NCBI RefSeq assembly: GCF_004010195.1
Contig: NC_057735.1
Span: 27,832,930-27,896,929, forward strand
Length of the DNA: 64,000 bases
DNA from: Chiloscyllium plagiosum
Lineage: Eukaryota
Reading direction: 5' to 3'
Shown: positions 1 through 64,000 of the stretch, piece by piece
Layout: each line of letters opens with the position of its first letter
How positions within the stretch are numbered: the first letter of the stretch is position 1
The notes under the pieces: generated by a model
The model's database searches: none
The model's input: only the letters and a program-made list of their open reading frames with translations
Told to the model about the DNA's origin: nothing
Position numbers and translations under genes: made by a program

Positions 1-264
1 ACTGGCACTGATGCTTTAAGTTCACGTTATGTTGTTTGTTATGGAATCAAACAACAGAAAGCCCCCCACTCCACCAAATTAGCAGCTAGTAAGTTAGAAG
101 TCATACTCATCAACAACCATCTTGGGCCTTTGATAAATAACTTCATATTTAAAGAATAATTAAATCACAAAGGATATACTGTTTGCTCAGTTCTAAAGTT
201 GAGCTCAGTCTACAGGATTATGTTTGGCATCTGAAATAACAGGAACCTAAACTCAGACATAAAT

Positions 265-1860
265 CATAGAGATGTATAGCACGGAAACAGACCCTTCAGT
301 TCAACCCATCCTTGCCGACCACATACCCAAACCCAATTTAGTCCCACCTGCCAGCACTTGGCTCATATGCCTTCAAACCCTTCCTAGTCATATACCAACC
401 CAAATGCCTTTTAAATGTTGCAATTGTACCAGCCTCCACCACTTCCTTTGGCAGCTCATTCCATACCCATACCACCCCCCGTGTGGAAAAAGTTGCCCCT
501 TAGGTCTCTTTTATATCTTTCCCCTCTCACCCTAAACCTATGCCCTCTAGGCTCCCCACTCCAGGGAAAAGACTTTGTCTATTTATCCTATCCATGCCCC
601 TCATAATTTTGTAACCTCTATAAGGTCAGCCCTCAGCCTCCGACACTCCAGGGAAAACAGCCCCAGCCTGTTCAGCCTCTCCCTATAGCTCAAATCCTCC
701 AACCCTGGAAACATCCTTGTAAACCTTTTCTGAACCCTTTCAAGTTTCACAACGTCTTTCCGATAGGAAGGAGACCAGAACTGCATGCAATATTCTAACA
801 GTGGCCTAACCAAGGCCCTTACAGCCGCAACATGACCTCCCAACTCCTGTACTCAATACTCTGACCAATAAAGGAAAGCATACCCAATGCCTTCTTCACT
901 ATCCTATCGACCTGCAACTCCACTTTCAATGAGCTATGAACCTGCACTCCAAGGTCTGTTTGTTCAGCAACACTCCCTAGGACCTTATCATTAAGTGCAT
1001 AAGTCCAGTTAAGATTTGCTTTCCCAAAATGCAGCACCTCGCATTTATCTGAATTAAACTCCACCTGCCACTTCGCAGCCCATTGGCCCATCTGGTCAAG
1101 ATCCTGTTGTAATCGGAGGTAACCTCCTTTGCTGTCCACTACACCTCCAATTTTGGTGTCATTTCCAAACTTATTAACTGTACTTCTTATGCTCACATCC
1201 AAATCATTGGTCACAGGTCTCCTGTCTGAAAAGCAACCCTCCACCACCATTCCTGTATCTTCTACCTTTGAGCCAGTTTTGTATCCAAATGCCTAGTTCT
1301 CCCTGTATTCCATGAGATCTAACCTTGCTAACCAGTCTCCCATAGGGAACCTTGTCATGCCTTACTTAAGTCCATACAGATCACATCTACCACTCTGCCC
1401 TCATCAATCTTCTTTGTTACTTGTTCAAAGAAAACTCAATCAAGTTTGAGAGACATGATTTCCCATGCACAAAGCCATGTTGAGTATCCCTAATCAGTTC
1501 TTGTCTTTCCAAATACATGCACATCCTGTCCCTCAGGATTCCCTCCAAAAACTTGCCCACTACCGATGTCAGGCTCACTGGTCTGTAGTTCCTGACTTGT
1601 CCTTACCACCTTTCTTAAAACAGCGGCACCACGTTTGCCAACCTCCAGTCTTCCGGCACCTCACCTGTGACTATCAATGATACACATATCTCAGTAAGAG
1701 GCCCAGCAATCACTTACCTAGCTTCCACAGAGTTCTGGAACACACCTGATCAGGTCCTGGGGATTAATTCACTATGTGTTTCAAGACATCTAGTACTTCC
1801 TCCTCTATAATATGGACATTTTTCAAGATGTCACATCTATTTCCCTACATTCTATACATA
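265..1860 (-). mobile_element. HER1/CR1-clade LINE, 5'-truncated and decayed
   Basis: RT C-terminal peptides LQQDLDQMGQWA..WQVEFN.DKCEVLHFG and [14 protein letters not shown]. Confidence 0.9.
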
Positions 1861-1924
1861 TGAAAGTAGGGAGCAGCCAATATTCCCATTAAATGATCTT
1901 TTTTCAGTATTGTCCTCCAAGTCC

Positions 1925-2430
1925 ATGTGTGCACTAGTGTTATAGGAAGGATATTATTCAGCTCGAGAGAGAGTTCAGAAGAGATTTACCAGGTATGGAA
2001 GGTTTGAGTTATAAAGAAAGGCTGGATAGGATGGGACTTTTACACTGGAACATAGAAGGTTGACCTCAGAGGTTTATAAAATCATAAGGGGTATAGATAG
2101 GGTTAATGCTGGTGTCTTTTTGCTAGAATGGGGGATTTCCAAGAGTAAGGGGCACATTTTTAAGGTGAGAGAAGTGAGATTTTTAAAAAAGACATGAGGG
2201 GCAAAATTTTCTGCAGAGGGTGGTCCTTGTGTGGAATGAACTTCCTGAGGAATTACTTTTTGGGGGCACAGTTACAATGTTTAAAAGACACCTTAATAAG
2301 TAAATGAATAGAAAAGGTTTGGTAGGATATGGGCCAGGTGCAGGCAAATGGGACTAGTCTAGTTTGGGATTATTTTCAGCATGGAATGGTTGGATTGAAC
2401 GGTCTGTTTCCATGCTGTATGACTCTGACT
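1925..2430 (+). mobile_element. CR1/HER1 LINE 3' fragment
   Basis: Homologous to the 3' end of the other copies; ctgtttccatgctgtatgactct tail. Confidence 0.8.
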
Positions 2431-2539
2431 CCCAAAACAAGAAGTCAATGCACTGGCATGTTGTTGGATAGCACGGAATATCGGATGAACCTCTGAGCAG
2501 CTGTGCCACTGAATGGCTTAGAGGGAACACTGGCAGCAG

Positions 2540-3590
2540 CCCACTGACTCTGCTCTACCATTCAATAAGATCATAGCTTATCCGGCAATCCTCAACTCCA
2601 CTTTCCTTCCATTCACCCATAATACATTTTTAATTATTAAAGGAATCATGGTATCTATCTGGCCTTGAGTGCACTGGACAATCCAGTCAAGTCCACTGCA
2701 GCAAAGAATTCTATATCCTCAGTGAATAAATTCCTCTTAATCTGCTCTTATTGGGCAACACTTTACTAAAAGATCATGTTCTGTGATCCGAGACTCTCCT
2801 ACAAAAAAAAACAATCTTTCATATCTACCCTGTCAAGTCCCTCAGGAATCTTCTATCTTCTATTCTTCAATAAAATTGCCTAACATTCTTCTAAACTCTA
2901 ATGAGTACAGGTCAAATGTACTCAATTTTTCCTCAAAACCAAACATATCAATCTAGTGCTTCTTCTCTGGATTGCCTTCAATGCCAGTATATATCTTTCC
3001 TCAGGTAAGGGATTAAAACTCTTCACAGTATTTGAGCTGGAATTGATCAATGTCTTATACAGTTTTCACAAGGTTTCCCTATTTTTTATACCCTATTCCT
3101 TTTGCAATGAAGGGCCACATTCCATTTGCCTTTCCTATTGCCTGAAGAACATAGATGCTGGTTTTTTGTGATTTACGCAGGACTCTCCCACCTACCACCA
3201 AAGGTTCTTGTATGTAGCTTTCCGTAATCTTTGATTCAAATAATATTCAGCCTCCTCTATTCTTTCTGCATAACCTCATTTTCTCACATTATATTCCATC
3301 TGCCAAGTTTCTGCCCACATCTTCAACCTGTCCAAACCCTCTGCAAGCCCTTTTTTTTGTCTCAGCACTTGCCTTCCCATTTATTTTTGCATCATCTGAA
3401 AATTTGGCGACAGTACATTCAGTTGCCTCATTCAAGTCATTCATATATTGGAAATAATTTTGGCTCCAGGGCTGATTTCTGTGGAACTCCACTAGTTACA
3501 ATTTGCCATCCTATACCTCCCTTGTCTCAAATCTGTCTATTAGTTAGTAAATTCTCCATCCACGCTAACGTACTACCTCTAACACCACTT
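2540..3590 (-). mobile_element. Old CR1 LINE fragment
   Basis: YMNDLNEATECTVAKFSDDAKING (F-A-D-D-like RT motif). Confidence 0.7.
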
Positions 3591-4553
3591 GGCTTTTGTC
3601 TCATTTCTCACAGCTGTCTGCAAATTCAGCAGTTAGTAAAAACAGGTTGTTTGAATGTTGAAGCCTGAACCAGCTTTAGAGCAGAAGAAAAATGCTTTCT
3701 ATTCTTTCTCTTTTGCTCCTCATCAAGGTCCAAGGCTGTCGAGAAGGCAAACAGATGGAACGTCCTAGTCAAAAGCAACAAATTTAAAGGTATTTCCAAG
3801 GCAGTAAAATAAATGGAGACAGCAAAAGGCTTTGACACTTGGATGAAACATCAACTGTCATATCACAGTATTTATAGGCTTTCCAACCGATCAATTACAC
3901 CATTGAGCTCCTCTGTACTTTTTGCCTTGTTCAGCCAGGCAAGTTCCAAAAAGCTTGCCAAATATATACACTGACCGTCAAAGAATCAAATGTTCGTACT
4001 CCAGGGCTAAATATACACTTATCACCTTTCAGTTCATGTTAATAGCTAACCTGCAGGTTTGTTGGGCATTTCCTATACCATCAAAGGCACTCAAATTAAA
4101 CTCTTAAGTCAATGGGTTTCAGCCGGCTTCTGACTATCAAGTTTTTTTGTTCTTTTAATCTGTCACAAGCACCAATCACCTACCTGGTTAAGTTAAACTT
4201 ATTACTTAAATGTGGGGGCAGGAAATTATCGAGTTTGCTTTAAATTTTTACAAATCTACTCAAACTTGAAACAATTCTAGTGCTTTGTGTTCTTTATTCT
4301 TCTCCTGTTTAACTGAAATTTGGGAAGTACACTGCTGTCAATATTGTGAGATCAATTAAGTGTAATGTTTTTCTACACTTGCACAGTGTATCTCCCATGT
4401 TGAGATCTACAAGGTGCTAAGGCAAGTACAAATTTGTTTCACTACTGTTGTGGCACAATTATAAAGTCCTTACCAATTTAAATTTAAACTTACTCTATAT
4501 CCACACAAATTCATTAGCTCACTGGAATCATTACAAAATTACAATTATCTTAC

Positions 4554-4722
4554 CTTCCAGATTGTATTTTTTGGCAATTGGTAGACAAAAAAGACGGATA
4601 TGACTAATTATTGGACTCCTCCAGCTCTGGTCTTCTGTGACTGCACTCTGGCAATGAGATCTGCCATAGGGGATGATGAAGGAATAGACTGCTGTTATAA
4701 GGAGCCCCAGGGCCACCACAAC
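4554..4722 (-). CDS. C6orf89: C6orf89 homolog, coding exon 2 (transmembrane segment); later exons not identified in the window
   Basis: Acceptor tttctccaatag|, donor G|GTAAG, phase 0 matches exon 1; VVVALGLLITAVYSFIIP...WRSPIISHIRLFCLPIAKKYNLE resembles human WRSLIHHIRLMSLPIAKKY. Confidence 0.92.
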
Positions 4723-5276
4723 CTATTGGAGAAATAAACAAGGCAGATAACTTAACTCCACAAGATCTAAATGATGGAAAATTTGTTAACTTGCACAGAT
4801 TAACAACTTGTTCGCAAGCAAATCATCTTATGAATATGAAACCTTTCGATATGATTAGTCACAGTATTTTAATCAATGTCTATCAACTGCATTTTGAATA
4901 TTCATAAACACAGGCAGTCTTAAAATTGCTAAGTTATTAGGACCACAAATATTGAATGTTGAGAGAAGCAATACAACATGCTTAACAATATTATGATATC
5001 AGATGATGTTATCCTTGGAGAAGTCAGATCCCAGACCAAAATAGGTCTTGATAAAACAAAAACAAAAGATTCTAACAAGGTTATTTCTCACTGAAATACA
5101 AACATGCAATGCTGCAGTTTTGAGTTCAACAATAAAACAACTTTACTACAACTTCACAAAAAAAAACTATTCACAGGTAACACATTTAATGATTTGAAAC
5201 ATGATATAAAATACAAACACATAAATCTAAAAAAAAACACTCCTGTATAGTTCCAGAGATAATTCCGTTTTCTTTC

Positions 5277-5650
5277 TCATAGTCAAAGAGATGTACAGCA
5301 TGTTAACAGACCCTTCGGTCCAACCCGTCCATGCCGACCAGATATCCCAACTCAATCTAGTCCCAATCTCGTCCCACATGCCAGCATCCAGCCCATGTCC
5401 CTCCAAACCCTTCCTATTCATATACCCATCCAAATGCCTCTTAAATGTTGCAATTATACCAGCCTCCACCACATCTTCTGGCAGCTCATTCCATACATGT
5501 ACCACCCTCTGCGTGAAAAAGTTGCCCCTTAGGTCTCTTTCATATCTTTCCCCTCTCACCCTAAACCAGTGCCCTCTAGTTCTGGACTCCTCGACCCTAG
5601 GGAAAGGACTTTGTCTATTTATCCTATTCATGCCGCTCATAATTTTGTTA
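5277..5650 (-). mobile_element. HER1 LINE 3' end
   Basis: RDLRGNFFTQRVVHVWNELPE. Confidence 0.85.
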
Positions 5651-5651
5651 A

Positions 5652-5802
5652 CGGCGGCACGGTGGCACAGTGGTTAGCACTGCTGCCTCACAGCGCCTGA
5701 GAACTGGGTTTAATTCCTACCTCAGGCGACTGACTGTGTGGAGTTTGCACATTCTCCCCGTGTCTGCGTGGGTTTCCTCCGGGTGCTCCGGTTTCCTCCC
5801 AC
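5652..5802 (+). mobile_element. HE1 SINE 5' part, running into the assembly gap
   Basis: tRNA-like head ggcggcacggtggcacagtggttagcactgctgcctcacag. Confidence 0.85.
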
Positions 5803-6026
5803 NNNNNNNNNNNNNNNNNNNNNNNNNNNNNNNNNNNNNNNNNNNNNNNNNNNNNNNNNNNNNNNNNNNNNNNNNNNNNNNNNNNNNNNNNNNNNNNNNN
5901 NNNNNNNNNNNNNNNNNNNNNNNNNNNNNNNNNNNNNNNNNNNNNNNNNNNNNNNNNNNNNNNNNNNNNNNNNNNNNNNNNNNNNNNNNNNNNNNNNNNN
6001 NNNNNNNNNNNNNNNNNNNNNNNNNN
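5803..6026. other. Assembly gap
   Basis: Run of N. Confidence 1.
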
Positions 6027-7644
6027 TTTTTTGAGGTATTTTAGGTGCTGGAGGTGATTTCCTTGAATTCCAGTAGCAGCAATTACTGTTTTATATGCTG
6101 TTGCATTGTTTTGGAACTTTGAAAACAAAAAGTCAAAACAACAGCAGTTTTAAAAGGGAGAAGAACAGACAAAGGAAGCACATGGTGAGGACAGTGCAAG
6201 AGATAGAGAGAGAGAGAGACAGAGAGAGAGAGAAATAGAGAGGGGGGGTGTGGGGAGGGGAGTACCTGCACGGTTACTGCCTTTGCTGGTTTTGAATTAA
6301 TGTGTCGCTGGACATCGGAGTGCATCTGGGAAAATTAACAAACAGTGAATTTCACAACTAATCTTGGAGGAACCAGTTTGGGCGAAGTTCACAACACCGA
6401 ATCAGATAAGTTAATTGTTGTTTTAAGTCAGTCCAAGAGAAAGGCTGTATTAATGAGTACGTGGGTTCTTTCTTGATTATATGTTTTTGGAGATAAGTCT
6501 CTTGATTACTTAAAATATAAGCAATAGCTACTAATTTAACCTGGTGCAGTGTTTTGTAGGGGAATAAGATGGTGTTATTTATTTTCTGGGTCATCTATAG
6601 GGTATATTTTAATTGTGGCCTCAACTCCCCGTCTTGAGACTGTGATAATCTTTCCCTGAAGCCTTTATACAAATGAATTTAGACTCTCAGCTTCAAATAA
6701 CTTCTTCAGGATTGTAACCAAACACTTCTGACTTCAACATTCTTAAACTACCTTCTTTGCTTAGGAGCAACTATTTTACACATTCAGCTTCAGCCAACTC
6801 TTCAGTGGACAAAAACTAAAGAGTTTCTTTTACCTCCAAGATATGAATGTTTCTTCAAAAAAAATCAATCACTAAGCTTGTAACACACATTGTTACTGTG
6901 TGCACTTGTAAAATCTCCCAATGTAAAAAAAATTCCTGATAGCCTCCTACAATTATCTCTCAAAAAGACTATTTAAAAATAAAACTCCATGCCAACAGAA
7001 ATAAACACCTTCAGACAGACTGAAAGCCCATACATCACTAAATCAACAGAAATAATGTACACATGAATCTCACACTTTGCATTACAATTGCAATATATAA
7101 TGTATGTTACCAGATTGATTGCACTAAATTATGCCAATGTTTTCTCTATACCCTTACCCTCCCAGTCCACCAAACCCTCCAAATGCACCCTGGCTATAAT
7201 GCAACTGCTACCCAAAACCATCACTTCAGAGGGTGTTATCATTCCCAAGGCATGTCCAAACATAACAGAGCAGCCCCTATAAGCCAGCAAGGGAAAGGAT
7301 AATTCTGAGAAAGAAAGCACCCTCTAACCGAGCCCAGGGGACACTGGCAACTTTGGAGTTCAGCAGCTAATCCCCTCTCTCAGGCACCAATGATTTTTTT
7401 TCATTGTTAAGCGAGCCCTTAGTTAATCCAATCCCACTTAACACTTCACCTCAGTATTTTCACTTAAATTCATAACTTTCAGGAACAAATGGTATTTTTA
7501 GAGAGGACAATCCATATTGTAAATCATACTGCAATATAACATGGAATTGCAGCTTTTCTAAAGGTATTCGATTTACCATTTATTATTTACTCGATGGGAA
7601 AAGATTAGTTTAAAATATTGAAATAAAGCAATATGCCAGAGGTA

Positions 7645-7844
7645 GGAGAAAGTGAGGACTGTAAATGCTGGAGATCAGAGTACAGAGTGTGGTGCTGGAA
7701 AAGCACAGCAGGTCAGGCAACATCACAGTAGTAGGAGAATCGACATTTCGGGCATAAGCCCTTCATCAGGAATAGGATTCCTGATGCAGTGCTAATGCCT
7801 ATTCTCCTGCTCCTCGGATGCTGCCTGACCTGTTGTGCTTTTCC
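7645..7844. mobile_element. Palindromic Penelope terminal-repeat insertion (family A)
   Basis: Inverted arms; flanked by a degenerate 13-nt duplication TATGCCAGAGGTA / TATGCTGGAGGTA. Confidence 0.7.
7742..7769 (-). ncRNA. Minimal hammerhead ribozyme core (family A), sense within C6orf89 intron 1
   Basis: Minus strand CTGATGA-AGGGC-TTAT-GCCC-GAAATGTC. Confidence 0.65.
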
Positions 7845-9796
7845 TATGCTGGAGGTATAAAATATATACAGAAATGAGAAAAAACTCAGCAGGTCTGGCT
7901 GCAATTATGCTAATTAAATTTACCTTATCATTCTGCAAATTAGGACATTTGTCACATAGGCTGTTCAGGAATCAGATGCGCATCCCAAAAACTGACAGGA
8001 CACTGTTCTGACCACTGTAACAATTATTGACCCGCCCTCTCCCTCTTCAGCTTTGTTTACATATCATCCCAAATTAACATACAAATGGACATCAAGATTC
8101 TCCTCAATGATGTGTTGAGTGTGGCAGTTCGGGATTTTCCTCTGCTCAAAGAATATCCTGCTGTCTGCACACGTTATATGTGATCAATAAAATTGGCATA
8201 TCTTTGACAGGATTCTCATACATCTAGAAACCTGCTTGAGGAATAATGCACAATCTTTGTTGCAGAATATATAGCCAGTTCTCTGTAAAGCACAAGGCTT
8301 CAGGAGTGCAATGATGGAGAAAGAAAAAAATGATGTTTTGAGTCTTCCTTGGACTTTCAATAAGCATTAGATTTCTTAAATAAATGGGTTACTATTGATT
8401 ACTGTAAAGAATACTGTACTGAGTTAATGCACTGCAATGTTGATAAGACATCAATTTTTAATACTATGCTAAGTTCCTAATTTTCTAAATAGGAGCCAAA
8501 GAACTACATTCCAGAAAAATGATTATTCACAAGGAAGTGGAGAAGAAATTAATAATTACAAATAAATTCAATGTCTACTCACTCCTTACTATTATTCATG
8601 GGATTAGACACCCAACATTTTTGGTTGCATATGTCAATCATTCACAAATATTAACTTCTGAATCAGTCTGGATTACTTTAGTGTGCAATCTGTTTTGTAC
8701 AAGTTCGCTGCTTTATATTTGCATCCTCCCTGTCTGTTTAAACAAAATGAATAAAAACCTCAAAAGTTCAAAATAAATTGGATGCAGTGCAAAGTTTGCA
8801 ACAATACAGGGTGCAGTCATCAAGTCAGGGCTGTGGCCCTGAAAATTGTGTAATGAGTGTCATGGCTCCAAATTAGGGATCTGTTAGTTCTGTAATGTAG
8901 TTTCAATAAAAGATTTTCAACTAAAGCAACTTGTTTCCCCCTACTGTCTTTAAATTAGTGCTGACTTGACTCCACATGCATCTCTTTCCAATTATACAAA
9001 GGTTCTTTTCTTGCTGCTATTTATGAGTTACATCTCAAAAGATTAATTTTATGACAGATTTTGAAGGGTTAAACCCAGACAGAGCTTGAGATGGCCTGTA
9101 GGGCGATGACCCAAATGCAGCTAAAATGTTCTTGAGTTCATACCTACCATCTGCCCTTTTGTATTCAAGTGTGCAATATACTACTTACTACTTTATAAAG
9201 AGAAGATACTGCATTAAAATAAAGTTAAAAACATTTGCATTTATTCTGCTAAAAACACAGGTTATTAGCCAATTGACCTTGATTTTGCAATCAGCTTCAG
9301 AACAAAAACATTCACTGAACTGGAAAAAAGCTGCCCATCAAGATCAATTTCTGTGACAGACAGTTTAAATCTGATGCCAGGCTAATGGGATTTTTGTTAC
9401 AGCAGCAATGATGCCAGCAAGCTGACAACACAAAATCACATTGAAATATTCTTACAAACTAATAAGTTAAAACTGTTCTGAACAACAACACCGGACCTGA
9501 GACATTAACTCTGCTTTCTCTGCACAATGCTGCCAGACCTAAGCTTTTCCAGTAATTTTTGTTTTTGAAATTAAAAAGTTGAATCTTCTCTTTTACCTCA
9601 AATTTTCAAATAAAGAAATAAATTATAATTGGATTTAAAGAGGCTAAACCATACCAACAAATATTCAGAAAAGTAAAATGCAGATTACATAATTGTGCAG
9701 AAATCTGATATTCCAGAAATGTAAAATCTGCCCTCAAGGCAAGCAATAGTGTTCAGTAGTAATTATGAAGTTAATATGAAGGTAATTATGAATTTT

Positions 9797-10093
9797 GGGC
9801 GGCACGGTAGCACAGTGGTTAGCACTGCTGCCTCACAGCGCCAGAGACCCGGGTTCAATTCCCGCCTCAGGCGACTGACTGTGTGGAGTTGGGACGTTCT
9901 CCCCATGTCTGCGTGGATTTCCTCTGGGTGCTCCGGTTTCCTCCCACAGTTCAATTCAGGTGAATTGGCCATGCTAAATTGCCCGTAGTTTTAGGTAAGG
10001 GGTAAATGTAGGGGTATGGGTGGGTTACGCTTCGGCGGGTCGGTGTGGACTTGTTGGGCCGAAGGGCCTGTTTCCACACTGTAAGTAATCTAA
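9797..10093 (+). mobile_element. HE1 SINE
   Basis: A/B-box tRNA head; HER1-like tail gggcctgtttccacactgtaagtaatct. Confidence 0.9.
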
Positions 10094-10627
10094 AAAGAAT
10101 CTAAAAAAAAATGCCATTGTAAACCTAGTTATATTGTATTCAACAATACCCAACTTTATTGAGGACTTAGACTTCAAACCTGTTTGTCTCATTGTATAAG
10201 TTCTCATCAGTCCACAGATATGCCTTTGACATGTGCTCTGGGGAAGCTTAAAATCATTCAGATGACCTCTAGTCCTGCATTCTTCTGTACGTGAACAGAC
10301 TCTTGGAACTGCAGTCAGTTTCAGTAATGTCGCAAACACTGACAGCTTTTCAATCATTACAACAAAATCTAGGCTACTGTCTGTATGCTAGTCCAACCTA
10401 TAAAGCACAACTGCTGGAAGAAAAACTATCAACAGAATAATACCTTTTAATTATAAGCTTCACAGAGCTGTTCAAAGGAGCTGAGATCTCTGTGGCAGGT
10501 TGGTAGCAGACCTGTGCAGAATTTTCAGTCCACCAGGATCTGCTGGCCAAACATTCCACTGTCTGTGGACTTCAACATATTCACTTCAAGCATGCTCTAA
10601 AGATCATCTGGGATCTCTCCATCAAGA

Positions 10628-10748
10628 GCAAGTGAGGACTGCAGATGCTGGAGCATCAGAGTCAAAAAGGGGGCACAGGAAAAGCACAGGTGGTCAGACA
10701 ACATTCTAGGAGCAGGATAGTCTACTTTTCGGGCATAAGCCCTTCATC
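10628..10748 (-). mobile_element. Degenerate Penelope terminal-repeat fragment (family A)
   Basis: aagtgaggactgcagatgctggag...ttttcgggcataagcccttcatc, shared with the other copies. Confidence 0.6.
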
Positions 10749-13444
10749 TTTCCATCAGCAGTACATTACTATCAAGTTAACAGATGCCACATACCAAATG
10801 GTAATGTTAAGTCAGTTATCGTACTGACCAGGCCAGCTGGGCCATGATCGGGTTCCCTCAGGTGCAGGAGCAATCAACTACATTCATACAGCCAAGTAAA
10901 ATCTCCTGTGATCAGGAAAGAGCTTCACTCACTACTAATCATGTAGAATGTGAATACACCAAAGGCACCCTGCAAGTTTCTGCAAAATTTCCAGGAACTG
11001 CCATAACTTGTGCCCCACAAATGCCCTGGCCGTCTTTGATCAGGCCACCGAAATGCCAGAATGGATGGACTCTGGGCAACAATGGCATTTTTGCCTACAA
11101 CTGTATTTTATTGCAACACAGAGCCAGGAAACAACTTAACCTGTTGCCATGTGATTGCAAGGGCAGCAGGGAATAAGCCACTGGCCCTCTGAAAATGAAG
11201 TTCAGCTGCATTCTGGGAGTGCATTGCAAAATGCTCCCTTAAAGTTATGTATCAGTGATATGCTGAGCAATGCTTAGCCTGGCACTCCAGAGCAAAGTCA
11301 AACTGGATGCAGAATCAAACTGAGTGCCCACTGTCTCTGAGGAATAAGATTGGTTGAAGGTGCTCCAAGACCAGACAGGCAATGGAAATGCACCGTCAGG
11401 CCCAATGTCAGCACAACAGGAAGGGACACATGCTAACTTACTAATAACCATACATTCCTCCTTAGATTCCTTTAAATATCAGGGGAAATAATTGTGTTTT
11501 CCATGAGGGTGCTTTTCATTAAATGCCCTTACCACAATTACATAATTCCAAGGGATACTTTCATCATGGCTATCATTTACACATGCCTTTCCATACCCTA
11601 CATCTCAAGGATTCCATATCAGGTAACAGCTCAGAAATGAACACACAAGTTATTAAAGCACGCAATGTAGGAATTTTAATGTTGCACAGAGTTTTAAAAA
11701 AAAGAATGGGACTGCTGGTGCAACTGGATGGATTTACTGCCATGCTTACAGGTTTTCTCAAGGTGTATTCTCAGTACCTGCAGCTGACTTAGAGATATAC
11801 AACATATTGCCTCTCCAACTGCAGTAATCAGTGATGTTCAAGAGTAGACTGATCGGACAGGAATTGACAAAATTAGATTTGTCTTGCATTTTGGACAGGT
11901 TTGCACAGAGTGGCCCATCTAGCTTTGTTCTTTTCTGACAATGATACTCATAATAGGATTAATTAAAAAACTAGCAGCAACACACAAACGTCTGCAATCG
12001 TGTACTTAACAAATCCCAAAACTGCATCAAATTCTCCAATGCATCCCCACCTATGCTATTCCTTTCTTCTGATGATAGCATTCTGATACTTTTCCCTTTT
12101 ACCAGGATATCTCTGCCACTCATTAAATAAGTAAGCTTAGAAACTCTGCACCATGTTAACAGAAAACATTCAATAGCCAAGAAAAAAAAGTTCCAAATTT
12201 TACTTCCCAATAAGATTAATACATGACAAAGAAAATCTCAAAGTTGCTATACTATTATCTAAATTTATTAACAAGGATCACCACTATTCATGTGTTAAAA
12301 AAGTAGGAAGTGCAAAAGTTCCAATGAATTGATGCAGGATGGTACGTAGACTGAAGAATTGATGACCATTACAATGGAAACAGTTGCCACCACATGACCA
12401 GGAAACAATTATCAAGTCATCATTTCCTTTCCACCACTCTGGAGGTGAAATAAATTTTATGATTTATGTGACACCTGAAGGATTGGTTCTTCTTTCACAA
12501 CAATGCAAGCAGCAGCCATGCTTTTGTTGCTCGAATACTTGTTTCCCCAAAAGGGTATGGTAGTCTTACTATGGCCTAATCACTACTATTTTACTTTTTT
12601 CCTTGATGCCCCTAACAATACCGAGTATTTTCCACAAATAACTATTGATCTGTGTATGTACTATTAGGAAATTATCCAAAGCATCTCTGTTCACCAATAC
12701 CCTTTCATATTTTTATATCAATTTCACTGCTTCTAATTATGACTAAGGCTAAATTCTATGCTGTATATCTGTTTCACCTGCCTGTGCATCCTGATGTCTT
12801 TTGCAATCATGTCCATGGCCAAACCCCATAAAGTTGCGCACTTGATGGTCAAGTTCAAATCATATATATTATACAGACACTCAAGAGTACAGAAGACAAA
12901 GCGCATACAGCAGTGACTTTCTTTAATACACATTCAATCCCTTTTCAATTGAAGACCCATGTAACAGATTGGGTAAACGTAGTCACTAATGGGCTATAGG
13001 CTGCTCTCTCATTAGAGACAGAGATGACTGGTGGTGGTTTAACTAGACGGTCAACATGTCTCAGGCGACAGGTGATGTTGAGAAGTTGGGATCTTCATGA
13101 TAACTTCAGCTGGTGCGGGAATTGAGTTTGTGTTATTAGCATCATGCTGCATTGCAAACCAGCCATCTAGACAACTGGATTAACTGACACACTGTACATA
13201 GCATATCTCCTTAACCCTATCAATTCTTCAAAACACTCAACTTCTTTATGCTTGACTTGTCTTTTAAAAGAATTGGTAATGACAACACTGTATTTGATTA
13301 CCGCAGCCTTTTTAAAACAGTCACCTATAGTTACCCATCTCAACCTACACTCATATCACATTCCAGCACTCTGGCTGAATTTACAACTGTGAAGTTTGAA
13401 AGGCTTTGCTATTTTATTGCAAACCCATCTATAACCACCTTAAG

Positions 13445-15190
13445 ACCATATTATGTAAGAGCAGTGGGCCATTTGACTTTTCAAGTCTGCTCCACCATTT
13501 AATTAGATCATGGCAGGTCTGATAATTCTTAACTCCACTTTCCTGCCTTTTCCCCATAAGCCTTGATTGTGCGACAAATGGTCTTCCTCAGCCTTGAATA
13601 TAATGACCAACAATCCCATTAATTTTCTTTCTTGCCTCTAAGGTTGTGAACGGCAGCAATTACTGGAATCATACATCAATTCTGCAATTGGTATGCAGAT
13701 GCTGATCATTTTGCCCCGAATGTTGGAGACACTGCACATGCAGCTTAGAGGGGAAATTGATACACACCAACCTCCACAACCCTGTGTGGTAAAGAATTCT
13801 ACAGATTCACCATCCTCATAGGAGAAACTCCTCCTCATATCTGTCTTATCTTGGAGACATCTTACTCCAAGGTTTTGTCCTTTGTTCCTCAACTCTCAAG
13901 GAGAAACAACCTCCCTGCACCTTCCAATCAAGCCTTGCAACAATTCTGTATGCTTCAATAAGGTCATCTCTCATTCTTCTAAACTCCAAGGCCCAATCTA
14001 TTAAATCTCTCCTTATAGGAAATCCCTTCATACCAGGGGTCAACAGAGTGAAGTTTTCTCTGGACTACCTTCTGAAGGTATATTTCCTTAGATAAAAGGG
14101 CCAAAACTCCCAGTATTCTAACTGTAGTCTAACTACTGCTTTATGTAGTTTTACTAAGACTTATAATCCATTGCCAACATTAAAAACATTCTATTTGGAT
14201 TATACTAACTTCCAAACTCAGAAGCTAGCTTTGCAATTTAGGCTCAAGGACTCCCAAAACCTTCTATACTACAGCTTTCTATAATTTTTGTGTTTAAATA
14301 ATAGTTAACTCCACTATTCTTCATAACCTCACATTTTCCCACATTATATTGCATCTGCCAACTCACATCCTCTTTTCCAGAATCTAAGAATTCCTGAACG
14401 ATTACGACCAGTCCACTATTGCCATAGCTGCTTATTTTAATGTTCTTGGAAGCATCCCATCAGGTCTAGGGGACTTAGTGACTTTTAGCCCCAGTACTTT
14501 TAGCCCCAGCATTTCTCTCCAGTAACAGCATTGAATTTATTTCCTCTCCTGTTGCCCTTGATTATTTAATATTGTTAGAATGTTTAGTGTTTTCTACCAG
14601 ACAGACCAATGCAAAGTATTTAGATTAGATTAGATTATTTACAGTGTGGAAACAGGTCCTTCGGCCCAACAAGTCCACACCGACCCACCGAAGCGCAACC
14701 AACCCCAACCCATTCCCTTACATTTCACCCCTTTACCTAACCCTACGGGCAACTTAGCAAGGCCAATTCATCTAAACTGCACGTCTTTGGACTGTGGGAG
14801 GAAACCGGAGCATCCGGAGGAAACCCACACAGACACGGGGAGAATGTGCAAACTTCACACAGTCAATCGCCTGAGGGGGGAATTGAACCCGGTCTCTGGC
14901 GCTGTGATGCAACAGTGCTAACCACTGTGCTGTCCATTATTTGTTCAATTTCCCTGGTTCCCTATTATTTTCCCAACCTGTTCTCTAAGGGTTCAAAGTT
15001 CACTCTGGCACCTCTCTCTCTTTTCGTCTATTTAAAGCTTCTACTGTCTGTTTTATAATACTCGCTCATTCACCTTCAAAGATTTTAATCTTCTCCCTTA
15101 CTTTGTCATTTTGTCAGTTTTAAAAACCTCCCCGTTCTCCGGTTTACCAATAATCGCTACTACATATAAAGCACGTTTCTTTCAATTTGA
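13445..15190 (-). mobile_element. Old CR1 LINE fragments interrupted by an HE1 SINE
   Basis: LEFRRMRDDLIEAYRIV peptide; homology continues on both sides of the SINE. Confidence 0.7.
14622..14930 (-). mobile_element. HE1 SINE
   Basis: Reverse complement of the HE1 consensus with a (TAATC)n tail. Confidence 0.9.
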
Positions 15191-15554
15191 CGCTTGTGGT
15201 TCCCTGGCTCAGGTTTGTGTCAAAAATCCTTGGACCAACCAAACCCTTAAAGATAAACACAGTCGGTCAGAGTTGCCAGGCCTTTGAAAGAAAGCCTCCC
15301 TCCCTGCACCCACCCAGTGATCCTCCCTGCTGGATATCGAGCACCTACTTTGTATTTTTATATCAAACTCTCGCCTGGGGGGTTGCTCCAGGAACAGACC
15401 GAGTCAGGAGCAAGGCCCAGAACTGGGGTTTTGGAGAAGTGAAAGAGTGGGAACTGGCGGGTGGCTGAGGGGGTCTCTGACCAGTGTGTGACTCCCCTGG
15501 AGGAGGCCGAGCGCCCCCTCGCCGCCGCCATCAGCCTGAGGGCCGCTCCCTCAC

Positions 15555-15743
15555 CTTGGCCGCTGTCAGGAGCCGCGGGTGTCTGACCGCTTCCCGCTGC
15601 GGCTCGTTGGTCTCCAGGATCTGGGCGATGAACCGCTCGATGTCGCGCTCGGACATGCCATACCGCTCGCCGGACTGCCGCAGCACCTCGACGCTGTCGG
15701 CCAGCTTCTCGTAGATACACGGCTCACTGAGGGCAGCCCCCAT
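15555..15743 (-). CDS. C6orf89: C6orf89 (bombesin receptor-activated protein) homolog, coding exon 1
   Basis: ATG at 15743; 189 nt encoding MGAALSEPCIYEKLADSVEVLRQSGERYGMSERDIERFIAQILETNEPQR...TAAK, which resembles the recalled human N-terminus (IYDKLSETVDLVRQTGHQCGMSEKAIEKFIRQLLEKNEPQR); AAG|GTGAG donor; lies in a CpG-rich island. Confidence 0.93.
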
Positions 15744-15880
15744 CGTCCGCCATCACCGCCCAGAGGCCATCGAGCAACGCACACATTCGGCAGGGGCCCT
15801 CACCGCGCACGCGTACTGCTCCTCCAAGGTGAAGGGACCATTGTGCGCACGCGCGCACTGGCCCTTCTCTTCGGGAGGAG
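15744..15880 (-). promoter_or_regulatory. C6orf89 CpG-island promoter/5'UTR with NRF1-like GCGCAYGCGC motifs
   Basis: CpG-rich; TGCGCACGCGCGCA at about 15844-15857 and CGCGCACGCG at about 15804, directly upstream of the ATG. Confidence 0.55.
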
Positions 15881-15994
15881 GTGTTTCCTGATCCTGCAAC
15901 ACTAGGGGGAGCAGTAGCTGCAGATTCATCAGCTGGGAGGTTCAGTGCCCCATCTACTGCCTGCAATGGGACTTGGTCAGTTCAGCAGGCTGGG

Positions 15995-16515
15995 AAGTTG
16001 GTCTGCACTTATTTAAGAAAAGATCATATTTCATTGGAGGCAATTCAGAGAAGATTCACTAGGATGGTCCCTGGTTTGGAGGGCATGTCTTATGAGCAAA
16101 GATTAAACAGGTCGGGACTCATTGGAGGATAGAAGAGGGATGAGCTTAGTGACATATGCAGAATTATTAAGGAGACGGACAGGGTAAATGCTGACATTAT
16201 TTCCGCTCATGGGAGAGCCTAGGACCAGTGAACATAGTCTCAGAATAAAGTGGAGCCAATTCAAGGCTGAGGTGAGGAGGGATTTCTTCACTCAGACAGT
16301 TGCATGTCTTTGGAACTCATTGCCACAGGGGGCTGTAGGTGCACAGATCCAGCGTATATTTTAGGCTGAGATGGATAGATTCTTGACCAGTAGGAGAATC
16401 AAGGGTTGCAGGGAAAGGGCAGGAAAATGGACATAAGAAATATCAGATCAGCTATTTCCTGTTGAATGACAGAACATGTTTGAGGAGCCAAATGACCTAC
16501 TCCTGTTCCTTTTTC
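15995..16515 (+). mobile_element. CR1 LINE 3' fragment
   Basis: YLRKDHISLEAIQRRFTRMVPGLEGMSYEQRLNR. Confidence 0.85.
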
Positions 16516-16884
16516 TGATGATCAGTGGAGAATGACGAGTTGTTTCCTGTTCTGACTTTCAACCCTGAAGACTTCCACCTTCTCAAACCCAACCTCTGGT
16601 TGTGGCGAGGGTCCCCTAAAAGTAGCTCACATAGCTTTTTGGAATGAAAGAGCAGCCTATGGCCCTGAAAGCACAGCGACTTTAAAATGGACTGCATGTC
16701 TAACCAGACAGCAAAACCCCTGATTGTGCAAGAAGGATCAAATACCATTGAGATGTATAGCAGCAGAGCTACCAGCAATAAGGATGCCCTGAGGCTTGGT
16801 ACATTAGCAAGACCAAGCAGATGCTACAATAACGGAAGAATGGACACCGCACAACAATCAACAGACAGGGGTGTTCCCACCAGG

Positions 16885-17645
16885 TCAGGGTCCAGCCACA
16901 GGATGGTGGGGTTGGTGGGCGTGGACCTGACGAGGGAGTCAGGGAGGGAATGGTCTCTCTGGAATGCTGATTGGGGTGGGGGGGGGGGAAATGCCCACAC
17001 CCCACTCCTGTCACCCTTCCCTGCCACCGCAGAAAGTGCACCCCACCAGCCCACACCCCACTCCTGACATCTTTCCATTGGTACATCTTCTAATGTCACC
17101 TACTGCATCTGTTGCACCAGGTGTGGTCTCCTCTACATCGGGGAGACAGGACACTTTCTGGCAGATTCTTTCAGAGAACATCTCTGGGACACCGGTACCC
17201 ATCGACCCCAATGCCCCATGGCTGAACACTTCAACTCCCCCTCTCACTCCGTCAAGGACATGCAGGTCCTGGGCCTCCTCCACTGCCTACCCCCAGGGTC
17301 TGGGGTAGAACACCTCATATTCTGCCTTGGGACCCTGTAACTACACAGGATAAACATGGATTTCAACAGCTTACTCATATCCTCTCCCCTAACATCATCC
17401 CAGCCCCGAACCTTCAACTCGGCACCACCCTTCGGACCTGTCCATCACTCCCCCTCTGACCTATCACCTTTTCTGTCACCTTCATCCACCTATCACTTTC
17501 TCAGCTACCCACCCCACCTCCCTCCCATTTATCTCTCAGCTCCGGCCCACAAGCCTCATTCCTGATGAAGGGCTTATGCTTGGAATGTCGATTTTCCTGC
17601 TCCTCAGATGCTGCCCGATCTGCTAAGCCTTTCCAGCAACACACT
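16885..17645 (+). mobile_element. Penelope-like retroelement 3' part (GIY-YIG remnant) with an inverted 5' segment
   Basis: Plus strand NVTYCICCTRCGLLYIGETG (about 17092-17150); minus strand FPPPP.SAFQRDHSLPDSLVRS linker; ends in a family A terminal repeat with a degenerate hammerhead at 17562. Confidence 0.8.
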
Positions 17646-18720
17646 CTGGACACACATACACACACTCTTACATACTCACATACTCACGCAGACCCTCTCT
17701 CACACACACGCTCTCTCTCATACACACATAGACCCCCCACACTTACACCCAGACACAGGCTTATACTCAATCACACCCACACATACTTTACCAAGCTTTC
17801 ACACATATAAACACACACTCTCTCACATACACTCACACTCGCATGCACACACTCAAATGCACATACTCTCTCTCTCTCATGCACGCACACACATATATAA
17901 GTCTATGGGGTGAATTTGTATTTGCAGAATTATATTTGCAGATTTTGCTCAAAAATGCACAATCTGCAGGCAGTCAATTCAGGCAGTCAATACATGTAAT
18001 ACTTTGTAAATTCCACTTTGGAAATAAAACCAGTCTGACTCAAGATTAGGATACAGACAAATTCTGACCTCACACTTTAATGCATTGTCTGAACTGAGAT
18101 ATCACATTTTTTTATAAAACCTTAAGTTATCTCGAGAGGTGACTTAAAAGAAGCTCTGGGATTCACATATTAATAAACTACAATCTGCAACCCATTCTGA
18201 AAGATGAAAGACTTAACATCAACCCAGGTTTACTGAAAGCTCGTGCCTCCAAATAAACCTGTTGGACTATAGCCTGGTGTTGTGTGATTTTTAACTCAAT
18301 TCAGGTTTGTTCAATATATCATTTCAGTTGCATGATACTGTAATCATTTGCTATAAATTCTGTGTCTTATGATCTTATACGCCACAATCATCTGATGAAG
18401 GAGCAGCACTCCAAAATCTAGTGCTTCCAAATAAACCTGTCAGATTCTAACCTGGTTGAGAGTGTAGTGCTGGAAAAGCACAGCAGGTCAGGCAGTGTCC
18501 GAGGAGCAGGAGAATCGATGTTTTGGGCATAAGCCCTTCATCAGGAATGATTCTTGAAGAGAGGCTTATGCCTGAAATGTCGTTTCTCCTGCTCCTTGGA
18601 TGCTGCCTGACCTGGTGTGCTTTTCCAGCATTACACTCTCGACTCTGATCTCCAGCATCTGCAGTCCTCACCTTCTCCTCCAGATTATAACCTGACGTTG
18701 CGTGATTTTTAAATTTGACC
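17646..18720 (+). mobile_element. Penelope family B 3' region (CA-rich tract, terminal repeats) with a nested family A palindrome at 18455-18680
   Basis: Degenerate CTGATGAAGGAGC at 18392; nested insert flanked by CAGATTCTAACCTG / CAGATTATAACCTG. Confidence 0.7.
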
Positions 18721-21284
18721 AGCAATAAGGTTCACCCAGTCATATATGGAAAGGCTGGCATTTGATGCCCATCCCTAGATGTATTGTACTGATTGGCTTT
18801 CTATGCCATTATCCAGAGAAACCCATTTTGAGGGTTGAAGGTTGTCATGGCCCTTCAGCAAGAATTTTAAGAGCAGGAGTACAGCTGTACAGCTGCCTCA
18901 CAACACATGACCCCATTTGAGGTCCTGACCTATTTTGGGAAGCACTATTATATTTACTTTCCAATGATTGTGCGACCAACAATCTTTCAAAATAGAACAA
19001 ACCACATCTGCCAAATAGCCATGTGCAAACTACCTTGCCAAGGATTTTTTTTTAATTGAATACCAGTTATTACCACTTATTTCTCTCTCCACAGATGTTG
19101 CCACACCTGCTGAGTTACTCCAGTATTCTTGTGTTTATTTTCCAGCAGTATTTTGGCTTTGTTTAACAGTTCTTTGACTGAAAATTTTCACCTTCTTTGG
19201 TTTGAGCAAGAAACCTCAGGATAGGATGGTTTTGTCAGTTCTTTGTGGCCTTTAGACCATTTAAAGCAATGTTTTATCTCATTGATGCAATTGTCACATG
19301 TTAACTGCAAGACTGCCAGTTGTCCATGTCCAGAACTGGCCAAACACACCTGCACAATTGTTTGAGATACGTTTCTAATCTGTGTTAGGAATGACATTAG
19401 CAATGGGGCCTGGATGATAGAAGAAACAAGATAAAGTCTTCAACTAATAAAGTGGTGGAATTTGCGAGAGTGGATTATCATCAGAATTTTTATAAAGTTG
19501 AGTATAGAGCATAATTGCTCAACGAGCCTTCCAAAACTGCTGCCAATTTCCCCTACTTGCAGCAAATGTTGAGTATGTGCAAGGGCAACAAAAATACATG
19601 AGTTTGATGCTCAGGGTGGCCATTACTAAGCAAAGAAAAGAAAACTAGCCTTATTTCCAACGTGCAAAAAATGGTGGTCCATTTGTTACTCATGTGAAAT
19701 ACAGTACACTGACCATGCAAAGGTCAGATGAGTGCTCCCACTTACATCTGAAAGGACCCAAGCTACTGTGCACATATTAGTTGTACGTATTGTCAGGGCA
19801 CCTTGCTAAATGCACATATTGGAAACGACTGCAATTTTCCTGCTTGCCAAGCCCTTAGTATTCTGATAACATTGGCTGTATCATCTCAGGATAGGAATGC
19901 AGAGCTATCAGTAGAAAGGAATGGACTGTGCCACCATGAGGCAACTGACATGCTTCAGGAGGAAAACGTGTTACCCATTGATATAGTCTAGGCTGCAGTG
20001 TTCCACAATCATAAATCATTATGCGATATAGATAATTGTAGCCAACATCAAAACCCATACAGAAAAGACAATAATCTCAGAAATACTCAATAATGAGCTG
20101 TACAATTACGGAGCATGATTCAGTTATATGTTGGTCATTTGTGCAAAGGACACATGAACAATGATTTGAGTGGTGATTGAATGGTTACCCCTATCTGTAG
20201 GTGCAGCTGACTGCCATTATAACCAGAGATAATGGATAGAGGGAAATCCTCCTTACTTGCCACAACTGCCATTCCAAATTCTGCCCTGCTCCCCTTATGA
20301 GTGCAGTGCTTCCAGTTAAACCTCTATCAAACACCCCACCCCAATCTTATCTTCTCCTCTTCCCTGCCTTTTAGCTCTTTTGTTCTAAATGCATGAGGAG
20401 AGAGATATTAAGGTTTCCAGTGACACCACATGGAGGGCCTTATCACCTGAATACCACCTTGATGTGTAATGCTGCTCCTCTGCCCTTCCAAAGGTCCTGC
20501 TCTCTGGAAACATGATGAGGCAACAGTTAAGAAGGAGATTCAAGTGAAACAAACAAACTCAAGCAGCCAAAGCAGATGGAGAAGCTGGTGAGAGGGCATA
20601 GTATACAAAGCATTACAATTAAGGGACCCCATCTATCCTTATTCACCTTTCATCCACCTTTCTGTTAGTCTGCCACTCAAGCCCACTGCTGTAGTGCAGA
20701 GGAGGTTATTCATCCTTTTCCTACATTGGACCCAATCCTTTGGCTCCTCACAAATGTCTTTTCACTTTTACGACTACTTCAGTCCAGAATTCCTGGGTAA
20801 TTAGTGAGGGCCTTCTGAGGCCACCAGCAGGAAACGGGATACTTTGCTTTGGTGGATGACCTAGCTGTGTACATGCTGTGATCTCATGTTAAATCAAAGG
20901 GTGATCTGCTGAACTGTTCATGTGCCTGGTTGTGCCTACAGGATGAAACTGTGGGGTCAGTGAACTCTTATCAATTATATCTAGTGTTGACGAATGAGGG
21001 GTCCTAATTGAATTAATCCAGTAGATCCGTTAACTATACAGACTATGGATTGAATAGAGAACCTTCTTGGTTTATATATTATAGCAATGAATTGAGAAAT
21101 GTTTCTCCTTAGTGAACTTTAAGAAAATGCTGTTCTTGAACATTTGATCAAAATTAAATAGCTCAGTTCTTACTTTTGTGAAATTGATGTTGAAAGATAT
21201 TTTTACTGATGTATATATGTTTTTGCTGTAAAAAACTGTGGTGGAATTATCCCTTCCTGGTACAGCATGATCAATTGTGAGAAA

Positions 21285-21620
21285 GGGGCGGGGCGGTGGC
21301 TCAGTGGTTAGCACTGCTGCCTCACAGCACCAGGGAACCAGCTTCAATTCCAGCCTCGGGTGACTGTCTGTGTGGAGTTTGCACATTCTCCCCTTGTCTG
21401 CGTGGGTTTCCCCCAACAATCCAAAGATGTGCAGGTTAGGTGGATTGGACATGCTAGATTACCCATAGTGTTCAGGGATGTGTAGGCTGGGTGCATTGGT
21501 TAGGGGAAATGTAGAGTAATAGATACAGGGGAATGGGTCTGGGTGGGATACTCTTCAGAGGGTCAGTGTGGACTTGTTGGGCCAAATGGCCTTTTTCCAC
21601 ACTGTAGGGATTCTAATTCT
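21285..21620 (+). mobile_element. HE1 SINE
   Basis: tRNA head and HER1-like tail. Confidence 0.88.
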
Positions 21621-21794
21621 AAAAAGGTCAGAAAATAGAGTGAAAATGAAAACAATCAGAAACTCAACTTTAAGAAATATTTTCCTGACTTGCCCCTCAA
21701 TCCATAAATGGTGACTTCAGAATCTCATTCATGATTAATGACTACTTTAATTCTATGCACTTGTATTTCATTAAAGTCCCAATTTAAAAAAGAT

Positions 21795-23090
21795 TCTTTC
21801 ATGGGATGGAGGTATCGCTGGCTGGCCAGCATTTATTGTCCAACTATAGTTGCCCTTGAGGAACTGCCTTCTTGAACCACTGCATTCTACCTGCTGTGAG
21901 TAAACCCACAATACCCATTAAAAAGGGAATTCCAAGATATTGATGAGCGACAATGAAGAAATGGTGGATTTGCAACTGTGAAGCCTGTTAAAAGTACAGG
22001 TTAAAAATTGGAACAATGTGAGTTTGCCTGTGGATGTTGAATTTTGTTGTTTGGTAAGGATAGGTGAATTTGTGATTCATAAACTTGTGAATACAGAGGA
22101 TTTGCTGTGTTTCCAAGTTAGGACAGTGTGGCTTGGAAGGGAACTTGCAAGTGGTGGTGTTCCCAAGTATCTGCTGCCCTTGTCCTTCTAAATGTGGAGG
22201 TATTGGCATTGAACTCGGGTGGACAAAGTCAAAAGTCTCACAACACCAGGTTACAGTCCAACAGGTTTATTTGAAATTACAAGCTTTCAGAGCGCTGCTC
22301 TTTTGTCAGGGGTAGTGTCTTTCTAGCTGGAAGAGATTGAGGATTTGAAAGGTGCTGTCTGAGGATCTTTGCTGAATTTCTGCAGTGCATCATATAGTTA
22401 GCACATTCTGCTGCTACTGAGCATATGTGGTGAAAGGAGTGGATGTGTGTGGATATATTGCCAATCAAGCAGGCTGCTTAAGTCAAGTTTCCTGAATGTT
22501 GCTGGATCTGCACTCATCCAAGCTAATAGGAAGTTTTCTATCACCCTCCTGACTTGTACCTTGTAGATGATGAACATGCTTTGGGCAGTCAGGAGGTGAG
22601 TTACTAACTGCAGTACTCCCAGCCTCTGACCTGCCCTTTTTGCCACTGTGTTTGTGCAATGAGTCCAGTTGAGTTTCTAGTTAATGGTAACCCCAAGGAT
22701 GTTGGGGAATTCAGAGTTAGTAACACCATTGAATGTCAATGACCAGTGGTTAGATTGTCTCTTATTCCAAATGGGCATAACCTGGCTTTGCTGTGTTATG
22801 AATGCCACAATGCTATTCAGGTGAGAATTCTAGGATCTTGACCCAACAACAATGAAGGAATGGCAATATATTTCCAAATCAGAATGGTGAGTGGCAGACA
22901 AGGGAATTTGCAGGTGATGGTGTTCCCATGTATCTGCTGCCCATATTTTTCTAGATGGAAGTGCTCGTGGGTTTGGAAGATGCTTTCTACAGATCTTTGG
23001 TGAATTTTGGCAATGTGTTGTACACATTGCTGCTACTGAGGGTCGGTGGTGGGAGGATTCAATATTTGTGGATGTGGTGCCCCTATCAAA
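21795..23090 (-). mobile_element. Old L2/CR1-group LINE fragments
   Basis: AGQRLGVLQLVTHLL...IYKVQVRRVIE..LAWMSA RT C-terminal peptide; duplicated 3' segments. Confidence 0.6.
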
Positions 23091-23629
23091 CTCAACTTAC
23101 CATATGCCACTTCCAATATGCCTTGCTTTCATTCATAAGCTATGCAACAAAAATTCTCGCCTTGCAAGTCAGAGCGGGTGTATGGTGCTGGCAGTTTGTT
23201 TAAGCTTCTGCTGAACAGCTTCAGAACAATGTCCCTTCATGATCAATGGCAACCATCCTTCTCAACCATTCAAACAAGTAAATCAGCATTGGCAAATCAT
23301 TAGCCTCAGGACGTCATCATGCTTGCTCTTGGACAAACTCAGACATCTCTTCAATACTTTACTTTGGACCTCTGGAATGCCTATGTTTTGCATATTTCTG
23401 CCAGATCTTTTGGCATGCCCAACCTGTTCAACCTTTCTTCGTAAGGTGTATACACCCACGCCAGGAATAAATTGATTTAAACTTCTTTGAGTACTTTTAA
23501 CACTGTCATAGCTTTTCAAATACGGAGACCAATATTGTGCACAGTATTCCAGATGTCTTCTCAACATATTTCTGTACGGCTGCCAGAGAATTTCCTAACT
23601 CTTACCTGATCGGGGTAGAAGTGCGTGTA

Positions 23630-25405
23630 GTGGCTATCACTAAGGGGAAGATAGATAAATTACCTGGACCAGATGGACTACACCACAGGGTTCAGGAGAA
23701 AACAGTTGAGAAGATTGTAGAGACATTGGTGGTGATCTTTCAAGAATCACTGGAGTCAGGGAGGGTCCCAGAGGACTGGAATTGGCTGATGTAACACTCC
23801 TGTTTAAGAAGGGAAGGAGGCAGAAGACAGAAAATTATAGGCCACTTAGCCTAACCTCAGTCATTGGCAAGATTTTCGAGGCCATTATTTGGGACGAGAA
23901 TGAGGAGCATTTAGAAAGATACAGTAAAACAGAGCTGAGTCAATGGGAAAGTGAGGACTGCAAATACTGAAGATCAAAGTTGAGAGTGTGGTGCTAGAAA
24001 AGCATAGCAGGTCAGGCAGCATCCAAGGTGCAGGAGCATCGACATTTCAGGCATAAGCCCTTCATCAGGAATCAAGGGAAAGTCATGTCCGACAAATCTG
24101 TTAGAATTCTTGAGGAGGTAACGAGCAAGTTAGATAAAACAGAGCCAGTGGATGTGATCTATTTGGATTTCCAGAAGGTCTTTGACAAGGTGCTACACAG
24201 GACGCTGCTGAGATAACAGCCTATGGTATAGGGGCAAAGTACTGACATGGTTAGAGGATTGGCTGTTAGGCAGAAGGCAGAGAGTTGGAATAAAGAGATA
24301 TTTTTAGGATGTTAGCCAATACTAGTGGAGTTCTGCAACAGTCAGTGTTAGGACCACAATTATTCATGTTATACATTAACAAACTAGCTAAAGGAGTTTG
24401 CAGATAACACAAAAATAAGTGGAAGGACCAGTCATGCTGAGCAAGTGGGGAGATGCAAAAGGCACTGGACAGGCTAGGAGAGTGGGCGAAAAAATGACAG
24501 ATGGAATACAAGGTGGAGAAGTTAGAGGTTATGCACATTGATAGGAAGAACAGAGGCATAGACTATTTTCTAAATGGGGAAAGGCTTTTGACATCTGCAG
24601 CACATATGAGGCATTCTAGTTTAGGATCTTTTAAGGTTAACATGCAGATTCAGTTGGCACTTAGGAAGGTAAATGCAATGTTAACATTCAATCCAAGAGA
24701 GCTGGTTTGCAAGAGCAGGGGTGCACCATTGAGGCTGTATGCTCTAGTCAGACCACATTTGAAATATTGTGGCAGTTTTGGGTGCCATGTCTAAGGAAGG
24801 ATGTGCTCGCCATGTGGGGGATCCACATGAGATTCACAAGAATGATCCAGGGAATGGCAAATGGGACTAGATCAGTTTAGAATATCTGGTCAGTGTGAAC
24901 AAATTGGGCCGAAGAGTCTGTTTCTGTGCTGTATAACTCCATGACCCTATGAAAAGCTTGTCATAGGAGGAACAGTTGAGGGCTCTGAGTCTGTACTAGG
25001 TGGAGTTTAGAAAGGTTGGGGGGGGGTTCTCATTGAAACTTGCAGAATACTGAGAGGCCTGGGTAGTGTGGATGTGGAGAAGATGTTCAGGTAAGATTAG
25101 CACCCAAGGGCAAAGCCTCAGAGTGAAGGGATGACTCTTTAGAACTGAGATGAGGGGAATTTCTTCACTCAGATGGTGATGAATCTGTGGAACTCATTGC
25201 GACAGAAAGCTGAGGAGGTCAAGTCATTGAATTTCTTTAAGGCAGAGATACATGGATTCTTGATTAGTAAGGGGATCAAGGATTATGGTGAGATGTTAGG
25301 AGGATGAGTTGACAAATATGTCAGCCATGATTGAATGGTGAAGCAGACTCGATGGGCTGAATGGCTTAATTCTATTCCTATGTCATATGGTCTTAATGGT
25401 CTTAT
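23630..25405 (+). mobile_element. CR1 LINE with a nested Penelope family A piece (about 23945-24072)
   Basis: PGPDGLHHRV, ENYRPLSLTSVIGK, VDVIYLDFQKVFDKV. Confidence 0.88.
24041..24068 (-). ncRNA. Minimal hammerhead ribozyme core (family A)
   Basis: Minus strand CTGATGA-AGGGC-TTAT-GCCT-GAAATGTC. Confidence 0.65.
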
Positions 25406-25826
25406 TAACATTCTGCTTGCAATAAATACCATCATTATTGTACCTGCAAACTAACCTTTTGTAACTCATATAGCAGGCCACCTGGATTTCTCTGTGCATC
25501 CATGTTCTGTACTGTTGCATTCACTATTGTAATATAGAAATCAATTATGCATAGTCAGATCCACAAACATCACTGAGATAATGAGCAAATCATTTTTATA
25601 AGTGACATTATCCAGGACATTGGTGACAGCTCTCCAGTATTTCTTCAAAATGTGCCATGGGACATTTTCAACAGGGCAAAGAGGAACTCATCATCATCTG
25701 AAAGGAAGAGCCTTAAATTTGTTTTAAACTATGAATAATATTCTTGAAACAATTTAAAATGATTTAAAATGCACACTGTGTCTAACTGCAGGATGAAGAG
25801 TAATGCTTGTTCCTTGCCAAAAGTAG

Positions 25827-26103
25827 GAGAAAGTGAGGACTGCAGATGCTGGAGATCAGAGCTGAAAATGTGTTGCTGGAAAAGCGCAGCAGGTCAGGCA
25901 GCATCCAAGGAGCAGGAGAATCGACGTTTCGGGCATAAGCCCTTCTTCAGGAATAGCTGAAAATTTGTTGCTGGAAAAGCACAGCAGGTCAGGAAGCATC
26001 CAAGGAGCAGGAGAATCGACGTTTCGGGCATGAGCCCTTCTATTCTCCTGCTCCTTGGATGCTGCCTGACCTGCTCCGCTTTTCCAGCAACACATTTTCA
26101 GCT
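25827..26103. mobile_element. Young Penelope family A insertion: two tandem arms plus one inverted arm
   Basis: Perfect 14-nt TSD CTTGCCAAAAGTAG at 25813-25826 and 26104-26117. Confidence 0.8.
25923..25950 (-). ncRNA. Minimal hammerhead ribozyme core (Penelope family A)
   Basis: Minus strand CTGAAGA-AGGGC-TTAT-GCCC-GAAACGTC: palindromic ACGT, GUC cleavage triplet; stem I weak. Confidence 0.75.
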
Positions 26104-28995
26104 CTTGCCAAAAGTAGATAAACCTGCATGTTTAATGCTGATTGCATTTTTGAACAATTAGTCTATTTTACTGTTGGTAATTACTTAAGCCACCACACCC
26201 TGGGTGTAGTCAGGACAGGTGGATATCGATAACCAATTACCTCGAGCAGGCTTTAACAGTCATATTAATTTAGTCTGTGGTGGCAATGATTTCTGGCAAA
26301 GAGTTTTGACATAACCCACAATAATTCTGACAATGTTTCTCATGTCAGAATGAAAATAAAGACTGAAATTGATAGTGTTAACACATCTTTCTGTTCAAAT
26401 TTCTTACAAATCTGAAAAATATTCAAATGGTTCACTTCAAGGTTTTGAATGACTTGTCTCTAAGGAACATTTTTTTTAAAAAATGATTCTTTCTCATTGT
26501 TAAGAAAATACTAAAGACTAGACAGACATTTGTGATACCAGCTGGAGCTTGATTTAAATGAAATACTATGTAAATTGTAAATTACAATTCAAGTATTAAA
26601 CTAGCTGTATGTAAAGCATTTTACTCTATTTAAAATGTGTTGCCTTCATGAAAAATGTTTGGCAAATTTATTTTTTTAATATTTCAATGAAAGTGCATCA
26701 AAGGCATCACATCATTTTCGTCACAATTACTTAATACAATTGGGCATTTTAGCATCAGAATGCATGTACAAACAATTGTTTAATGAAGATCTATTCTGCA
26801 CGTCTTTGCCATTAACAAACACAAGCCTGAAATCACAAACATCAATAAAATGGCAATTTCTTGTTTTTTTTTCCCAGAAAGGCGGACTTAAATTTGTGTA
26901 TTTTATAATAAGAGACTTTTAACTTACATGAGAGGGGAGGAGATGGGGCAACTTCTTATAGAATATGGTTTAAGAAACCTTTCTCATCCTTTAATGAGAT
27001 TTACACACTTTTCATCCTGAAAAGGATTAAATCTTTAGGTGCTGACTGGGTCTGATCTGAAGTAAATGATATGAGTTACTTATGCTGTAATGCGTCAATC
27101 AAATTCAAGACATCTGTACAAGCATCATGTTGCTGCAGCAGATGAAAAATATTTGAGGACTGTCAGGATAAATTTGGCCAATAAATGAATCTTGCTTTTG
27201 ATGTCCTAATATTTTTAATGATGATTGTGAAGTGCTAGCTTAAATAAACAAGCTTTTTTTTAAAAAAAGTACATGATTCTTACATTGTTGCTGCAACCGT
27301 CATGGGTGTCCAGAGAGAAGCAACAGATAGGGTAATTAGCCTGTCCAACTTACACTGAAAATAGTTGAAATGGTGAACATTTCAACTTATGTTTCAATAA
27401 TATTTTAATTTGCTTTTAAGTCCATACTTTGGAAAGATAATGAAAAGAGGCACTGTCAGAATTCATTACAGTTTCATGACTGCAGGCATTAAATTAGTTA
27501 ACAGCCAAAAATAAGAATATTTAGGTCTTGCACAAAAATCTGTATAATGTCAACATACTTATTCTGTTTTGTACCTCCAGTTTTTCTTGAAACACTTCCC
27601 TGAAAAAAGTATCGTTTAGGGAGAATTGTTTGCATTAAGAATGTGTTTTCTCTGTAGATTTATTGAAATTGCTGTTCCCTCAACATCTACAAGCAGGACT
27701 GGCACATTAAAGACAGTTATCATGCTAATGTAGTTACTTCTTTAATTTGAATTTTGAACTTTACTGCCTGAACATTGAACATCAATTATTCTGGATCTTT
27801 CATGCTGCACAATGTTTTGGAAATAACAAATTGTGGAAATTTTATTGACTTTCCCTACATGGTCGCCTATGCCTGATCCTCTGATTAACAGGAGGAATAG
27901 ACAACAATTGCTGTCTTTGCCAGTGATTTCGAAATCCTGGGAAATAATAAAGAACTAAAAGTAGGTCATCAGGCCAATTTTTAATAATTTGGAGGGTCAA
28001 ATTGGTAGCTTAAACCTTTCTGTCTTGACTGGAGCACAAATTTGTTCACAACTTGATTATAATAGTTCAATGCTTATTAATTCATTAAGAGTAAATGCAA
28101 TATTCAATGTTATTGAGTGAAATTTCAAATGAGTAAGTGCATAGATTTAAGGTGAGGATTAGTGCATTTAAAAGGCCAATGTTAGTAACTGAACATTATA
28201 TATTTTTAAAAAATATATTCTGTAAAAGCCAATAAAAACCTTAGACTAAATCATGTAGATTCTACGCAATCAATTACACTATAGACAAAGAATTATCAGG
28301 ACCTTGGAGACAGCGTACAGATTTTCCATAAAGAGTGCAGTTATTCTCTTATTTTTACACTACAGCACTATGGATGCAAAACTGACAGTATAACATGCGA
28401 GTCATATCCCAATCTGAATCCAGAGAGGAGACATATAATAGTGCATGAAAAGCTATTGAACTGCTTAGGTATGAAACTGCATGTGTCAATTGCGTTAAAT
28501 GCTTTAAGAATTGCTCTGGGCATTTTGTAACATCAAAAAATTGAATATTGCATTGTATTCTTGCAATATCAACTGTAAGAGAAGTTCTGTGTATATATGT
28601 AAATAAATATGTAGAAAATTCTTTAATTACACAAAGAATGAAGTCTCCACCAAGGTAGTCCAATACAGGTACTGTAAGACTGAAATACATTCTGAGCTAA
28701 GACCAATATAAACATATTCTGAACTAAGACTAAGCAATACTGTACTATTGTAAGTTAACTCATCCACTATGCATCCCTCTCTCTTATCTAAAAACGCTGA
28801 AAGGACCTCAAATCTTTTAGGCAATTGCAAAGGCTGAGGCCTCAGCACTTAAGCTCTTTGGGTCCCCTTACTTTCCTCGCTTGTTGTCATATCTTCCTTT
28901 CCCGGACCAGTGGCCAGATCAGAAGTTCCAACTCTGAGGGGTGCGATTGCCTCCCAGAACAAAATGGCCTGTTATCATTCCCTCTGCTCGATCTG

Positions 28996-29495
28996 NNNNN
29001 NNNNNNNNNNNNNNNNNNNNNNNNNNNNNNNNNNNNNNNNNNNNNNNNNNNNNNNNNNNNNNNNNNNNNNNNNNNNNNNNNNNNNNNNNNNNNNNNNNNN
29101 NNNNNNNNNNNNNNNNNNNNNNNNNNNNNNNNNNNNNNNNNNNNNNNNNNNNNNNNNNNNNNNNNNNNNNNNNNNNNNNNNNNNNNNNNNNNNNNNNNNN
29201 NNNNNNNNNNNNNNNNNNNNNNNNNNNNNNNNNNNNNNNNNNNNNNNNNNNNNNNNNNNNNNNNNNNNNNNNNNNNNNNNNNNNNNNNNNNNNNNNNNNN
29301 NNNNNNNNNNNNNNNNNNNNNNNNNNNNNNNNNNNNNNNNNNNNNNNNNNNNNNNNNNNNNNNNNNNNNNNNNNNNNNNNNNNNNNNNNNNNNNNNNNNN
29401 NNNNNNNNNNNNNNNNNNNNNNNNNNNNNNNNNNNNNNNNNNNNNNNNNNNNNNNNNNNNNNNNNNNNNNNNNNNNNNNNNNNNNNNNNNNNNNN
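28996..29495. other. Assembly gap (500 N)
   Basis: Run of N. Confidence 1.
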
Positions 29496-31059
29496 ACTTT
29501 TTGTCTAAGTTGTAGATTTCAAATTCTATCATCACTTTGAATTTATGACAATCAATAGTTATTTTTACAAACAACATTTTGACTGGAAAGCAAAAGAAGC
29601 TATAATCTACGTTGTAACTTCTGTAAGCAACTTCTTTGTATTCAGAATTTCCTTCTTGTATTATTTTGAGACTACAGGAGCTGGTTACTTTAAACTCTTT
29701 CCTGGGAGCTTCCATATAGTTCAATTTAAATCTATTCAACAATTCCCCATTCTGTTGTGTTCAGTTCATTAAACAGCCTCTTCTCTTACATGTTTGTGTT
29801 TATAAGTCACAATTTGCAAACAGGAGAAGCTACATGCATTACTTCCTCAAATGTTATTTTAACTCAGATCTTTGAATATTCCTAGATGTATTGTATTGGG
29901 CAGTTTTGAAATAAAATGTCACATTGCACTCATCTAGGCATCTTCAACTTTTAGAATGCCTGAATTCCATTACCTAGCAAGCTAAAGACAGCAAATGCCT
30001 GGAACCACCTGCAAGTTCCCAGTCAGACCACAAATCTATCTGACTTGGAACTGTGTTGTCATTTGTTCACTGTTCTTGATTAAAATTCTGAAATACCCTT
30101 CCTAATTGCATTGTAAGAATGTACATCCACCAGATGTACTGAAGTGGTTCAAGAAAGCAACTCACACTATCTTTTCAACGGCAACAAAGAATGGATAACA
30201 AATTATGACTTTGTCAATGAAGCTCACATCCCATGAAAACACACTTAAAAACAATGCACTGCAGTATTACTGCAGTCATTGAATGATCTACTTCTTTGCC
30301 TAATTCATATGCTTGTAGTGTCAGAAAGTCTCTTTTAAGGAGTTTCATGTCAGTTGGCTGAATATTCAATTTTGATATTGGACTTATGCTGCTACAAAAC
30401 CACAATTAGAAGTGATAGAATTGTTACAGTCTAGGAGGCGTAATGAGAATTCTTAATTATCTTAAAGTAAAATTTCTGCATTATATTCTGCATCCAGAGA
30501 AGATCAGAAAGACACAGCAGCATGCTTTGCTGATGCAAGATCAGCCCGATTTTTAAAAAGAAATGTGAATAAATTATTGTTAAATGTGTTTCAGAACATG
30601 AAATTGACTTTGATATTTTTTAAAAGTTAAACCATTTTTCACTAATCTTTTTACCAATAATGTTTACAAAATATTTTGTGGTTTAATTTTTACATGGAAA
30701 ATTGATTTAAACCTATGCTAAAAGTAATTCATAAACTGGTCTAAAGTAGAAGTCAACCCTGAGAATTGGTGAGTGATTTTATTACTATTATCAAAAAAGT
30801 ACAATCTATAAAAATAATACTGCACAAATCTGGACAGCTGGATAAACTATCAAACAACATACATTAACTGTCATCACTATGTTAATATTTATTGCATTTT
30901 ATGGATATGTGCTCTTCAAAGGAATTGTAGAGAATAGGAAACGTATCTGTTTCTATGAAAACAAAATATTTTGATGGGAATCTTTTTGTTTCAGAAGATG
31001 ATGTTTTATATTGCTATGGTACGAGGAAGATTCATTCAATAAATTAGTTACCTCTTAAC

Positions 31060-31067
31060 TATATAAA
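31060..31067 (+). promoter_or_regulatory. TATA box of the motilin gene
   Basis: TATATAAA about 90 nt upstream of a plausible donor (GAG|GTACAG at 31156/31157) and about 1 kb upstream of coding exon 2. Confidence 0.65.
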
Positions 31068-31089
31068 GGATCTGCAAGCAAGCATTTAT

Positions 31090-31156
31090 CTTAGAAAGAG
31101 AACTGCAAAATACAGAACTCAACAAAGAAGATTCACAACAGTACAACTGCACTGAG
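31090..31156 (+). other. MLN: Putative non-coding exon 1 of MLN (start approximate)
   Basis: Lies between the TATA box and a GT donor; exon 2 has an acceptor 7 nt before the ATG, implying an upstream non-coding exon as in mammalian MLN. Confidence 0.55.
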
Positions 31157-32045
31157 GTACAGCATAGTTTTTTTTAATAAGGATTTTGTGTATTGATGAA
31201 TGCATTTTTGTGGTTACTGTCAACTTATTGACACACGTGTGTCTCTTTTATTCACTACTTTTAAACAGTGCACCTATACATCAATGACCTACTCTGAAAG
31301 TGTTGCTTTTTGCTATTATCATTTATATTGTCATGAAGCTAGCTCTGCATATGGTGACAGACTTAAGCAGACATTCACTTCTAAGTGAATTTTAAGTGTC
31401 TTGAAAGTAGGATTGGGAATGTGTAATTTTTCTTTGGAGATCCAAGATCAGCCATTCTTTTATAAAAATAGAAACATTGATTGGTCATTCATATACTGGA
31501 AGGTGAAGAAAGGACTGTAAATACAGAGAAAAGTAAATCTTGAAACCTAAGTGCACAAGTTAATGTTTAAGGGCAGAATTGGGAACCAAATTCACTGGAA
31601 GAATGAAGTTTGATGTCTTTTTCCCAAGTCAGAAGCAATTAATTCCTTTATTTGAAAGAAAGATATGTTGATATTTGAGCTGAAAACTGACGTTAACAAA
31701 GGATATTGAATTTTTAATGAATGTTTATCGAAATCTTTAGTACAAATGAATTGTATTCCTTAACAGTGATTTTTTTTGACAAATCCTGGATCGCTTGCTT
31801 GGAGTTTAACATTTTTAACTATTCACTTCAAAATTATTTAAAATTTAGATAAAAGCAAAATTGATTTACAATGTGGTATCATTTGTAGTTTTAAATAAGT
31901 ATCATATCTCCAGCCAAATATAGTTGATATACTGTTCGTAAGTCTGTATGAATAAATGAATCGATATGTGATTAATTAATTACTGTTGTGTTGTATTTTT
32001 CATTTATTATTCTTTAAAAAAAATGTTTCTGCTTTCAGGTCAAAG

Positions 32046-32162
32046 ATGATTTCTAGGAGAGTAATGATAAATCTGATGGTGGTTTGCATTGTTGCAATGC
32101 TGGCAGAACAGACTGAGGGGTTCCTGACTTTTTTGAGCCCAAGAGATTACCAAAAAAAGATT
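32046..32162 (+). CDS. MLN: Prepromotilin exon 2: 25-aa signal peptide plus mature residues 1-14
   Basis: MISRRVMINLMVVCIVAMLAEQTEG|FLTFLSPRDYQKKI versus human MVSRKAVAALLVVHVAAMLASQTEA|FVPIFTYGELQRMQ, the same 39 codons; acceptor at 32037-38, donor GTACGT; tandem and upstream of LEMD2 as in human. Confidence 0.93.
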
Positions 32163-32401
32163 GTACGTAAAACACTTATTACACAGTTTTAATACTTGTT
32201 TGTTTGCGTTTTAAGCAGATTATGCCATTTTTACTTGCAAGTTTGTAATATGTAATTTGTGAAGAAAGAAGGATTGCATTATAATACAGATAAAATGTCC
32301 ACATGTGGTGCAGTCTTGCCCCAGGAAACTCAAATCTGATTTTGTTAGGATTAATTATCTGCTTGTGAAATGTCATTTGACATTATATTTTTGTTTCAAA
32401 G

Positions 32402-32506
32402 GAAAATTACAGAGTGGGAAAAGGTGTGCCAATGAACCTCCAAAAGAGATCTGAAGAAAATAATTTACCAGAAGTGTCCAGTATGGAAGAAATGAAAGTA
32501 ATAAAG
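32402..32506 (+). CDS. MLN: Prepromotilin exon 3
   Basis: ttgtttcaaag| ENYRVGKGVPMNLQKRSEENNLPEVSSMEEMKVIK |GTAGAT; phase 0-0; QKRSEE and the terminal IK match motilin precursors. Confidence 0.9.
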
Positions 32507-32644
32507 GTAGATAAATGGAAAATAAAGTTGGATAGTTTTTTTTGTACAAACTAGTTCTTCAATCTGATGTTTGTACTGATAAGAACCTATAGAAAGCAAA
32601 CGTGAAAATTTCAGCTTGCTTTAGGCCATATGATATCATGGCAA

Positions 32645-35470
32645 AATGGTGCAGCAAACATTCAGCCGATCAAATCTGCTCCACCATTTGATCGTGGCTG
32701 ATGTTTCTCAACCTCATTCTCCTGCTTTCTTCCCATAACCATTGACCTTCTTGCTAATCAAGAACATACCTATCTCTACCTTACATACATGCAATGGCTT
32801 GGCCTACACAGCCTTCTGCAGCAATAAATTCCACAGTTAACTATCCTCGCTGAAGAAATTCCTCCCCGTCTCAGTTCTAAAGGGTAATTCACTCTGAGGT
32901 TGTGCCCTCGGATCCTCGTCTTTCCTGTTAGTGGAAGCATTTCTCTGCATCCACAGTATTCAGGCCTCTCAGTATTCTCTAATTTTCAATCAGATCTCCC
33001 TAATCCTTCTAAACTGCATTGAGCACAGATCCAGAGTCCTCAACTGCTCCTCATGTACCAAGCCCTTAATCAGTGGGATCATTTTTGCAAACCTCCTCTG
33101 GACCCCCTCCAATGCTGCACATCTTTCCTTAGGTACAGGGCCCAAAACTGCTCAGAATATTCCAAATGTGGTCCGACCACAGCATTATACAGCCTCAGCA
33201 GTAAAACTCTACTCTTGTATTTGATCCCTATTGAAATGTATGCTAACATTGCATTTGCTTTCCTAACTCCCAAAGGAACCTCCATGTTAACTTTAAAAGA
33301 ATCCTGAACAAGGACTTCTAAGTCCCTTTGTGCTTCACATTTATGAAGCCTTTCCCTATGTAGAAAATATTCTATGTCTCAACTTTCCTATCAAAATATA
33401 TTACCTCATATTTTTCCACATTATATGCCATCTGGCACTTCTTTCCCCATTCTTCCAGCCTGTCCAAGTCCTTCTGTAGCCTTCACACTGCCTCAACACT
33501 ATCTGTCCCTCTACCTACCTTTGTGTCATCTGAGAACTTAGCAACAATGCATTCAGTTCCTTTTTCCAGACCATTAATGTACTATAGGTCTGGTCCCAAC
33601 ACTGACCCCTGCGGAATCCATAGAGTCAAAGTCATATAGCACGGAAACAGACCTTTTGGCTCAACTCATCCATGTCAATCAGGTTTCCTAAACCGAATTA
33701 GTCTCATTTGTCTGTGTTTGGCCCATATCTCTCTAACCCTTTCCTATCCATGTACCTGCCCGACTATCTTTTAAATGTTGTGCTTGTATTCGCCTGTATC
33801 ATTTCATCTCGTTCCATATATGCACTGCCCTCATGTAGAAACGTTGCTCCTCAGGTCTTTTTCAATCTTTCCCCGCTCATGTTAAATCCATGCCCTTCAC
33901 TTTTGGATTCCCCTTACTCTGCGGAAAAGATCTTGGCTCTTCACCTTATCCATACCTCTCATAATTTTATAAACCTCCATAAGGTCACCCCTCAGCCTCC
34001 TATGCTCCAGAGAAAAAAAGTCCCAGCCTATCTAGACTCTCTTTATAACTCAAACCCTCCAGTCTCAGTAACATTCTAGCAAATTGTTTGCGTACCCATT
34101 CCAGTATAATAACATTCTTCCTGTAGCAGGGCGATCAAAATCATATACAGTACTCCAAATGCGGCCTTTCCAATGTCTTGTAGAGCCATAGAATAATGTC
34201 CCAACTCCTGCAGTCAATGTGCTCTGACCGACGAAGACAAGTATACCAAACACCCTTTTTACCACCCTGTCTACCTGTGACATCACTTCTTAGGAACTTT
34301 TACTTTCCCCAGGGCCCTACTATTAAATGTGTAAATCCAGCTCTCGTTTGTCTTACCAAAATGCAACACCTCATATTTATCTAAATTAAACTTCATCTGC
34401 CACTTCTTGGCCCACTGGCCCAGTTGATCTAGATCCTGTTTTATTCTTAGATAACTTTCTTCACTGTCCACTATATCAACACTATACCACCAAAACTTAC
34501 TAAACATGCCTCACATATTCTCATCCAAATCATTTATATAAGTGATGAACAATAGTGGACCCAGCACCGATCCTTGCGGCACATCACTGGTCAAAAGCCT
34601 CCAGTTTAATATCAACCCTCCACTAACACCCTCTGACTGCAATGGTCAAGGCAATTTTGAATCCAGTTGGCTAGCTCTCCCTGGATCCCATGTCATCTAA
34701 CCTTATAATCAGTCTACCATGTGGAACCTTAGTGAAGGCCTTGCCAATGTCAATGTAGATAATGTCTACCACTCTGCTTTCATTTATCACTACTCACCAG
34801 CTCTCTGCCTTCTGCCAGTCAGCCAATCCTGTAACTATGCCAGTCAGTACCTTGCCCCTAAATCCATGAGCTCTAAGTTATTAAGCAGCATCCCATGCGC
34901 ACTTTGTCAAAGGCCTTCTGGAAATCCAGATAGGACAGTTCCTTTGGCTGTCCTTTGTCTAACTTGCTTGCTACTTCTCAAAGAATTCTCACAGATTTGT
35001 CAGGCATGACCTCCCATTCATGAAATCATGCTGACTCAGCCCTATTTTACCATGTACTTTCAAATACTCTGCAATCTCATCCTTAATAATGGACGCTAAA
35101 ATCTTACCAACGATCAAATTCAGGCTAACTAGTCTATAATTCCCTATGATCTGCCTCCTTCATCTCTTAAACAGAGTTGTTACATCAGCCATTTTCCAGT
35201 CCTTTGTGAGACTACCTGAGTCTAGAAAAGTCATGATCAATGCCTCCACAATCTCCTCAGCTATCTCCTTCAGAATTCAGGGTATAGTTCATCTGGTTGA
35301 GATGATTTATCAACCATCAGTCCTGTTAGCTTCTCCAATTCGTTTTTAGTGATGGCCACTACACTCAACTCTGCCCTAACTCTGTTGAAGTTCTGGAATG
35401 TTGCTGATGTCTTCCAATTTGAAGACTGAGGCAAAGTAGCTATTCAGTTCCTCTGCCATTTCTTTGTTCA
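32645..35470 (-). mobile_element. CR1 LINE in MLN intron 3 with a nested HER1-type LINE (about 33618-34785)
   Basis: RKANAMLAYISIGIKYKS...GPHLEYSEQFW; a second 3' tail begins at about 33618 and the outer element resumes at about 34790. Confidence 0.85.
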
Positions 35471-35833
35471 CTATTACTACCTCTCCAGCCTCTTCTGAAT
35501 CTAATCTCTTATGTAATCTATCTCTTTACCTCCCATTGATAGCTCTATACTTAGTCATCTAGTTTTCACACTCCAGAATTCCCTGCTAATTCCCTGCACC
35601 TTTCCATTTCATTTCAACACATATCTTTGACCAAATTTTTGATCACTACTTCTGACTTCTCCTTTGACTTTGTCCAATTTTGTCTGATTATACATTATGA
35701 AGTTTTTGACATTATTTTTACATTGAAAGCATTAGACAAAATAAAGTTCCTGACCACTTTTATTCACAGGAAACATTTGTATCCTATTTTGTAATACCTA
35801 CTTTATAAATTTTTGTACAGCCTTGTTTTATAT

Positions 35834-35944
35834 GGGCATTTGTGAGACAGTGGTAGTATCCCTACCTTTGAGCCAGAAGGCCTATGTTCAAGTCCCAGTG
35901 CTCCAGACGTGTGTAATAACATCCCTGAACAGGTTGATTAGAAA
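35834..35944 (+). mobile_element. Short tRNA-derived SINE abutting the MLN exon 4 acceptor
   Basis: cagtggtagtatccctacc...gttcaagtccc...taataacatccctgaacaggttgattagaaa; sister copies at about 42020, 50510, 58545 and 59080-59460. Confidence 0.65.
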
Positions 35945-35958
35945 CTTTTTTTTTACAG

Positions 35959-36067
35959 CTTTGTGTTCCTTTTGAAATTGGGATCAAGTTGAGTAGCAAA
36001 CAATTTCAGAAATATGGAGAACATCTGGGTGAGCTCCTGCAAAACATTTTGTCAGAAAACAAAAATG
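35959..36067 (+). CDS. MLN: Prepromotilin exon 4 (motilin-associated peptide core)
   Basis: T-tract-acag| LCVPFEIGIKLSSKQFQKYGEHLGELLQNILSENKN G|GTAAGA; matches the motilin/ghrelin-associated peptide motif. Confidence 0.93.
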
Positions 36068-36258
36068 GTAAGACAGATTTTACTCAGTCTTTGAAATTTA
36101 ACTTCAAAGGATACAGAGAAAAGCTATAAAACTTAAAATCTTGTAATGATCATACTGTAACATATGCTGATAATTAATCAAGAATGAAATATATCTCTGT
36201 ATAATTGTTTAATCACTCATTAGTTTAATAAATATGTTTTATTTAAGTTTAAGTTTGT

Positions 36259-36548
36259 GGGCAGCACAGTGGCACAGTGGTGAGCACTGCTGCCTCACAG
36301 CGCCAGAGACCCGGGTTCAATTCCCGCCTCAGGCGACTGTCTGTGTGGAGTTTGCACATTCTCCCCGTGTCAGCATGGGAGAATGTGCAGGTTAGGTGAA
36401 TTGGCTATGCTAAATTGCCCGTAGTGTTAGGTGAAGGGGTAAATGTAGGAGAATGGGTCTGGGTGGGTTACGCTTCGGAGGGTCGGTGTGAACTTGTTGG
36501 GCCGAAGGGCCTGTTTCCACATTGTAAGTAATCTAATCTAATCTAATC
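36259..36548 (+). mobile_element. HE1 SINE (internally deleted)
   Basis: tRNA head; (TAATC)n tail. Confidence 0.9.
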
Positions 36549-37009
36549 TTAAACAGCTACTGAGTAGGGAATGGCATAGTAAAAATGTCACTGGACTAGT
36601 TACCCAGAGGGCAGGTTAATACTTTGGAAAACAAAAAATAATTGCTCCTGGAATTTTTCTTTTTGTTTCATATTTTCAACATCCACTGTTCTTTGTTTTA
36701 TAATAATCTATGGATACTGGTTTTAATGGCGAAATTTAAATTCAATTAGTAAAATCTGTAATTAAAAGTTAGTCTGAAAACCATGTAATTCATTTTAGGG
36801 AAGGACATCTTCCATCCATACAGAGTCTGGCCTATGTGTCATTCCAGAACCACTGCAATGCAGTTGACGCTAAACTAATTAATATAGTAAGCCACTCTAT
36901 TGAAGAGGAATTGTGATAAGCAACAAATAGTAGGCCTGTCCATGATGCTCATATCCCTCAGAAAATTTAATTAAAAATAAAGTTATTGCTAATCAGATCT
37001 AGATATAAA

Positions 37010-37578
37010 TTGGAGCTTAGTTGAACCTTTTCTGGTCAGATCACATTTGGAATATTGTGCCCAGTTTTGGGCTCCATATCTCAGGAAGGATGTACAGACC
37101 CTGGAGTGTGAGTAAAGGAGGTTCATGAGAATGGGCCCAGGAATGAAAAGCTTAACATATGAGGAATGTTTGAGGACTTTGGGTTTATACTCAGTGGAGC
37201 TTAGAAGGATGAGGGGGATCTAATTGAAACATACAGAATACTGAATAGCCCGGAGAGAGCAGATGTTGTTTCCATTGGTAGGAGAGATTAGGATCTGAGG
37301 GCATAGCTTTAGAATAAAGGAAAGACCTTTTAGAACAGAGATAAGGAGAAACTTCTTCATCCAGAGAGTGGTAAATCCATGGAATTCATTGCCATAGAAG
37401 GCTGTGGAGGGCAGGTCATTCAGTATACTTAAGACTGAGATAGATATACTCTTGAATATCAAGGGTTACGGGGAGAAAGTAGGAGAATGGGGTTGAGAAA
37501 TACATCAACCATGATTGAATGGAGGAGCAGACTCGATGGGCTGAATGGCCTAATTTCTGCTCCTATGTCTTATGGTCT
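37010..37578 (+). mobile_element. CR1 LINE 3' fragment in MLN intron 4
   Basis: Reverse-complement homolog of 32660-33200; cctatgtcttatggtc tail. Confidence 0.85.
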
Positions 37579-37755
37579 TTAAATACTGTACAAGTTTTGA
37601 ATGGTTATATAATTCTTGATGGCATTTTTTCAATGTAAAAGCTATCTTGAAATCTACATTATTTTTACACTTAGATATTGTGTGAGAATTACATGATATT
37701 CAAAGATATGTAGACACTGACAATAATTTTGTTTCTTTTCCTTTTTTCAAAACAG

Positions 37756-37763
37756 GTCAATGA
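37756..37763 (+). CDS. MLN: Prepromotilin exon 5 coding end (G-Q-stop); total protein 112 aa
   Basis: Long pyrimidine tract then aacag|GT CAA TGA, phase-1 compatible; AATAAA about 100 nt downstream. Confidence 0.78.
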
Positions 37764-37859
37764 CTTCAGCAAATCAGGCTGATTAAATATCGATGTATAG
37801 TTCACAAGTGACAGAGAACAGTTGTAGGAAACTTTTATGTATAGGAACATTTAATAATT

Positions 37860-37865
37860 AATAAA
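37860..37865 (+). terminator. Polyadenylation signal of MLN
   Basis: AATAAA 97 nt after the stop, followed by a T/GT-rich stretch (ttttgtgtgg). Confidence 0.6.
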
Positions 37866-39989
37866 GTGATAACATAATGATGACTTTTGTGTGGCATTGA
37901 ATATGTCTGCTTATATACGAATGCTGCATCAAACATATAGCAATTCTGGAGCAATCTTGGGATTAAATTTTCCTACATTCTGAGAGCTATTTCCAAACCT
38001 CTGAAACACACTCTGCCTTTCTCTCCAGAAGGCAGTGCCTCAAGCTGAGAGATGGGGCTGGATTTAATGTAGCCAACTGCAGATGGAAACATAATGCTGG
38101 CCCACTTAATTGTGAGCAAGACTCTTTGTCAGTCTTTTGACAGTGGCATAACTAAAACAGGAAAACAAAAGTTCGATGGTGCTTTTAATGAAATCAGCAC
38201 TTTACAAAGTAATTTTGAAACATAGTCAACATTATGCAAGATTAGTTTTGGAATTGGCTTAATTTACAGGTCTATTTTATTTTGAGTAGAAATGTATGAA
38301 ACAGATGCATTTAAAATAAATTTAATCAGTGGTTATTCTTCAATATGTCTATTACACACTTTTGCGATTAATGGTCCTCAACTCAGCTTTATTAGACCCT
38401 TTTCATATTTGTACTTCCTAATCTCCACCAAATAGTTACAGTATTGTGTTTTTGTCATGGCAACCTGCTGTTTGAGATAAGTATAAAACACACCAATGGT
38501 TTAAGGAACACAAAAACTCAGGCATTCATGTTATGTCATAAACAAAGAAATAATGGCCCTTTTCTTTCCATCACCCCTTCCTCTTCCATCCAAAATTTAA
38601 GGGACAATTATACACTGGTCATAACACTGAATGTAAACAAATATATTGTCATAAAACAATAAAATATGTGTGCGAAAAAGTTTATTTGATGGTATCATTT
38701 CGCACTTCTTAAAAATAGCTCAAAAACTGTTTTCCATATTCAATTACGTAAGCAAATGTGGCAAACATTTCCAAAAGCAATAAGATCAATTAATCATGGA
38801 ACAGTAACAAGATAGAAGATAGTTATTTGGCTCTTACTGTCCATACAAGCTGTCCATAAGAGCAACTCAGCTGGTCCCACTTCTTTGCTCTTTTTCTGCC
38901 GCCCTGCCATATTTTCTCTTCATACAATTGCACAGTCCCTTTTTGAAAGCCACAATTAGTGCACTTTCAGATAGTGCTTTCCAGACCCTAACCACTTGGT
39001 TATAAAAGGTTTTCATTTTCTTGCTTTTGGTGGAGGTGAAGCATCCAGCTACTACTGGTATGGCCTGATTGGACACTTCTAATAGGGCTGTATGTGGTTA
39101 CCCCAGCTGCTAGGTGATTCCTGGCACCACCTTGACTCCTTGTGAGGAAAGTCACCTGCAATGCTCAGCAGGTTCTTTGTGCCCCTGTCACATGCCTTTG
39201 ATCTTGAGGACCAATGGTTGAGGCAATGGAGTATTGGTGTGTGTCCCTCTTCAGTAGGCCCTGACGGTGTCCATGGAGGCAGACAGATGGTTGTATGATT
39301 CATAATACTGTTGCAGCTTCTGGGAAATGAGGGCCATTGCTTCCCAAATACGTGTCTGCTGCTCCTGTTTCAACCTGTCCACATAGGTGTAGTCCCTAAT
39401 TGCCGATACCATAGGGTCTTCTCCTGTCTGGTGCTGAGGTGCCTGGTACCCTCTGTGGGTCTGTGGCTGCAGCATTTCTTCCTTAGCCAGCTGTACAGCC
39501 ATCATGGTGAGGTGCTCCCAAACTTTCTAGGATTAACATTCCCATCAAGATGTCTATCTGAAATACTGTGGGGCACAAGATGCAGCCATGTTGATGCTTC
39601 CCCTGAAGCCTCAGTACACTTGTCCTCAGAAATCCAGGCTAGCTGGACAGGTAGTGAAGATACTGGTTGCACCTGCAAAACATAGGAGAGAGTGTGGTGT
39701 TTTGGTCTGTAGTTAGAAATGGTGTGCAATGAATGACACTGACAGTGACGTTAATTTGAAGCTAAATAAAGCCAATTGTTTTCCCTGGGTAGTTATTTAA
39801 AGACATTGCTCTTAAATAGTAAGCCACTTTACAATTTGGGAACATATTGCTCATTGCCTTCTGTGAAGAAGTGAAATAACACGAAGGAAAAGCTTAGAGA
39901 ATGAAAGGACTTGAGAAACAAAAAATAATCCCTCAGCAAACCTTGGGTAATGCTGCCATTAAACAATTTCCCCAGTTCTCCCCCCTCTT

Positions 39990-40235
39990 CAAAGGGTTCA
40001 GAAAAGATTTACAAAGATGTTGCCAGCGTTGGAGGATCTGAGCTACAGGGACAGGCTGAACAGGCTGGGGCTGTTTTCCTTGGAGCGTCGGAGACTGAGG
40101 AGTGACCTTATAGAAGTTTACAAAATTATGAGGGGCATGGGTAGGATAAATAGACAAAGGTTGGGATATCTGGTTGGCATGGATGGGTTGGACCGAAAGG
40201 TCTGTTTCCATGCTGTACATCTCTATGACTCTATG
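39990..40235 (+). mobile_element. HER1 LINE 3' fragment (internally deleted)
   Basis: [36 protein letters not shown]. Confidence 0.85.
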
Positions 40236-40964
40236 ATAGAAATCGTTTTCTAAAAGCAAAATTCTGTGGATGCTGGAAAATTGGAGAAACTCAGAAAGTC
40301 AAGCACCATCTATGCAGTGAGAAACTGAGTGAACATTTTGAGTCTGATATGATTCTTTTTCTTCATATCAGACTTTAAATGTTAAATCTGTTTCTCTCTC
40401 CTTTGTTTTAGTCTGTCTGTATGTGCATGTATCAGGGGTTTGGTATTAAAATGGAGATAGAATTTCAAGCAGAAAATTTATATGTCAACTGTTATTTACC
40501 TGTGGTTATATGTATTGGTAGTAAATAGTAGTTCTTATTCTGTAGAGAAACGTGGCCTTGATCTCTGTCAACCTGAATCTATCAGACAGATAAATTAGGG
40601 ACTCTGCATACAAATAGCTTTCGTGATTACTCCAGGAATAGAAGGGCTTGATTTCCAGTGTGCTGCCACATGGATTCACAACAAACAGAAAGTTTCCTTT
40701 TCAAGAGAACTACTCCAACTTTTCCAAACCATTTGAGAAACCTGAGGTCCTAATCCCTAGAAATACTCTACTGCACCCTGACTGCCAAAGGCTTCAAGGT
40801 TCTTTATGCAGTGCTCAAAATGAAACATAATCCTTCAGTTCAAGTTGAACCAGTGCTTTAAAGATGGAGGGCCTGCATAACATCCCCTGATTTTGTATTG
40901 TATTCCTCCATTGGGACAGGATTCTAGATGCCTTCCTCAAACTATCACATACCACCTTCAATGA

Positions 40965-42005
40965 TTTATTGAATTGAATTTATTGTCACGTGTACCAAGA
41001 CACAGTGGAAAGCTTTTTCTTGCGAGCAATACAGGCAGATCACAGAGTTAAGTGGCATAGATAAGTAAATAATAGGTAAACAGTGGCAAAAACAAAAACA
41101 CAGGTGCAGGTGAATGTTAAGAGTTTGGGAGCCCGTTCAGTATTCTAACAACAGTAGGTTAGAAACTGTTTTGAGATCAGCTGGTGCGTGTGTTCAGGCT
41201 TCTGTACCTTCTCCCTGATGGTAGAGGTTGTAGAAAAACATTGCCAGGGTGGGATGGATCTTTGAGAATGCTGGCAGCCTTTCCTTGACAGCGGGCCTAG
41301 TAGATGAATTCTGTAGATGGTAGGTTGGCCTTTGTGATTATCTGGGCTGAGTTCACCACTCTCTGTAACCGTCTCCAATCTTGAATGATACAGTTGCCAT
41401 ACCAGGTAGTGATACATCCAGACAGAATGTTCTTGATGGCACACCTAGAAATAGTTGGCATATTTGCCATCATGCCAAATTTCCTCAGCTGCCTGAGGAA
41501 GGAGAAACATTTTTGGGCTTTTGTAACCAATGCATCCACATAAAGAGTCCAAGAAAGCTTGTTGTAGATGACCACTCTCAGGAGCTTGACATTCTCCACT
41601 CATTCCACCTCTGTGCTGTTAATGTGTAGGGGGGCATGAGTAACATCCTGCCAATAATCAATAATGTTCCTTTATTTTGCCGGCATTGAGAGCTTGGTTG
41701 TTCTCAGTGCACCATTTATCCAGATCTTCCACCTCCCGTTTGTAGTCTGTTTCACTGCCATCTGAGATTCGACCGACTATGGTGGGGTAATTAGTGAACT
41801 TGTAAATAGCATTAGTCTAGTATTTGGCAATGCAATCATGGGTATAGTGAGTACAGTAGGAGGCTGAGTACATACCCCTGAGGGGGCTCCAGTGTTGAGT
41901 GTTGGTGAGGATGAAATATTATTCGCAATTTTCACTGTTTGTGGCCTATGGGTCAGGAAACTGGGGATCTAGTTGCAGAGTGGGGCTTGGTCCAAGATCA
42001 CCACA
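40965..42005 (-). mobile_element. Rex1/Babar-clade LINE fragment
   Basis: LSWT...VTKAQKCFSFLRQLRKFG...IKNILSGCITTWYGNC; tail ending in gtgacaataaattcaattcaa. Confidence 0.78.
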
Positions 42006-42189
42006 TTTTCCCCTAACGAGGATGTTCAGAGATGTTATTACACACCTCTGGAGCAGGTTGACCCTGAACACGAGTCTCCTGGCCTAGAGGCAGGGCCATT
42101 ACCACTTCACCACACATGCCCTTCAATACTTGATACAGATCTCTCATTAAGAGCTCGAGCCTCTTGCCCAGATCCTGAGTCTTGTCGAG

Positions 42190-42251
42190 TACGCATGCTC
42201 GGGGGGCTGGAGTTGCGCCTGCGCACTGGTGACGAAGCTCAAAATGGCGAC
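42190..42251 (+). promoter_or_regulatory. LEMD2 proximal promoter: NRF1 motif and a YY1-type motif overlapping the start codon
   Basis: TGCGCCTGCGCA at 42214-42225; CAAAATGGCG across the ATG at 42244; CpG-rich. Confidence 0.6.
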
Positions 42252-43672
42252 GACAATGAGCGACAGAGATTTGCGAAGCAAGCTGAAGGCCTTGGGCTTC
42301 GCGGCCGGCCCAATCACCGACAGCACCAGGTCCGTGTACCTGAAAAAGTTACAACAACTGCAATCCGAAAAGAATCAACAGGAAAAGAACAGCCGGGCGC
42401 CGCGGGTTCGCCAGAGCCTCCGGCAACGGGAGGTTGAGTTCCCGGCCCCCGCCCCAGCCCCAGAGCAGCCAAGGAGGAAGCCAGCCGCTGTCTCCAACGT
42501 GAGGGCCGAGTCCAGCCGCCAGCAGGCCGACGCTGTGTCTGACTCTACCACCATACATTATTCAGGGACATCGGCTGCATACCTTACAAATAGACTCCAT
42601 TCAGGGGATGACGAAGACGCGGAGGAATCTGACAGTCTGAGCTCGCATCGATACACGGGGACTTCCAGCAGCTTGCATTCGGATTCGTTTACCAGGAAAC
42701 CAGTCAACTCATATTCAGATCGCTATACAGGCGCATCTGGCAGCCTGACTTTAGATCCATATACCACGAAATCTGTTAGCTCATATTCAGATCGCTATAC
42801 AGGGGCATCTGGCAGCCTGACTTTAGATCCATATACCACGAAATCTGTTAGCTCATATTCAGATCGTTATACAGGGGCATCTGGCAGCCTGACTTCAGAT
42901 CCATATACCAGAAAACCTGTCAGTTCATATTCTGAGCGATATACAGGAATATCTGGCAGCCTGACTTCAGATCCGTATACCAGAAAACCTGTCAGTTCAT
43001 ATTCTGAGCGATATACAGGGGTATCTGGAAGCCTGGGTTCAGATCCGTATGCAGGGACATCGGGCGGCCTGACTTCAGAATCACACAGCAGGATAACTGA
43101 CCGACTGTATTCAGATCGCTACACTGGGGAGAGTCTGAATTCAGATCCATATACAAAGAAATCTGACAGTTCATATTCGGATCCATACACTAGGAAATCT
43201 GACAGCCTGTATCCAGATACATATACGGAAAAATCTGACATCCTGAGTTCGGATCAATATGCAAGGAAATATCAGAGTCTAAAATCCAAGCCATACACAA
43301 GGAAACCTGATAGCGTGTATTCAGATCAACATGCAGGGAAATCTGAGAGCCTAAGTTCAGATCTACATACAGGCAGATTTAGCAGCTTGTATTCTGATCA
43401 ATTTTCAAGAAATTTGGGCAGCCTCCATTCTGATAGTCGTTACAGAGGAAAGTCTGACAGTTTGTTGAAAAGTGAACGCTACATAAGAGGAACTGCTGCT
43501 GGGCTGCCTAAGAAGGGGGTGCAAAAACCCAAGAATCGTCTCGACAAATTTGAGTTTTACTTATCATGGTTTCTTTATGTTACTACAATTGTCCTGTGTC
43601 TCATTCTGTTGGGGTTAATCTGCGTCAAAACCTTACAGTTGCTTGAAGAATCTGAAGACGTAGGTGAAAATA
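42244..43672 (+). CDS. LEMD2: LEM domain-containing protein 2, exon 1 (LEM domain, repeat-expanded low-complexity region, TM1)
   Basis: MSDRDLRSKLKALGFAAGPITDSTRSVYLKKLQQL is a LEM motif; hydrophobic YLSWFLYVTTIVLCLILLGLICVK; donor A|GTAAGT, phase 1. Confidence 0.93.
42637..43490 (+). repeat. Coding tandem repeat: 36-nt/12-aa unit with a 72-nt higher-order core
   Basis: Near-identical 72-nt units start at 42709, 42781, 42853, 42925 and 42997; degenerate 12-aa units xxSD[PR]YT[GR]KSxS flank them. Confidence 0.9.
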
Positions 43673-44965
43673 GTAAGTACATGTATATAGATTGGTTTTA
43701 GAAGTAACTCATCTTTGTTTACAACTTTTGGTTGGAGCACAAAATAAAAATATCATGAGAAATAAAATTGCTGTACAGCAAGGGATGATTTGACTCAGTT
43801 GAGGTGTAAACATAAGTAGAAATGTGAGAATTTAGTGGCTTCAGGAATTGATAAAATATAGAAAATTGAATCCCCAGAAATTTCAACTCTTTCTCTAATC
43901 CTGCCATATGCCACAATGACTTTACAACTAATTAGGTATTCCCTAATCCCTCTCCTAAAAACTGAATGATAAAAGGGGATAAAATATTCAGTAAAATCAT
44001 TTTCAACCCCCCCCCACCCCCTTATGCAATTAAAACTAGTTAGGAGACCACACAGACCTTGCGTTGTCCATTAATATGCCACTCAAAATAGAGATCAATA
44101 GATTTTTGGGTGTTGATGGACTGAGGATAGTGCAGGTAGGTGGCGATCAGCTGTGACCTTCGGGCTGAAAGGGCTGAATTACTTCCTAGACCTTATGTTA
44201 TCTTAGCAATTATGCAATCTCTGCCTCAGTCTGCTCCTTCATTAAGGCATGTTGAGAGATAGTGTAAACCACTAGTCTGCAATGTATTCCAGAAGCACTC
44301 AGCTCTCTCTCAGTAGAAGAACTGACATATATCCAGTTTGTTTCACCCTTGGATCATTTCGCCTTTCTCCTGCTCTGGTCCAATATGTTTAACTGAAGTA
44401 TATCAATAGGGATGCTATCCAGGCTGATAATTATTTTATATATCGGTGAGCCTACCCTGCTGAAAACTAATTGGATCAAATCCATTAAGAGTAGCTGAGG
44501 TCTTTTGCAGTTAGGCATCATTTTTGTAGTTCTTCTCCAAGACTACTGTATCATTCACCAAAATTGGTAACATAAAGGTGGATAACTGCCCAGAACCTGA
44601 TCAGTTTAATTTAAGTAAATGTGATGTGTTGCATTTTAGAAAGGCAAATCAGGGCAAACTTAAACACCATAAAGAACAGGGTCTTTTGTAATAATATGTG
44701 TAGCTGCAGTACGCAGTGCTTGACATTGCAAGCCTGACTGATGATCCTAAATTATTTATCAATGTAATTCCTTGCACAATCAGACTATCCAACAAATGTT
44801 CAATTGCAAATGTTATCCAGTTATCTAGTCGGTACTTTACTTGTTATGAACAGCCAAAAGGACATGCTATTTGGTAGGATCTGCCAGTCTTTGGCTTTGT
44901 TGGGCTACATACCTGGCATTACATCACTGAACTCTTTACAATATACTCACCTGTGTGATTTTCAG

Positions 44966-46015
44966 AGTTGGTGGTGAAGGCTTGTTTTTCAGACTGGAGG
45001 CCTGTGACCAGTGGAGTGCCACAAGGACCGATGATGGGTCCTCTACTTTTTGTCATTTACATAAATGATTTGGGTGCGAGTTTAAGAGGTACAGTCAGTA
45101 AGTTTGCAGATGACATCAATGTTAGAGGTATAGTCGACAGAGAAGAAGATTACCTTAGATTAAAACAGGATCTTGATCAGATGGGCCAATGGGTGGAGAA
45201 GTGGCAGATCGAGTTTAATTCCGATAAATGCGAGGTGCTGGAATTTGGGAAAGCAAATCTTAGCAGGACTTATACACTTAATGGTAAGGTCCTGGGGAGT
45301 GTTGCTGAACAAAGAGACCTTGGAGTGCAGGTTCATAGCTCCTTGAAAGTGGAGTCGCAGGTAGATAGGATAATGAAGAAGGCGTTTGGTATGCTTTCCT
45401 TTATTGGTCAGAGTATTGAATACAGGAGTTGGGAGGTCATGTTGCAGCTGTACAGGACATTTGTTAGGCCACTGTTGGAATATTGCATGCAATTCTGGTC
45501 TCCTTCCTATTGGAAAGATGTTATGAAACCTGAAAGAGTTCAGAAAAGATTTACAAGGATGTTGCCAGGGTTGGAGGATTTGAGCTATGGGAAGAGACTG
45601 AACAGGCTGGGGCTGTTTTCCCTGGAGTGTCTGAGGCTGAGGGGTGACCTTATAGAGGTTTATAAAATCATGAGGGGCATGAATAGGATAAATAGACAAA
45701 GTCTTTTCCCTGGGGTGGGAGAATCCAGGACTAGAGAGTATAGGTTTAGGGTGAGAGGGGAAAGATATAAAAGAGACCTACGGGGCAACTTTTTCACTCA
45801 GAGGGTGGTACTTGTATGGAATGAGCTGCCAGAGGAAGTGGTGAAGACTAGTACAATTGCAACATTTAAAAAGTATCCAGATGGGTATATGAATAGGAAG
45901 GGTTGAAGGGATATAGGCTGGGTGCTGGCAGGTGGGACTAGTTTGGGTTTGGATATCTGATCAGTATGGTCAAGTTGGACTGAAGGGTCTGTGTCCTTGC
46001 TGTAAATCTCTATGT
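44966..46015 (+). mobile_element. Young 5'-truncated HER1/CR1 LINE with an open 312-aa RT C-terminus
   Basis: VTSGVPQG...LFVIYINDL...SKFADD uninterrupted, followed by the 3' tail. Confidence 0.93.
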
Positions 46016-46029
46016 TTCTAGTGGCTGAC

Positions 46030-47110
46030 ACCCCTTTTGCTGCTACTGCATAGTAAGTGTTCAGCTTTTGAGGTACCTTAACTTTGGGTAGATTGGACAC
46101 TTTTCAGGACCAGGATGTTCCAATGGTTTGCATGATATATAGTGAGAAATAATCTGATTTTGGTAGCTACTATCTTGCAGGATGGCTCTGATGTGCTTTA
46201 CTTCAATGTCAAGTTTGCAAGGCAGACAAATAGTTCAGGCATATTTACCAGGTTTTGGATAAGACCAGTCTTGTAGCAGATTGAACTGCACGTATTCCAA
46301 AGTATATACGGACCAGTGAGGATAGGTTTTGGTCAACAGACGTAGAAGACACCGTGGCTGCTGAATAAATAGTATGTTGAGGAAAGGGAGTCCATTGCAC
46401 TGTTTCCTTTCAAGTGTGAATTTCAGAGCAGGATGGAGCCCCTTAAGATACGTAAGGAAATTCTTATATGCAGCTGCAGATTCAAATATAACAAACACAT
46501 CGACATATTCAAAGTATGCAAAGACTAGGGGTCCTTCGAAGACAAGATTCCCTCGGAATCCAACAAAAATATTTGCACGTACTATTTGGTGTACATGCTG
46601 TCTGTACAAGTTGTATAGTTCTTAAGTGCAATTAATACTGATTCACACAATAATGGTGAACCAGGATCGCTATAATATAGTATTGCAGTGTAGATGTCTA
46701 TAGTTGCTTCAAGTGTTACATGATGAATAGACTAGCAATGTCAAATGAGCACATGGACACTGCATTATCAGTCTGCAAGTCCTATCTGGTCTTCACAAAT
46801 GTCAAGAACTCCTTCACTATGCAAGTGGAGAACATGCTCAATATTGGTTGAAGCAATTTATTAACTGCATAGCCCAATTAATGTTGTGCAGAACTAGTTG
46901 TAGGTAAGATAAAGTAAAGAGGCATCAATATTGTGTGTCCGTGCACACAAAGGAGCAATTAGCCTTGAAGAATTACCCTATTGTATGTTGCCTGGCAGGT
47001 TCTTGCTCTTACATAAGTACAACAGTTTTTCTTTTAGCTTGCTTTTGAGTCAGGCTGTCCCTTCATGCTGAGCAGAAGATCCAGTGGGCATATTTGGACT
47101 TGTCATAAAA
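46030..47110 (-). mobile_element. Degenerate Penelope-like reverse transcriptase fragment
   Basis: ANIFVGF...YFEYVDVFVIF...FLTYLKGLHPALKFTLE...LPFLNIL matches PLE RT motifs. Confidence 0.7.
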
Positions 47111-47124
47111 AATGGTGTGCATTT

Positions 47125-48200
47125 TGTTAAAAATCACACTACTCCCAAGCTATAGTCCAACAGGTTTCTTTGGAAGCACAAGCTTTCAGAGCGCTGCTCC
47201 TTCGTCATGTAGCTAGTGGGGCTCGATTATAGGACACAATTTATAGTAAAAGATCAAAGTGTCATTCAACTGATGCGATGCATTGAATAAACTTAGATTG
47301 CTGTTAAGTCTTTAATTACTTAGAACGGGGAAGCAGTTTTCGATTAATTCTTATGTAAATTCCAGGACTTATTTCAAGTAACAGTCCCAAGATAACTTAA
47401 TATTTTATATTAGAAAAGTGAGATCTCAGCTCGCAAGGTGCATTAAAGGTGTGAGGTGAGAGTCTGTCTGTATCGCAACCTTGAGACAGGCTGCTTCTAT
47501 TTCCAAAGTGGGAATTTATAAAATTAGATTACTTACAATGTGGAAACAGGCCCTTTGGCCCAACAAGTCCACACCAACCCGCCGAAGCGTAACCCACCCA
47601 GACCCATTCTCCTACATTTACCCCTTCACCTAACACTGCGGGTAATTCAGCATGGCCAATTCACCTAACCTGCACATTTTTGGACTGTGGGAGGAAACCG
47701 GAGCACCCGGAGGAAACCTACGCAGACACGGGGAGAATGTGCAAACTCGATACAGAGAGTCGCTTGAGGCGGGAATTGAACCCGGGTCTCTGGCGCTGTG
47801 AGGCCGTAGTGCTAACCACTGTGCCACCCACAAAATGTAACATGGACTGACTGCCTACAGATTCTGTGCATTTTGAGCAAAATCGAATGTATCTGCAAAT
47901 GAAAATTCATCTCATAGACTGATGTGTGTATGTGTGTGTGTTGTGTGGGAGAGATTATGCATTGTGCTTGCTTGGTAAAGTGTGTTAGAGTGTGACGGAG
48001 TATATGCCTCTGAGAGGTTGTGCACATGTGTGTGTCTGAGAGACAGCATGCGATTGAGAGAGGGTCTGTGTGGGTGTGATTGTGTGTATAGTGTAGTGGG
48101 GTCACCTGTAGTGTGAGATGAGCCCAAGATCCTGATTGTGGCCATCCTCATGGGTACCAAACTTGACTATTAGCCTCTGCTCAGCAACATTATATTGTTG
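47125..48200 (-). mobile_element. Penelope family B 3' region interrupted by an HE1 SINE
   Basis: Reverse-complement homolog of 17650-18440, including the TG-rich tract and terminal repeat. Confidence 0.65.
47524..47829 (-). mobile_element. HE1 SINE
   Basis: Full-length reverse complement of the HE1 consensus. Confidence 0.9.
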
Positions 48201-48598
48201 TATTTTGTTGACATAGATGACTTGTTAAGGATGACTATCCTGGTCTCTTTGTTGGGGTTTACTGATTGTATGTCCATATTTGTCCTGAGGTCTTGCAATG
48301 CTATCAAACTCTCACAATGAATGTGAAAATTGATTTATTATTTGGAAACTTGCAATATGCGTGGGTCGATCAGCTTGGCATGCATTCAAAGATTTGCTGT
48401 CTTGAATGGAAACTGGTCTGTGGTGGGCTAGCTGGAAGTAGAGAAGTTCAAATTCAGCAAACATCTCTGCCTATCGTTTTGGGATGAACTCACACCAAAG
48501 CAGAAAATTAAAGAACTGCAGACATTGGAAATCAGAAATACAAACAGAAATTGCAAGAAAAACTCTGCAGGTACCATCTGTGGAGAGAAAGCATGGTT

Positions 48599-48628
48599 AA
48601 TGTTTCAGGTCTAGTGACCCTTCTTCAG
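48599..48628 (-). ncRNA. Minimal hammerhead ribozyme core (family C)
   Basis: Minus strand ggtt-CTGAAGA-AGGGTC-ACTA-GACCT-GAAACATT-aacc: 4-bp stem I; stem III mutated relative to the ACGT of the sister copy near 51005. Confidence 0.6.
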
Positions 48629-48884
48629 AACCTTCTGACACCTCAGGCGAAATCAGGTACAAGGGCAAACACATCACTTTCAGATAATGCGTGGTCAGAA
48701 AGATTTATCATATGTTTGGAGAGAGAGTTAATTAGGTTGCCAAGCCATATCTGTTTAAGTGAGTTAATCGTGCAATTGTGCTTTACATAGGTAGTGTTTA
48801 TGGTGTGGTTATCTATTGAAACAATACAGCAGCATAGATTGATCAAATGTTTAATTAATGTCTCCTATCTAAATGTCTAATGTC

Positions 48885-49068
48885 CTTTTAGGGGAAGAAG
48901 TGTGCCATCCTTATCTTGTGTAGCTACATGTGACTGTAGACCCATAGTAAAATGGCTGACTCTGAATTGCTGTCTGAAGTGGCGTACCAAGCCATTAAGT
49001 TCAAGAGCAATTAGCGCTGAGCAATAAGTGCTTGTCCAGCCAATGACAGCCACACCCCATGGATGAAC
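48885..49068 (+). mobile_element. DeuSINE/SacSINE1-like fragment
   Basis: gccatccttatc...ctacatgtgact..agaccc...gcaataagtgct; sister copies at about 36790-36960 and 58630-58950. Confidence 0.5.
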
Positions 49069-49894
49069 TTTTTAATAAGAGGTTAAAAAAAATCTATGTA
49101 TTTAAAACTAAGTGCAGCATAGAACATGGTGTGAACTAGTAACCCTGTTACCAGTCTGGTCAAAAATGTGAACAACAGGTGAAGCTAACTGCTTCACATT
49201 GCTGCAGTGCAGTAGAAACACGAGTGGTGTGCTCACTTAACAGGATGCTGTCATCAAATGTAAAGATATGAGTGGTTTTGGCACATTGTGGTATATGCAT
49301 TTCAGCACTGATATTATGCCAGATGTGTAGGCCATACATGCTATTACTGGTTGATCATATCAGACGGCAAGTCACTTTGGCTGTACACAACAAGCAAGGC
49401 ACTGACCATACTGACCAATTTGCACATGTAAAAATTGCAACATTAAATGTGATTCTGCAATTGGACAATGTTGGCTGCATTACCCAATACAGCATAAGTG
49501 CTGACTACTCCCTTCTAAAGACCTGCACCAATCTTATGGAAACTGGTTCTTACAATTTTTTTTTAATCATTGCATTTGAATGTGTTTTATACCATACTTC
49601 TGTGGCCACCATATCACATAATGAAGCTCAAACTCCGATATCCTACCCCACAAGTAAGGACAGTACCATTTTGCCACTTGACTGCAATCTTACTGCTTTA
49701 ATATGTATTTGTAATTAATCTGTGCACATTATGAAATATCTAAGGGACAAATGGGACTTGGGTCCAGACCTCTAGTCAAGTGATAGGGACAGTACTTCTC
49801 AACAGCTCTCACTCACTATATGGATTCAGTTGAAACACCATTTGTAGCATTAGCTTGGCATATCAGATAGTTGTATTTAATTATCTCGTGATTC

Positions 49895-49946
49895 TATATA
49901 ATATATATAATATATATAATATAATATATAATATATATAATATAAT
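49895..49946. repeat. AT microsatellite
   Basis: Pure A/T tract of TATATAA-type units, 22 nt upstream of LEMD2 exon 2. Confidence 0.9.
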
Positions 49947-49968
49947 CTATGGTTTTCTTTCGTTTTAG

Positions 49969-50009
49969 TTAAGATGCTGCCAGTGGATTGCAATGGGAAA
50001 ACTGACGCA
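49969..50009 (+). CDS. LEMD2: LEMD2 exon 2
   Basis: 41 nt, (I)KMLPVDCNGKTDA versus human MKLLPVDCERKTDE; tttag| and |GTGAGT. Confidence 0.92.
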
Positions 50010-51445
50010 GTGAGTAACTGTTTTCTTCCCAGTTATAGTTAACACTTAGATGGTAAATTTTAAAGTGGAGAATGTTATAAAAGTCACAGAAATCTAAGTT
50101 TGATATTCACTCCACTCCTTCACAATATTAGGAGGCATTGGCAATATTGAGAAGGTATAGTGGAAGTGCATAGATCTTTTTATGTAATCGAGCAAAGTTC
50201 TGTCTCCAGTCAACTCCTATATGTTTCACTGTATCAAAATAAATCTTATTTTTGGATTTATAAATGCCAATTTTTTTCCTGGATCTAATTGTTGCCAAAA
50301 ATAACTATTAAAAAGTGCCTGTAGGTGATAAATCAGTTGTAGAATTTCTCAACAGTGATCCTTGTGGAAATCTGTTTTCTTCCTTAGCACAGGAATAGTT
50401 TCTTTTTCAGAAAGAGCAGTTAGCTTATTAGCAAAACTAATGTTGTATATAGAGTGTTTTCTGAACAGTCGTAGAACTAGTATATATGTCAAATAAGATT
50501 ATTAATCAGTCTGTTTGGAAATGTTATGGCCACCTCTGGAACAGGTGGGCCTGAACCCAAACCTCCACCTGGAGGAAGGGGAACTAACAGTTTGCCATGA
50601 GACTCTTTATAGACAGATTCTACTTTGACAACTTTGTTCTATTGTTGTTCAAATTATCTTGTAGTAAATGAAGTCTATTAGACAGTTTAAAGCTAAAAAC
50701 CTAAAATCATGAAAGCGTTTGAATGAATAAGCAATGTATTTTAAGTGATTATGACACCCTATCAGTGGTTGGCAGTTGCAGTATTATGTGGCAAATTCAG
50801 ATCATCATTAATCTAAATTGAAGGCTTAGTTATCCATTTCACAGATCCACTAGACCCACAATGCTCTACTGCTGACCAGATATCAATGATATGTGTATGT
50901 TGACTTGTACTGTGTACCTACATGATCAAAAATGTGAAGCCAAAACTGAAATTGCTGGAAAAACTCAGCAGGTCTGGCAGTATCTGCAGAGAGAAATCAG
51001 AGTTAACGTTTTGAGTCGGGTGACTCTCCCTCAGAATCTTCTCTTCTGTTTTGGTTTCTGATTTACAGCATCCGCAGTTCATTCAGTTTTTAGGTTGTCC
51101 AAAGATCTGAACATCCACACACAGAGGTTTTCCAATGCATTAATAACACACTAGAGGTCACTGTTCTGTACTCAATGTGTAGCGCATAATACCAGATGGA
51201 ATAACTGGTAAAACGGTATTTGCAGTATAAAATGAAACTGAGGCATTATGCATTACTTTATTTGTTTCTGAAAAAAGATAGGCTAGATTAAGTAATTTGT
51301 GACTGTAATCACACCAATATATGCTTGATAAAATACAAAATATTTCATTAATTAGTTTAGCATTTCTTAGTTTTGGATTTATGTTACATTTCAAGCGTTA
51401 TTTTTATTAATACTTTAATTTCATTTATCAACTTTTTTTTTCTAG

Positions 51446-51521
51446 TATTGCCAAGCTGAAGAACGCAAAATCATAATGCTCATGTTGTCTGAAATGTATG
51501 AGTATTTGGCAGAAATAGCTG
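51446..51521 (+). CDS. LEMD2: LEMD2 exon 3
   Basis: 76 nt, YCQAEERKIIMLMLSEMYEYLAEIAG versus human [26 protein letters not shown]; canonical splice sites. Confidence 0.92.
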
Positions 51522-53277
51522 GTGAGTTGAAGGATAATCACAAAGGGGAACGTATTCTTGCTGTAAATTACTAGCTACAAAAAATGTAAACAGCTAAGGA
51601 AAATACGAAAGATCCACAAAATTCAGTTTAACACGTACCATAATACTGCTTTTCAATGGGAGAATAAATTCTTTAATGTAATCAAAATTGTGGATAATGT
51701 ATTGAACATTTTAAAGATTGCATTCAGTAGATTTTTGCCAAGTAAAGATTCTGCAAAAAGGCAGCAAAGGGGAGATGAGGTAGAAGATCAGCTATGATCT
51801 TTTCAATAACTAAGCAAACTTGAGGGATTGCATAATGTAACCTAGCTCATAATCTTTGCATTCAAATCAGCTTAATTCAAGAGGATATTTAAAGCATTCC
51901 TAATGAAGGTAAAGTGTATAAATAATTCTGGCATAATCAATGTTTTTATGTAAAATTCTTCATTTGATTCAATCACCCTGCATCTTTGTACTTAACCCTC
52001 TTAAACTCAGTCTGGTTTTAGTTTTTCAGCAATTTCAAATGCTATACTTATATCACGATAACCAAGAAATGTAAGCAGGCAGTGTATCACTGCGTTGCCT
52101 CTTGTCAGTCACAGGTAGCTTGAGAGTCAGAGCGATGACTTATGTTTCTCTATAGGAATAGAAGCAGCTGTTCAATTATTTTCCACACCATTGCATGGAT
52201 TGTAAAATCTCTAGGATTACATGCATTCATGAGAAATTGAGGTTATTCTTCAGTCGCTACTCAGGAGAAGAAAAAAACAACAACAAAAATCTGTTTTTTG
52301 GTTGAACCGTTTTGGATATTAGTTCTGTAAGTGCTAAAGATAGTGTTAACTTCTGCTGTATTGAATGATTGGAGATGAGTGTTATTTTGATCCAAACTCC
52401 AGGAAATGGTCAAGCAAAGTTTATTTTCCAAAACGTTTTTGATTTGGGGAAGGTTCCATTAGACTGGAATACACCAAATGTGATTATTTTATTCAGAAGG
52501 GGAGGAGACAGAAAACAGTAAGTTACAGACCAGTTTGTTTTGATAGCTGCCATACGGAAAATGTTAGAAACTTTAACTAAAGACATTATAGCGAGGCACT
52601 TAGGTAAGTTCAATGTAATCCAGCAGAGTTAGTATGGTTTTGTGAAAGGTAAATCATCTTTAACCAATCTATCAGCGTCTTTGAGGAAATAACACATTCA
52701 GTGTAAGGGTGACTTGGGTATATAGTGTACTTCAATTTAAAAAAATAATTTGATAAGGTGCCACAGAAAGTAGAAGTTCGTGGTGTAGAGGGTAGCATGT
52801 TGGCATGGATAGAGGATTGGCTGGATATCAGGAAGTAGAGGGAAGGCAAAAATGGGTCATTTTCAGATTGACACATTATAATGAGTGTTGTGCCACAGAA
52901 AGTGGTGCTGGAATCTTTACTGATTCCAATTTATTTCAATGACTTGGATGAAGAGATTGAAGATATAGTTGCTACATTTGTTGATATCAAGAAGACAGGT
53001 TGAAAAGTAAGTTACAAAGAGGACATAAGGAGGCTACGAAAAGATATGCGTTTAAGTAGTGGGCAAATAGAATATAACATGGGGGAAAAATGAATGTACT
53101 TCTGCTTTGGCAGAAAGAATAAAAAGCATTTTGTCTAAATGGTGAGAGATTGCAGAACTTTGCTATGCAGAGATAGCTTAATGTCCTGGTATATGAATTG
53201 CATAAGGCGAGTGTGCATGAATATGTGAAACCTCATACAATATTATCATTTATTGTGGAGTGCGTTGAATAAAAAAG

Positions 53278-53466
53278 TTAAAAATCACACAACACCAGGT
53301 TATAGTCCAACAGGTTTAATTGGAAGCACACTAGCTTTCGGAGCGACGCTCCTTCATCAGGTGATTGAAAGCCAGTGTGCTTCCAATTAAACCTGTTGGA
53401 CTATAACCTGGTGTTGTGTGATTTTTAACTTTGTACACCCCAGTCCAACACCGGCATCTCCGAATC
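53278..53466. mobile_element. Young palindromic Penelope family B insertion nested in a CR1 LINE
   Basis: Inverted arms of about 65 nt; perfect 13-nt TSD TTGAATAAAAAAG at 53265-53277 and 53467-53479. Confidence 0.8.
53332..53360 (-). ncRNA. Minimal type I hammerhead ribozyme core (Penelope family B)
   Basis: Minus strand cac-CTGATGA-AGGAGC-GTC-GCTCC-GAAAGCTA-gtg: intact core boxes, 5-bp stem II, palindromic AGCT stem III, 3-bp stem I. Confidence 0.8.
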
Positions 53467-54209
53467 TTGAATAAAAAAGGTAGAGATGTCTATACAGATC
53501 ATTGAGAGACCACATCTAACTATTGTGTACTGTATTGGTCAACCTATTTAAGGGGGGATATAAATGTTTTGGAAGCAGTTCAGAGAAGGTTTGCTAGTCT
53601 AATACCGGGAATGGCTACATTATGTTATGAGGAAATACTGGACAGGCTATGCTTACATCTACTGGAATTTAGAAGAAAAAGACGTGACTTGATTAAGACA
53701 ATAGATCCTGAGGGGTCTTTGACGAGGTGAATGTCAAGATGATGTTTCCTCTTAATGGAAAATCAAGAACTAGGGTCACTGGTTAAAAATCAGACATGAG
53801 ATGAAATTTCTTCTCCCAGTTTCACAAATCTGTGGAACAGTCTTCCTGAGAAAGTGTTAGAAGAGGCATCCTTGAATATTTTAAAGACAGAAATGGATAG
53901 CTTCTTGTTAAGAGAGGTTATCTGGGATAGTGTGGATCTGGATTTGAGGTTATTAAATGGTAGAGAAGACCCTGGGAGCCTAGTGGCCTATTTCTGCTGT
54001 TCATACATTTACAACACAAAATGCAACTCACTTGAAAACTTGGGAGGCAGTAAACATGGGCTTTGCCTATCATGTTCTGCTTGTTAAATGTGTTGTTCAA
54101 ATAACTAATGGTACTGTTTAAATAATTTAAGTACAAATGTTTATGTAAAAGGATATGGGATAAGCTATTTGTTGGGCATTTTCCCTGGTGCTTCAAAGGA
54201 TAGGGTGAA

Positions 54210-54995
54210 TACTAAGGTCTTTTCACTGAGGGAGTCCAAAACTAGAGGGCAAAGGTCTAAGGTGAGAGGGGAATGATTTAGAAGGGATCTGAGGGGCAAT
54301 ACTTCACGTAGAGGGTGGTGCGCATATGGAATGAGCGGCCAGAGGAAGTGGTGGAGGCTGGTACAATTACAACATTTAAAAGGCCTCTGGATGGGTACAT
54401 AAATCGGAATGGTTTAGAGGGATTTAGGTCAAATGCTGGCAAATGGCACTCGATCAGTTTAGGATATCTGATCAGCGCAGGCCTGTTTCCGTGCTGGATA
54501 ACTCTATGACTCTGTGACTGAGATGAGGAAAATTTTCTTGACTCAAAGGTTAGTGAACCTGTAGAATTCTCTACCACAGATGGATGTAGAGGCAAAGGCA
54601 CTGAATACAGTAGTCCTCTGGTACCCGCAGGAGATACGTTCAAAGACCTACCGCCAAAGCCCCAAACCATGGATAGGTGCAAACCCATTCATTTAAATTG
54701 GAAATTGACCTCCCTGGCAGCTCCCTGGTCCCCGGTTCCGGAATGTTCCACGTAATTTACTGCGGGTCATGGTAAACCACGGGTAACTGAAACCGCAGAA
54801 ACTGATTCCACAGATAGGCAGTAGACTTGTATACTCAAGAAACATCTTTTCTAGAAATTTTTGGATATTAAATACATCAAGGGATATCGGGAGAAAGCGG
54901 GATTATGGCCTTGAAATAACCATGACCATTTGAATGGCAGAGCAGGCTTGAAGGGACTAATGACCTTTTTCTGCTTCTTGTCTCTATGATTCTTC
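54210..54995 (+). mobile_element. Adjacent HER1 and CR1 3' fragments, the latter split by a MITE
   Basis: VRIWNERPEEVVEAGTITTFKR; second tail at about 54990. Confidence 0.75.
54608..54829. mobile_element. Tigger/Tc1-mariner-type MITE
   Basis: TA|CAGTAGTCCTCTGGTACCCGCAGG ... GACTTG|TA; degenerate TIRs; TA duplication inside CR1 sequence. Confidence 0.65.
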
Positions 54996-55519
54996 ATCAT
55001 TAATTTTAGGAAGTATTGAAGAATTATCTAAAATCACGTGCTTCTGGATGATAACCAGAAAATAATGTATATAACTGAATCTCTGATGTGTTGTCTTCTT
55101 GCACATAAAAGTACGTTCATCTTTACATTGAAAGCCTTCATTAATTCCGGTCTTTCTGAATGGTGTTAATCTTGTCAGTTACCTGGTCACTCAAAATGTT
55201 GCAGGGTTTTTATGTGATTGTAGAGGGACCTTTGTAGTTTGCAGTAACCAAGCATAATGTTTCTATCTTGCAGTGTTCTTCATGTCAATCTACTGGCATT
55301 TACCCAATTGCATTCTCTGTAACTGCAGCAATGTCATATACTGTTAAAATATAACCTGTTACTTTCCCTTTACACTGCTTGGGTAAAAAATGTAATTCTC
55401 TATTTGCAGCTATTTTAAAATCTGTCAGCCCAACCTAATGTGCTAATAAATTGAATGCAGTTGGCTTTATTCTTTTTCATTATGTCAGTTAGAGCCTTTT
55501 GGTTTTTATCTATACGTTG

Positions 55520-56895
55520 TCATTGTCAACAGGAATACTGCCAGAAGCCTGACGTTAGCAAATGTTGTCCCCCTTGTTCAAGAAGGGGAGTAGGGACAAT
55601 CCTGGTAATTGACCCTTAGTTTGGTTGTGGGTAAAGTGTTGGAAAGGATTACAAGAGATCGGATTTATAATCCTCTGGAAAGAAATAATTTGATTAGGGA
55701 TAGTCAGCATGGTTTTGTGGAGGGTACATCGTGCCTCACAAACCTTACTGAGTTCTTTGAGAAGGTGACCAAACAGGTGGATGAAGGTAAAGCTGTTGAT
55801 GTGGTATATATAGATTTCAAAGTAAGGCTATTGCATAAAATATGCATGGAATTGAGGGTGATTTAGCGATTTGGATCAGAAATTGACTAGTTGAAAGAAG
55901 ACAGAAGGTGGTGGTTGATAGGAAATGTTCATGCTGAAGTTCATTTAGTTGTGGTATACCACAAGGATCTGTTTTGGGGCCACTACTATTTGTCATTTTT
56001 ATAATTGACCTGGATGAGGGCGTAGAAGGATGAGTTAGTAAATTTGCAGATGATACTAAAGTTGGTGGAGTTATGGACAGTGTGGAAGGATGTTGCAAGT
56101 TACAGAGGGAAATAGATAAGCTGCAGAGCTGGGCTAGGAGGTGGCAAATGGAATTTAATACGGAAAAGTGAGAGGTGATTCACTTTGGAAGGAGTAACAG
56201 GAATACAGAGTACTGGTCTAATGGTAAAATCCTTGGCAGTCTGGATGAGCATGTAAATAGATCCCTGAAAGTTACCATCCAGGCTTATAGGGTTATTAAG
56301 AAGGCATATGGTGTGTTAAGCTTTTATTGTTATAGGGATTAAGTTTCAGAGCCCTGAGGTCATGTTGCAGCTGTACAAAACTCTGGTGCGGCCGCCCTTT
56401 GTTATTGCGTAACATTCTGGCTGCCGCATTACATGAAGGATGTGGAAGCATTGGAAAGGTTGCAGAGGAGAGTTACCAGGATTTTGCCTGGTATGGAGGA
56501 AAGGTTGAGGGATTTGAGGCTGTTTTCGTCAGAAGAAGGTTGAGAGGTGACTTAACAGAGACATATAAAATGATCAGAGGATTAGATAGGGTGGACAGTG
56601 AGAGCCTTTTTCCTCTGATGGTAGTGGCTAGCACGGGTGGGCATAGCTTTAAATTGAGGTATGATAGTTATAGGACAGAGGTCAGAGGTAGTTTCTTTAA
56701 TCAGAGTAGTAGGGGTATGGAACACACTGCCTGCAACAGTAGTAGACTTACCAACTTTAAGAGCATTTAAATGTTCATTGGATAAACGTACGAATGATAA
56801 TGGAATAGTGCAGCATAGATGGGCTTCAGATTGATTTCACAGATCGGTGCAGCATCGAGGGCCGAAGGGCCTGTATTGCACTGTAATGTTCTATT
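55520..56895 (+). mobile_element. CR1/HER1 LINE
   Basis: IRDSQHGFVEGTSCLTNLTEFFEKVTKQVDEGKAVDVVYIDF. Confidence 0.9.
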
Positions 56896-56992
56896 AATGT
56901 GGAATGTTTGAATCTTGAATGTACTTAGAGATTCATTTTTAGTTACAAAGTGCATGATTGGAGTTAAACAATTTAATTTTTTTGACTTGTAG

Positions 56993-57069
56993 GTGAGTTT
57001 GAGTGTGGATCTGAATATCTGCTGAAGACCAAATGTGTTCCAGTTGCTGATGTACAGAGACATTTAGCA
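56993..57069 (+). CDS. LEMD2: LEMD2 exon 4
   Basis: 77 nt, EFECGSEYLLKTKCVPVADVQRHLA versus human [25 protein letters not shown]; |GTAAGT. Confidence 0.92.
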
Positions 57070-57829
57070 GTAAGTTATACATTTAAATGTAAAATATTTT
57101 TAATGTACATAAGATTAGTTAATGGTTATTTGTATCTTGTAAAATTAGAAGTTTTGGACTATAAAACATGCTTGTGGAAATAAAGAAAACAGGTGAAAAT
57201 CAGCTATGTAATATTGCCATAGTGTTAAAACATTCATTGAAAATTCCTTTGTTAACATTAACATGGTGTTCAGTAACTCTTGGGGAAAAAAACATGGGTC
57301 AGTGAGATTTTTAAATACTGAACCAAAGAGTTCAAAGAAAGGTGCTACAGCTGTTGTATACTAATATTGTATAACAATTGCATTGCATTTAATGAATGCA
57401 TTTAATGAAGAGAACTGACATTAAAATAATGTACTGAACTATTGCTGAGGTGTGCAATGGAACGATAATAACTCGTCTACAATAACTCCTGCACAGTGGT
57501 CGTCACTTTATCATTGGATTGGTTCCATTGGAGCTCTACCTCGGCAAGAAGCCAAAGAATATGTACTTAAAACAAATTGGTCTTATTGTTGTGTGCATTT
57601 ATTTGCAAGATCACATGTGGTTTATAGCTGGAAACATGTAACAGTGATATTTATTTTTACACAATCAAACTATATTTGTGACTCTGATATTCCTGGTACA
57701 AAGGGGTAAAAATTTAGAGTTACTGATCATAACAACATGCATACCAGGAAATGGTACACTTAATGGCAGTGATTTTTCAGTCCATTAACTGTAATAGGTA
57801 AAAACATTGTGGGCTGAGAAAGCAAAATT

Positions 57830-60500
57830 TGCAATATATGCTCCAGGCTCACATGAAGGAGAGTGTTGTTGGAGCTGCACCCTCCATGCAAGTGAAAAGT
57901 ATTCTATCACAATCTTGACCTGCATTTTGAAGATGGTGGATTGGCATTGGAGAGAAGGAGGCAGGTTATTCACTGCAGGATTCTAGCCTTTGATCAACTC
58001 ATTATACCACAGTATTTATAAGGCTGGGCCAGTTCAGTTTCTGGTTGATGTTAACCCCCAAGATGGTGAGAGTGGGCATTCAGCAATGGTAAGGGTACTC
58101 TAGGGTCTCTAGAGGAAGATGGTTAGATTCCTTTTTGTTTGAGATGGTCACTTGTACCACATTGTGCCAGGCAATATTATTTGTCAGTAGCCCAAATCTG
58201 GGTGTTGTCCATGTCTTTTTGTATATGAACATGGGCTACTTCAGTATCTGAGGAAATGCAAATATTGCTAAGCATCGTCCATTTGTTAGTCAATATTCCA
58301 AATCTGACCTTATGATGAGGAAAGGTCATTGAAGCAGCTGAAGCTAATTGAGCTTAGGAATTCCTGCAATTTCAATCATGAGCAAGCTTTCTGGCCTTAT
58401 GATGGAAGATTAATGATGCAGCTGAAGGTAGTTATGCCTAACTTGAGGAGTTTGTGAGCCATGAGACCTGAGTTCAAATCCCAAAGTTATGTAATACTGT
58501 GTTTGAACAGGTTGATTAGCAAATATCTACCCTGAAGAATTAGGGTGCTTATGGTGTCATGGTAATGTCTCTGCCTATGGACCTAGAGGCCTGGGTTCAA
58601 GTCCCACCTGCTTCAGAGTTTTTTTTGTATTCACTCGTAGGACATGGGCATCACTGGCTGGCCAGCATTTATTGCCTGTTTCTAGCTCCCCTTGACTGAG
58701 TGGCTTCTAAGCCATTTCAGAGGGCAGTTGAGAGTCAACTGCTGTGGCTCTGGAGTCAAATGTAGGCCAGACCAGGTAAGGATGGTAGACTTCCTTGCCT
58801 TAATGTTTGTAAGCCATTTTTTCCCTCCAACAATCAGCAATGATTTCACGGCCATCAGTAGATTCTTAATTTCCAATTTTTTTTTTACTTATGTCAAATT
58901 CCACCATCTGCTGTGATAGGACTCAGACCTGGTCCCAGAACATTAGTTGAGTTTGTGATGTATAATTATATCTCTGAATGGGTTAATTTAAAAAGAAATG
59001 CCCTGAGGAATTCTTACAGTGAGGTACTGGGTCTAAAATGAATGACCTCAAAGAACAGCTATCTTGCCTTGGAAAATGTGCATATTTTCTACTTATCCTG
59101 TTCAGAGATGTTATAACCCCATTGGAGCAGGTGGAACTTGAGCCCATGCTGTTTGATCTGGAGGTAGGGACACTACAACTGCACCACAAGAGACCTTGGA
59201 CACAGTATAGTTATTTTCTAATCAACCTGTTCAGAAATGTTATTACCCGGACGTGTAACCTTGTCTCCTGGCTCAGGGGTGAGTACAGTCCCACTTTACC
59301 ACAGGAGCCCTTGTACATAGTATGTTTCGGTTTTTTAGCCCATTTTCTAATCAACCTGCTCAGCAATGCTATTACACACCTTTGGAACAGATGGGATTGG
59401 AACCCAGGCCTCCCGACTCAAAGGTAGAGATACTACTTCTGTATCACAACAGCCTTCTTGCACAAAGTATGACTCCAATGAGGGGAGTGTTTTTGCCTGA
59501 TTTGAATTTGCCTTGATTCCATACTCTATCACATACTGTCTTGAAATCAAGGTCACTCTCACCTCATCTCATCTCTGGAGTTCAGTAGTTTTGTACATGT
59601 TTGAACCAAGGCTGTAATGGGTTCAGGACCCTAGTGGCTTTGACAGAATCTAAACTGAGCATCGTGAGTAGGTTATTGTTAGCAAGCGCAGCTTGGAGCA
59701 TTGTTGTTATACCTTTTCATTACTTTGATTGAAAGCAATTGACTGAGTTGGATTTGTTTTATTTTTCCCTTTGTAAACTGGGCATACTTAGGCAAATTTC
59801 AACATTTCCAGGTAGACACCATTGTTGTAGCTGTATTAGAACACTTAGGCTAGGGGTGTGGTTAGTTATACGAGCATAAGTCTCGAGTACCATTGCTAGA
59901 TGTTATTAGGATCCATGCCTTTGCAGTATCCAGTGTTTTCAGCCATTTCTTGATACCAAGTGGAGTGAATTAAAATGTTTGAAGGCTGATTCTAGAAACC
60001 CCTGGGGGTGGCTGAGATGAATCATCCACTTCTGGCTCAAGGTGCATGTAAATGCTTTTGCCTTCTCTTTGACACTGATGTGCTGCGTTCACCCATTATT
60101 GAGAATGGGGATATTTGTAGAGTTCTCTTCATTTGTTAATTGTTTAATGGTCCTCCACCATTTACAATGAATGTGAGGACTACATAGCTTCTGTCAGATC
60201 AGTTAACTGTACGATTGCTTAGCTACGTCTATCAAATGCTGATTTCATAACTTAGCATGTACATCGTCCTGTGTTCTTGCTTTACAAGTTTACATCTTAT
60301 TTTTATTTATGGCTGGAGCCACTTGTAGCATGCCTCCCTGCATTGAACAAAGAAGGGTTGGATCCCCCAGCTTAATAGTAAATTGGGAGATCTGCCAGCC
60401 CATGATGTTCAGATTGTGGTTGAATGCAGTTCTGTTGTTGATGGCCTGCAGCACCTCATGAATGCCTAGTTTTGTTGGATGTTGGAAATGTTTGAAATCT
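57830..60500 (-). mobile_element. Cluster of old L2/CR1-group LINE fragments, a DeuSINE-like element and short tRNA SINEs
   Basis: TIFKMQVKIVIEYFSLAW peptide; homology to 21795-23090 and 48885-49068; boundaries approximate. Confidence 0.55.
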
Positions 60501-60921
60501 GTGTGCAGCCTAGATGGTGATTGCGCTCTAAAGCACGTGTAAAAGCTGATGTAAGAGTTTGATTGGTGGCTTTGGAGGCTTGGTTTATCAATCAATATTT
60601 ACCTCTCCCATAGCATATGACTTCCCTATTCTGATAATGACGCATGACCACCAGCACATTTCACATACTGTTTTTCTTCATTTTTATTAAATGTTGATTT
60701 TTGTTATTGAAATTGTAAGGTTCAGTAACAGGAATATCTTGTCCTCAAATTGTTTCTAGATTTGACTCTTAAATACATTCTGAAATTTTCTTTTAAAGTT
60801 TCAGCACCATCTTGATGGTGGAAAAATTAAACTTGTGCAGTGATGTGAAGCATAATAGCTTGAATATTTTTTTAAAATGTCCTTATTTATATTTGTTTAC
60901 TCACTAATATTGCTTTCCCAG

Positions 60922-61001
60922 ACTAATAATATACCTAATCTAGAAAAATTTAATGAGGCACTTCAATGGATCATTCAGAGTACTCGAGACTTTGGGATTA
61001 G
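60922..61001 (+). CDS. LEMD2: LEMD2 exon 5
   Basis: 80 nt, TNNIPNLEKFNEALQWIIQSTRDFGIR versus human KFEAALTWILSSNKDVGIW; canonical splice sites. Confidence 0.92.
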
Positions 61002-61214
61002 GTGAGTTGTTTTCTTGTAAATTCTAGCTTAAATTAATGAACAGTATTTGAATGCATAAAGTAGAACATAACCTCCAGTCATTGTGCATGGAATTCTGTT
61101 ACCTTCCTCTCACTGTGTTGTTGACAATTCTTGAAAAGTTTAAAACAACAGGTACTTGAGACACAATTCTTGAGCATTTCTTGACCAGATTTAAAATGGT
61201 ACTTGCAATTTTTG

Positions 61215-61741
61215 AGAAGATTTGCGGCCTAGGTTGTGGTTCAGGTTGGAAGTTTCTGGCAGTTTCTGATAAGACAGGATGTTGCTGCTGTGATTGGCTG
61301 AGACATTTGCCAGTCAGTTCTTAAATTAATTGGTGTATAAAAAGATGATCTTACTTGGCAATGAAGGGTTAGCTGAACTGGTAGATTTGTCCTCCGATGT
61401 TCGTCACCATGTGAGGTAACATCATCAATGAGCCTCCATTGAAGTGCTGGCATTTTGTCCCACTTTTTATTTATGTGTCTTGGTATGTTGTGGTGGGTGA
61501 TATCATTTCCGGTTATTTTTCTGGGAGGTTGGTAAATGAGGTCCAACAGTGCTTCAATGAAGGCTCACTAATGATGTTATCTCACATAGTGATGAAACGT
61601 CGGAGAACAAATTTACCAGCTCAGCTAACCCTTCATTGCCAAGTAAGATCATCTTTTTATACACCAATTAATTTAAGAACTGACTGGCAAATGTCTCAGC
61701 CAATCACAGCAGCAACATCCTGTCTTATCAGAAACTGCCAG
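61215..61741. repeat. Long inverted repeat around a Penelope family D palindrome in LEMD2 intron 5
   Basis: Arms about 61256-61450 and 61547-61741; degenerate hammerhead CTAATGA...GAAACGTC at 61568-61601. Confidence 0.85.
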
Positions 61742-62054
61742 CCAATCGGAGACTGGCAGCTTCTGAATCCTAAAAACCATATTTGTGTCTTGATGAAGCT
61801 TCTGATTAAAATTACTTTCAAGTTACTTGATGGATAGCATAAACAGTGGGTTGGCTTCAGCTGGACTTATAATTCATTCTCTTGTAATTATAGATTACAG
61901 ACATTGGTGGTTATCCATAATAAAAATGTAAAATTTGAATAACAGACTTGAATCATTTTTAAGAGTTTTATACAATTTAAAAAAAAAATGATTGTTGCAG
62001 ACATTCCCTTGAAGAATGTTTATTTAATTATCTTTTTTTAATATCTGCTTACAG

Positions 62055-62200
62055 GTTAGTTGGTGAAGATTCTGAAACATCAGTGACTTCAGTGGATCAA
62101 GTGATCTGTCTTGAATCCACTCGTCCACAGATGAATTTATATTGTCGCCTTCGTCATGCTGTTTATACTATTCTTCACAGAATGTTAATCTTTATATTGG
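62055..62200 (+). CDS. LEMD2: LEMD2 exon 6 (gene continues beyond the window)
   Basis: 146 nt, LVGEDSETSVTSVDQVICLESTRPQMNLYCRLRHAVYTILHRMLIFIL versus human [35 protein letters not shown]; |GTAAGT. Confidence 0.93.
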
Positions 62201-62827
62201 GTAAGTCATTGATACTGTTAATATATCTATAACTTGATATACTGCTTTAGATTTGAAAATAATCAGCCACAGAGTAATTGATTTTTCCTTAGGGCAAGGC
62301 CAGTGATAGATTTGGTAACAATTCTTAGAAAGATAATTGTTGAAATAAATTGTCAAGAACAGCGCTCATGGTAATTTCTAACAAGAAACTAGCAGAAGTC
62401 ACTCGCTGAATTTAAATCTCATTTTTATTGCATTATGGGTTTGATATGTGGGAAAATGTGATATATCTTTTATAATTTTGTTATTTGTAGAAGATTATCT
62501 TCTGAATTGCTCAAATTATTTAATATTAACAATGTCCCAAGTACTTTAATACTTGAAACTAAAAAATTATCTTCTGTTATTCATTAGAATAAATATATTA
62601 TTCTATCAAGTTATTTTACTTATACAATTTGATTAGTGGAGCAAAATACTCACATCATAATGCTGTAAAATGTTTGCATTTTAGCAAAAAAACTGGTAAT
62701 CTAAATAATTAGTAAGTTTCTCACATGAGGTTACTAAAACTGATCATATCCAGGTTCAGATGTCAGATGACCTTTTCAACTTGCTATCAGAACACAGTTG
62801 TGTTAACGTTGCAGCAGACATTATGCA

Positions 62828-64000
62828 GTCATAGAGATGTACAGCATGGAAACAGACCCATCAGTCCAACTCGTCCATGCGATCAGATATCCCAACCCAA
62901 TCTAGTCTCACCTGCCAGCACCCAGCCCATATCCCACCAAACCCTTCCTATTCATATACCCATCCAAATGCCTCTTAAATGTTGCAATTGTACCAGCCTC
63001 CACCACTTCTTCTGGCAGCTCATTCCATACATGTACCACCCTCTGAGTGAAAAAGTTGCCTCGTAGGTCTCTTTTATATCTTAACCCTCTCACCCTAAAC
63101 CTATGCCCTTTAGTTCTGGACTCCCCGACCCCAGGGAAAAGACTTTGCCTATTTACCCTATCCATGCCCCTCATCATTTTGTAAACCTCTATAAGGTCAC
63201 CCCTCAGCATCCGACGCTCCAGGGAAAACAGCCCCAGCCTGTTCAGCATCTCCCTTTCGCTCAAAACCTCCAACCCTGGCAAAATCCGTGTAAATCTTTT
63301 CTGAACCCTTTCAAGTTTCACAACATCTTTCCAATAGGAAGGAGACCCGAATTGCATGCAATATTCCAACGGTGGCCTAACGAATGTCCTGTACAGCTGC
63401 AATATGACCTCCCAACTCCTGTACTCAATACTCTGACCAATAAAGGAAAGCATACCAAACGCCTTCTTCACTATCCTATCTACCTGTGACTCCACTTTCA
63501 AGGAACTATGAACCTACACTCCAAGGTCTCTTTGTTCAGCAACATTCCCTAGGATCTTACCATTAAGTGTATAAGTCCTGCTAAGATTTGCTTTCCCAAA
63601 ATGCAGCACCTCGCATTTATCTGAATTAAACTCCATCTGCCACCTCTCAACCCATTGGCCCATCTGGTCAAGATCCTGTTTTAATCTGAGGTAACCCTCT
63701 TCGCTATCCACTTTTGGTGTCATCTGCAAACTTACTAAATGTACCTCTTATGCTCGCATCCGAATCATTTATGTAAATGACAAGAATTAGAGGACCCAGC
63801 ACCGATCCTTGTGACACTCCACTGGTCACAGGCCTCCAGTTTGAAAAACAACCCTCCACCACCACCCTCTGTCTTCTACTTTTGAGCCAGTTCTGTATCC
63901 AAATGGCTAGTTCTCCCTGTATTCCATGAGGTCTAATCTTGCTAATCAGTCTCCCATGGGGAACCTTGTCAAATGCCTTACTGAAGTACATAAAGATCAC
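62828..64000 (-). mobile_element. Young HER1/CR1 LINE, running off the window end
   Basis: FSKAFDKVPHGRL...GSVLGP...KFADD; closely similar to the plus-strand copy at 44966-46015. Confidence 0.93.

Follow-up and report, generated by a model that had tools for sequence, protein, structure and literature searches.

Minimal hammerhead motifs in a shark genome are part of Penelope-like retrotransposon ends

Overview

The hammerhead motifs in a 64,000-nucleotide stretch of the Chiloscyllium plagiosum genome (hereafter the window) belong to a known kind, the self-cutting RNA of Penelope-like element (PLE) ends. They are part of the 3' end module, composed of a pLTR, a hammerhead and a tail, of several endonuclease-bearing Penelope-like retrotransposons. 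By sequence and pairing they are minimal type I hammerheads, whose cleavage is predicted. The reading as a whole, in which hammerheads of PLE ends decay neutrally once inserted and owe their density to element geometry and PLE amplification, has in our estimate a probability of about 0.92. The association itself is published, and min-HHR motifs have been described in metazoan pLTRs (PMC4209133, Cervera and De la Pena 2014).

Repeat families in the window

An initial annotation, which overlooked Penelope-like retrotransposon ends as the context of the motifs, had named 14 hammerhead sites in this DNA. All are genuine family members and far exceed chance. A strict scan (CUGANGA, a stem II of at least four pairs, and GAAA) yields 5 matches in the window versus a mean of 0.17 and a maximum of 1 in 30 dinucleotide shuffles. 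Four repeat families (A, B, C and D) cover all 14 coordinates, and a profile census of the window recovers 24 family pieces, 16 of which span the core region. The families had been described as unrelated. Because A and C have a tail in common, the families form three unrelated groups rather than four: the C tail model matches 32 of 32 A tails, the reverse search with A recovers 18 of 25 C tails (E 3e-11 at best), and in the same comparison the tails of B and of D match no other family. The features are as follows.

7642..7776, minus strand: family A copy with hammerhead and tail, core intact, palindrome ATGT (profile census)
7775-7844, plus strand: inverted, core-deleted partner of the preceding copy
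10618..10748, minus strand: family A copy, 5' part of the core gone (profile census); 7-bp target-site duplication at 10618 and 10751
17068..17337, plus strand: end of the ORF of a decayed GIY-YIG endonuclease of the family A parent (translation)
17390..17647, plus strand: pLTR of the same element, start approximate, with a family A hammerhead (A13G; C3 at 17562) and a tail at its end
18235..18732, plus strand: family B partial tandem split by a family A insertion; tail piece at 18235-18309, pLTR with TATAAA and hammerhead with G12A at 18382-18460, tail resuming at 18683-18732
18450..18685, both strands: head-to-head inverted pair of family A copies; minus arm 18450-18552 with G12A, plus arm 18545-18685 with C3U; flanking 7-bp duplication at 18448 and 18688
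22190..22311, minus strand: family B copy, G8A
23941..24075, minus strand: family A copy with an intact core and the change C11.1U; its palindrome reads ATGT
25815..26119, minus strand: family A composite in three parts; young, fully intact copy at 25815-25956 (minus; cleavage predicted between 25923 and 25922), truncated tandem copy at 25955-26041, inverted tail at 26039-26119 (plus)
47108..47315, minus strand: family B copy with C3A that includes some of its pLTR; upstream end approximate
48508..48636, minus strand: family C copy with an intact core and a stem I of 4 bp; its palindrome reads ACAT
50929..51089, minus strand: family C copy, A9G and G12A; inverted tail piece at 51044-51089 (plus)
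53265..53479: family B unit in head-to-head arrangement; hammerhead of the minus strand intact (C3 at 53360), inverted arm, tail extension of about 34 nt on one arm only; 13-bp target-site duplication at 53265-53277 and 53467-53479
61256..61741: family D head-to-head inverted unit, arms 82% identical; both hammerheads broken, at 61368-61438 (minus) and 61559-61629 (plus)
9489..9571 (plus), 19083-19139 (plus) and 40271-40344 (minus): three further family C pieces, absent from the initial list (profile census)

The window holds no Rfam hammerhead match at the gathering threshold, and the surroundings of the two fully intact copies match no Rfam hammerhead family even at E up to 10. The motifs have neither the Rfam score nor the stable helix III of canonical hammerheads, and this silence would be expected for motifs that do not carry helix III. 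A covariance model of D has no significant match in the window other than the two D copies. On the inverted units, Rfam gives only sub-threshold matches to miRNA hairpins.

Core and stem conservation

The core and the ACGT/AGCT palindrome had been reported as kept, which is not the case for most single copies. Nine of the 14 named cores are altered, and all 11 core bases plus H17 are present at only five sites (A at 7746, 24045 and 25927; B at 53336; C at 48603), two of which, 25927 and 53336, also have the palindrome. The changes include G12A (18520, 18392 and 51005), C3 substitutions (47185 and 61400), G5A (61568), G8A (22285), A13G (17562) and a truncated core (10725). The family types, as distinct from single copies, do share the core CUGANGA...GAAA...UH in all four cases, and each has a palindromic remnant of helix III, which is ACGT in A, C and D and AGCT in B. 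In all four, too, A9 is followed by a single unpaired base and stem II contains a G10.1-C11.1 pair; this stem is fixed by the patterns used to pick the loci. The minimal type I form is marked by the extra base after A9, by the shortness of stem I, by a stem II of 4-6 bp, and by a palindromic ACGU/AGCU that replaces helix III.

Stem I, a feature that had been overlooked, pairs in all four families at loci selected by core and stem II alone. The first two pairs form at 23/25 loci each in C, 11/12 each in B, 24/25 and 18/25 in D, and 42/45 and 43/45 in A. The stem has four pairs in C, three in B and D, and three of four in A, whose dominant subfamily carries a U.U mismatch at pair 3 (39/45 loci). 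In D, pair 2.3-1.3 is UA in 14, CG in 8 and GC in 1 of 24, a distribution reached by 0 of 500 shuffles, and the pattern probably reflects repeated counting of a single subfamily split. Predicted folds of an A copy, single or as a homodimer, do not contain the hammerhead stem I; for dimer-type motifs, the single-strand fold is uninformative.

Covariation of the stems had been interpreted as the sign of a functional ribozyme. The stems indeed covary between families, but this does not extend to the function of individual motifs. Because the covariation sits between families and subfamilies, it marks selection on master elements.

Parent Penelope-like elements

The family A and B motifs. The A motif lies 402-649 nt downstream of an endonuclease motif in 19 of 30 loci, and the A locus of the window itself, with its mutated core, is not among the 19. 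The B motif lies 661-1356 nt downstream of an endonuclease in 22 of 30 loci. The decayed endonuclease at 17068..17337 has two cysteines between GIY and YIG and 92,677 first-look candidates genome-wide. Its Pfam GIY-YIG score (E 0.1) falls short of the cut-off, which is passed by a relative in locus L125. In locus L124, RT-like and endonuclease regions lie upstream of the A motif, and the RT in this ORF receives no Pfam score. None of eight A loci with a long ORF, nor of six B loci, yielded an intact full-length element, and most long frames at A and B loci cross assembly gaps. For a decayed RT-like stretch at about 45950-46950, with 128 scored relatives, we found no link to family B.

The family C and D motifs. 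A sense-strand endonuclease lies upstream of the D motif in 4 of 25 loci, at 373-395 nt, and an endonuclease was found upstream of the C motif in none of 25 loci. C is an older relative of A, and its A-like tail suggests that its parent would be A-like.

A CX4CxxC linker zinc finger is present in the A and B parents and missing in D, whose parents (translations of L162, L171 and L172) have a C-terminal GIY-YIG domain without it. This finger separates Neptune/Nematis from Penelope/Poseidon (Craig et al. 2021, PMC8557442); the form used here for Neptune, CX2-5CxxC before a C-terminal CCHH GIY-YIG domain, is common to Nematis. Judged by sequence motifs and the linker rule, A and B follow two different GIY-YIG genes, probably of Neptune type, and D one that is probably of Poseidon type. 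The finger also occurs in Nematis, to which the A and B parents might belong instead.

Comparison with described elements

The motifs resemble min-HHR as described in PMC4209133 in their type I topology, the lack of a real helix III, the palindromic 15.2-16.2 positions, the extra base after A9 and the G10.1-C11.1 pair. In both cases there are several consensus families per genome, mostly as single dispersed copies, with some opposite-strand pairs and few members within full elements. Stem II is 4-6 bp in A-D versus 7-8 bp for Schistosoma in that report, where stem I of min-HHR is given as 4-5 bp. The host group was not found in the main-text sections covered or in two searched supplement files.

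The parents share with the endonuclease-bearing Neptune and Penelope/Poseidon clades in PMC8557442 a C-terminal GIY-YIG domain with CCHH cysteines, a linker zinc finger that is present (A and B) or absent (D), 5' truncation, inverted or partial-tandem units, and a tail of 30-40 bp. The Poseidon element PAc of Anolis carries a hammerhead at the pLTR-ORF junction and an optional tail, its reverse transcription has an internal start on the RNA, some 110 nt into the ORF, and its main template is uncleaved (PMC11167929, Frangieh et al. 2024). PAc and the present families are alike in these features and in that RNA-seq gives no ends at the cut site. They differ in that PAc is a Poseidon element whereas the A and B parents are Neptune-type, and in that activity and start sites were measured for PAc and are deduced here.

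Insertion structure and a proposed cycle

Target-site duplications accompany the insertions, which take the form of short, inverted or partial-tandem units. An inverted partner accompanies 21/52 A copies and 10/14 B copies, and 6/52 A copies have a same-strand tandem partner within 200 nt. Few copies have their start 2 nt or less from the cut site (A 4/79, B 0/26, C 1/33, D 0/10); most begin shortly upstream of the motif, about 30 nt past a TATA-like box. A separate 5'-end figure for D (6/10 at 12 nt or less) was discarded because these copies represent a subfamily missing from the references. Since most copies start at this upstream point, away from the cut site, we infer that they were made from uncleaved short transcripts.

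The motif would sit between the transcription start in the pLTR and an internal RT start at the tail, a geometry in which nearly every insertion, however short, would carry a motif. This geometry and very large PLE amplification would account for the density, making a host function unnecessary. In master elements, published PLE work suggests that the motif may cut RNA only as a dimer or with an element protein. We tentatively propose, at slightly less than even odds, that the copies are a fossil record of the PLE cycle in the richest known genome, left as run-off cDNAs from uncleaved RNA. If so, the pLTR transcript, driven by a TATA/initiator, would have the hammerhead as its very first structure, the short insertions would extend from the tail to the transcript start, and cleavage would serve tandem read-through transcripts only.

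Density, decay and RNA reads

The genome contains at least 54,573 exact family cores, and the high density persists outside the window, with 174,295 generic cores versus 1,363 for the control sequence. In this respect the window does not stand out from the genome, which has about 50-80 intact cores per Mb and, by extrapolation from 40 stretches, about 0.7 million core-spanning copies. The proposal that shark genomes are exceptionally rich is borne out for this very rich genome, but the plural rests on one genome. Counts of about 9,000 in Xenopus and about 4,000 in coelacanth were obtained with another search method (PMC4209133). Ours are 6 to 40 times the largest of that report, under differing search rules. 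In the literature searched, no shark counts for such motifs were found. This genome is perhaps the richest in hammerhead cores described so far.

Genome-wide, the catalytic change G12A occurs 3,320 times versus 3,264 for the mirror CpG change C11.1U (binomial p 0.50). Therefore, inserted copies decay neutrally, like ordinary transposon debris. Non-CpG core positions of family A diverge by 2.9% versus 8.0% for tail positions, a difference that we attribute to tail subfamily drift and profile trimming and that is not a clean test. One poly(A) RNA run contains 2,434 family-like reads, whereas a second run, X21, yielded none. The reads span the predicted cut site, and their ends do not accumulate there. 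G12A is not enriched in these reads (11.0% and 9.4% by orientation versus 8.6% in DNA contigs); such a library captures cleavage ends poorly, and this one may stem from a related species. Loose read ends at 25953-25954 were dropped as a cleavage signal because the window copy itself ends there.

Alternative explanations

The copies might instead be non-autonomous tandem retrozymes, short two-hammerhead units that are excised, circularised and self-spreading, but we consider this unlikely. PLE-derived non-LTR retrozymes have been reported in one chondrichthyan (bioRxiv 10.64898/2026.07.22.740005), and like the present motifs they have a type I hammerhead from PLE pLTRs. They are described as tandem arrays with at least two intact motifs (the same preprint and PMC7761336), and no such array exists in the window. 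The closest approach is a 95-bp, 1.9-copy tandem at 25860-26041, whose upstream unit (25955-26041) is truncated in the core and has no CUGA, so that two consecutive complete units are not present. The six A copies with a nearby same-strand partner also fit retrozymes, but a tandem repeat search of the window revealed no second hammerhead array, the majority of copies are single or inverted, and starts show no accumulation at the cut site, where circle junctions would place them.

Intronic hammerheads in amniotes are the model for a role in host RNA processing. That this shark similarly keeps many copies active seems highly improbable, even though the exact cores provide ample raw material and family-like reads are present in poly(A) RNA. 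The equality of G12A and C11.1U, the nine broken sites, and reads that cross the cut site without piled-up ends or G12A enrichment all argue against it, although bulk counts are blind to a few domesticated copies. Chance matches, or a SINE family merely resembling the core, would agree with the absent Rfam hammerhead matches, but we give them almost no weight. Controls are near zero, each family builds its paired stems I and II from different letters, the motifs are linked to GIY-YIG genes, and the window has no tRNA gene calls; the shuffles and the cross-family pairing already rule this explanation out.

Implications

The in vivo role of PLE hammerheads is still termed a mystery (PMC7761336). 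The numbers here are several-fold above published vertebrate ones, and such a large copy number sharpens bulk tests. With the G12 test, selection acting on master elements can be told apart from selection acting on host copies. The 5' ends of copies, in turn, can reveal where the template RNA began and distinguish a cut template from an uncut one. Annotators should treat the motifs as ends of Penelope elements rather than as host ribozymes, and a further pitfall is that the inverted units imitate microRNA hairpins. If the copies are indeed a fossil record of the PLE cycle, the role of the PLE hammerhead would become testable on hundreds of thousands of dated junctions.

Hammerhead families A–D

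All 14 sites that the initial annotation had assigned to hammerhead families A–D belong to four repeat families. With profiles derived from genome loci, 24 family pieces are recovered in the window, 16 of them across the core region, and a strict scan, which demands the core and a stem II of at least four pairs, gives five matches, where 30 shuffles average 0.17. Thus, the hammerhead signal is real. The recurring motifs are nevertheless less intact than described, with all 11 core bases and H17 preserved at five of the 14 sites. The core and the ACGT/AGCT palindrome, said to be kept, are both retained at only two (25927 and 53336). A matching hammerhead model was absent from an Rfam scan of the window.

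Type I hammerhead numbering is applied to the four families. When read in this way, all share an extra base after A9 and a G10.1-C11.1 pair, and carry ACGU or AGCU at the position of helix III. The numbering agrees with that of PMC4209133. Stem I, which had been overlooked, is paired in every family, with letters that differ by family.

Table. Stem I, predicted cut triplet and exact cores in the genome. Loci for pairing counts were selected by core and stem II only.
Family; stem I; loci with pair 1, pair 2; cut triplet; exact cores (reversed control)
A; AUUC/GAUU or GAAU; 42/45, 43/45; GUC; 34,833, one loop variant (0)
B; CAC/GUG; 11/12, 11/12; CUA; 18,482 (0)
C; AGUU/AACU; 23/25, 23/25; GUU; 192 (0)
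D; UCA/UGA or CCA/UGG; 24/25, 18/25; GUC; 1,066 (0)

Counter-evidence comes from a U·U at stem I pair 3 in the main A subfamily (39/45). The D pair 2.3-1.3 has 14 UA, 8 CG and 1 GC among 24 rows (24 of 25 loci; L168 overlaps L167), a pattern reached by 0 of 500 shuffles, and this covariation is likely one subfamily split. The tails of A and C are related, as all 32 A tails are matched by the C model and 18 of 25 C tails by the A model; among the four tail models compared, neither B nor D matches another family. The families thought to be unrelated therefore make up three unrelated groups, with A and C sharing a tail.

Genome loci include a further D-like subfamily (L058, L074, L085 and L185), which has a distinct upstream arm and stem II and is common in random samples. 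L032 holds yet another stem II variant, its tail being A/C-like.

Genome-wide density

Exact cores of the four families total 54,573. A generic core pattern, which does not demand pairing and counts some sites double, gives 174,295 matches versus 1,363 in the control. A sample of 40 10-kb stretches, placed at round coordinates and with 386,087 called bases, yields 31 strict-scan matches, about three of which look like chance, versus 0–2 in five shuffles. Density outside the window is far from negligible, at 80 per Mb compared with 79 in the window. The sample holds 124 profile pieces, 81 across the core, which extrapolates to about 0.7 million core-spanning copies (0.57–0.89 million) for an assumed 3.4 Gb of called sequence. 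The proposed richness stands for this genome, the only one counted, and its extension to shark genomes in the plural goes beyond it. A 2014 paper (PMC4209133) termed remarkable its counts for Xenopus (approximately 9,000) and coelacanth (approximately 4,000), obtained with another descriptor than ours. The literature searched, with Lunse et al. 2017 outside it, yielded no hammerhead count for sharks, and the passages on point in PMC6155905 and PMC8455134 give none.

Parent elements and insertion shapes

The initial annotation missed that the motifs are ends of Penelope-like elements (PLEs), lying in the terminal module (pLTR) ahead of a tail. One A copy retains this context:
17068–17337, decayed GIY-YIG endonuclease, ahead of a pLTR and, at 17562, the A motif

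A first look across the genome gives 92,677 candidates for this endonuclease, and an A motif lies 402–649 nt downstream in 19 of 30 sampled candidate loci. An endonuclease was found upstream in one of 12 B loci; it has 36,191 genome candidates, with the B motif 661–1356 nt downstream in 22 of 30 sampled. The corresponding figures for upstream endonucleases are 4 of 25 D loci and 0 of 25 C loci. Pfam support is thin, with one relative passing its GIY-YIG cut-off. A linker zinc finger is present in the A and B parents and absent from the D parent. By the linker rule for PLE clades (PMC8557442), the former classify as Neptune-type, with Nematis a possible alternative, and the latter as Poseidon-type. 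Pfam scored an RT in no parent-element sequence examined. No intact parent was recovered among the sampled A and B loci.

Insertion shapes fit PLEs. An inverted partner accompanies 21 of 52 A copies and 10 of 14 B copies, 7-bp duplications occur at 10618/10751 and 18448/18688, and 53265–53479 has a 13-bp duplication and, on one side only, a tail of about 34 nt.

A decayed, frameshifted RT-like stretch (about 45950–46950, minus strand) adjoins a B copy at 47108. It has 128 scored relatives at about 40–60% identity and carries Penelope-type motifs; it has no Pfam match, and no link to that B copy was found. Elsewhere, at L118 (G000:C20:53085500-53091500), a PLE has inserted into an extended low-complexity satellite in which several frames are open.

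Decay of inserted copies

G12 is the general base of the hammerhead (PMC6155905) and forms a CpG with C11.1. Depending on the strand, deamination would yield G12A, with inactivation expected, or C11.1U, a G·U pair with G12 retained. In the same context, family A has 3,320 G12A and 3,264 C11.1U (p 0.50). In bulk, inserted copies thus show selection neither for nor against G12, and the claim of functional copies, made from covariation, is not supported. Between-family covariation reflects selection on master elements. Sampled A copies diverge from consensus by 2.9% at the non-CpG core versus 8.0% in the tail. This difference runs counter to neutral decay, although drift among subfamilies and profile trimming, both still mixed into the comparison, can account for it.

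RNA reads fit mostly uncleaved passenger copies, in a library ill-suited to the question. A poly(A) single-cell run, perhaps from a related species and poorly suited to detecting cleavage, gave 2,434 reads on 25640–25962 (about 2% of the run sampled), with smooth depth across the predicted cut site and no pile-up of molecule ends anywhere on that interval; a second run gave 0 reads there. G12A makes up 11.0% and 9.4% of reads by orientation versus 8.6% in DNA contigs.

Copy start sites

Many copies (30 of 52 A, 11 of 14 B) start at most 12 nt upstream of C3, and only four A copies start 13–50 nt upstream. Few copies start within 2 nt of the cut site (A 4/79, B 0/26, C 1/33, D 0/10). Among longer copies, 29 of 36 B rows have TATAAA 36–40 nt upstream of C3; a TATA-like box is present in 15 of 25 D rows, at 45–50 nt, and in one of 25 C rows, at 31 nt. 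In A, TTTATCT is seen by eye about 32–38 nt upstream, and TCATTC, immediately before C3, fits the initiator consensus. A and B copies start about 30 bases past their TATA-like boxes. Promoters are known in pLTRs (PMC6765202, PMC3846280), that of Drosophila being TATA-less (PMC2377424).

In Anolis PAc, reverse transcription begins within the RNA at the tail, and uncleaved RNA is the main template (PMC11167929). Short copies, we infer, are run-off cDNAs that reach from the tail back to the transcription start, which would place a hammerhead on nearly every insertion. Inverted units would hide the hammerhead inside a long hairpin. The 5′ clustering may instead reflect the edge of stem I being a preferred site of truncation or template switching.

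Other features of the window

42151–43701 (+), one uninterrupted frame of 516 codons, with a LEM domain at its N-terminus (Pfam E 8e-16) and a hydrophobic stretch close to its end
42690–43371, 36/72-nt tandem repeat within this frame, encoding about ten Ser/Tyr/Asp-rich 12-mers
819–1292, 5227–5673, 44959–45906 and 62908–63513, LINE 3′ fragments, the third with an RVT_1 match

We take the frame to resemble a large first exon from a gene for a LEM-domain protein of the inner nuclear membrane, and the LINE fragments to be CR1/L2-type.

Overall, the initial annotation correctly picked up a known kind of motif but erred on unrelatedness and functional copies; the genome count, neutral-decay test and start-site geometry are new here. 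Inverted PLE units at 25955–26119 and 53265–53473 give sub-gathering scores as generic miRNA hairpins, and such units could give rise to false microRNA calls or to double-stranded RNA.

Follow-up and report, generated by a model that had tools for sequence, protein, structure and literature searches.

The locus examined here raises the question of why a shark motilin gene should resemble ghrelin, and whether that resemblance was inherited, copied, or selected. The window, a 64,000-nucleotide stretch of DNA from the bamboo shark Chiloscyllium plagiosum, had been described in an initial annotation as holding a motilin that looks like a motilin/ghrelin mosaic. We find that the gene is an intact carpet shark motilin gene. 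Its ghrelin-like residues were quite likely not copied from ghrelin but inherited from the ancestor and preserved in a lineage that changed slowly.

Gene structure and family membership

The four coding exons lie on the forward strand at 32046-32162, 32402-32506, 35959-36067, and 37756-37763 (117, 105, 109, and 8 nt) and encode a precursor of 112 residues. The first three have AG/GT splice ends; the joints are predicted from DNA, with the last acceptor placed by reading the sequence. A TATAAA scan and the sequence point to two candidate features within 31062-31156 of the forward strand, a TATA box (31062-31067) and a noncoding exon 1 that would end at a GT donor at 31157, and the first three coding exons are numbered 2, 3, and 4. 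Exon 2 encodes a 25-residue signal peptide (32046-32120) ending in MLAEQTEG, with a mean identity of 0.50 to 15 motilins of bony vertebrates versus 0.19 to 17 ghrelins. It continues with mature residues 1 to 14 (32121-32162), which begin FLTFLSP at 32121 (Phe1, Thr3, Phe4, Leu5, Ser6, and Pro7) and include an internal Lys12-Lys13 followed by Ile. Exon 3 supplies the remainder of the mature peptide and the start of the pro-region. Exon 4, opening with LCVPFEIG at 35959, encodes the motilin-associated peptide, homologous to the obestatin region, and matches Pfam PF04643 (Motilin_assoc; E = 1.8e-13, 50.5 bits, cutoff 22), a domain common to ghrelin. The last exon feature (37756-37865) carries the stop codon at 37761-37763 and an AATAAA at 37860. 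In a single study, two additional samples gave DNA contigs (covering 31865-32506 and 31993-32878) that are identical to this gene over exons 2 and 3, and two single-cell RNA runs, with neither spliced nor exon-specific signal of the gene, were uninformative either way.

Several lines of evidence bear out the earlier assignment to motilin. In addition to the motilin-type signal peptide and an aromatic first residue, the gene lies upstream of, and on the same strand as, a LEM-domain gene (42244-57156; PF03020, E = 7e-16; more exons at about 51446-51550 and 56986-57156) that is probably LEMD2-like, LEMD3 being the other candidate identity. In humans, motilin adjoins LEMD2. The arrangement extends to sturgeon, where model P0020 fuses motilin exons to a LEM-domain gene matching exons of the shark one, the order being that of the fused model. 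Ghrelin, in contrast, is flanked by SEC13, TATDN2, and CCDC174 (PMC4797157), a block that lies on contig C18 of this genome, with motilin on C26. The peptide also departs from the GOAT substrate motif of ghrelin (Gly1, Ser/Thr3, and Phe4), as it has Phe1 where all 17 ghrelins have Gly1. In an unrooted maximum-likelihood tree built without a shark ghrelin-like sequence, it groups with motilins, split from the 17 ghrelins at a support of 82; the chondrichthyan clade has a support of only 31.

Database chondrichthyan sequences P0002 (Chiloscyllium punctatum), P0001 (Hemiscyllium ocellatum), and P0003 (Stegostoma) are the same gene, are named promotilin-like or motilin-like, and agree with the predicted C terminus. 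Exon 2 is 92 to 95% identical to two hemiscylliid proteins and a 31-residue stretch of exon 4 is identical, while the precursor is two residues shorter in exon 3 than P0002. Naming is not uniform, the Mobula ortholog P0007 being labeled ghrelin-like, and ghrelin-like and promotilin clusters score nearly equally in the ESM Atlas, which does not separate the families. For the alignments, one passerine motilin was left out beforehand and long isoforms were trimmed; the labels bovid, shrew, and wombat-type were assigned through Table 1 or database names.

Origin of the ghrelin-like residues

The likeness to ghrelin is uneven, residing mainly in exon 4 and Leu5, and the rest of the N terminus is mostly not shark specific. 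The shark precursor shares with ghrelins of bony vertebrates residues 4 to 7, three residues of the region homologous to obestatin (Phe79, Gln91, and Gly94), and the alignment column of a basic cleavage site; unlike them, it lacks Gly1-Ser2 and has a motilin-type signal peptide and a LEM-gene locus in place of SEC13/TATDN2. Leu5 occurs in all nine shark and ray motilins (the window and eight others) and in 17/17 ghrelins, versus 0/15 motilins of bony vertebrates. The ghrelin-like residues 4 to 7 and the hydroxyl of Thr3 that drew the initial annotation to this peptide are indeed present, but Leu5 aside, neither sets sharks apart: published fish motilins have FFSP (FSP at 5 to 7) in nine of nine cases and Ser or Thr at position 3 in seven of nine (PMC8419268, Table 1). 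Bichir and bowfin motilins match ghrelin at four of seven N-terminal positions, just as the shark peptide does, and N-terminal relative-rate counts come to 1:1 with bichir, 1:1 with bowfin, and 2:3 with lungfish. Thr3 itself is limited to three hemiscylliid sequences (bamboo and epaulette sharks), the other six chondrichthyan sequences having Ser3. In exon 4, the 31-residue peptide shares 16 residues with gorilla ghrelin and 14 with marmoset motilin, the primates compared, which makes an earlier hand count of about 15 and 13 approximately right; the range is 11 to 17 of 31 both over 17 ghrelins and over 15 motilins of bony vertebrates. This match is homology, not chance.

The excess of ghrelin-like states over other motilins, which the initial annotation had anticipated, is apparent. 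Mean tree distances to ghrelins are 2.0 to 2.4 for the nine chondrichthyan sequences, all of which share the ghrelin-like pattern, versus 2.6 to 3.4 for the 15 motilins of bony vertebrates. The branch from the ghrelins to the motilin node measures 0.96, the stem of the bony-vertebrate motilins 0.37, and the shark stem 0.13, and whole-precursor relative-rate counts favor the window sequence in 8/8 comparisons (4/8 at P < 0.05). That chondrichthyan motilins have more ghrelin-shared states than those of bony vertebrates thus stands, while the ancestral polarity of those states is inferred from shared-state counts, the tree having neither an outgroup nor a shark ghrelin-like sequence.

Descent of this kind must be weighed against exchange between the two genes, in which exon 4, and perhaps residues 3 to 7, was converted or shuffled from the ghrelin gene into an early chondrichthyan motilin. 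The distribution of diagnostic states invites such a view: the precursor carries 10 motilin and 5 ghrelin states (4 if column 49, from a stretch of the alignment with many gaps, is left out), with 3 ghrelin versus 1 motilin in exon 4 and 2 versus 9 in the remainder. Branch lengths to ghrelin point the same way, at 0.62 for exon 4, 1.09 for the signal peptide, and 1.38 for exon 3. However, the clustering is borderline and uncorrected (Fisher P = 0.077 for the window sequence), reaching P < 0.05 in two of the nine chondrichthyan sequences, and short exon 4 branches are expected because this exon is the Pfam-conserved part. In a comparison restricted to exon 4, the shark node is not nested among ghrelins but equidistant, with branches of 0.62 to ghrelins versus 0.61 to bony-vertebrate motilins; the exon keeps the motilin-type Lys92, and the ghrelin block and motilin occupy separate contigs. 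We consider exchange very unlikely and the word mosaic misplaced, since the states agree with plain inheritance along a short shark branch.

Selection could also have produced the pattern if bony-type ghrelin is absent from cartilaginous fishes and motilin either stayed at the ghrelin core or converged on it to serve as a second ligand of GHSR. Ghrelins of cartilaginous fishes and of mammalian type are paralogues (PMC6533539), and residues 4 to 7 are invariant in 9/9 chondrichthyan motilins, an invariance that fits binding to MLNR equally. Six-frame HMM, motif, and tblastn scans of 420 kb of C18 across TATDN2, CCDC174, and SEC13 found no bony-type ghrelin exon in this conserved block, and the same search recovers the motilin exon (E = 5e-7). 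Gaps in the assembly of this block reach about 5 kb, however, and the same methods also missed the shark ghrelin-like gene, so their power to pick up a diverged copy is unproven. That gene encodes GRLN-LP, a member of the same family found in sharks and rays that, unlike shark motilin, begins GVSFHP and is acylated at Ser3 (PMC2803784), and it is described as a paralogue of bony-vertebrate ghrelin (PMC6533539). The acylated peptide activates rat GHSR (PMC2803784), so sharks are not missing a ligand, and we regard compensation as unlikely.

Family, protein, and motif searches of the shark genome for ghrelin or a ghrelin-like gene, GRLN-LP included, turned up nothing beyond the motilin exon and chance matches, with no signal peptide at any of 55 match loci inspected (including about half of one 83-match list). 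The same three kinds of ghrelin scan gave nothing in 200 kb around TMEM187 (C20) or MECP2 (C39). An MBD match on C43 was rejected as MECP2 because it looked BAZ2-like, and IRAK1 was not located in this genome. A ghrelin profile search returned only bony-vertebrate ghrelins among the best 120 of 416 matches.

Processing, acylation, and receptor use

Carpet sharks differ from other cartilaginous fishes in the site that frees the hormone. Gly-Lys-Gly (32417-32425) stands where the usual dibasic site of motilin would be, and the window thus has Lys-Gly where other motilins release a peptide of about 22 residues. This site is Lys-Lys or Arg-Lys in five sequences from outside the carpet sharks and Lys-Gly, Lys-Asn, or deleted in the four from carpet sharks, all of which keep a downstream Lys-Arg (32444-32449 in the window) that aligns with the cleavage column of ghrelin. 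Because the site is intact in the five other orthologs, its loss is lineage specific and not the sign of another family. As the usual Lys-Lys cut is lost, the mature peptide may have the ghrelin-like length of 28 residues. Gut endocrine cells would make the precursor and signal peptidase would expose Phe1, after which a convertase would cut at Lys-Arg after residue 28, the favored outcome, or at Gly-Lys, yielding an amidated 19-mer.

Acylation of this peptide is improbable, because Gly1 is absent. According to a review passage (PMC3863518), GOAT depends critically on Gly1, Ser3, and Phe4, which sustains earlier doubts about acylation. Modification of Thr3 by GOAT, making the peptide a lipidated hormone akin to ghrelin, would draw on the hydroxyl at position 3 and Phe4, on the acylation of bullfrog ghrelin at Thr3, and on coexpression of ghrl and mlnl in one zebrafish enteroendocrine cell type. 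Set against this are the Phe1 of all nine chondrichthyan motilins and the activity of synthetic coelacanth motilin, for which no acylation step is mentioned, and we judge it extremely unlikely.

Unacylated, the peptide would rely on its hydrophobic N terminus to act on MLNR and may also switch on GHSR, an idea already in print from coelacanth experiments. In a 2023 preprint (10.1101/2023.06.03.543543), synthetic coelacanth motilin bound coelacanth GHSR with an IC50 of 9.55 nM and equaled ghrelin in EC50 and Emax. The preprint names four shark motilins and suggests that Chondrichthyes keep GHSR cross-activation; the assays it reports covered no shark peptide or receptor. The shark peptide resembles that candidate dual MLNR/GHSR ligand in Phe1, a hydroxyl at position 3, Phe4, and Ser6-Pro7. 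It differs in having Leu5, as in ghrelin, versus Phe5, in lacking the usual Gly-Lys-Lys end, and in having Thr3 and Arg8 where coelacanth and most sharks have Ser at both positions. A shared motif is insufficient for cross-activation, since zebrafish motilin has FFSP yet bound none of the GHSRs tested, according to the same preprint.

By analogy with coelacanth, the chances that shark GHSR is also activated without a fatty acid seem about even, with Phe1 perhaps supplying the hydrophobic bulk that octanoyl gives ghrelin. Such activation would mean that dual ligand use, known from a single coelacanth experiment, also occurs in the other jawed-vertebrate branch and would suggest that the ancestral hormone needed no acylation. 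A bolder and doubtful extension is that cartilaginous fishes lost bony-type ghrelin and that their motilin, a fat-free GHSR agonist independent of GOAT, comes nearer than any other living hormone to the ancestor of ghrelin and motilin, with a ghrelin-type cut in carpet sharks leaving a 28-residue peptide whose Phe1 replaces octanoyl. If true, it would offer a naturally occurring template for GHSR agonists without an acyl group and a way to test directly whether acylation postdates the duplication. The gene and the hypothesis were already known, and what is added is a more precise prediction, built on Leu5, two possible peptide lengths, and the location of both receptors in the genome. The GHSR exon 1, on C13 near 61.96 Mb, scores 397 bits against human GHSR versus 246 against MLNR and has Ile at the column of human I178 (4.60); the MLNR-like exon 1, on C12 near 8.03 Mb, scores 294 versus 287 bits, a narrow margin, and has Phe at the column of human F173.

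The motilin gene in the window

The gene under study is motilin, a real and already known gene, and several lines of evidence agree with the initial annotation on this point. Its four coding exons lie on the plus strand at 32046-32162, 32402-32506, 35959-36067, and 37756-37763 (117, 105, 109, and 8 nt) and predict a precursor of 112 residues ending at 37763, with the acceptor of the last exon taken from the sequence reading; the peptides quoted earlier were located in the window on this strand. Searches retrieved six orthologs from sharks, annotated as promotilin-like, motilin-like, or hypothetical proteins, and two from rays, one of which, from Mobula hypostoma (P0007), bears the label "ghrelin-like," a database artefact. 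Among 43 library representatives the best matches are motilins, with ghrelins ranked behind, and the signal peptide is motilin-type (mean identity 0.50 to motilins versus 0.19 to ghrelins). Synteny points the same way, as the next same-strand gene encodes a LEM domain, and the genes flanking ghrelin, as named in PMC4797157, are on a different contig. In a sturgeon model (Acipenser sinensis, P0020), motilin exons are fused to the same kind of LEM gene, again a database artefact.

Pfam assigns exon 4 (35959-36067) to the motilin/ghrelin-associated peptide, and exons 2 and 3 (32046-32162 and 32402-32506) have exact matches in DNA contigs of two other samples from one study. The motilin introns (32600-35500, 36270-36560, and 37000-37580) hold high-copy LINE/SINE-like repeats, and contig depth over 32600-35500 is very high. 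Exon 1 of the LEM-domain gene (42244-43698, plus strand; ~480 codons) contains an internal tandem repeat, rich in Ser, Tyr, and Thr, whose unit spans ~24 residues.

Ghrelin-shared states in chondrichthyan motilin

We aligned 9 chondrichthyan sequences with 15 motilins and 17 ghrelins of bony vertebrates, the latter hand-picked for taxon spread from ~125 fetched. The excess of ghrelin-shared states in chondrichthyan motilin, relative to bony motilins, is real, as seen in exon-4 identities, diagnostic columns, tree distances, and relative-rate counts. Exon-4 identity to ghrelins is 0.34-0.48 in chondrichthyans versus 0.24-0.34 in bony motilins; for the window exon the values are 0.46 (ghrelins) and 0.43 (bony motilins). 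Its precursor carries 10 motilin and 5 ghrelin states at diagnostic columns, the latter being mature-peptide Leu5, Pro49 (uncertain), Phe79, Gln91, and Gly94. In the tree the window sequence sits on a short stem, with a distance of 0.96 to the ghrelin side and 0.37 to the crown of the bony motilins, and for exon 4 alone the distances are 0.62 and 0.61. Relative-rate counts favor the window sequence in 8/8 comparisons, both for the whole precursor and for exon 4, with p<0.05 in 4/8 each time, the comparisons being non-independent.

Excess, short stem, and rate counts together lend good support to the earlier proposal that an ancestral state was kept. A lineage that split off before bony motilins diverged, and then changed slowly, would hold old states in common with its paralogue ghrelin, accounting for the pattern without transfer from ghrelin; the direction of change is one we infer, as the tree has no root and does not include the ghrelin-like peptide of sharks. 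The word "mosaic," also used initially, would imply that the ghrelin-like parts were transferred from ghrelin. This is not supported, since a slow, early-split lineage suffices, clustering of ghrelin states in exon 4 is weak (p 0.077 in the window; <0.05 in 2/9 sequences), and the motilin locus and ghrelin-flanking block occupy separate contigs.

The mature peptide and its predicted processing

The likeness of the mature N-terminus to ghrelin is less special than comparison with human motilin implies. Of the resemblance first described, Leu5 alone stands as shark-specific, occurring in 9/9 chondrichthyan motilins and 17/17 ghrelins but 0/15 bony motilins; the rest is common to fish motilins, Table 1 of PMC8419268 giving FFSP at positions 4-7 in 9/9 and Ser or Thr at position 3 in 7/9, with FSP also in two newt motilins. 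Position 5 is the sole difference between bichir motilin and the common shark heptamer, and over residues 1-7 the window, bichir, and bowfin motilins each match ghrelin at four positions, the other six chondrichthyans at five. Thr3 and Arg8 are confined to three hemiscylliid sequences. At residues 3-9, most shark and ray motilins (P0003-P0007, P0050) match coelacanth ghrelin (P0037) exactly, more closely than the window peptide does.

Catshark, sevengill shark, sawshark, and two rays retain the dibasic site that usually follows residue ~22, whereas it is lost in 4/4 carpet-shark sequences (window 32417-32449, plus strand), where it reads Lys-Gly (window and Chiloscyllium punctatum) or Lys-Asn (Stegostoma) or is deleted (Hemiscyllium). 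All four keep Lys-Arg at the ghrelin cleavage-site column. Judged from these residues, mature motilin of carpet sharks may differ in length from that of other sharks. Cutting at Lys-Arg would yield a 28-residue peptide in this shark, equal in length to human ghrelin (28 residues; PMC3863518). Alternatively, cleavage at the single basic residue of Gly-Lys would leave a 19-mer with an amidated C-terminus. In the window peptide the internal Lys12-Lys13, absent from C. punctatum, is followed by Ile, and convertases tend to avoid such sites. Newt and coelacanth motilins are given as 22-mers in PMC8419268 despite an internal Arg-Arg.

Receptors and the search for bony-type ghrelin

The shark assembly contains exon 1 of GHSR, with Ile at position 4.60, and of an MLNR-like receptor, with Phe there. 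According to PMC12009760 and PMC10017046, residue 4.60 opens or closes the octanoyl cavity, and in human MLNR this residue, F173, packs against motilin Phe1; by that packing, Phe1 of shark motilin could reach the matching GHSR pocket. Acylation of shark motilin is unlikely from its sequence because GOAT requires Gly1 (PMC3863518), which bears out the doubt voiced initially. The second extracellular loop of the MLNR-like receptor (C12:8,028,398-8,031,423) is very short; it falls below the length of the shark GHSR loop and far below the 65 residues reported for that of human MLNR.

That shark motilin acts on GHSR is plausible and already in print as a prediction. A preprint (bioRxiv 10.1101/2023.06.03.543543) aligned motilins of Chiloscyllium plagiosum, Rhincodon, Stegostoma, and Scyliorhinus, reported that synthetic coelacanth motilin bound and activated coelacanth GHSR in a ghrelin-like manner and weakly activated human GHSR, reported no GHSR binding by zebrafish motilin, and proposed that the trait is possibly kept in Chondrichthyes. 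PMC2803784 reports an acylated ghrelin-like peptide of sharks and rays. The literature searched yielded no shark motilin assay and no comment on Leu5, exon-4 equidistance, or the lost dibasic site; the preprint's figures and Hara et al. 2018 may hold such comments.

With tblastn, a bony-type ghrelin exon was not found in the 420 kb spanning TATDN2, CCDC174, and SEC13, all on the minus strand (C18:67,480,001-67,900,000; loci L007-L054); the same search with ghrelin queries recovered the motilin exon at E 5e-7. This absence fits the published view that cartilaginous-fish ghrelin is a paralogue of the mammalian type (PMC6533539, citing Hara et al. 2018). It is not proof, because the block has several N gaps and the shark ghrelin-like gene, sought across the assembly, was also not found, so the search may be insensitive to a diverged copy. 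Elsewhere, the gene block of human Xq28 appears to be split in this shark, as IRAK1 was undetected in the 200 kb covered around MECP2 (C39, ~26.59-26.66 Mb), which has a CDK-type kinase exon nearby, and TMEM187 lies on another contig, near 14.25 Mb of C20.

Follow-up and report, generated by a model that had tools for sequence, protein, structure and literature searches.

A short palindromic insert interrupts an old dispersed repeat in the window, the 64,000-nt stretch of Chiloscyllium plagiosum DNA analysed here. The insert measures 189 nt (53278-53466) and lies between two exact copies of a 13-nt target site duplication (TSD), TTGAATAAAAAAG, at 53265-53277 and 53467-53479, a match with a chance of about 8e-5 over 20x20 placements. 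Inverted arms of 66 nt (53274-53339 and 53367-53432) are 98% complementary across a 27-nt spacer, and the fold of the whole insert has a z score of -17.8, none of 200 shuffles being equally stable. The initial annotation of the window had described a non-coding palindromic insert with an exact 13-nt TSD, and this description was borne out. The parts of the locus are given below, with offsets counted along the minus strand from 0 at C3 of a hammerhead ribozyme (HHR) motif (53360); arms P and T are ends of a Penelope-like element (PLE).

52600-53264, plus strand: target, upstream part of a decayed dispersed repeat
53265-53277: left TSD copy, ending in AAAG, 4 nt shared with the pLTR end
53277-53367, minus strand: arm P, spanning offsets -7 to +83 of the PLE end; it terminates at the pLTR end and lacks the tail
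53315-53320, minus strand: ATTAAA poly(A) signal of the pLTR, offsets +40 to +45
53329-53363, minus strand: minimal type I HHR, within arm P
53367: head-to-head junction, where the arms overlap by 1 nt (-7/+21)
53367-53466, plus strand: arm T, PLE end from offset +21 to +120, tail included
53430-53466, plus strand: 37-nt PLE tail, between two inferred reverse transcriptase (RT) start sites
53467-53479: right TSD copy, an exact repeat
53480-53950, plus strand: the same decayed repeat, resuming downstream of the TSD by paralogue alignment

The upstream part of the target repeat is one that we take, from its motifs, to be the RT of a CR1-type LINE; a Pfam search of the decayed flank repeat gave no match. 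Paralogues spanning both flanks were not among the matches listed by a strict search and were found by a laxer one. In the best-scoring of these, at about 60% identity, the flanks are contiguous with a projected gap of -4 to -9, where -13 was expected. Since the flanks continue each other in the paralogues, the locus represents a true insertion with duplication. The AAAG shared by the left TSD copy and the pLTR end is possibly a priming microhomology. Among the 15 joints listed of 459 in three DNA runs, no empty allele was observed. Arm P differs from the commonest letter of each column at none of 91 positions and the whole insert at one of 191 arm positions, so that, judged from sequence, the insertion is young. 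By the same kind of evidence it is an extremely truncated PLE insertion of the published type, an inverted copy plus a tail.

Read along the minus strand from 53363 to 53329, the HHR motif is CAC-CUGAUGA-A-GGAGC-GUC-GCUCC-GAAA-GC-UA-GUG. It comprises stem I (CAC/GUG), CUGAUGA at 53360-53354, stem II (GGAGC/GCUCC), GAAA at 53339-53336 and an AGCU palindrome, with the predicted cut between 53332 and 53331. The initial annotation had placed a minimal hammerhead on this strand; the motif is indeed there, and what that reading had omitted is an extra A at 53353, between CUGAUGA and stem II. All the features of a minimal type I PLE hammerhead were found, namely the CUGANGA/GAAA/UH core, the extra base between 9 and 10.1 and the palindromic 15.2-16.2. 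The PLE origin first proposed is upheld, as is the palindromic AGCU in place of stem III. An extra base between 9 and 10.1 is typical of metazoan PLE minimal HHRs in the available text of Cervera and de la Pena 2014 (PMC4209133), and the motifs described there share with ours this base, the G10.1-C11.1 pair, the palindromic 15.2-16.2 and the lack of helix III. Stems I and II have 3 and 5 bp in the window, whereas they have 4-5 and 7-8 bp in the Schistosoma families given in that text. The same source links truncated PLEs with pairs of motifs that lie on opposite strands at a distance of 100-700 bp, and found monomers of minimal HHRs inactive and dimers weakly active. The Rfam check that had been proposed for the motif returned no Hammerhead match at E <= 5 in the whole window, as is expected for a motif without helix III. 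Over the element, Rfam gave only sub-threshold miRNA-hairpin models (MIR860 and mir-2005), and these identities were rejected as generic hairpins scoring far under their gathering thresholds.

Whether this copy could cleave itself is a separate matter. In the predicted fold of the whole insert, the mirror arm pairs GAAA, AGCU and the cut site, and G21-G29 are paired with a predicted probability of at least 0.99. The predicted cost of freeing the HHR is 21.2 kcal/mol in the whole insert, 5.5 in the isolated arm and 1.5 in the motif alone, where stem I itself forms with a predicted probability of 0.14. Arm T has neither CUGAUGA nor stem II and carries T27C, at the U16.1 position, at 53373. An excess of T27C among the top genome matches was traced to query bias, the change being present in 3 of 256 pattern-anchored arms. 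A core no more conserved than its flanks across copies had been named beforehand as grounds for abandoning the idea of an active ribozyme, and this was the outcome: mismatches numbered 21/876 in the core and 69/3103 outside it (P = 0.80), and on this sequence comparison the core decays at the same rate as its flanks. The HHR core is avoided by all five of the common non-CpG variant sites (-6, -4, loop 13-14, 29-30 and 41), which hints weakly at selection acting on source elements. The most frequent indel in the family, the presence or absence of GT (205 vs 49 arms), lies at 53331-53330 (+29/+30), exactly 3' of the predicted cut.

Transcripts of the family were examined in run X19, a 3' single-cell library bearing the same species label, of which about 2% was read. 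Family RNA is mostly sense and polyadenylated, with poly(A) at +57/+60 (53303/53300) in 834 reads. Depth is level across the cut site (1238, 1229 and 1222), which implies that uncut family RNA exists; cut products of about 30 nt would be lost from such a library. No RNA reads reached into the flanks of the window locus. The poly(A) site, at 53300-53303 in the window and at 4763-4766 in a coding copy described below (L081), is upstream of both RT start sites, and long copies must therefore derive from read-through or circular RNA, not from a polyadenylated 3' end. Given the predicted masking, the decay of the core and the family transcripts that cross the cut site, the window copy appears to be a poor ribozyme candidate, its core predicted to be hidden by the mirror arm; the initial annotation had ranked it the best candidate for an active self-cleaving RNA in the window. 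The motif is real, yet by these predictions masked.

Other pieces of this kind are present in the window. Older PLE-end fragments, 75-87% identical, lie at 18235-18462, 18683-18717, 22209-22310 and 47126-47325, each in a single orientation and with no matching mirror arm in the alignment. A second HHR-bearing palindromic family occupies 7634-7844, 10626-10748, 17550-17651, 18455-18679, 23947-24074 and 25815-26106, with the motif CUGAUGAA-GGGC/GCCC-GAAA on the minus strand at 7769, 24068 and 25950; it probably represents the ends of another PLE. An inverted self-match of about 490 nt, at 82%, is found at 61256-61741.

A genome search with the whole insert returned many loci, each with its own TSD and with differing centres. 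Exact matches in the genome number 5,057 for a 36-nt HHR pattern and 24,035 for a 31-nt arm pattern taken from downstream of the cut site, against seven for the window junction, so the copy count that had been called for did not reveal a unit multiplied as such. Many copies extend upstream into a longer element, and the two ends of the window insert also flank copies with RT and GIY-YIG coding sequence, at every length. In one (L081) an RT frame (PF00078, E 1.9e-8) is enclosed by the same two ends in head-to-head arrangement. The GIY-YIG-like frame of L081 (Atlas 0.95) falls in clusters with PF01541 on 20-33% of members and has a visible VY...YIG motif; Pfam searches of this frame and of the ORF N-terminus gave no match. 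Through L081 the parent appears to be an autonomous PLE with RT and GIY-YIG. An 18-nt tandem array at 1678-2301 of the same locus has expanded from a CA/GT-rich part of the PLE 3' UTR. A second coding copy (L227) has the direct arrangement pLTR-ORF-pLTR, with a pLTR at 2763-3160, an ATG at 3161, a second pLTR reaching 6862 and a middle that is partly N. Its ORF begins at +121 with the ATG straight after the tail, and in full-length copies the ORF ATG likewise abuts the 37-nt tail, a junction with six exact matches in the genome. No intact ORF could be read end to end, the long ORFs of candidate copies being mostly N-filled. A further locus (L231) starts at -8 and passes through the tail into the ORF. 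It also holds, at 1389-2584, a direct-orientation insertion made of two pieces: a pLTR-end piece whose limit is -9 and, fused to it, one that extends from a point about 1 kb inside the ORF back to -8. This join suggests that synthesis jumped to another template at the 5' end of the RNA, by which tandem pLTRs might arise.

Inverted-copy architecture and an HHR motif are already in print for such elements. EN+ PLE insertions, in the portions of PMC8557442, PMC3846280 and PMC2377424 available to us, have an inverted pLTR and a 30-40-bp tail. The insertions described here resemble them in the head-to-head inverted 5'-truncated copy, the tail at one end, the TSD, the HHR in the pLTR and the order RT then GIY-YIG. 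Unlike them, the window insert consists of the two ends with nothing else left; TSDs here are 12-13 nt, compared with 8-10 bp given for Adineta PLEs, and the ORF begins after the tail, whereas in the published EN+ PLEs it begins inside the pLTR. Non-LTR retrozymes are likewise non-coding, carry a type I HHR and are related to PLE pLTRs; in the available text (bioRxiv 10.64898/2026.07.22.740005) they are tandem arrays whose units run head to tail, each having its own HHR. That identity was set aside for the window insert, which is single, head to head and has one complete motif.

The initial annotation had called the insert a recently mobilised non-autonomous cassette. Its recent date agrees with the single difference in 191 positions; its status as a cassette does not fit the coding copies between the same ends or the rarity of its junction. 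The corresponding explanation, a distinct palindromic mini-element with an active ribozyme, multiplied as a whole, we regard as highly improbable. It would account for the seven exact copies of the window junction at separate sites, for the many inserts of about 200 nt and for the rarity of full-length source-type junctions (the six exact tail-ORF matches). Against it, junctions form a continuum in which the seven are set beside the 24,035 arms, the same ends surround coding copies of every length, and the HHR core is neither conserved nor, by prediction, exposed. The seven copies also differ among themselves: one (L207) has the tail on the opposite arm, three (L204, L208 and L209) differ in arms or alleles, and some have older alleles. 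On the simpler reading, we infer that this junction type formed repeatedly and independently, as a one-sided hotspot and a one-base overlap would allow. A MITE-like family with fixed internal structure was also considered and rejected, junctions varying copy by copy.

Once overlapping duplicates had been removed, loci L031-L202, all within the first 68 Mb of contig C1, supplied 269 arms whose ends were mapped. Loci L001-L030, chosen by likeness to the query, were excluded; the anchor was the HHR for L031-L120 and a sequence downstream of the HHR for L121-L202. The sample, drawn with exact patterns, favours young copies, and the junction spectra describe the fetched loci rather than a genome-wide gapped census. 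There were 79 directly joined pairs, the remaining 111 arms being unpaired at the distance limit used. A pLTR end was joined to a tail end (P+T) in 68 of the 79, with four P+P, three T+T and four unclassed pairs; 68 of 75 classed pairs departs from a coin toss at P = 1e-13. Direct repeats of 10-17 nt, with a mode of 12-13, flank 55 of the 79. Many of these inserts are about 200 nt long, and near-perfect palindromic junctions and short overlaps are common.

Ends were concentrated just upstream of the HHR. Among 87 downstream-anchored arms, a sample blind to arms that do not reach the anchor at +37, 16 pass -13, 53 end at -13 to +4, 12 at +5 to +28, four at +31 (two of which run on upstream as the short allele) and two later. 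None of the 87 ends at +29/+30, and HHR cleavage was rejected as the source of arm ends. A G precedes the end of 16 of 18 arms stopping at -8 and of 47 of 160 arms stopping elsewhere (P = 1e-6), and the G at -8 is seen on both arm types. Genome-wide, the cDNA-strand base after -8 is the templated G in 5,444 cases, C in 1,292 and A or T in 304, so that C makes up 1,292 of 1,596 non-templated bases (81%); after -9, C was found in 16 of the 100 cases listed first among 969 non-templated ones. In arms that pass -9 the base there is C in 98 of 100 and never G, and the extra G is therefore not an allele. Read from genomic copies, the sole informative RNA run being a 3' library, it may be the signature of a copied cap. 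The window copy itself stops at -7 without the extra G, and the cap step is therefore argued from the population of copies.

The pile-up at -8 could instead mark a stop of RT at the base of an RNA stem (5' AAUCAC/GUGAUU near the pLTR end), followed by a non-templated C, with two-ended priming otherwise correct. The stem is predicted to be closed in the isolated arm, and ends are scattered over -13 to +4 instead of falling on one base. RT arriving from +84 or +120 would, on the other hand, open the 3' side of the stem before reaching -8, and the C excess is specific to -8 (81% vs 16% at -9, the latter among the 100 matches listed). By the initiator rule, transcription starts at a pyrimidine-purine step, and -8 is an A after a C. 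A stop of this kind is very unlikely. The 16 of 87 arms that extend beyond -13 need another template, read-through or circular RNA, and count against a capped start.

Fold-back has been proposed for Adineta in the available text of PMC3846280. In its terms the palindrome would be of PLE origin and would arise by self-priming of one strand on an antisense template, the tail then being trimmed by the endonuclease. The near-perfect palindromic junctions with short overlaps suit this proposal, and 22 of 68 pairs have the longer arm on the tail side, as cDNA fold-back predicts. The tail-less arm, however, reaches further 5' in 43 of the 68, the window copy included, and a simple fold-back of one cDNA, which needs the longer tail arm, cannot yield those. 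The extra G occurs on both arm types, tied to sense-strand position, and the family RNA is mostly sense and polyadenylated, which also speaks against an antisense template. Of 74 pairs, 13 have arms that disagree at a 2-nt indel, the background discordance for substitutions being 3.3%. This indel is linked to subfamily markers, and the discordance suggests two RNA templates in some events; the loop marker is concordant in most of the 13, which slippage or conversion could also explain. We consider fold-back unlikely.

In our judgement the insert is quite probably a pair of 5'-truncated ends of an autonomous RT and GIY-YIG PLE, set head to head in a 13-nt target duplication and likely produced in one event, with cDNA synthesis on capped element RNA primed from each of the two nicked strands. 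The endonuclease would make a staggered cut of about 13 nt, leaving two 3' ends, of which one would prime at +83/84 and the other at +120. Both sites would lie in a 128-nt 5' UTR, so that RT, once it had copied about 90-130 nt, would run off its template at the capped 5' end. One such cDNA per strand would result, and the 3' ends of the pair would then be joined through microhomology or with a few filler bases and the joint trimmed, in the window copy at -7 and +21, yielding the head-to-head structure and the TSD. The HHR would be a passenger, and the resulting copy dead on arrival. For the fuller proposal our confidence is slightly better than even: a dimeric RT-endonuclease would cut the strands about 13 nt apart, use one RT start site per strand, often on two RNAs, and run off the 5' end of its own capped mRNA.

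Both target strands were cut and extended in vitro by the Anolis Poseidon element PAc, for which the available text of Frangieh 2024 (PMC11167929) reports two RT start sites bounding the tail, insertion unblocked by HHR mutants and an HHR inactive without protein. The positions +83/84 and +120 are likened to these two sites, which lie within the ORF in PAc, whereas here they lie within the 5' UTR. The Penelope/Poseidon label for the parent would reflect likeness to PAc only. One-site-per-strand pairing and the cap G are not described in the text of that paper available to us. No report of a P+T rule or cap G in PLEs was found in the literature searched, which lay largely outside subscription papers and without supplements; Figs S1-S2 of PMC11167929 may bear on the point.

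In twin priming of L1, the parts of the single poly(A)-primed RNA that become inverted do not overlap; here both cDNAs would copy the same stretch from internal sites, which gives a palindrome. The inserts resemble twin-primed L1 in an inverted segment primed by the second target strand and in an extra G read as a copied cap, the latter an untemplated 5' G in L1 and SVA (available text of PMC4859970).

The window locus is an ordinary dead transposon stump, one of thousands, and the statistics of the family weigh more than the locus, the genome-wide pattern hinting at a mode of PLE insertion. Inserts of this kind are liable to be mistaken for MITEs or miRNA hairpins. Three features favour two-ended priming on capped sense RNA: the use of one start site per strand, the cap G and the greater length of the arm lacking the tail. 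If this is true, a single insertion step would account for the inverted pLTR, for a tail on one side and for the great number of palindromes of about 200 nt, with neither an antisense template nor ribozyme cleavage, and the thousands of genomic copies would be fossil reaction products of the PLE insertion step.
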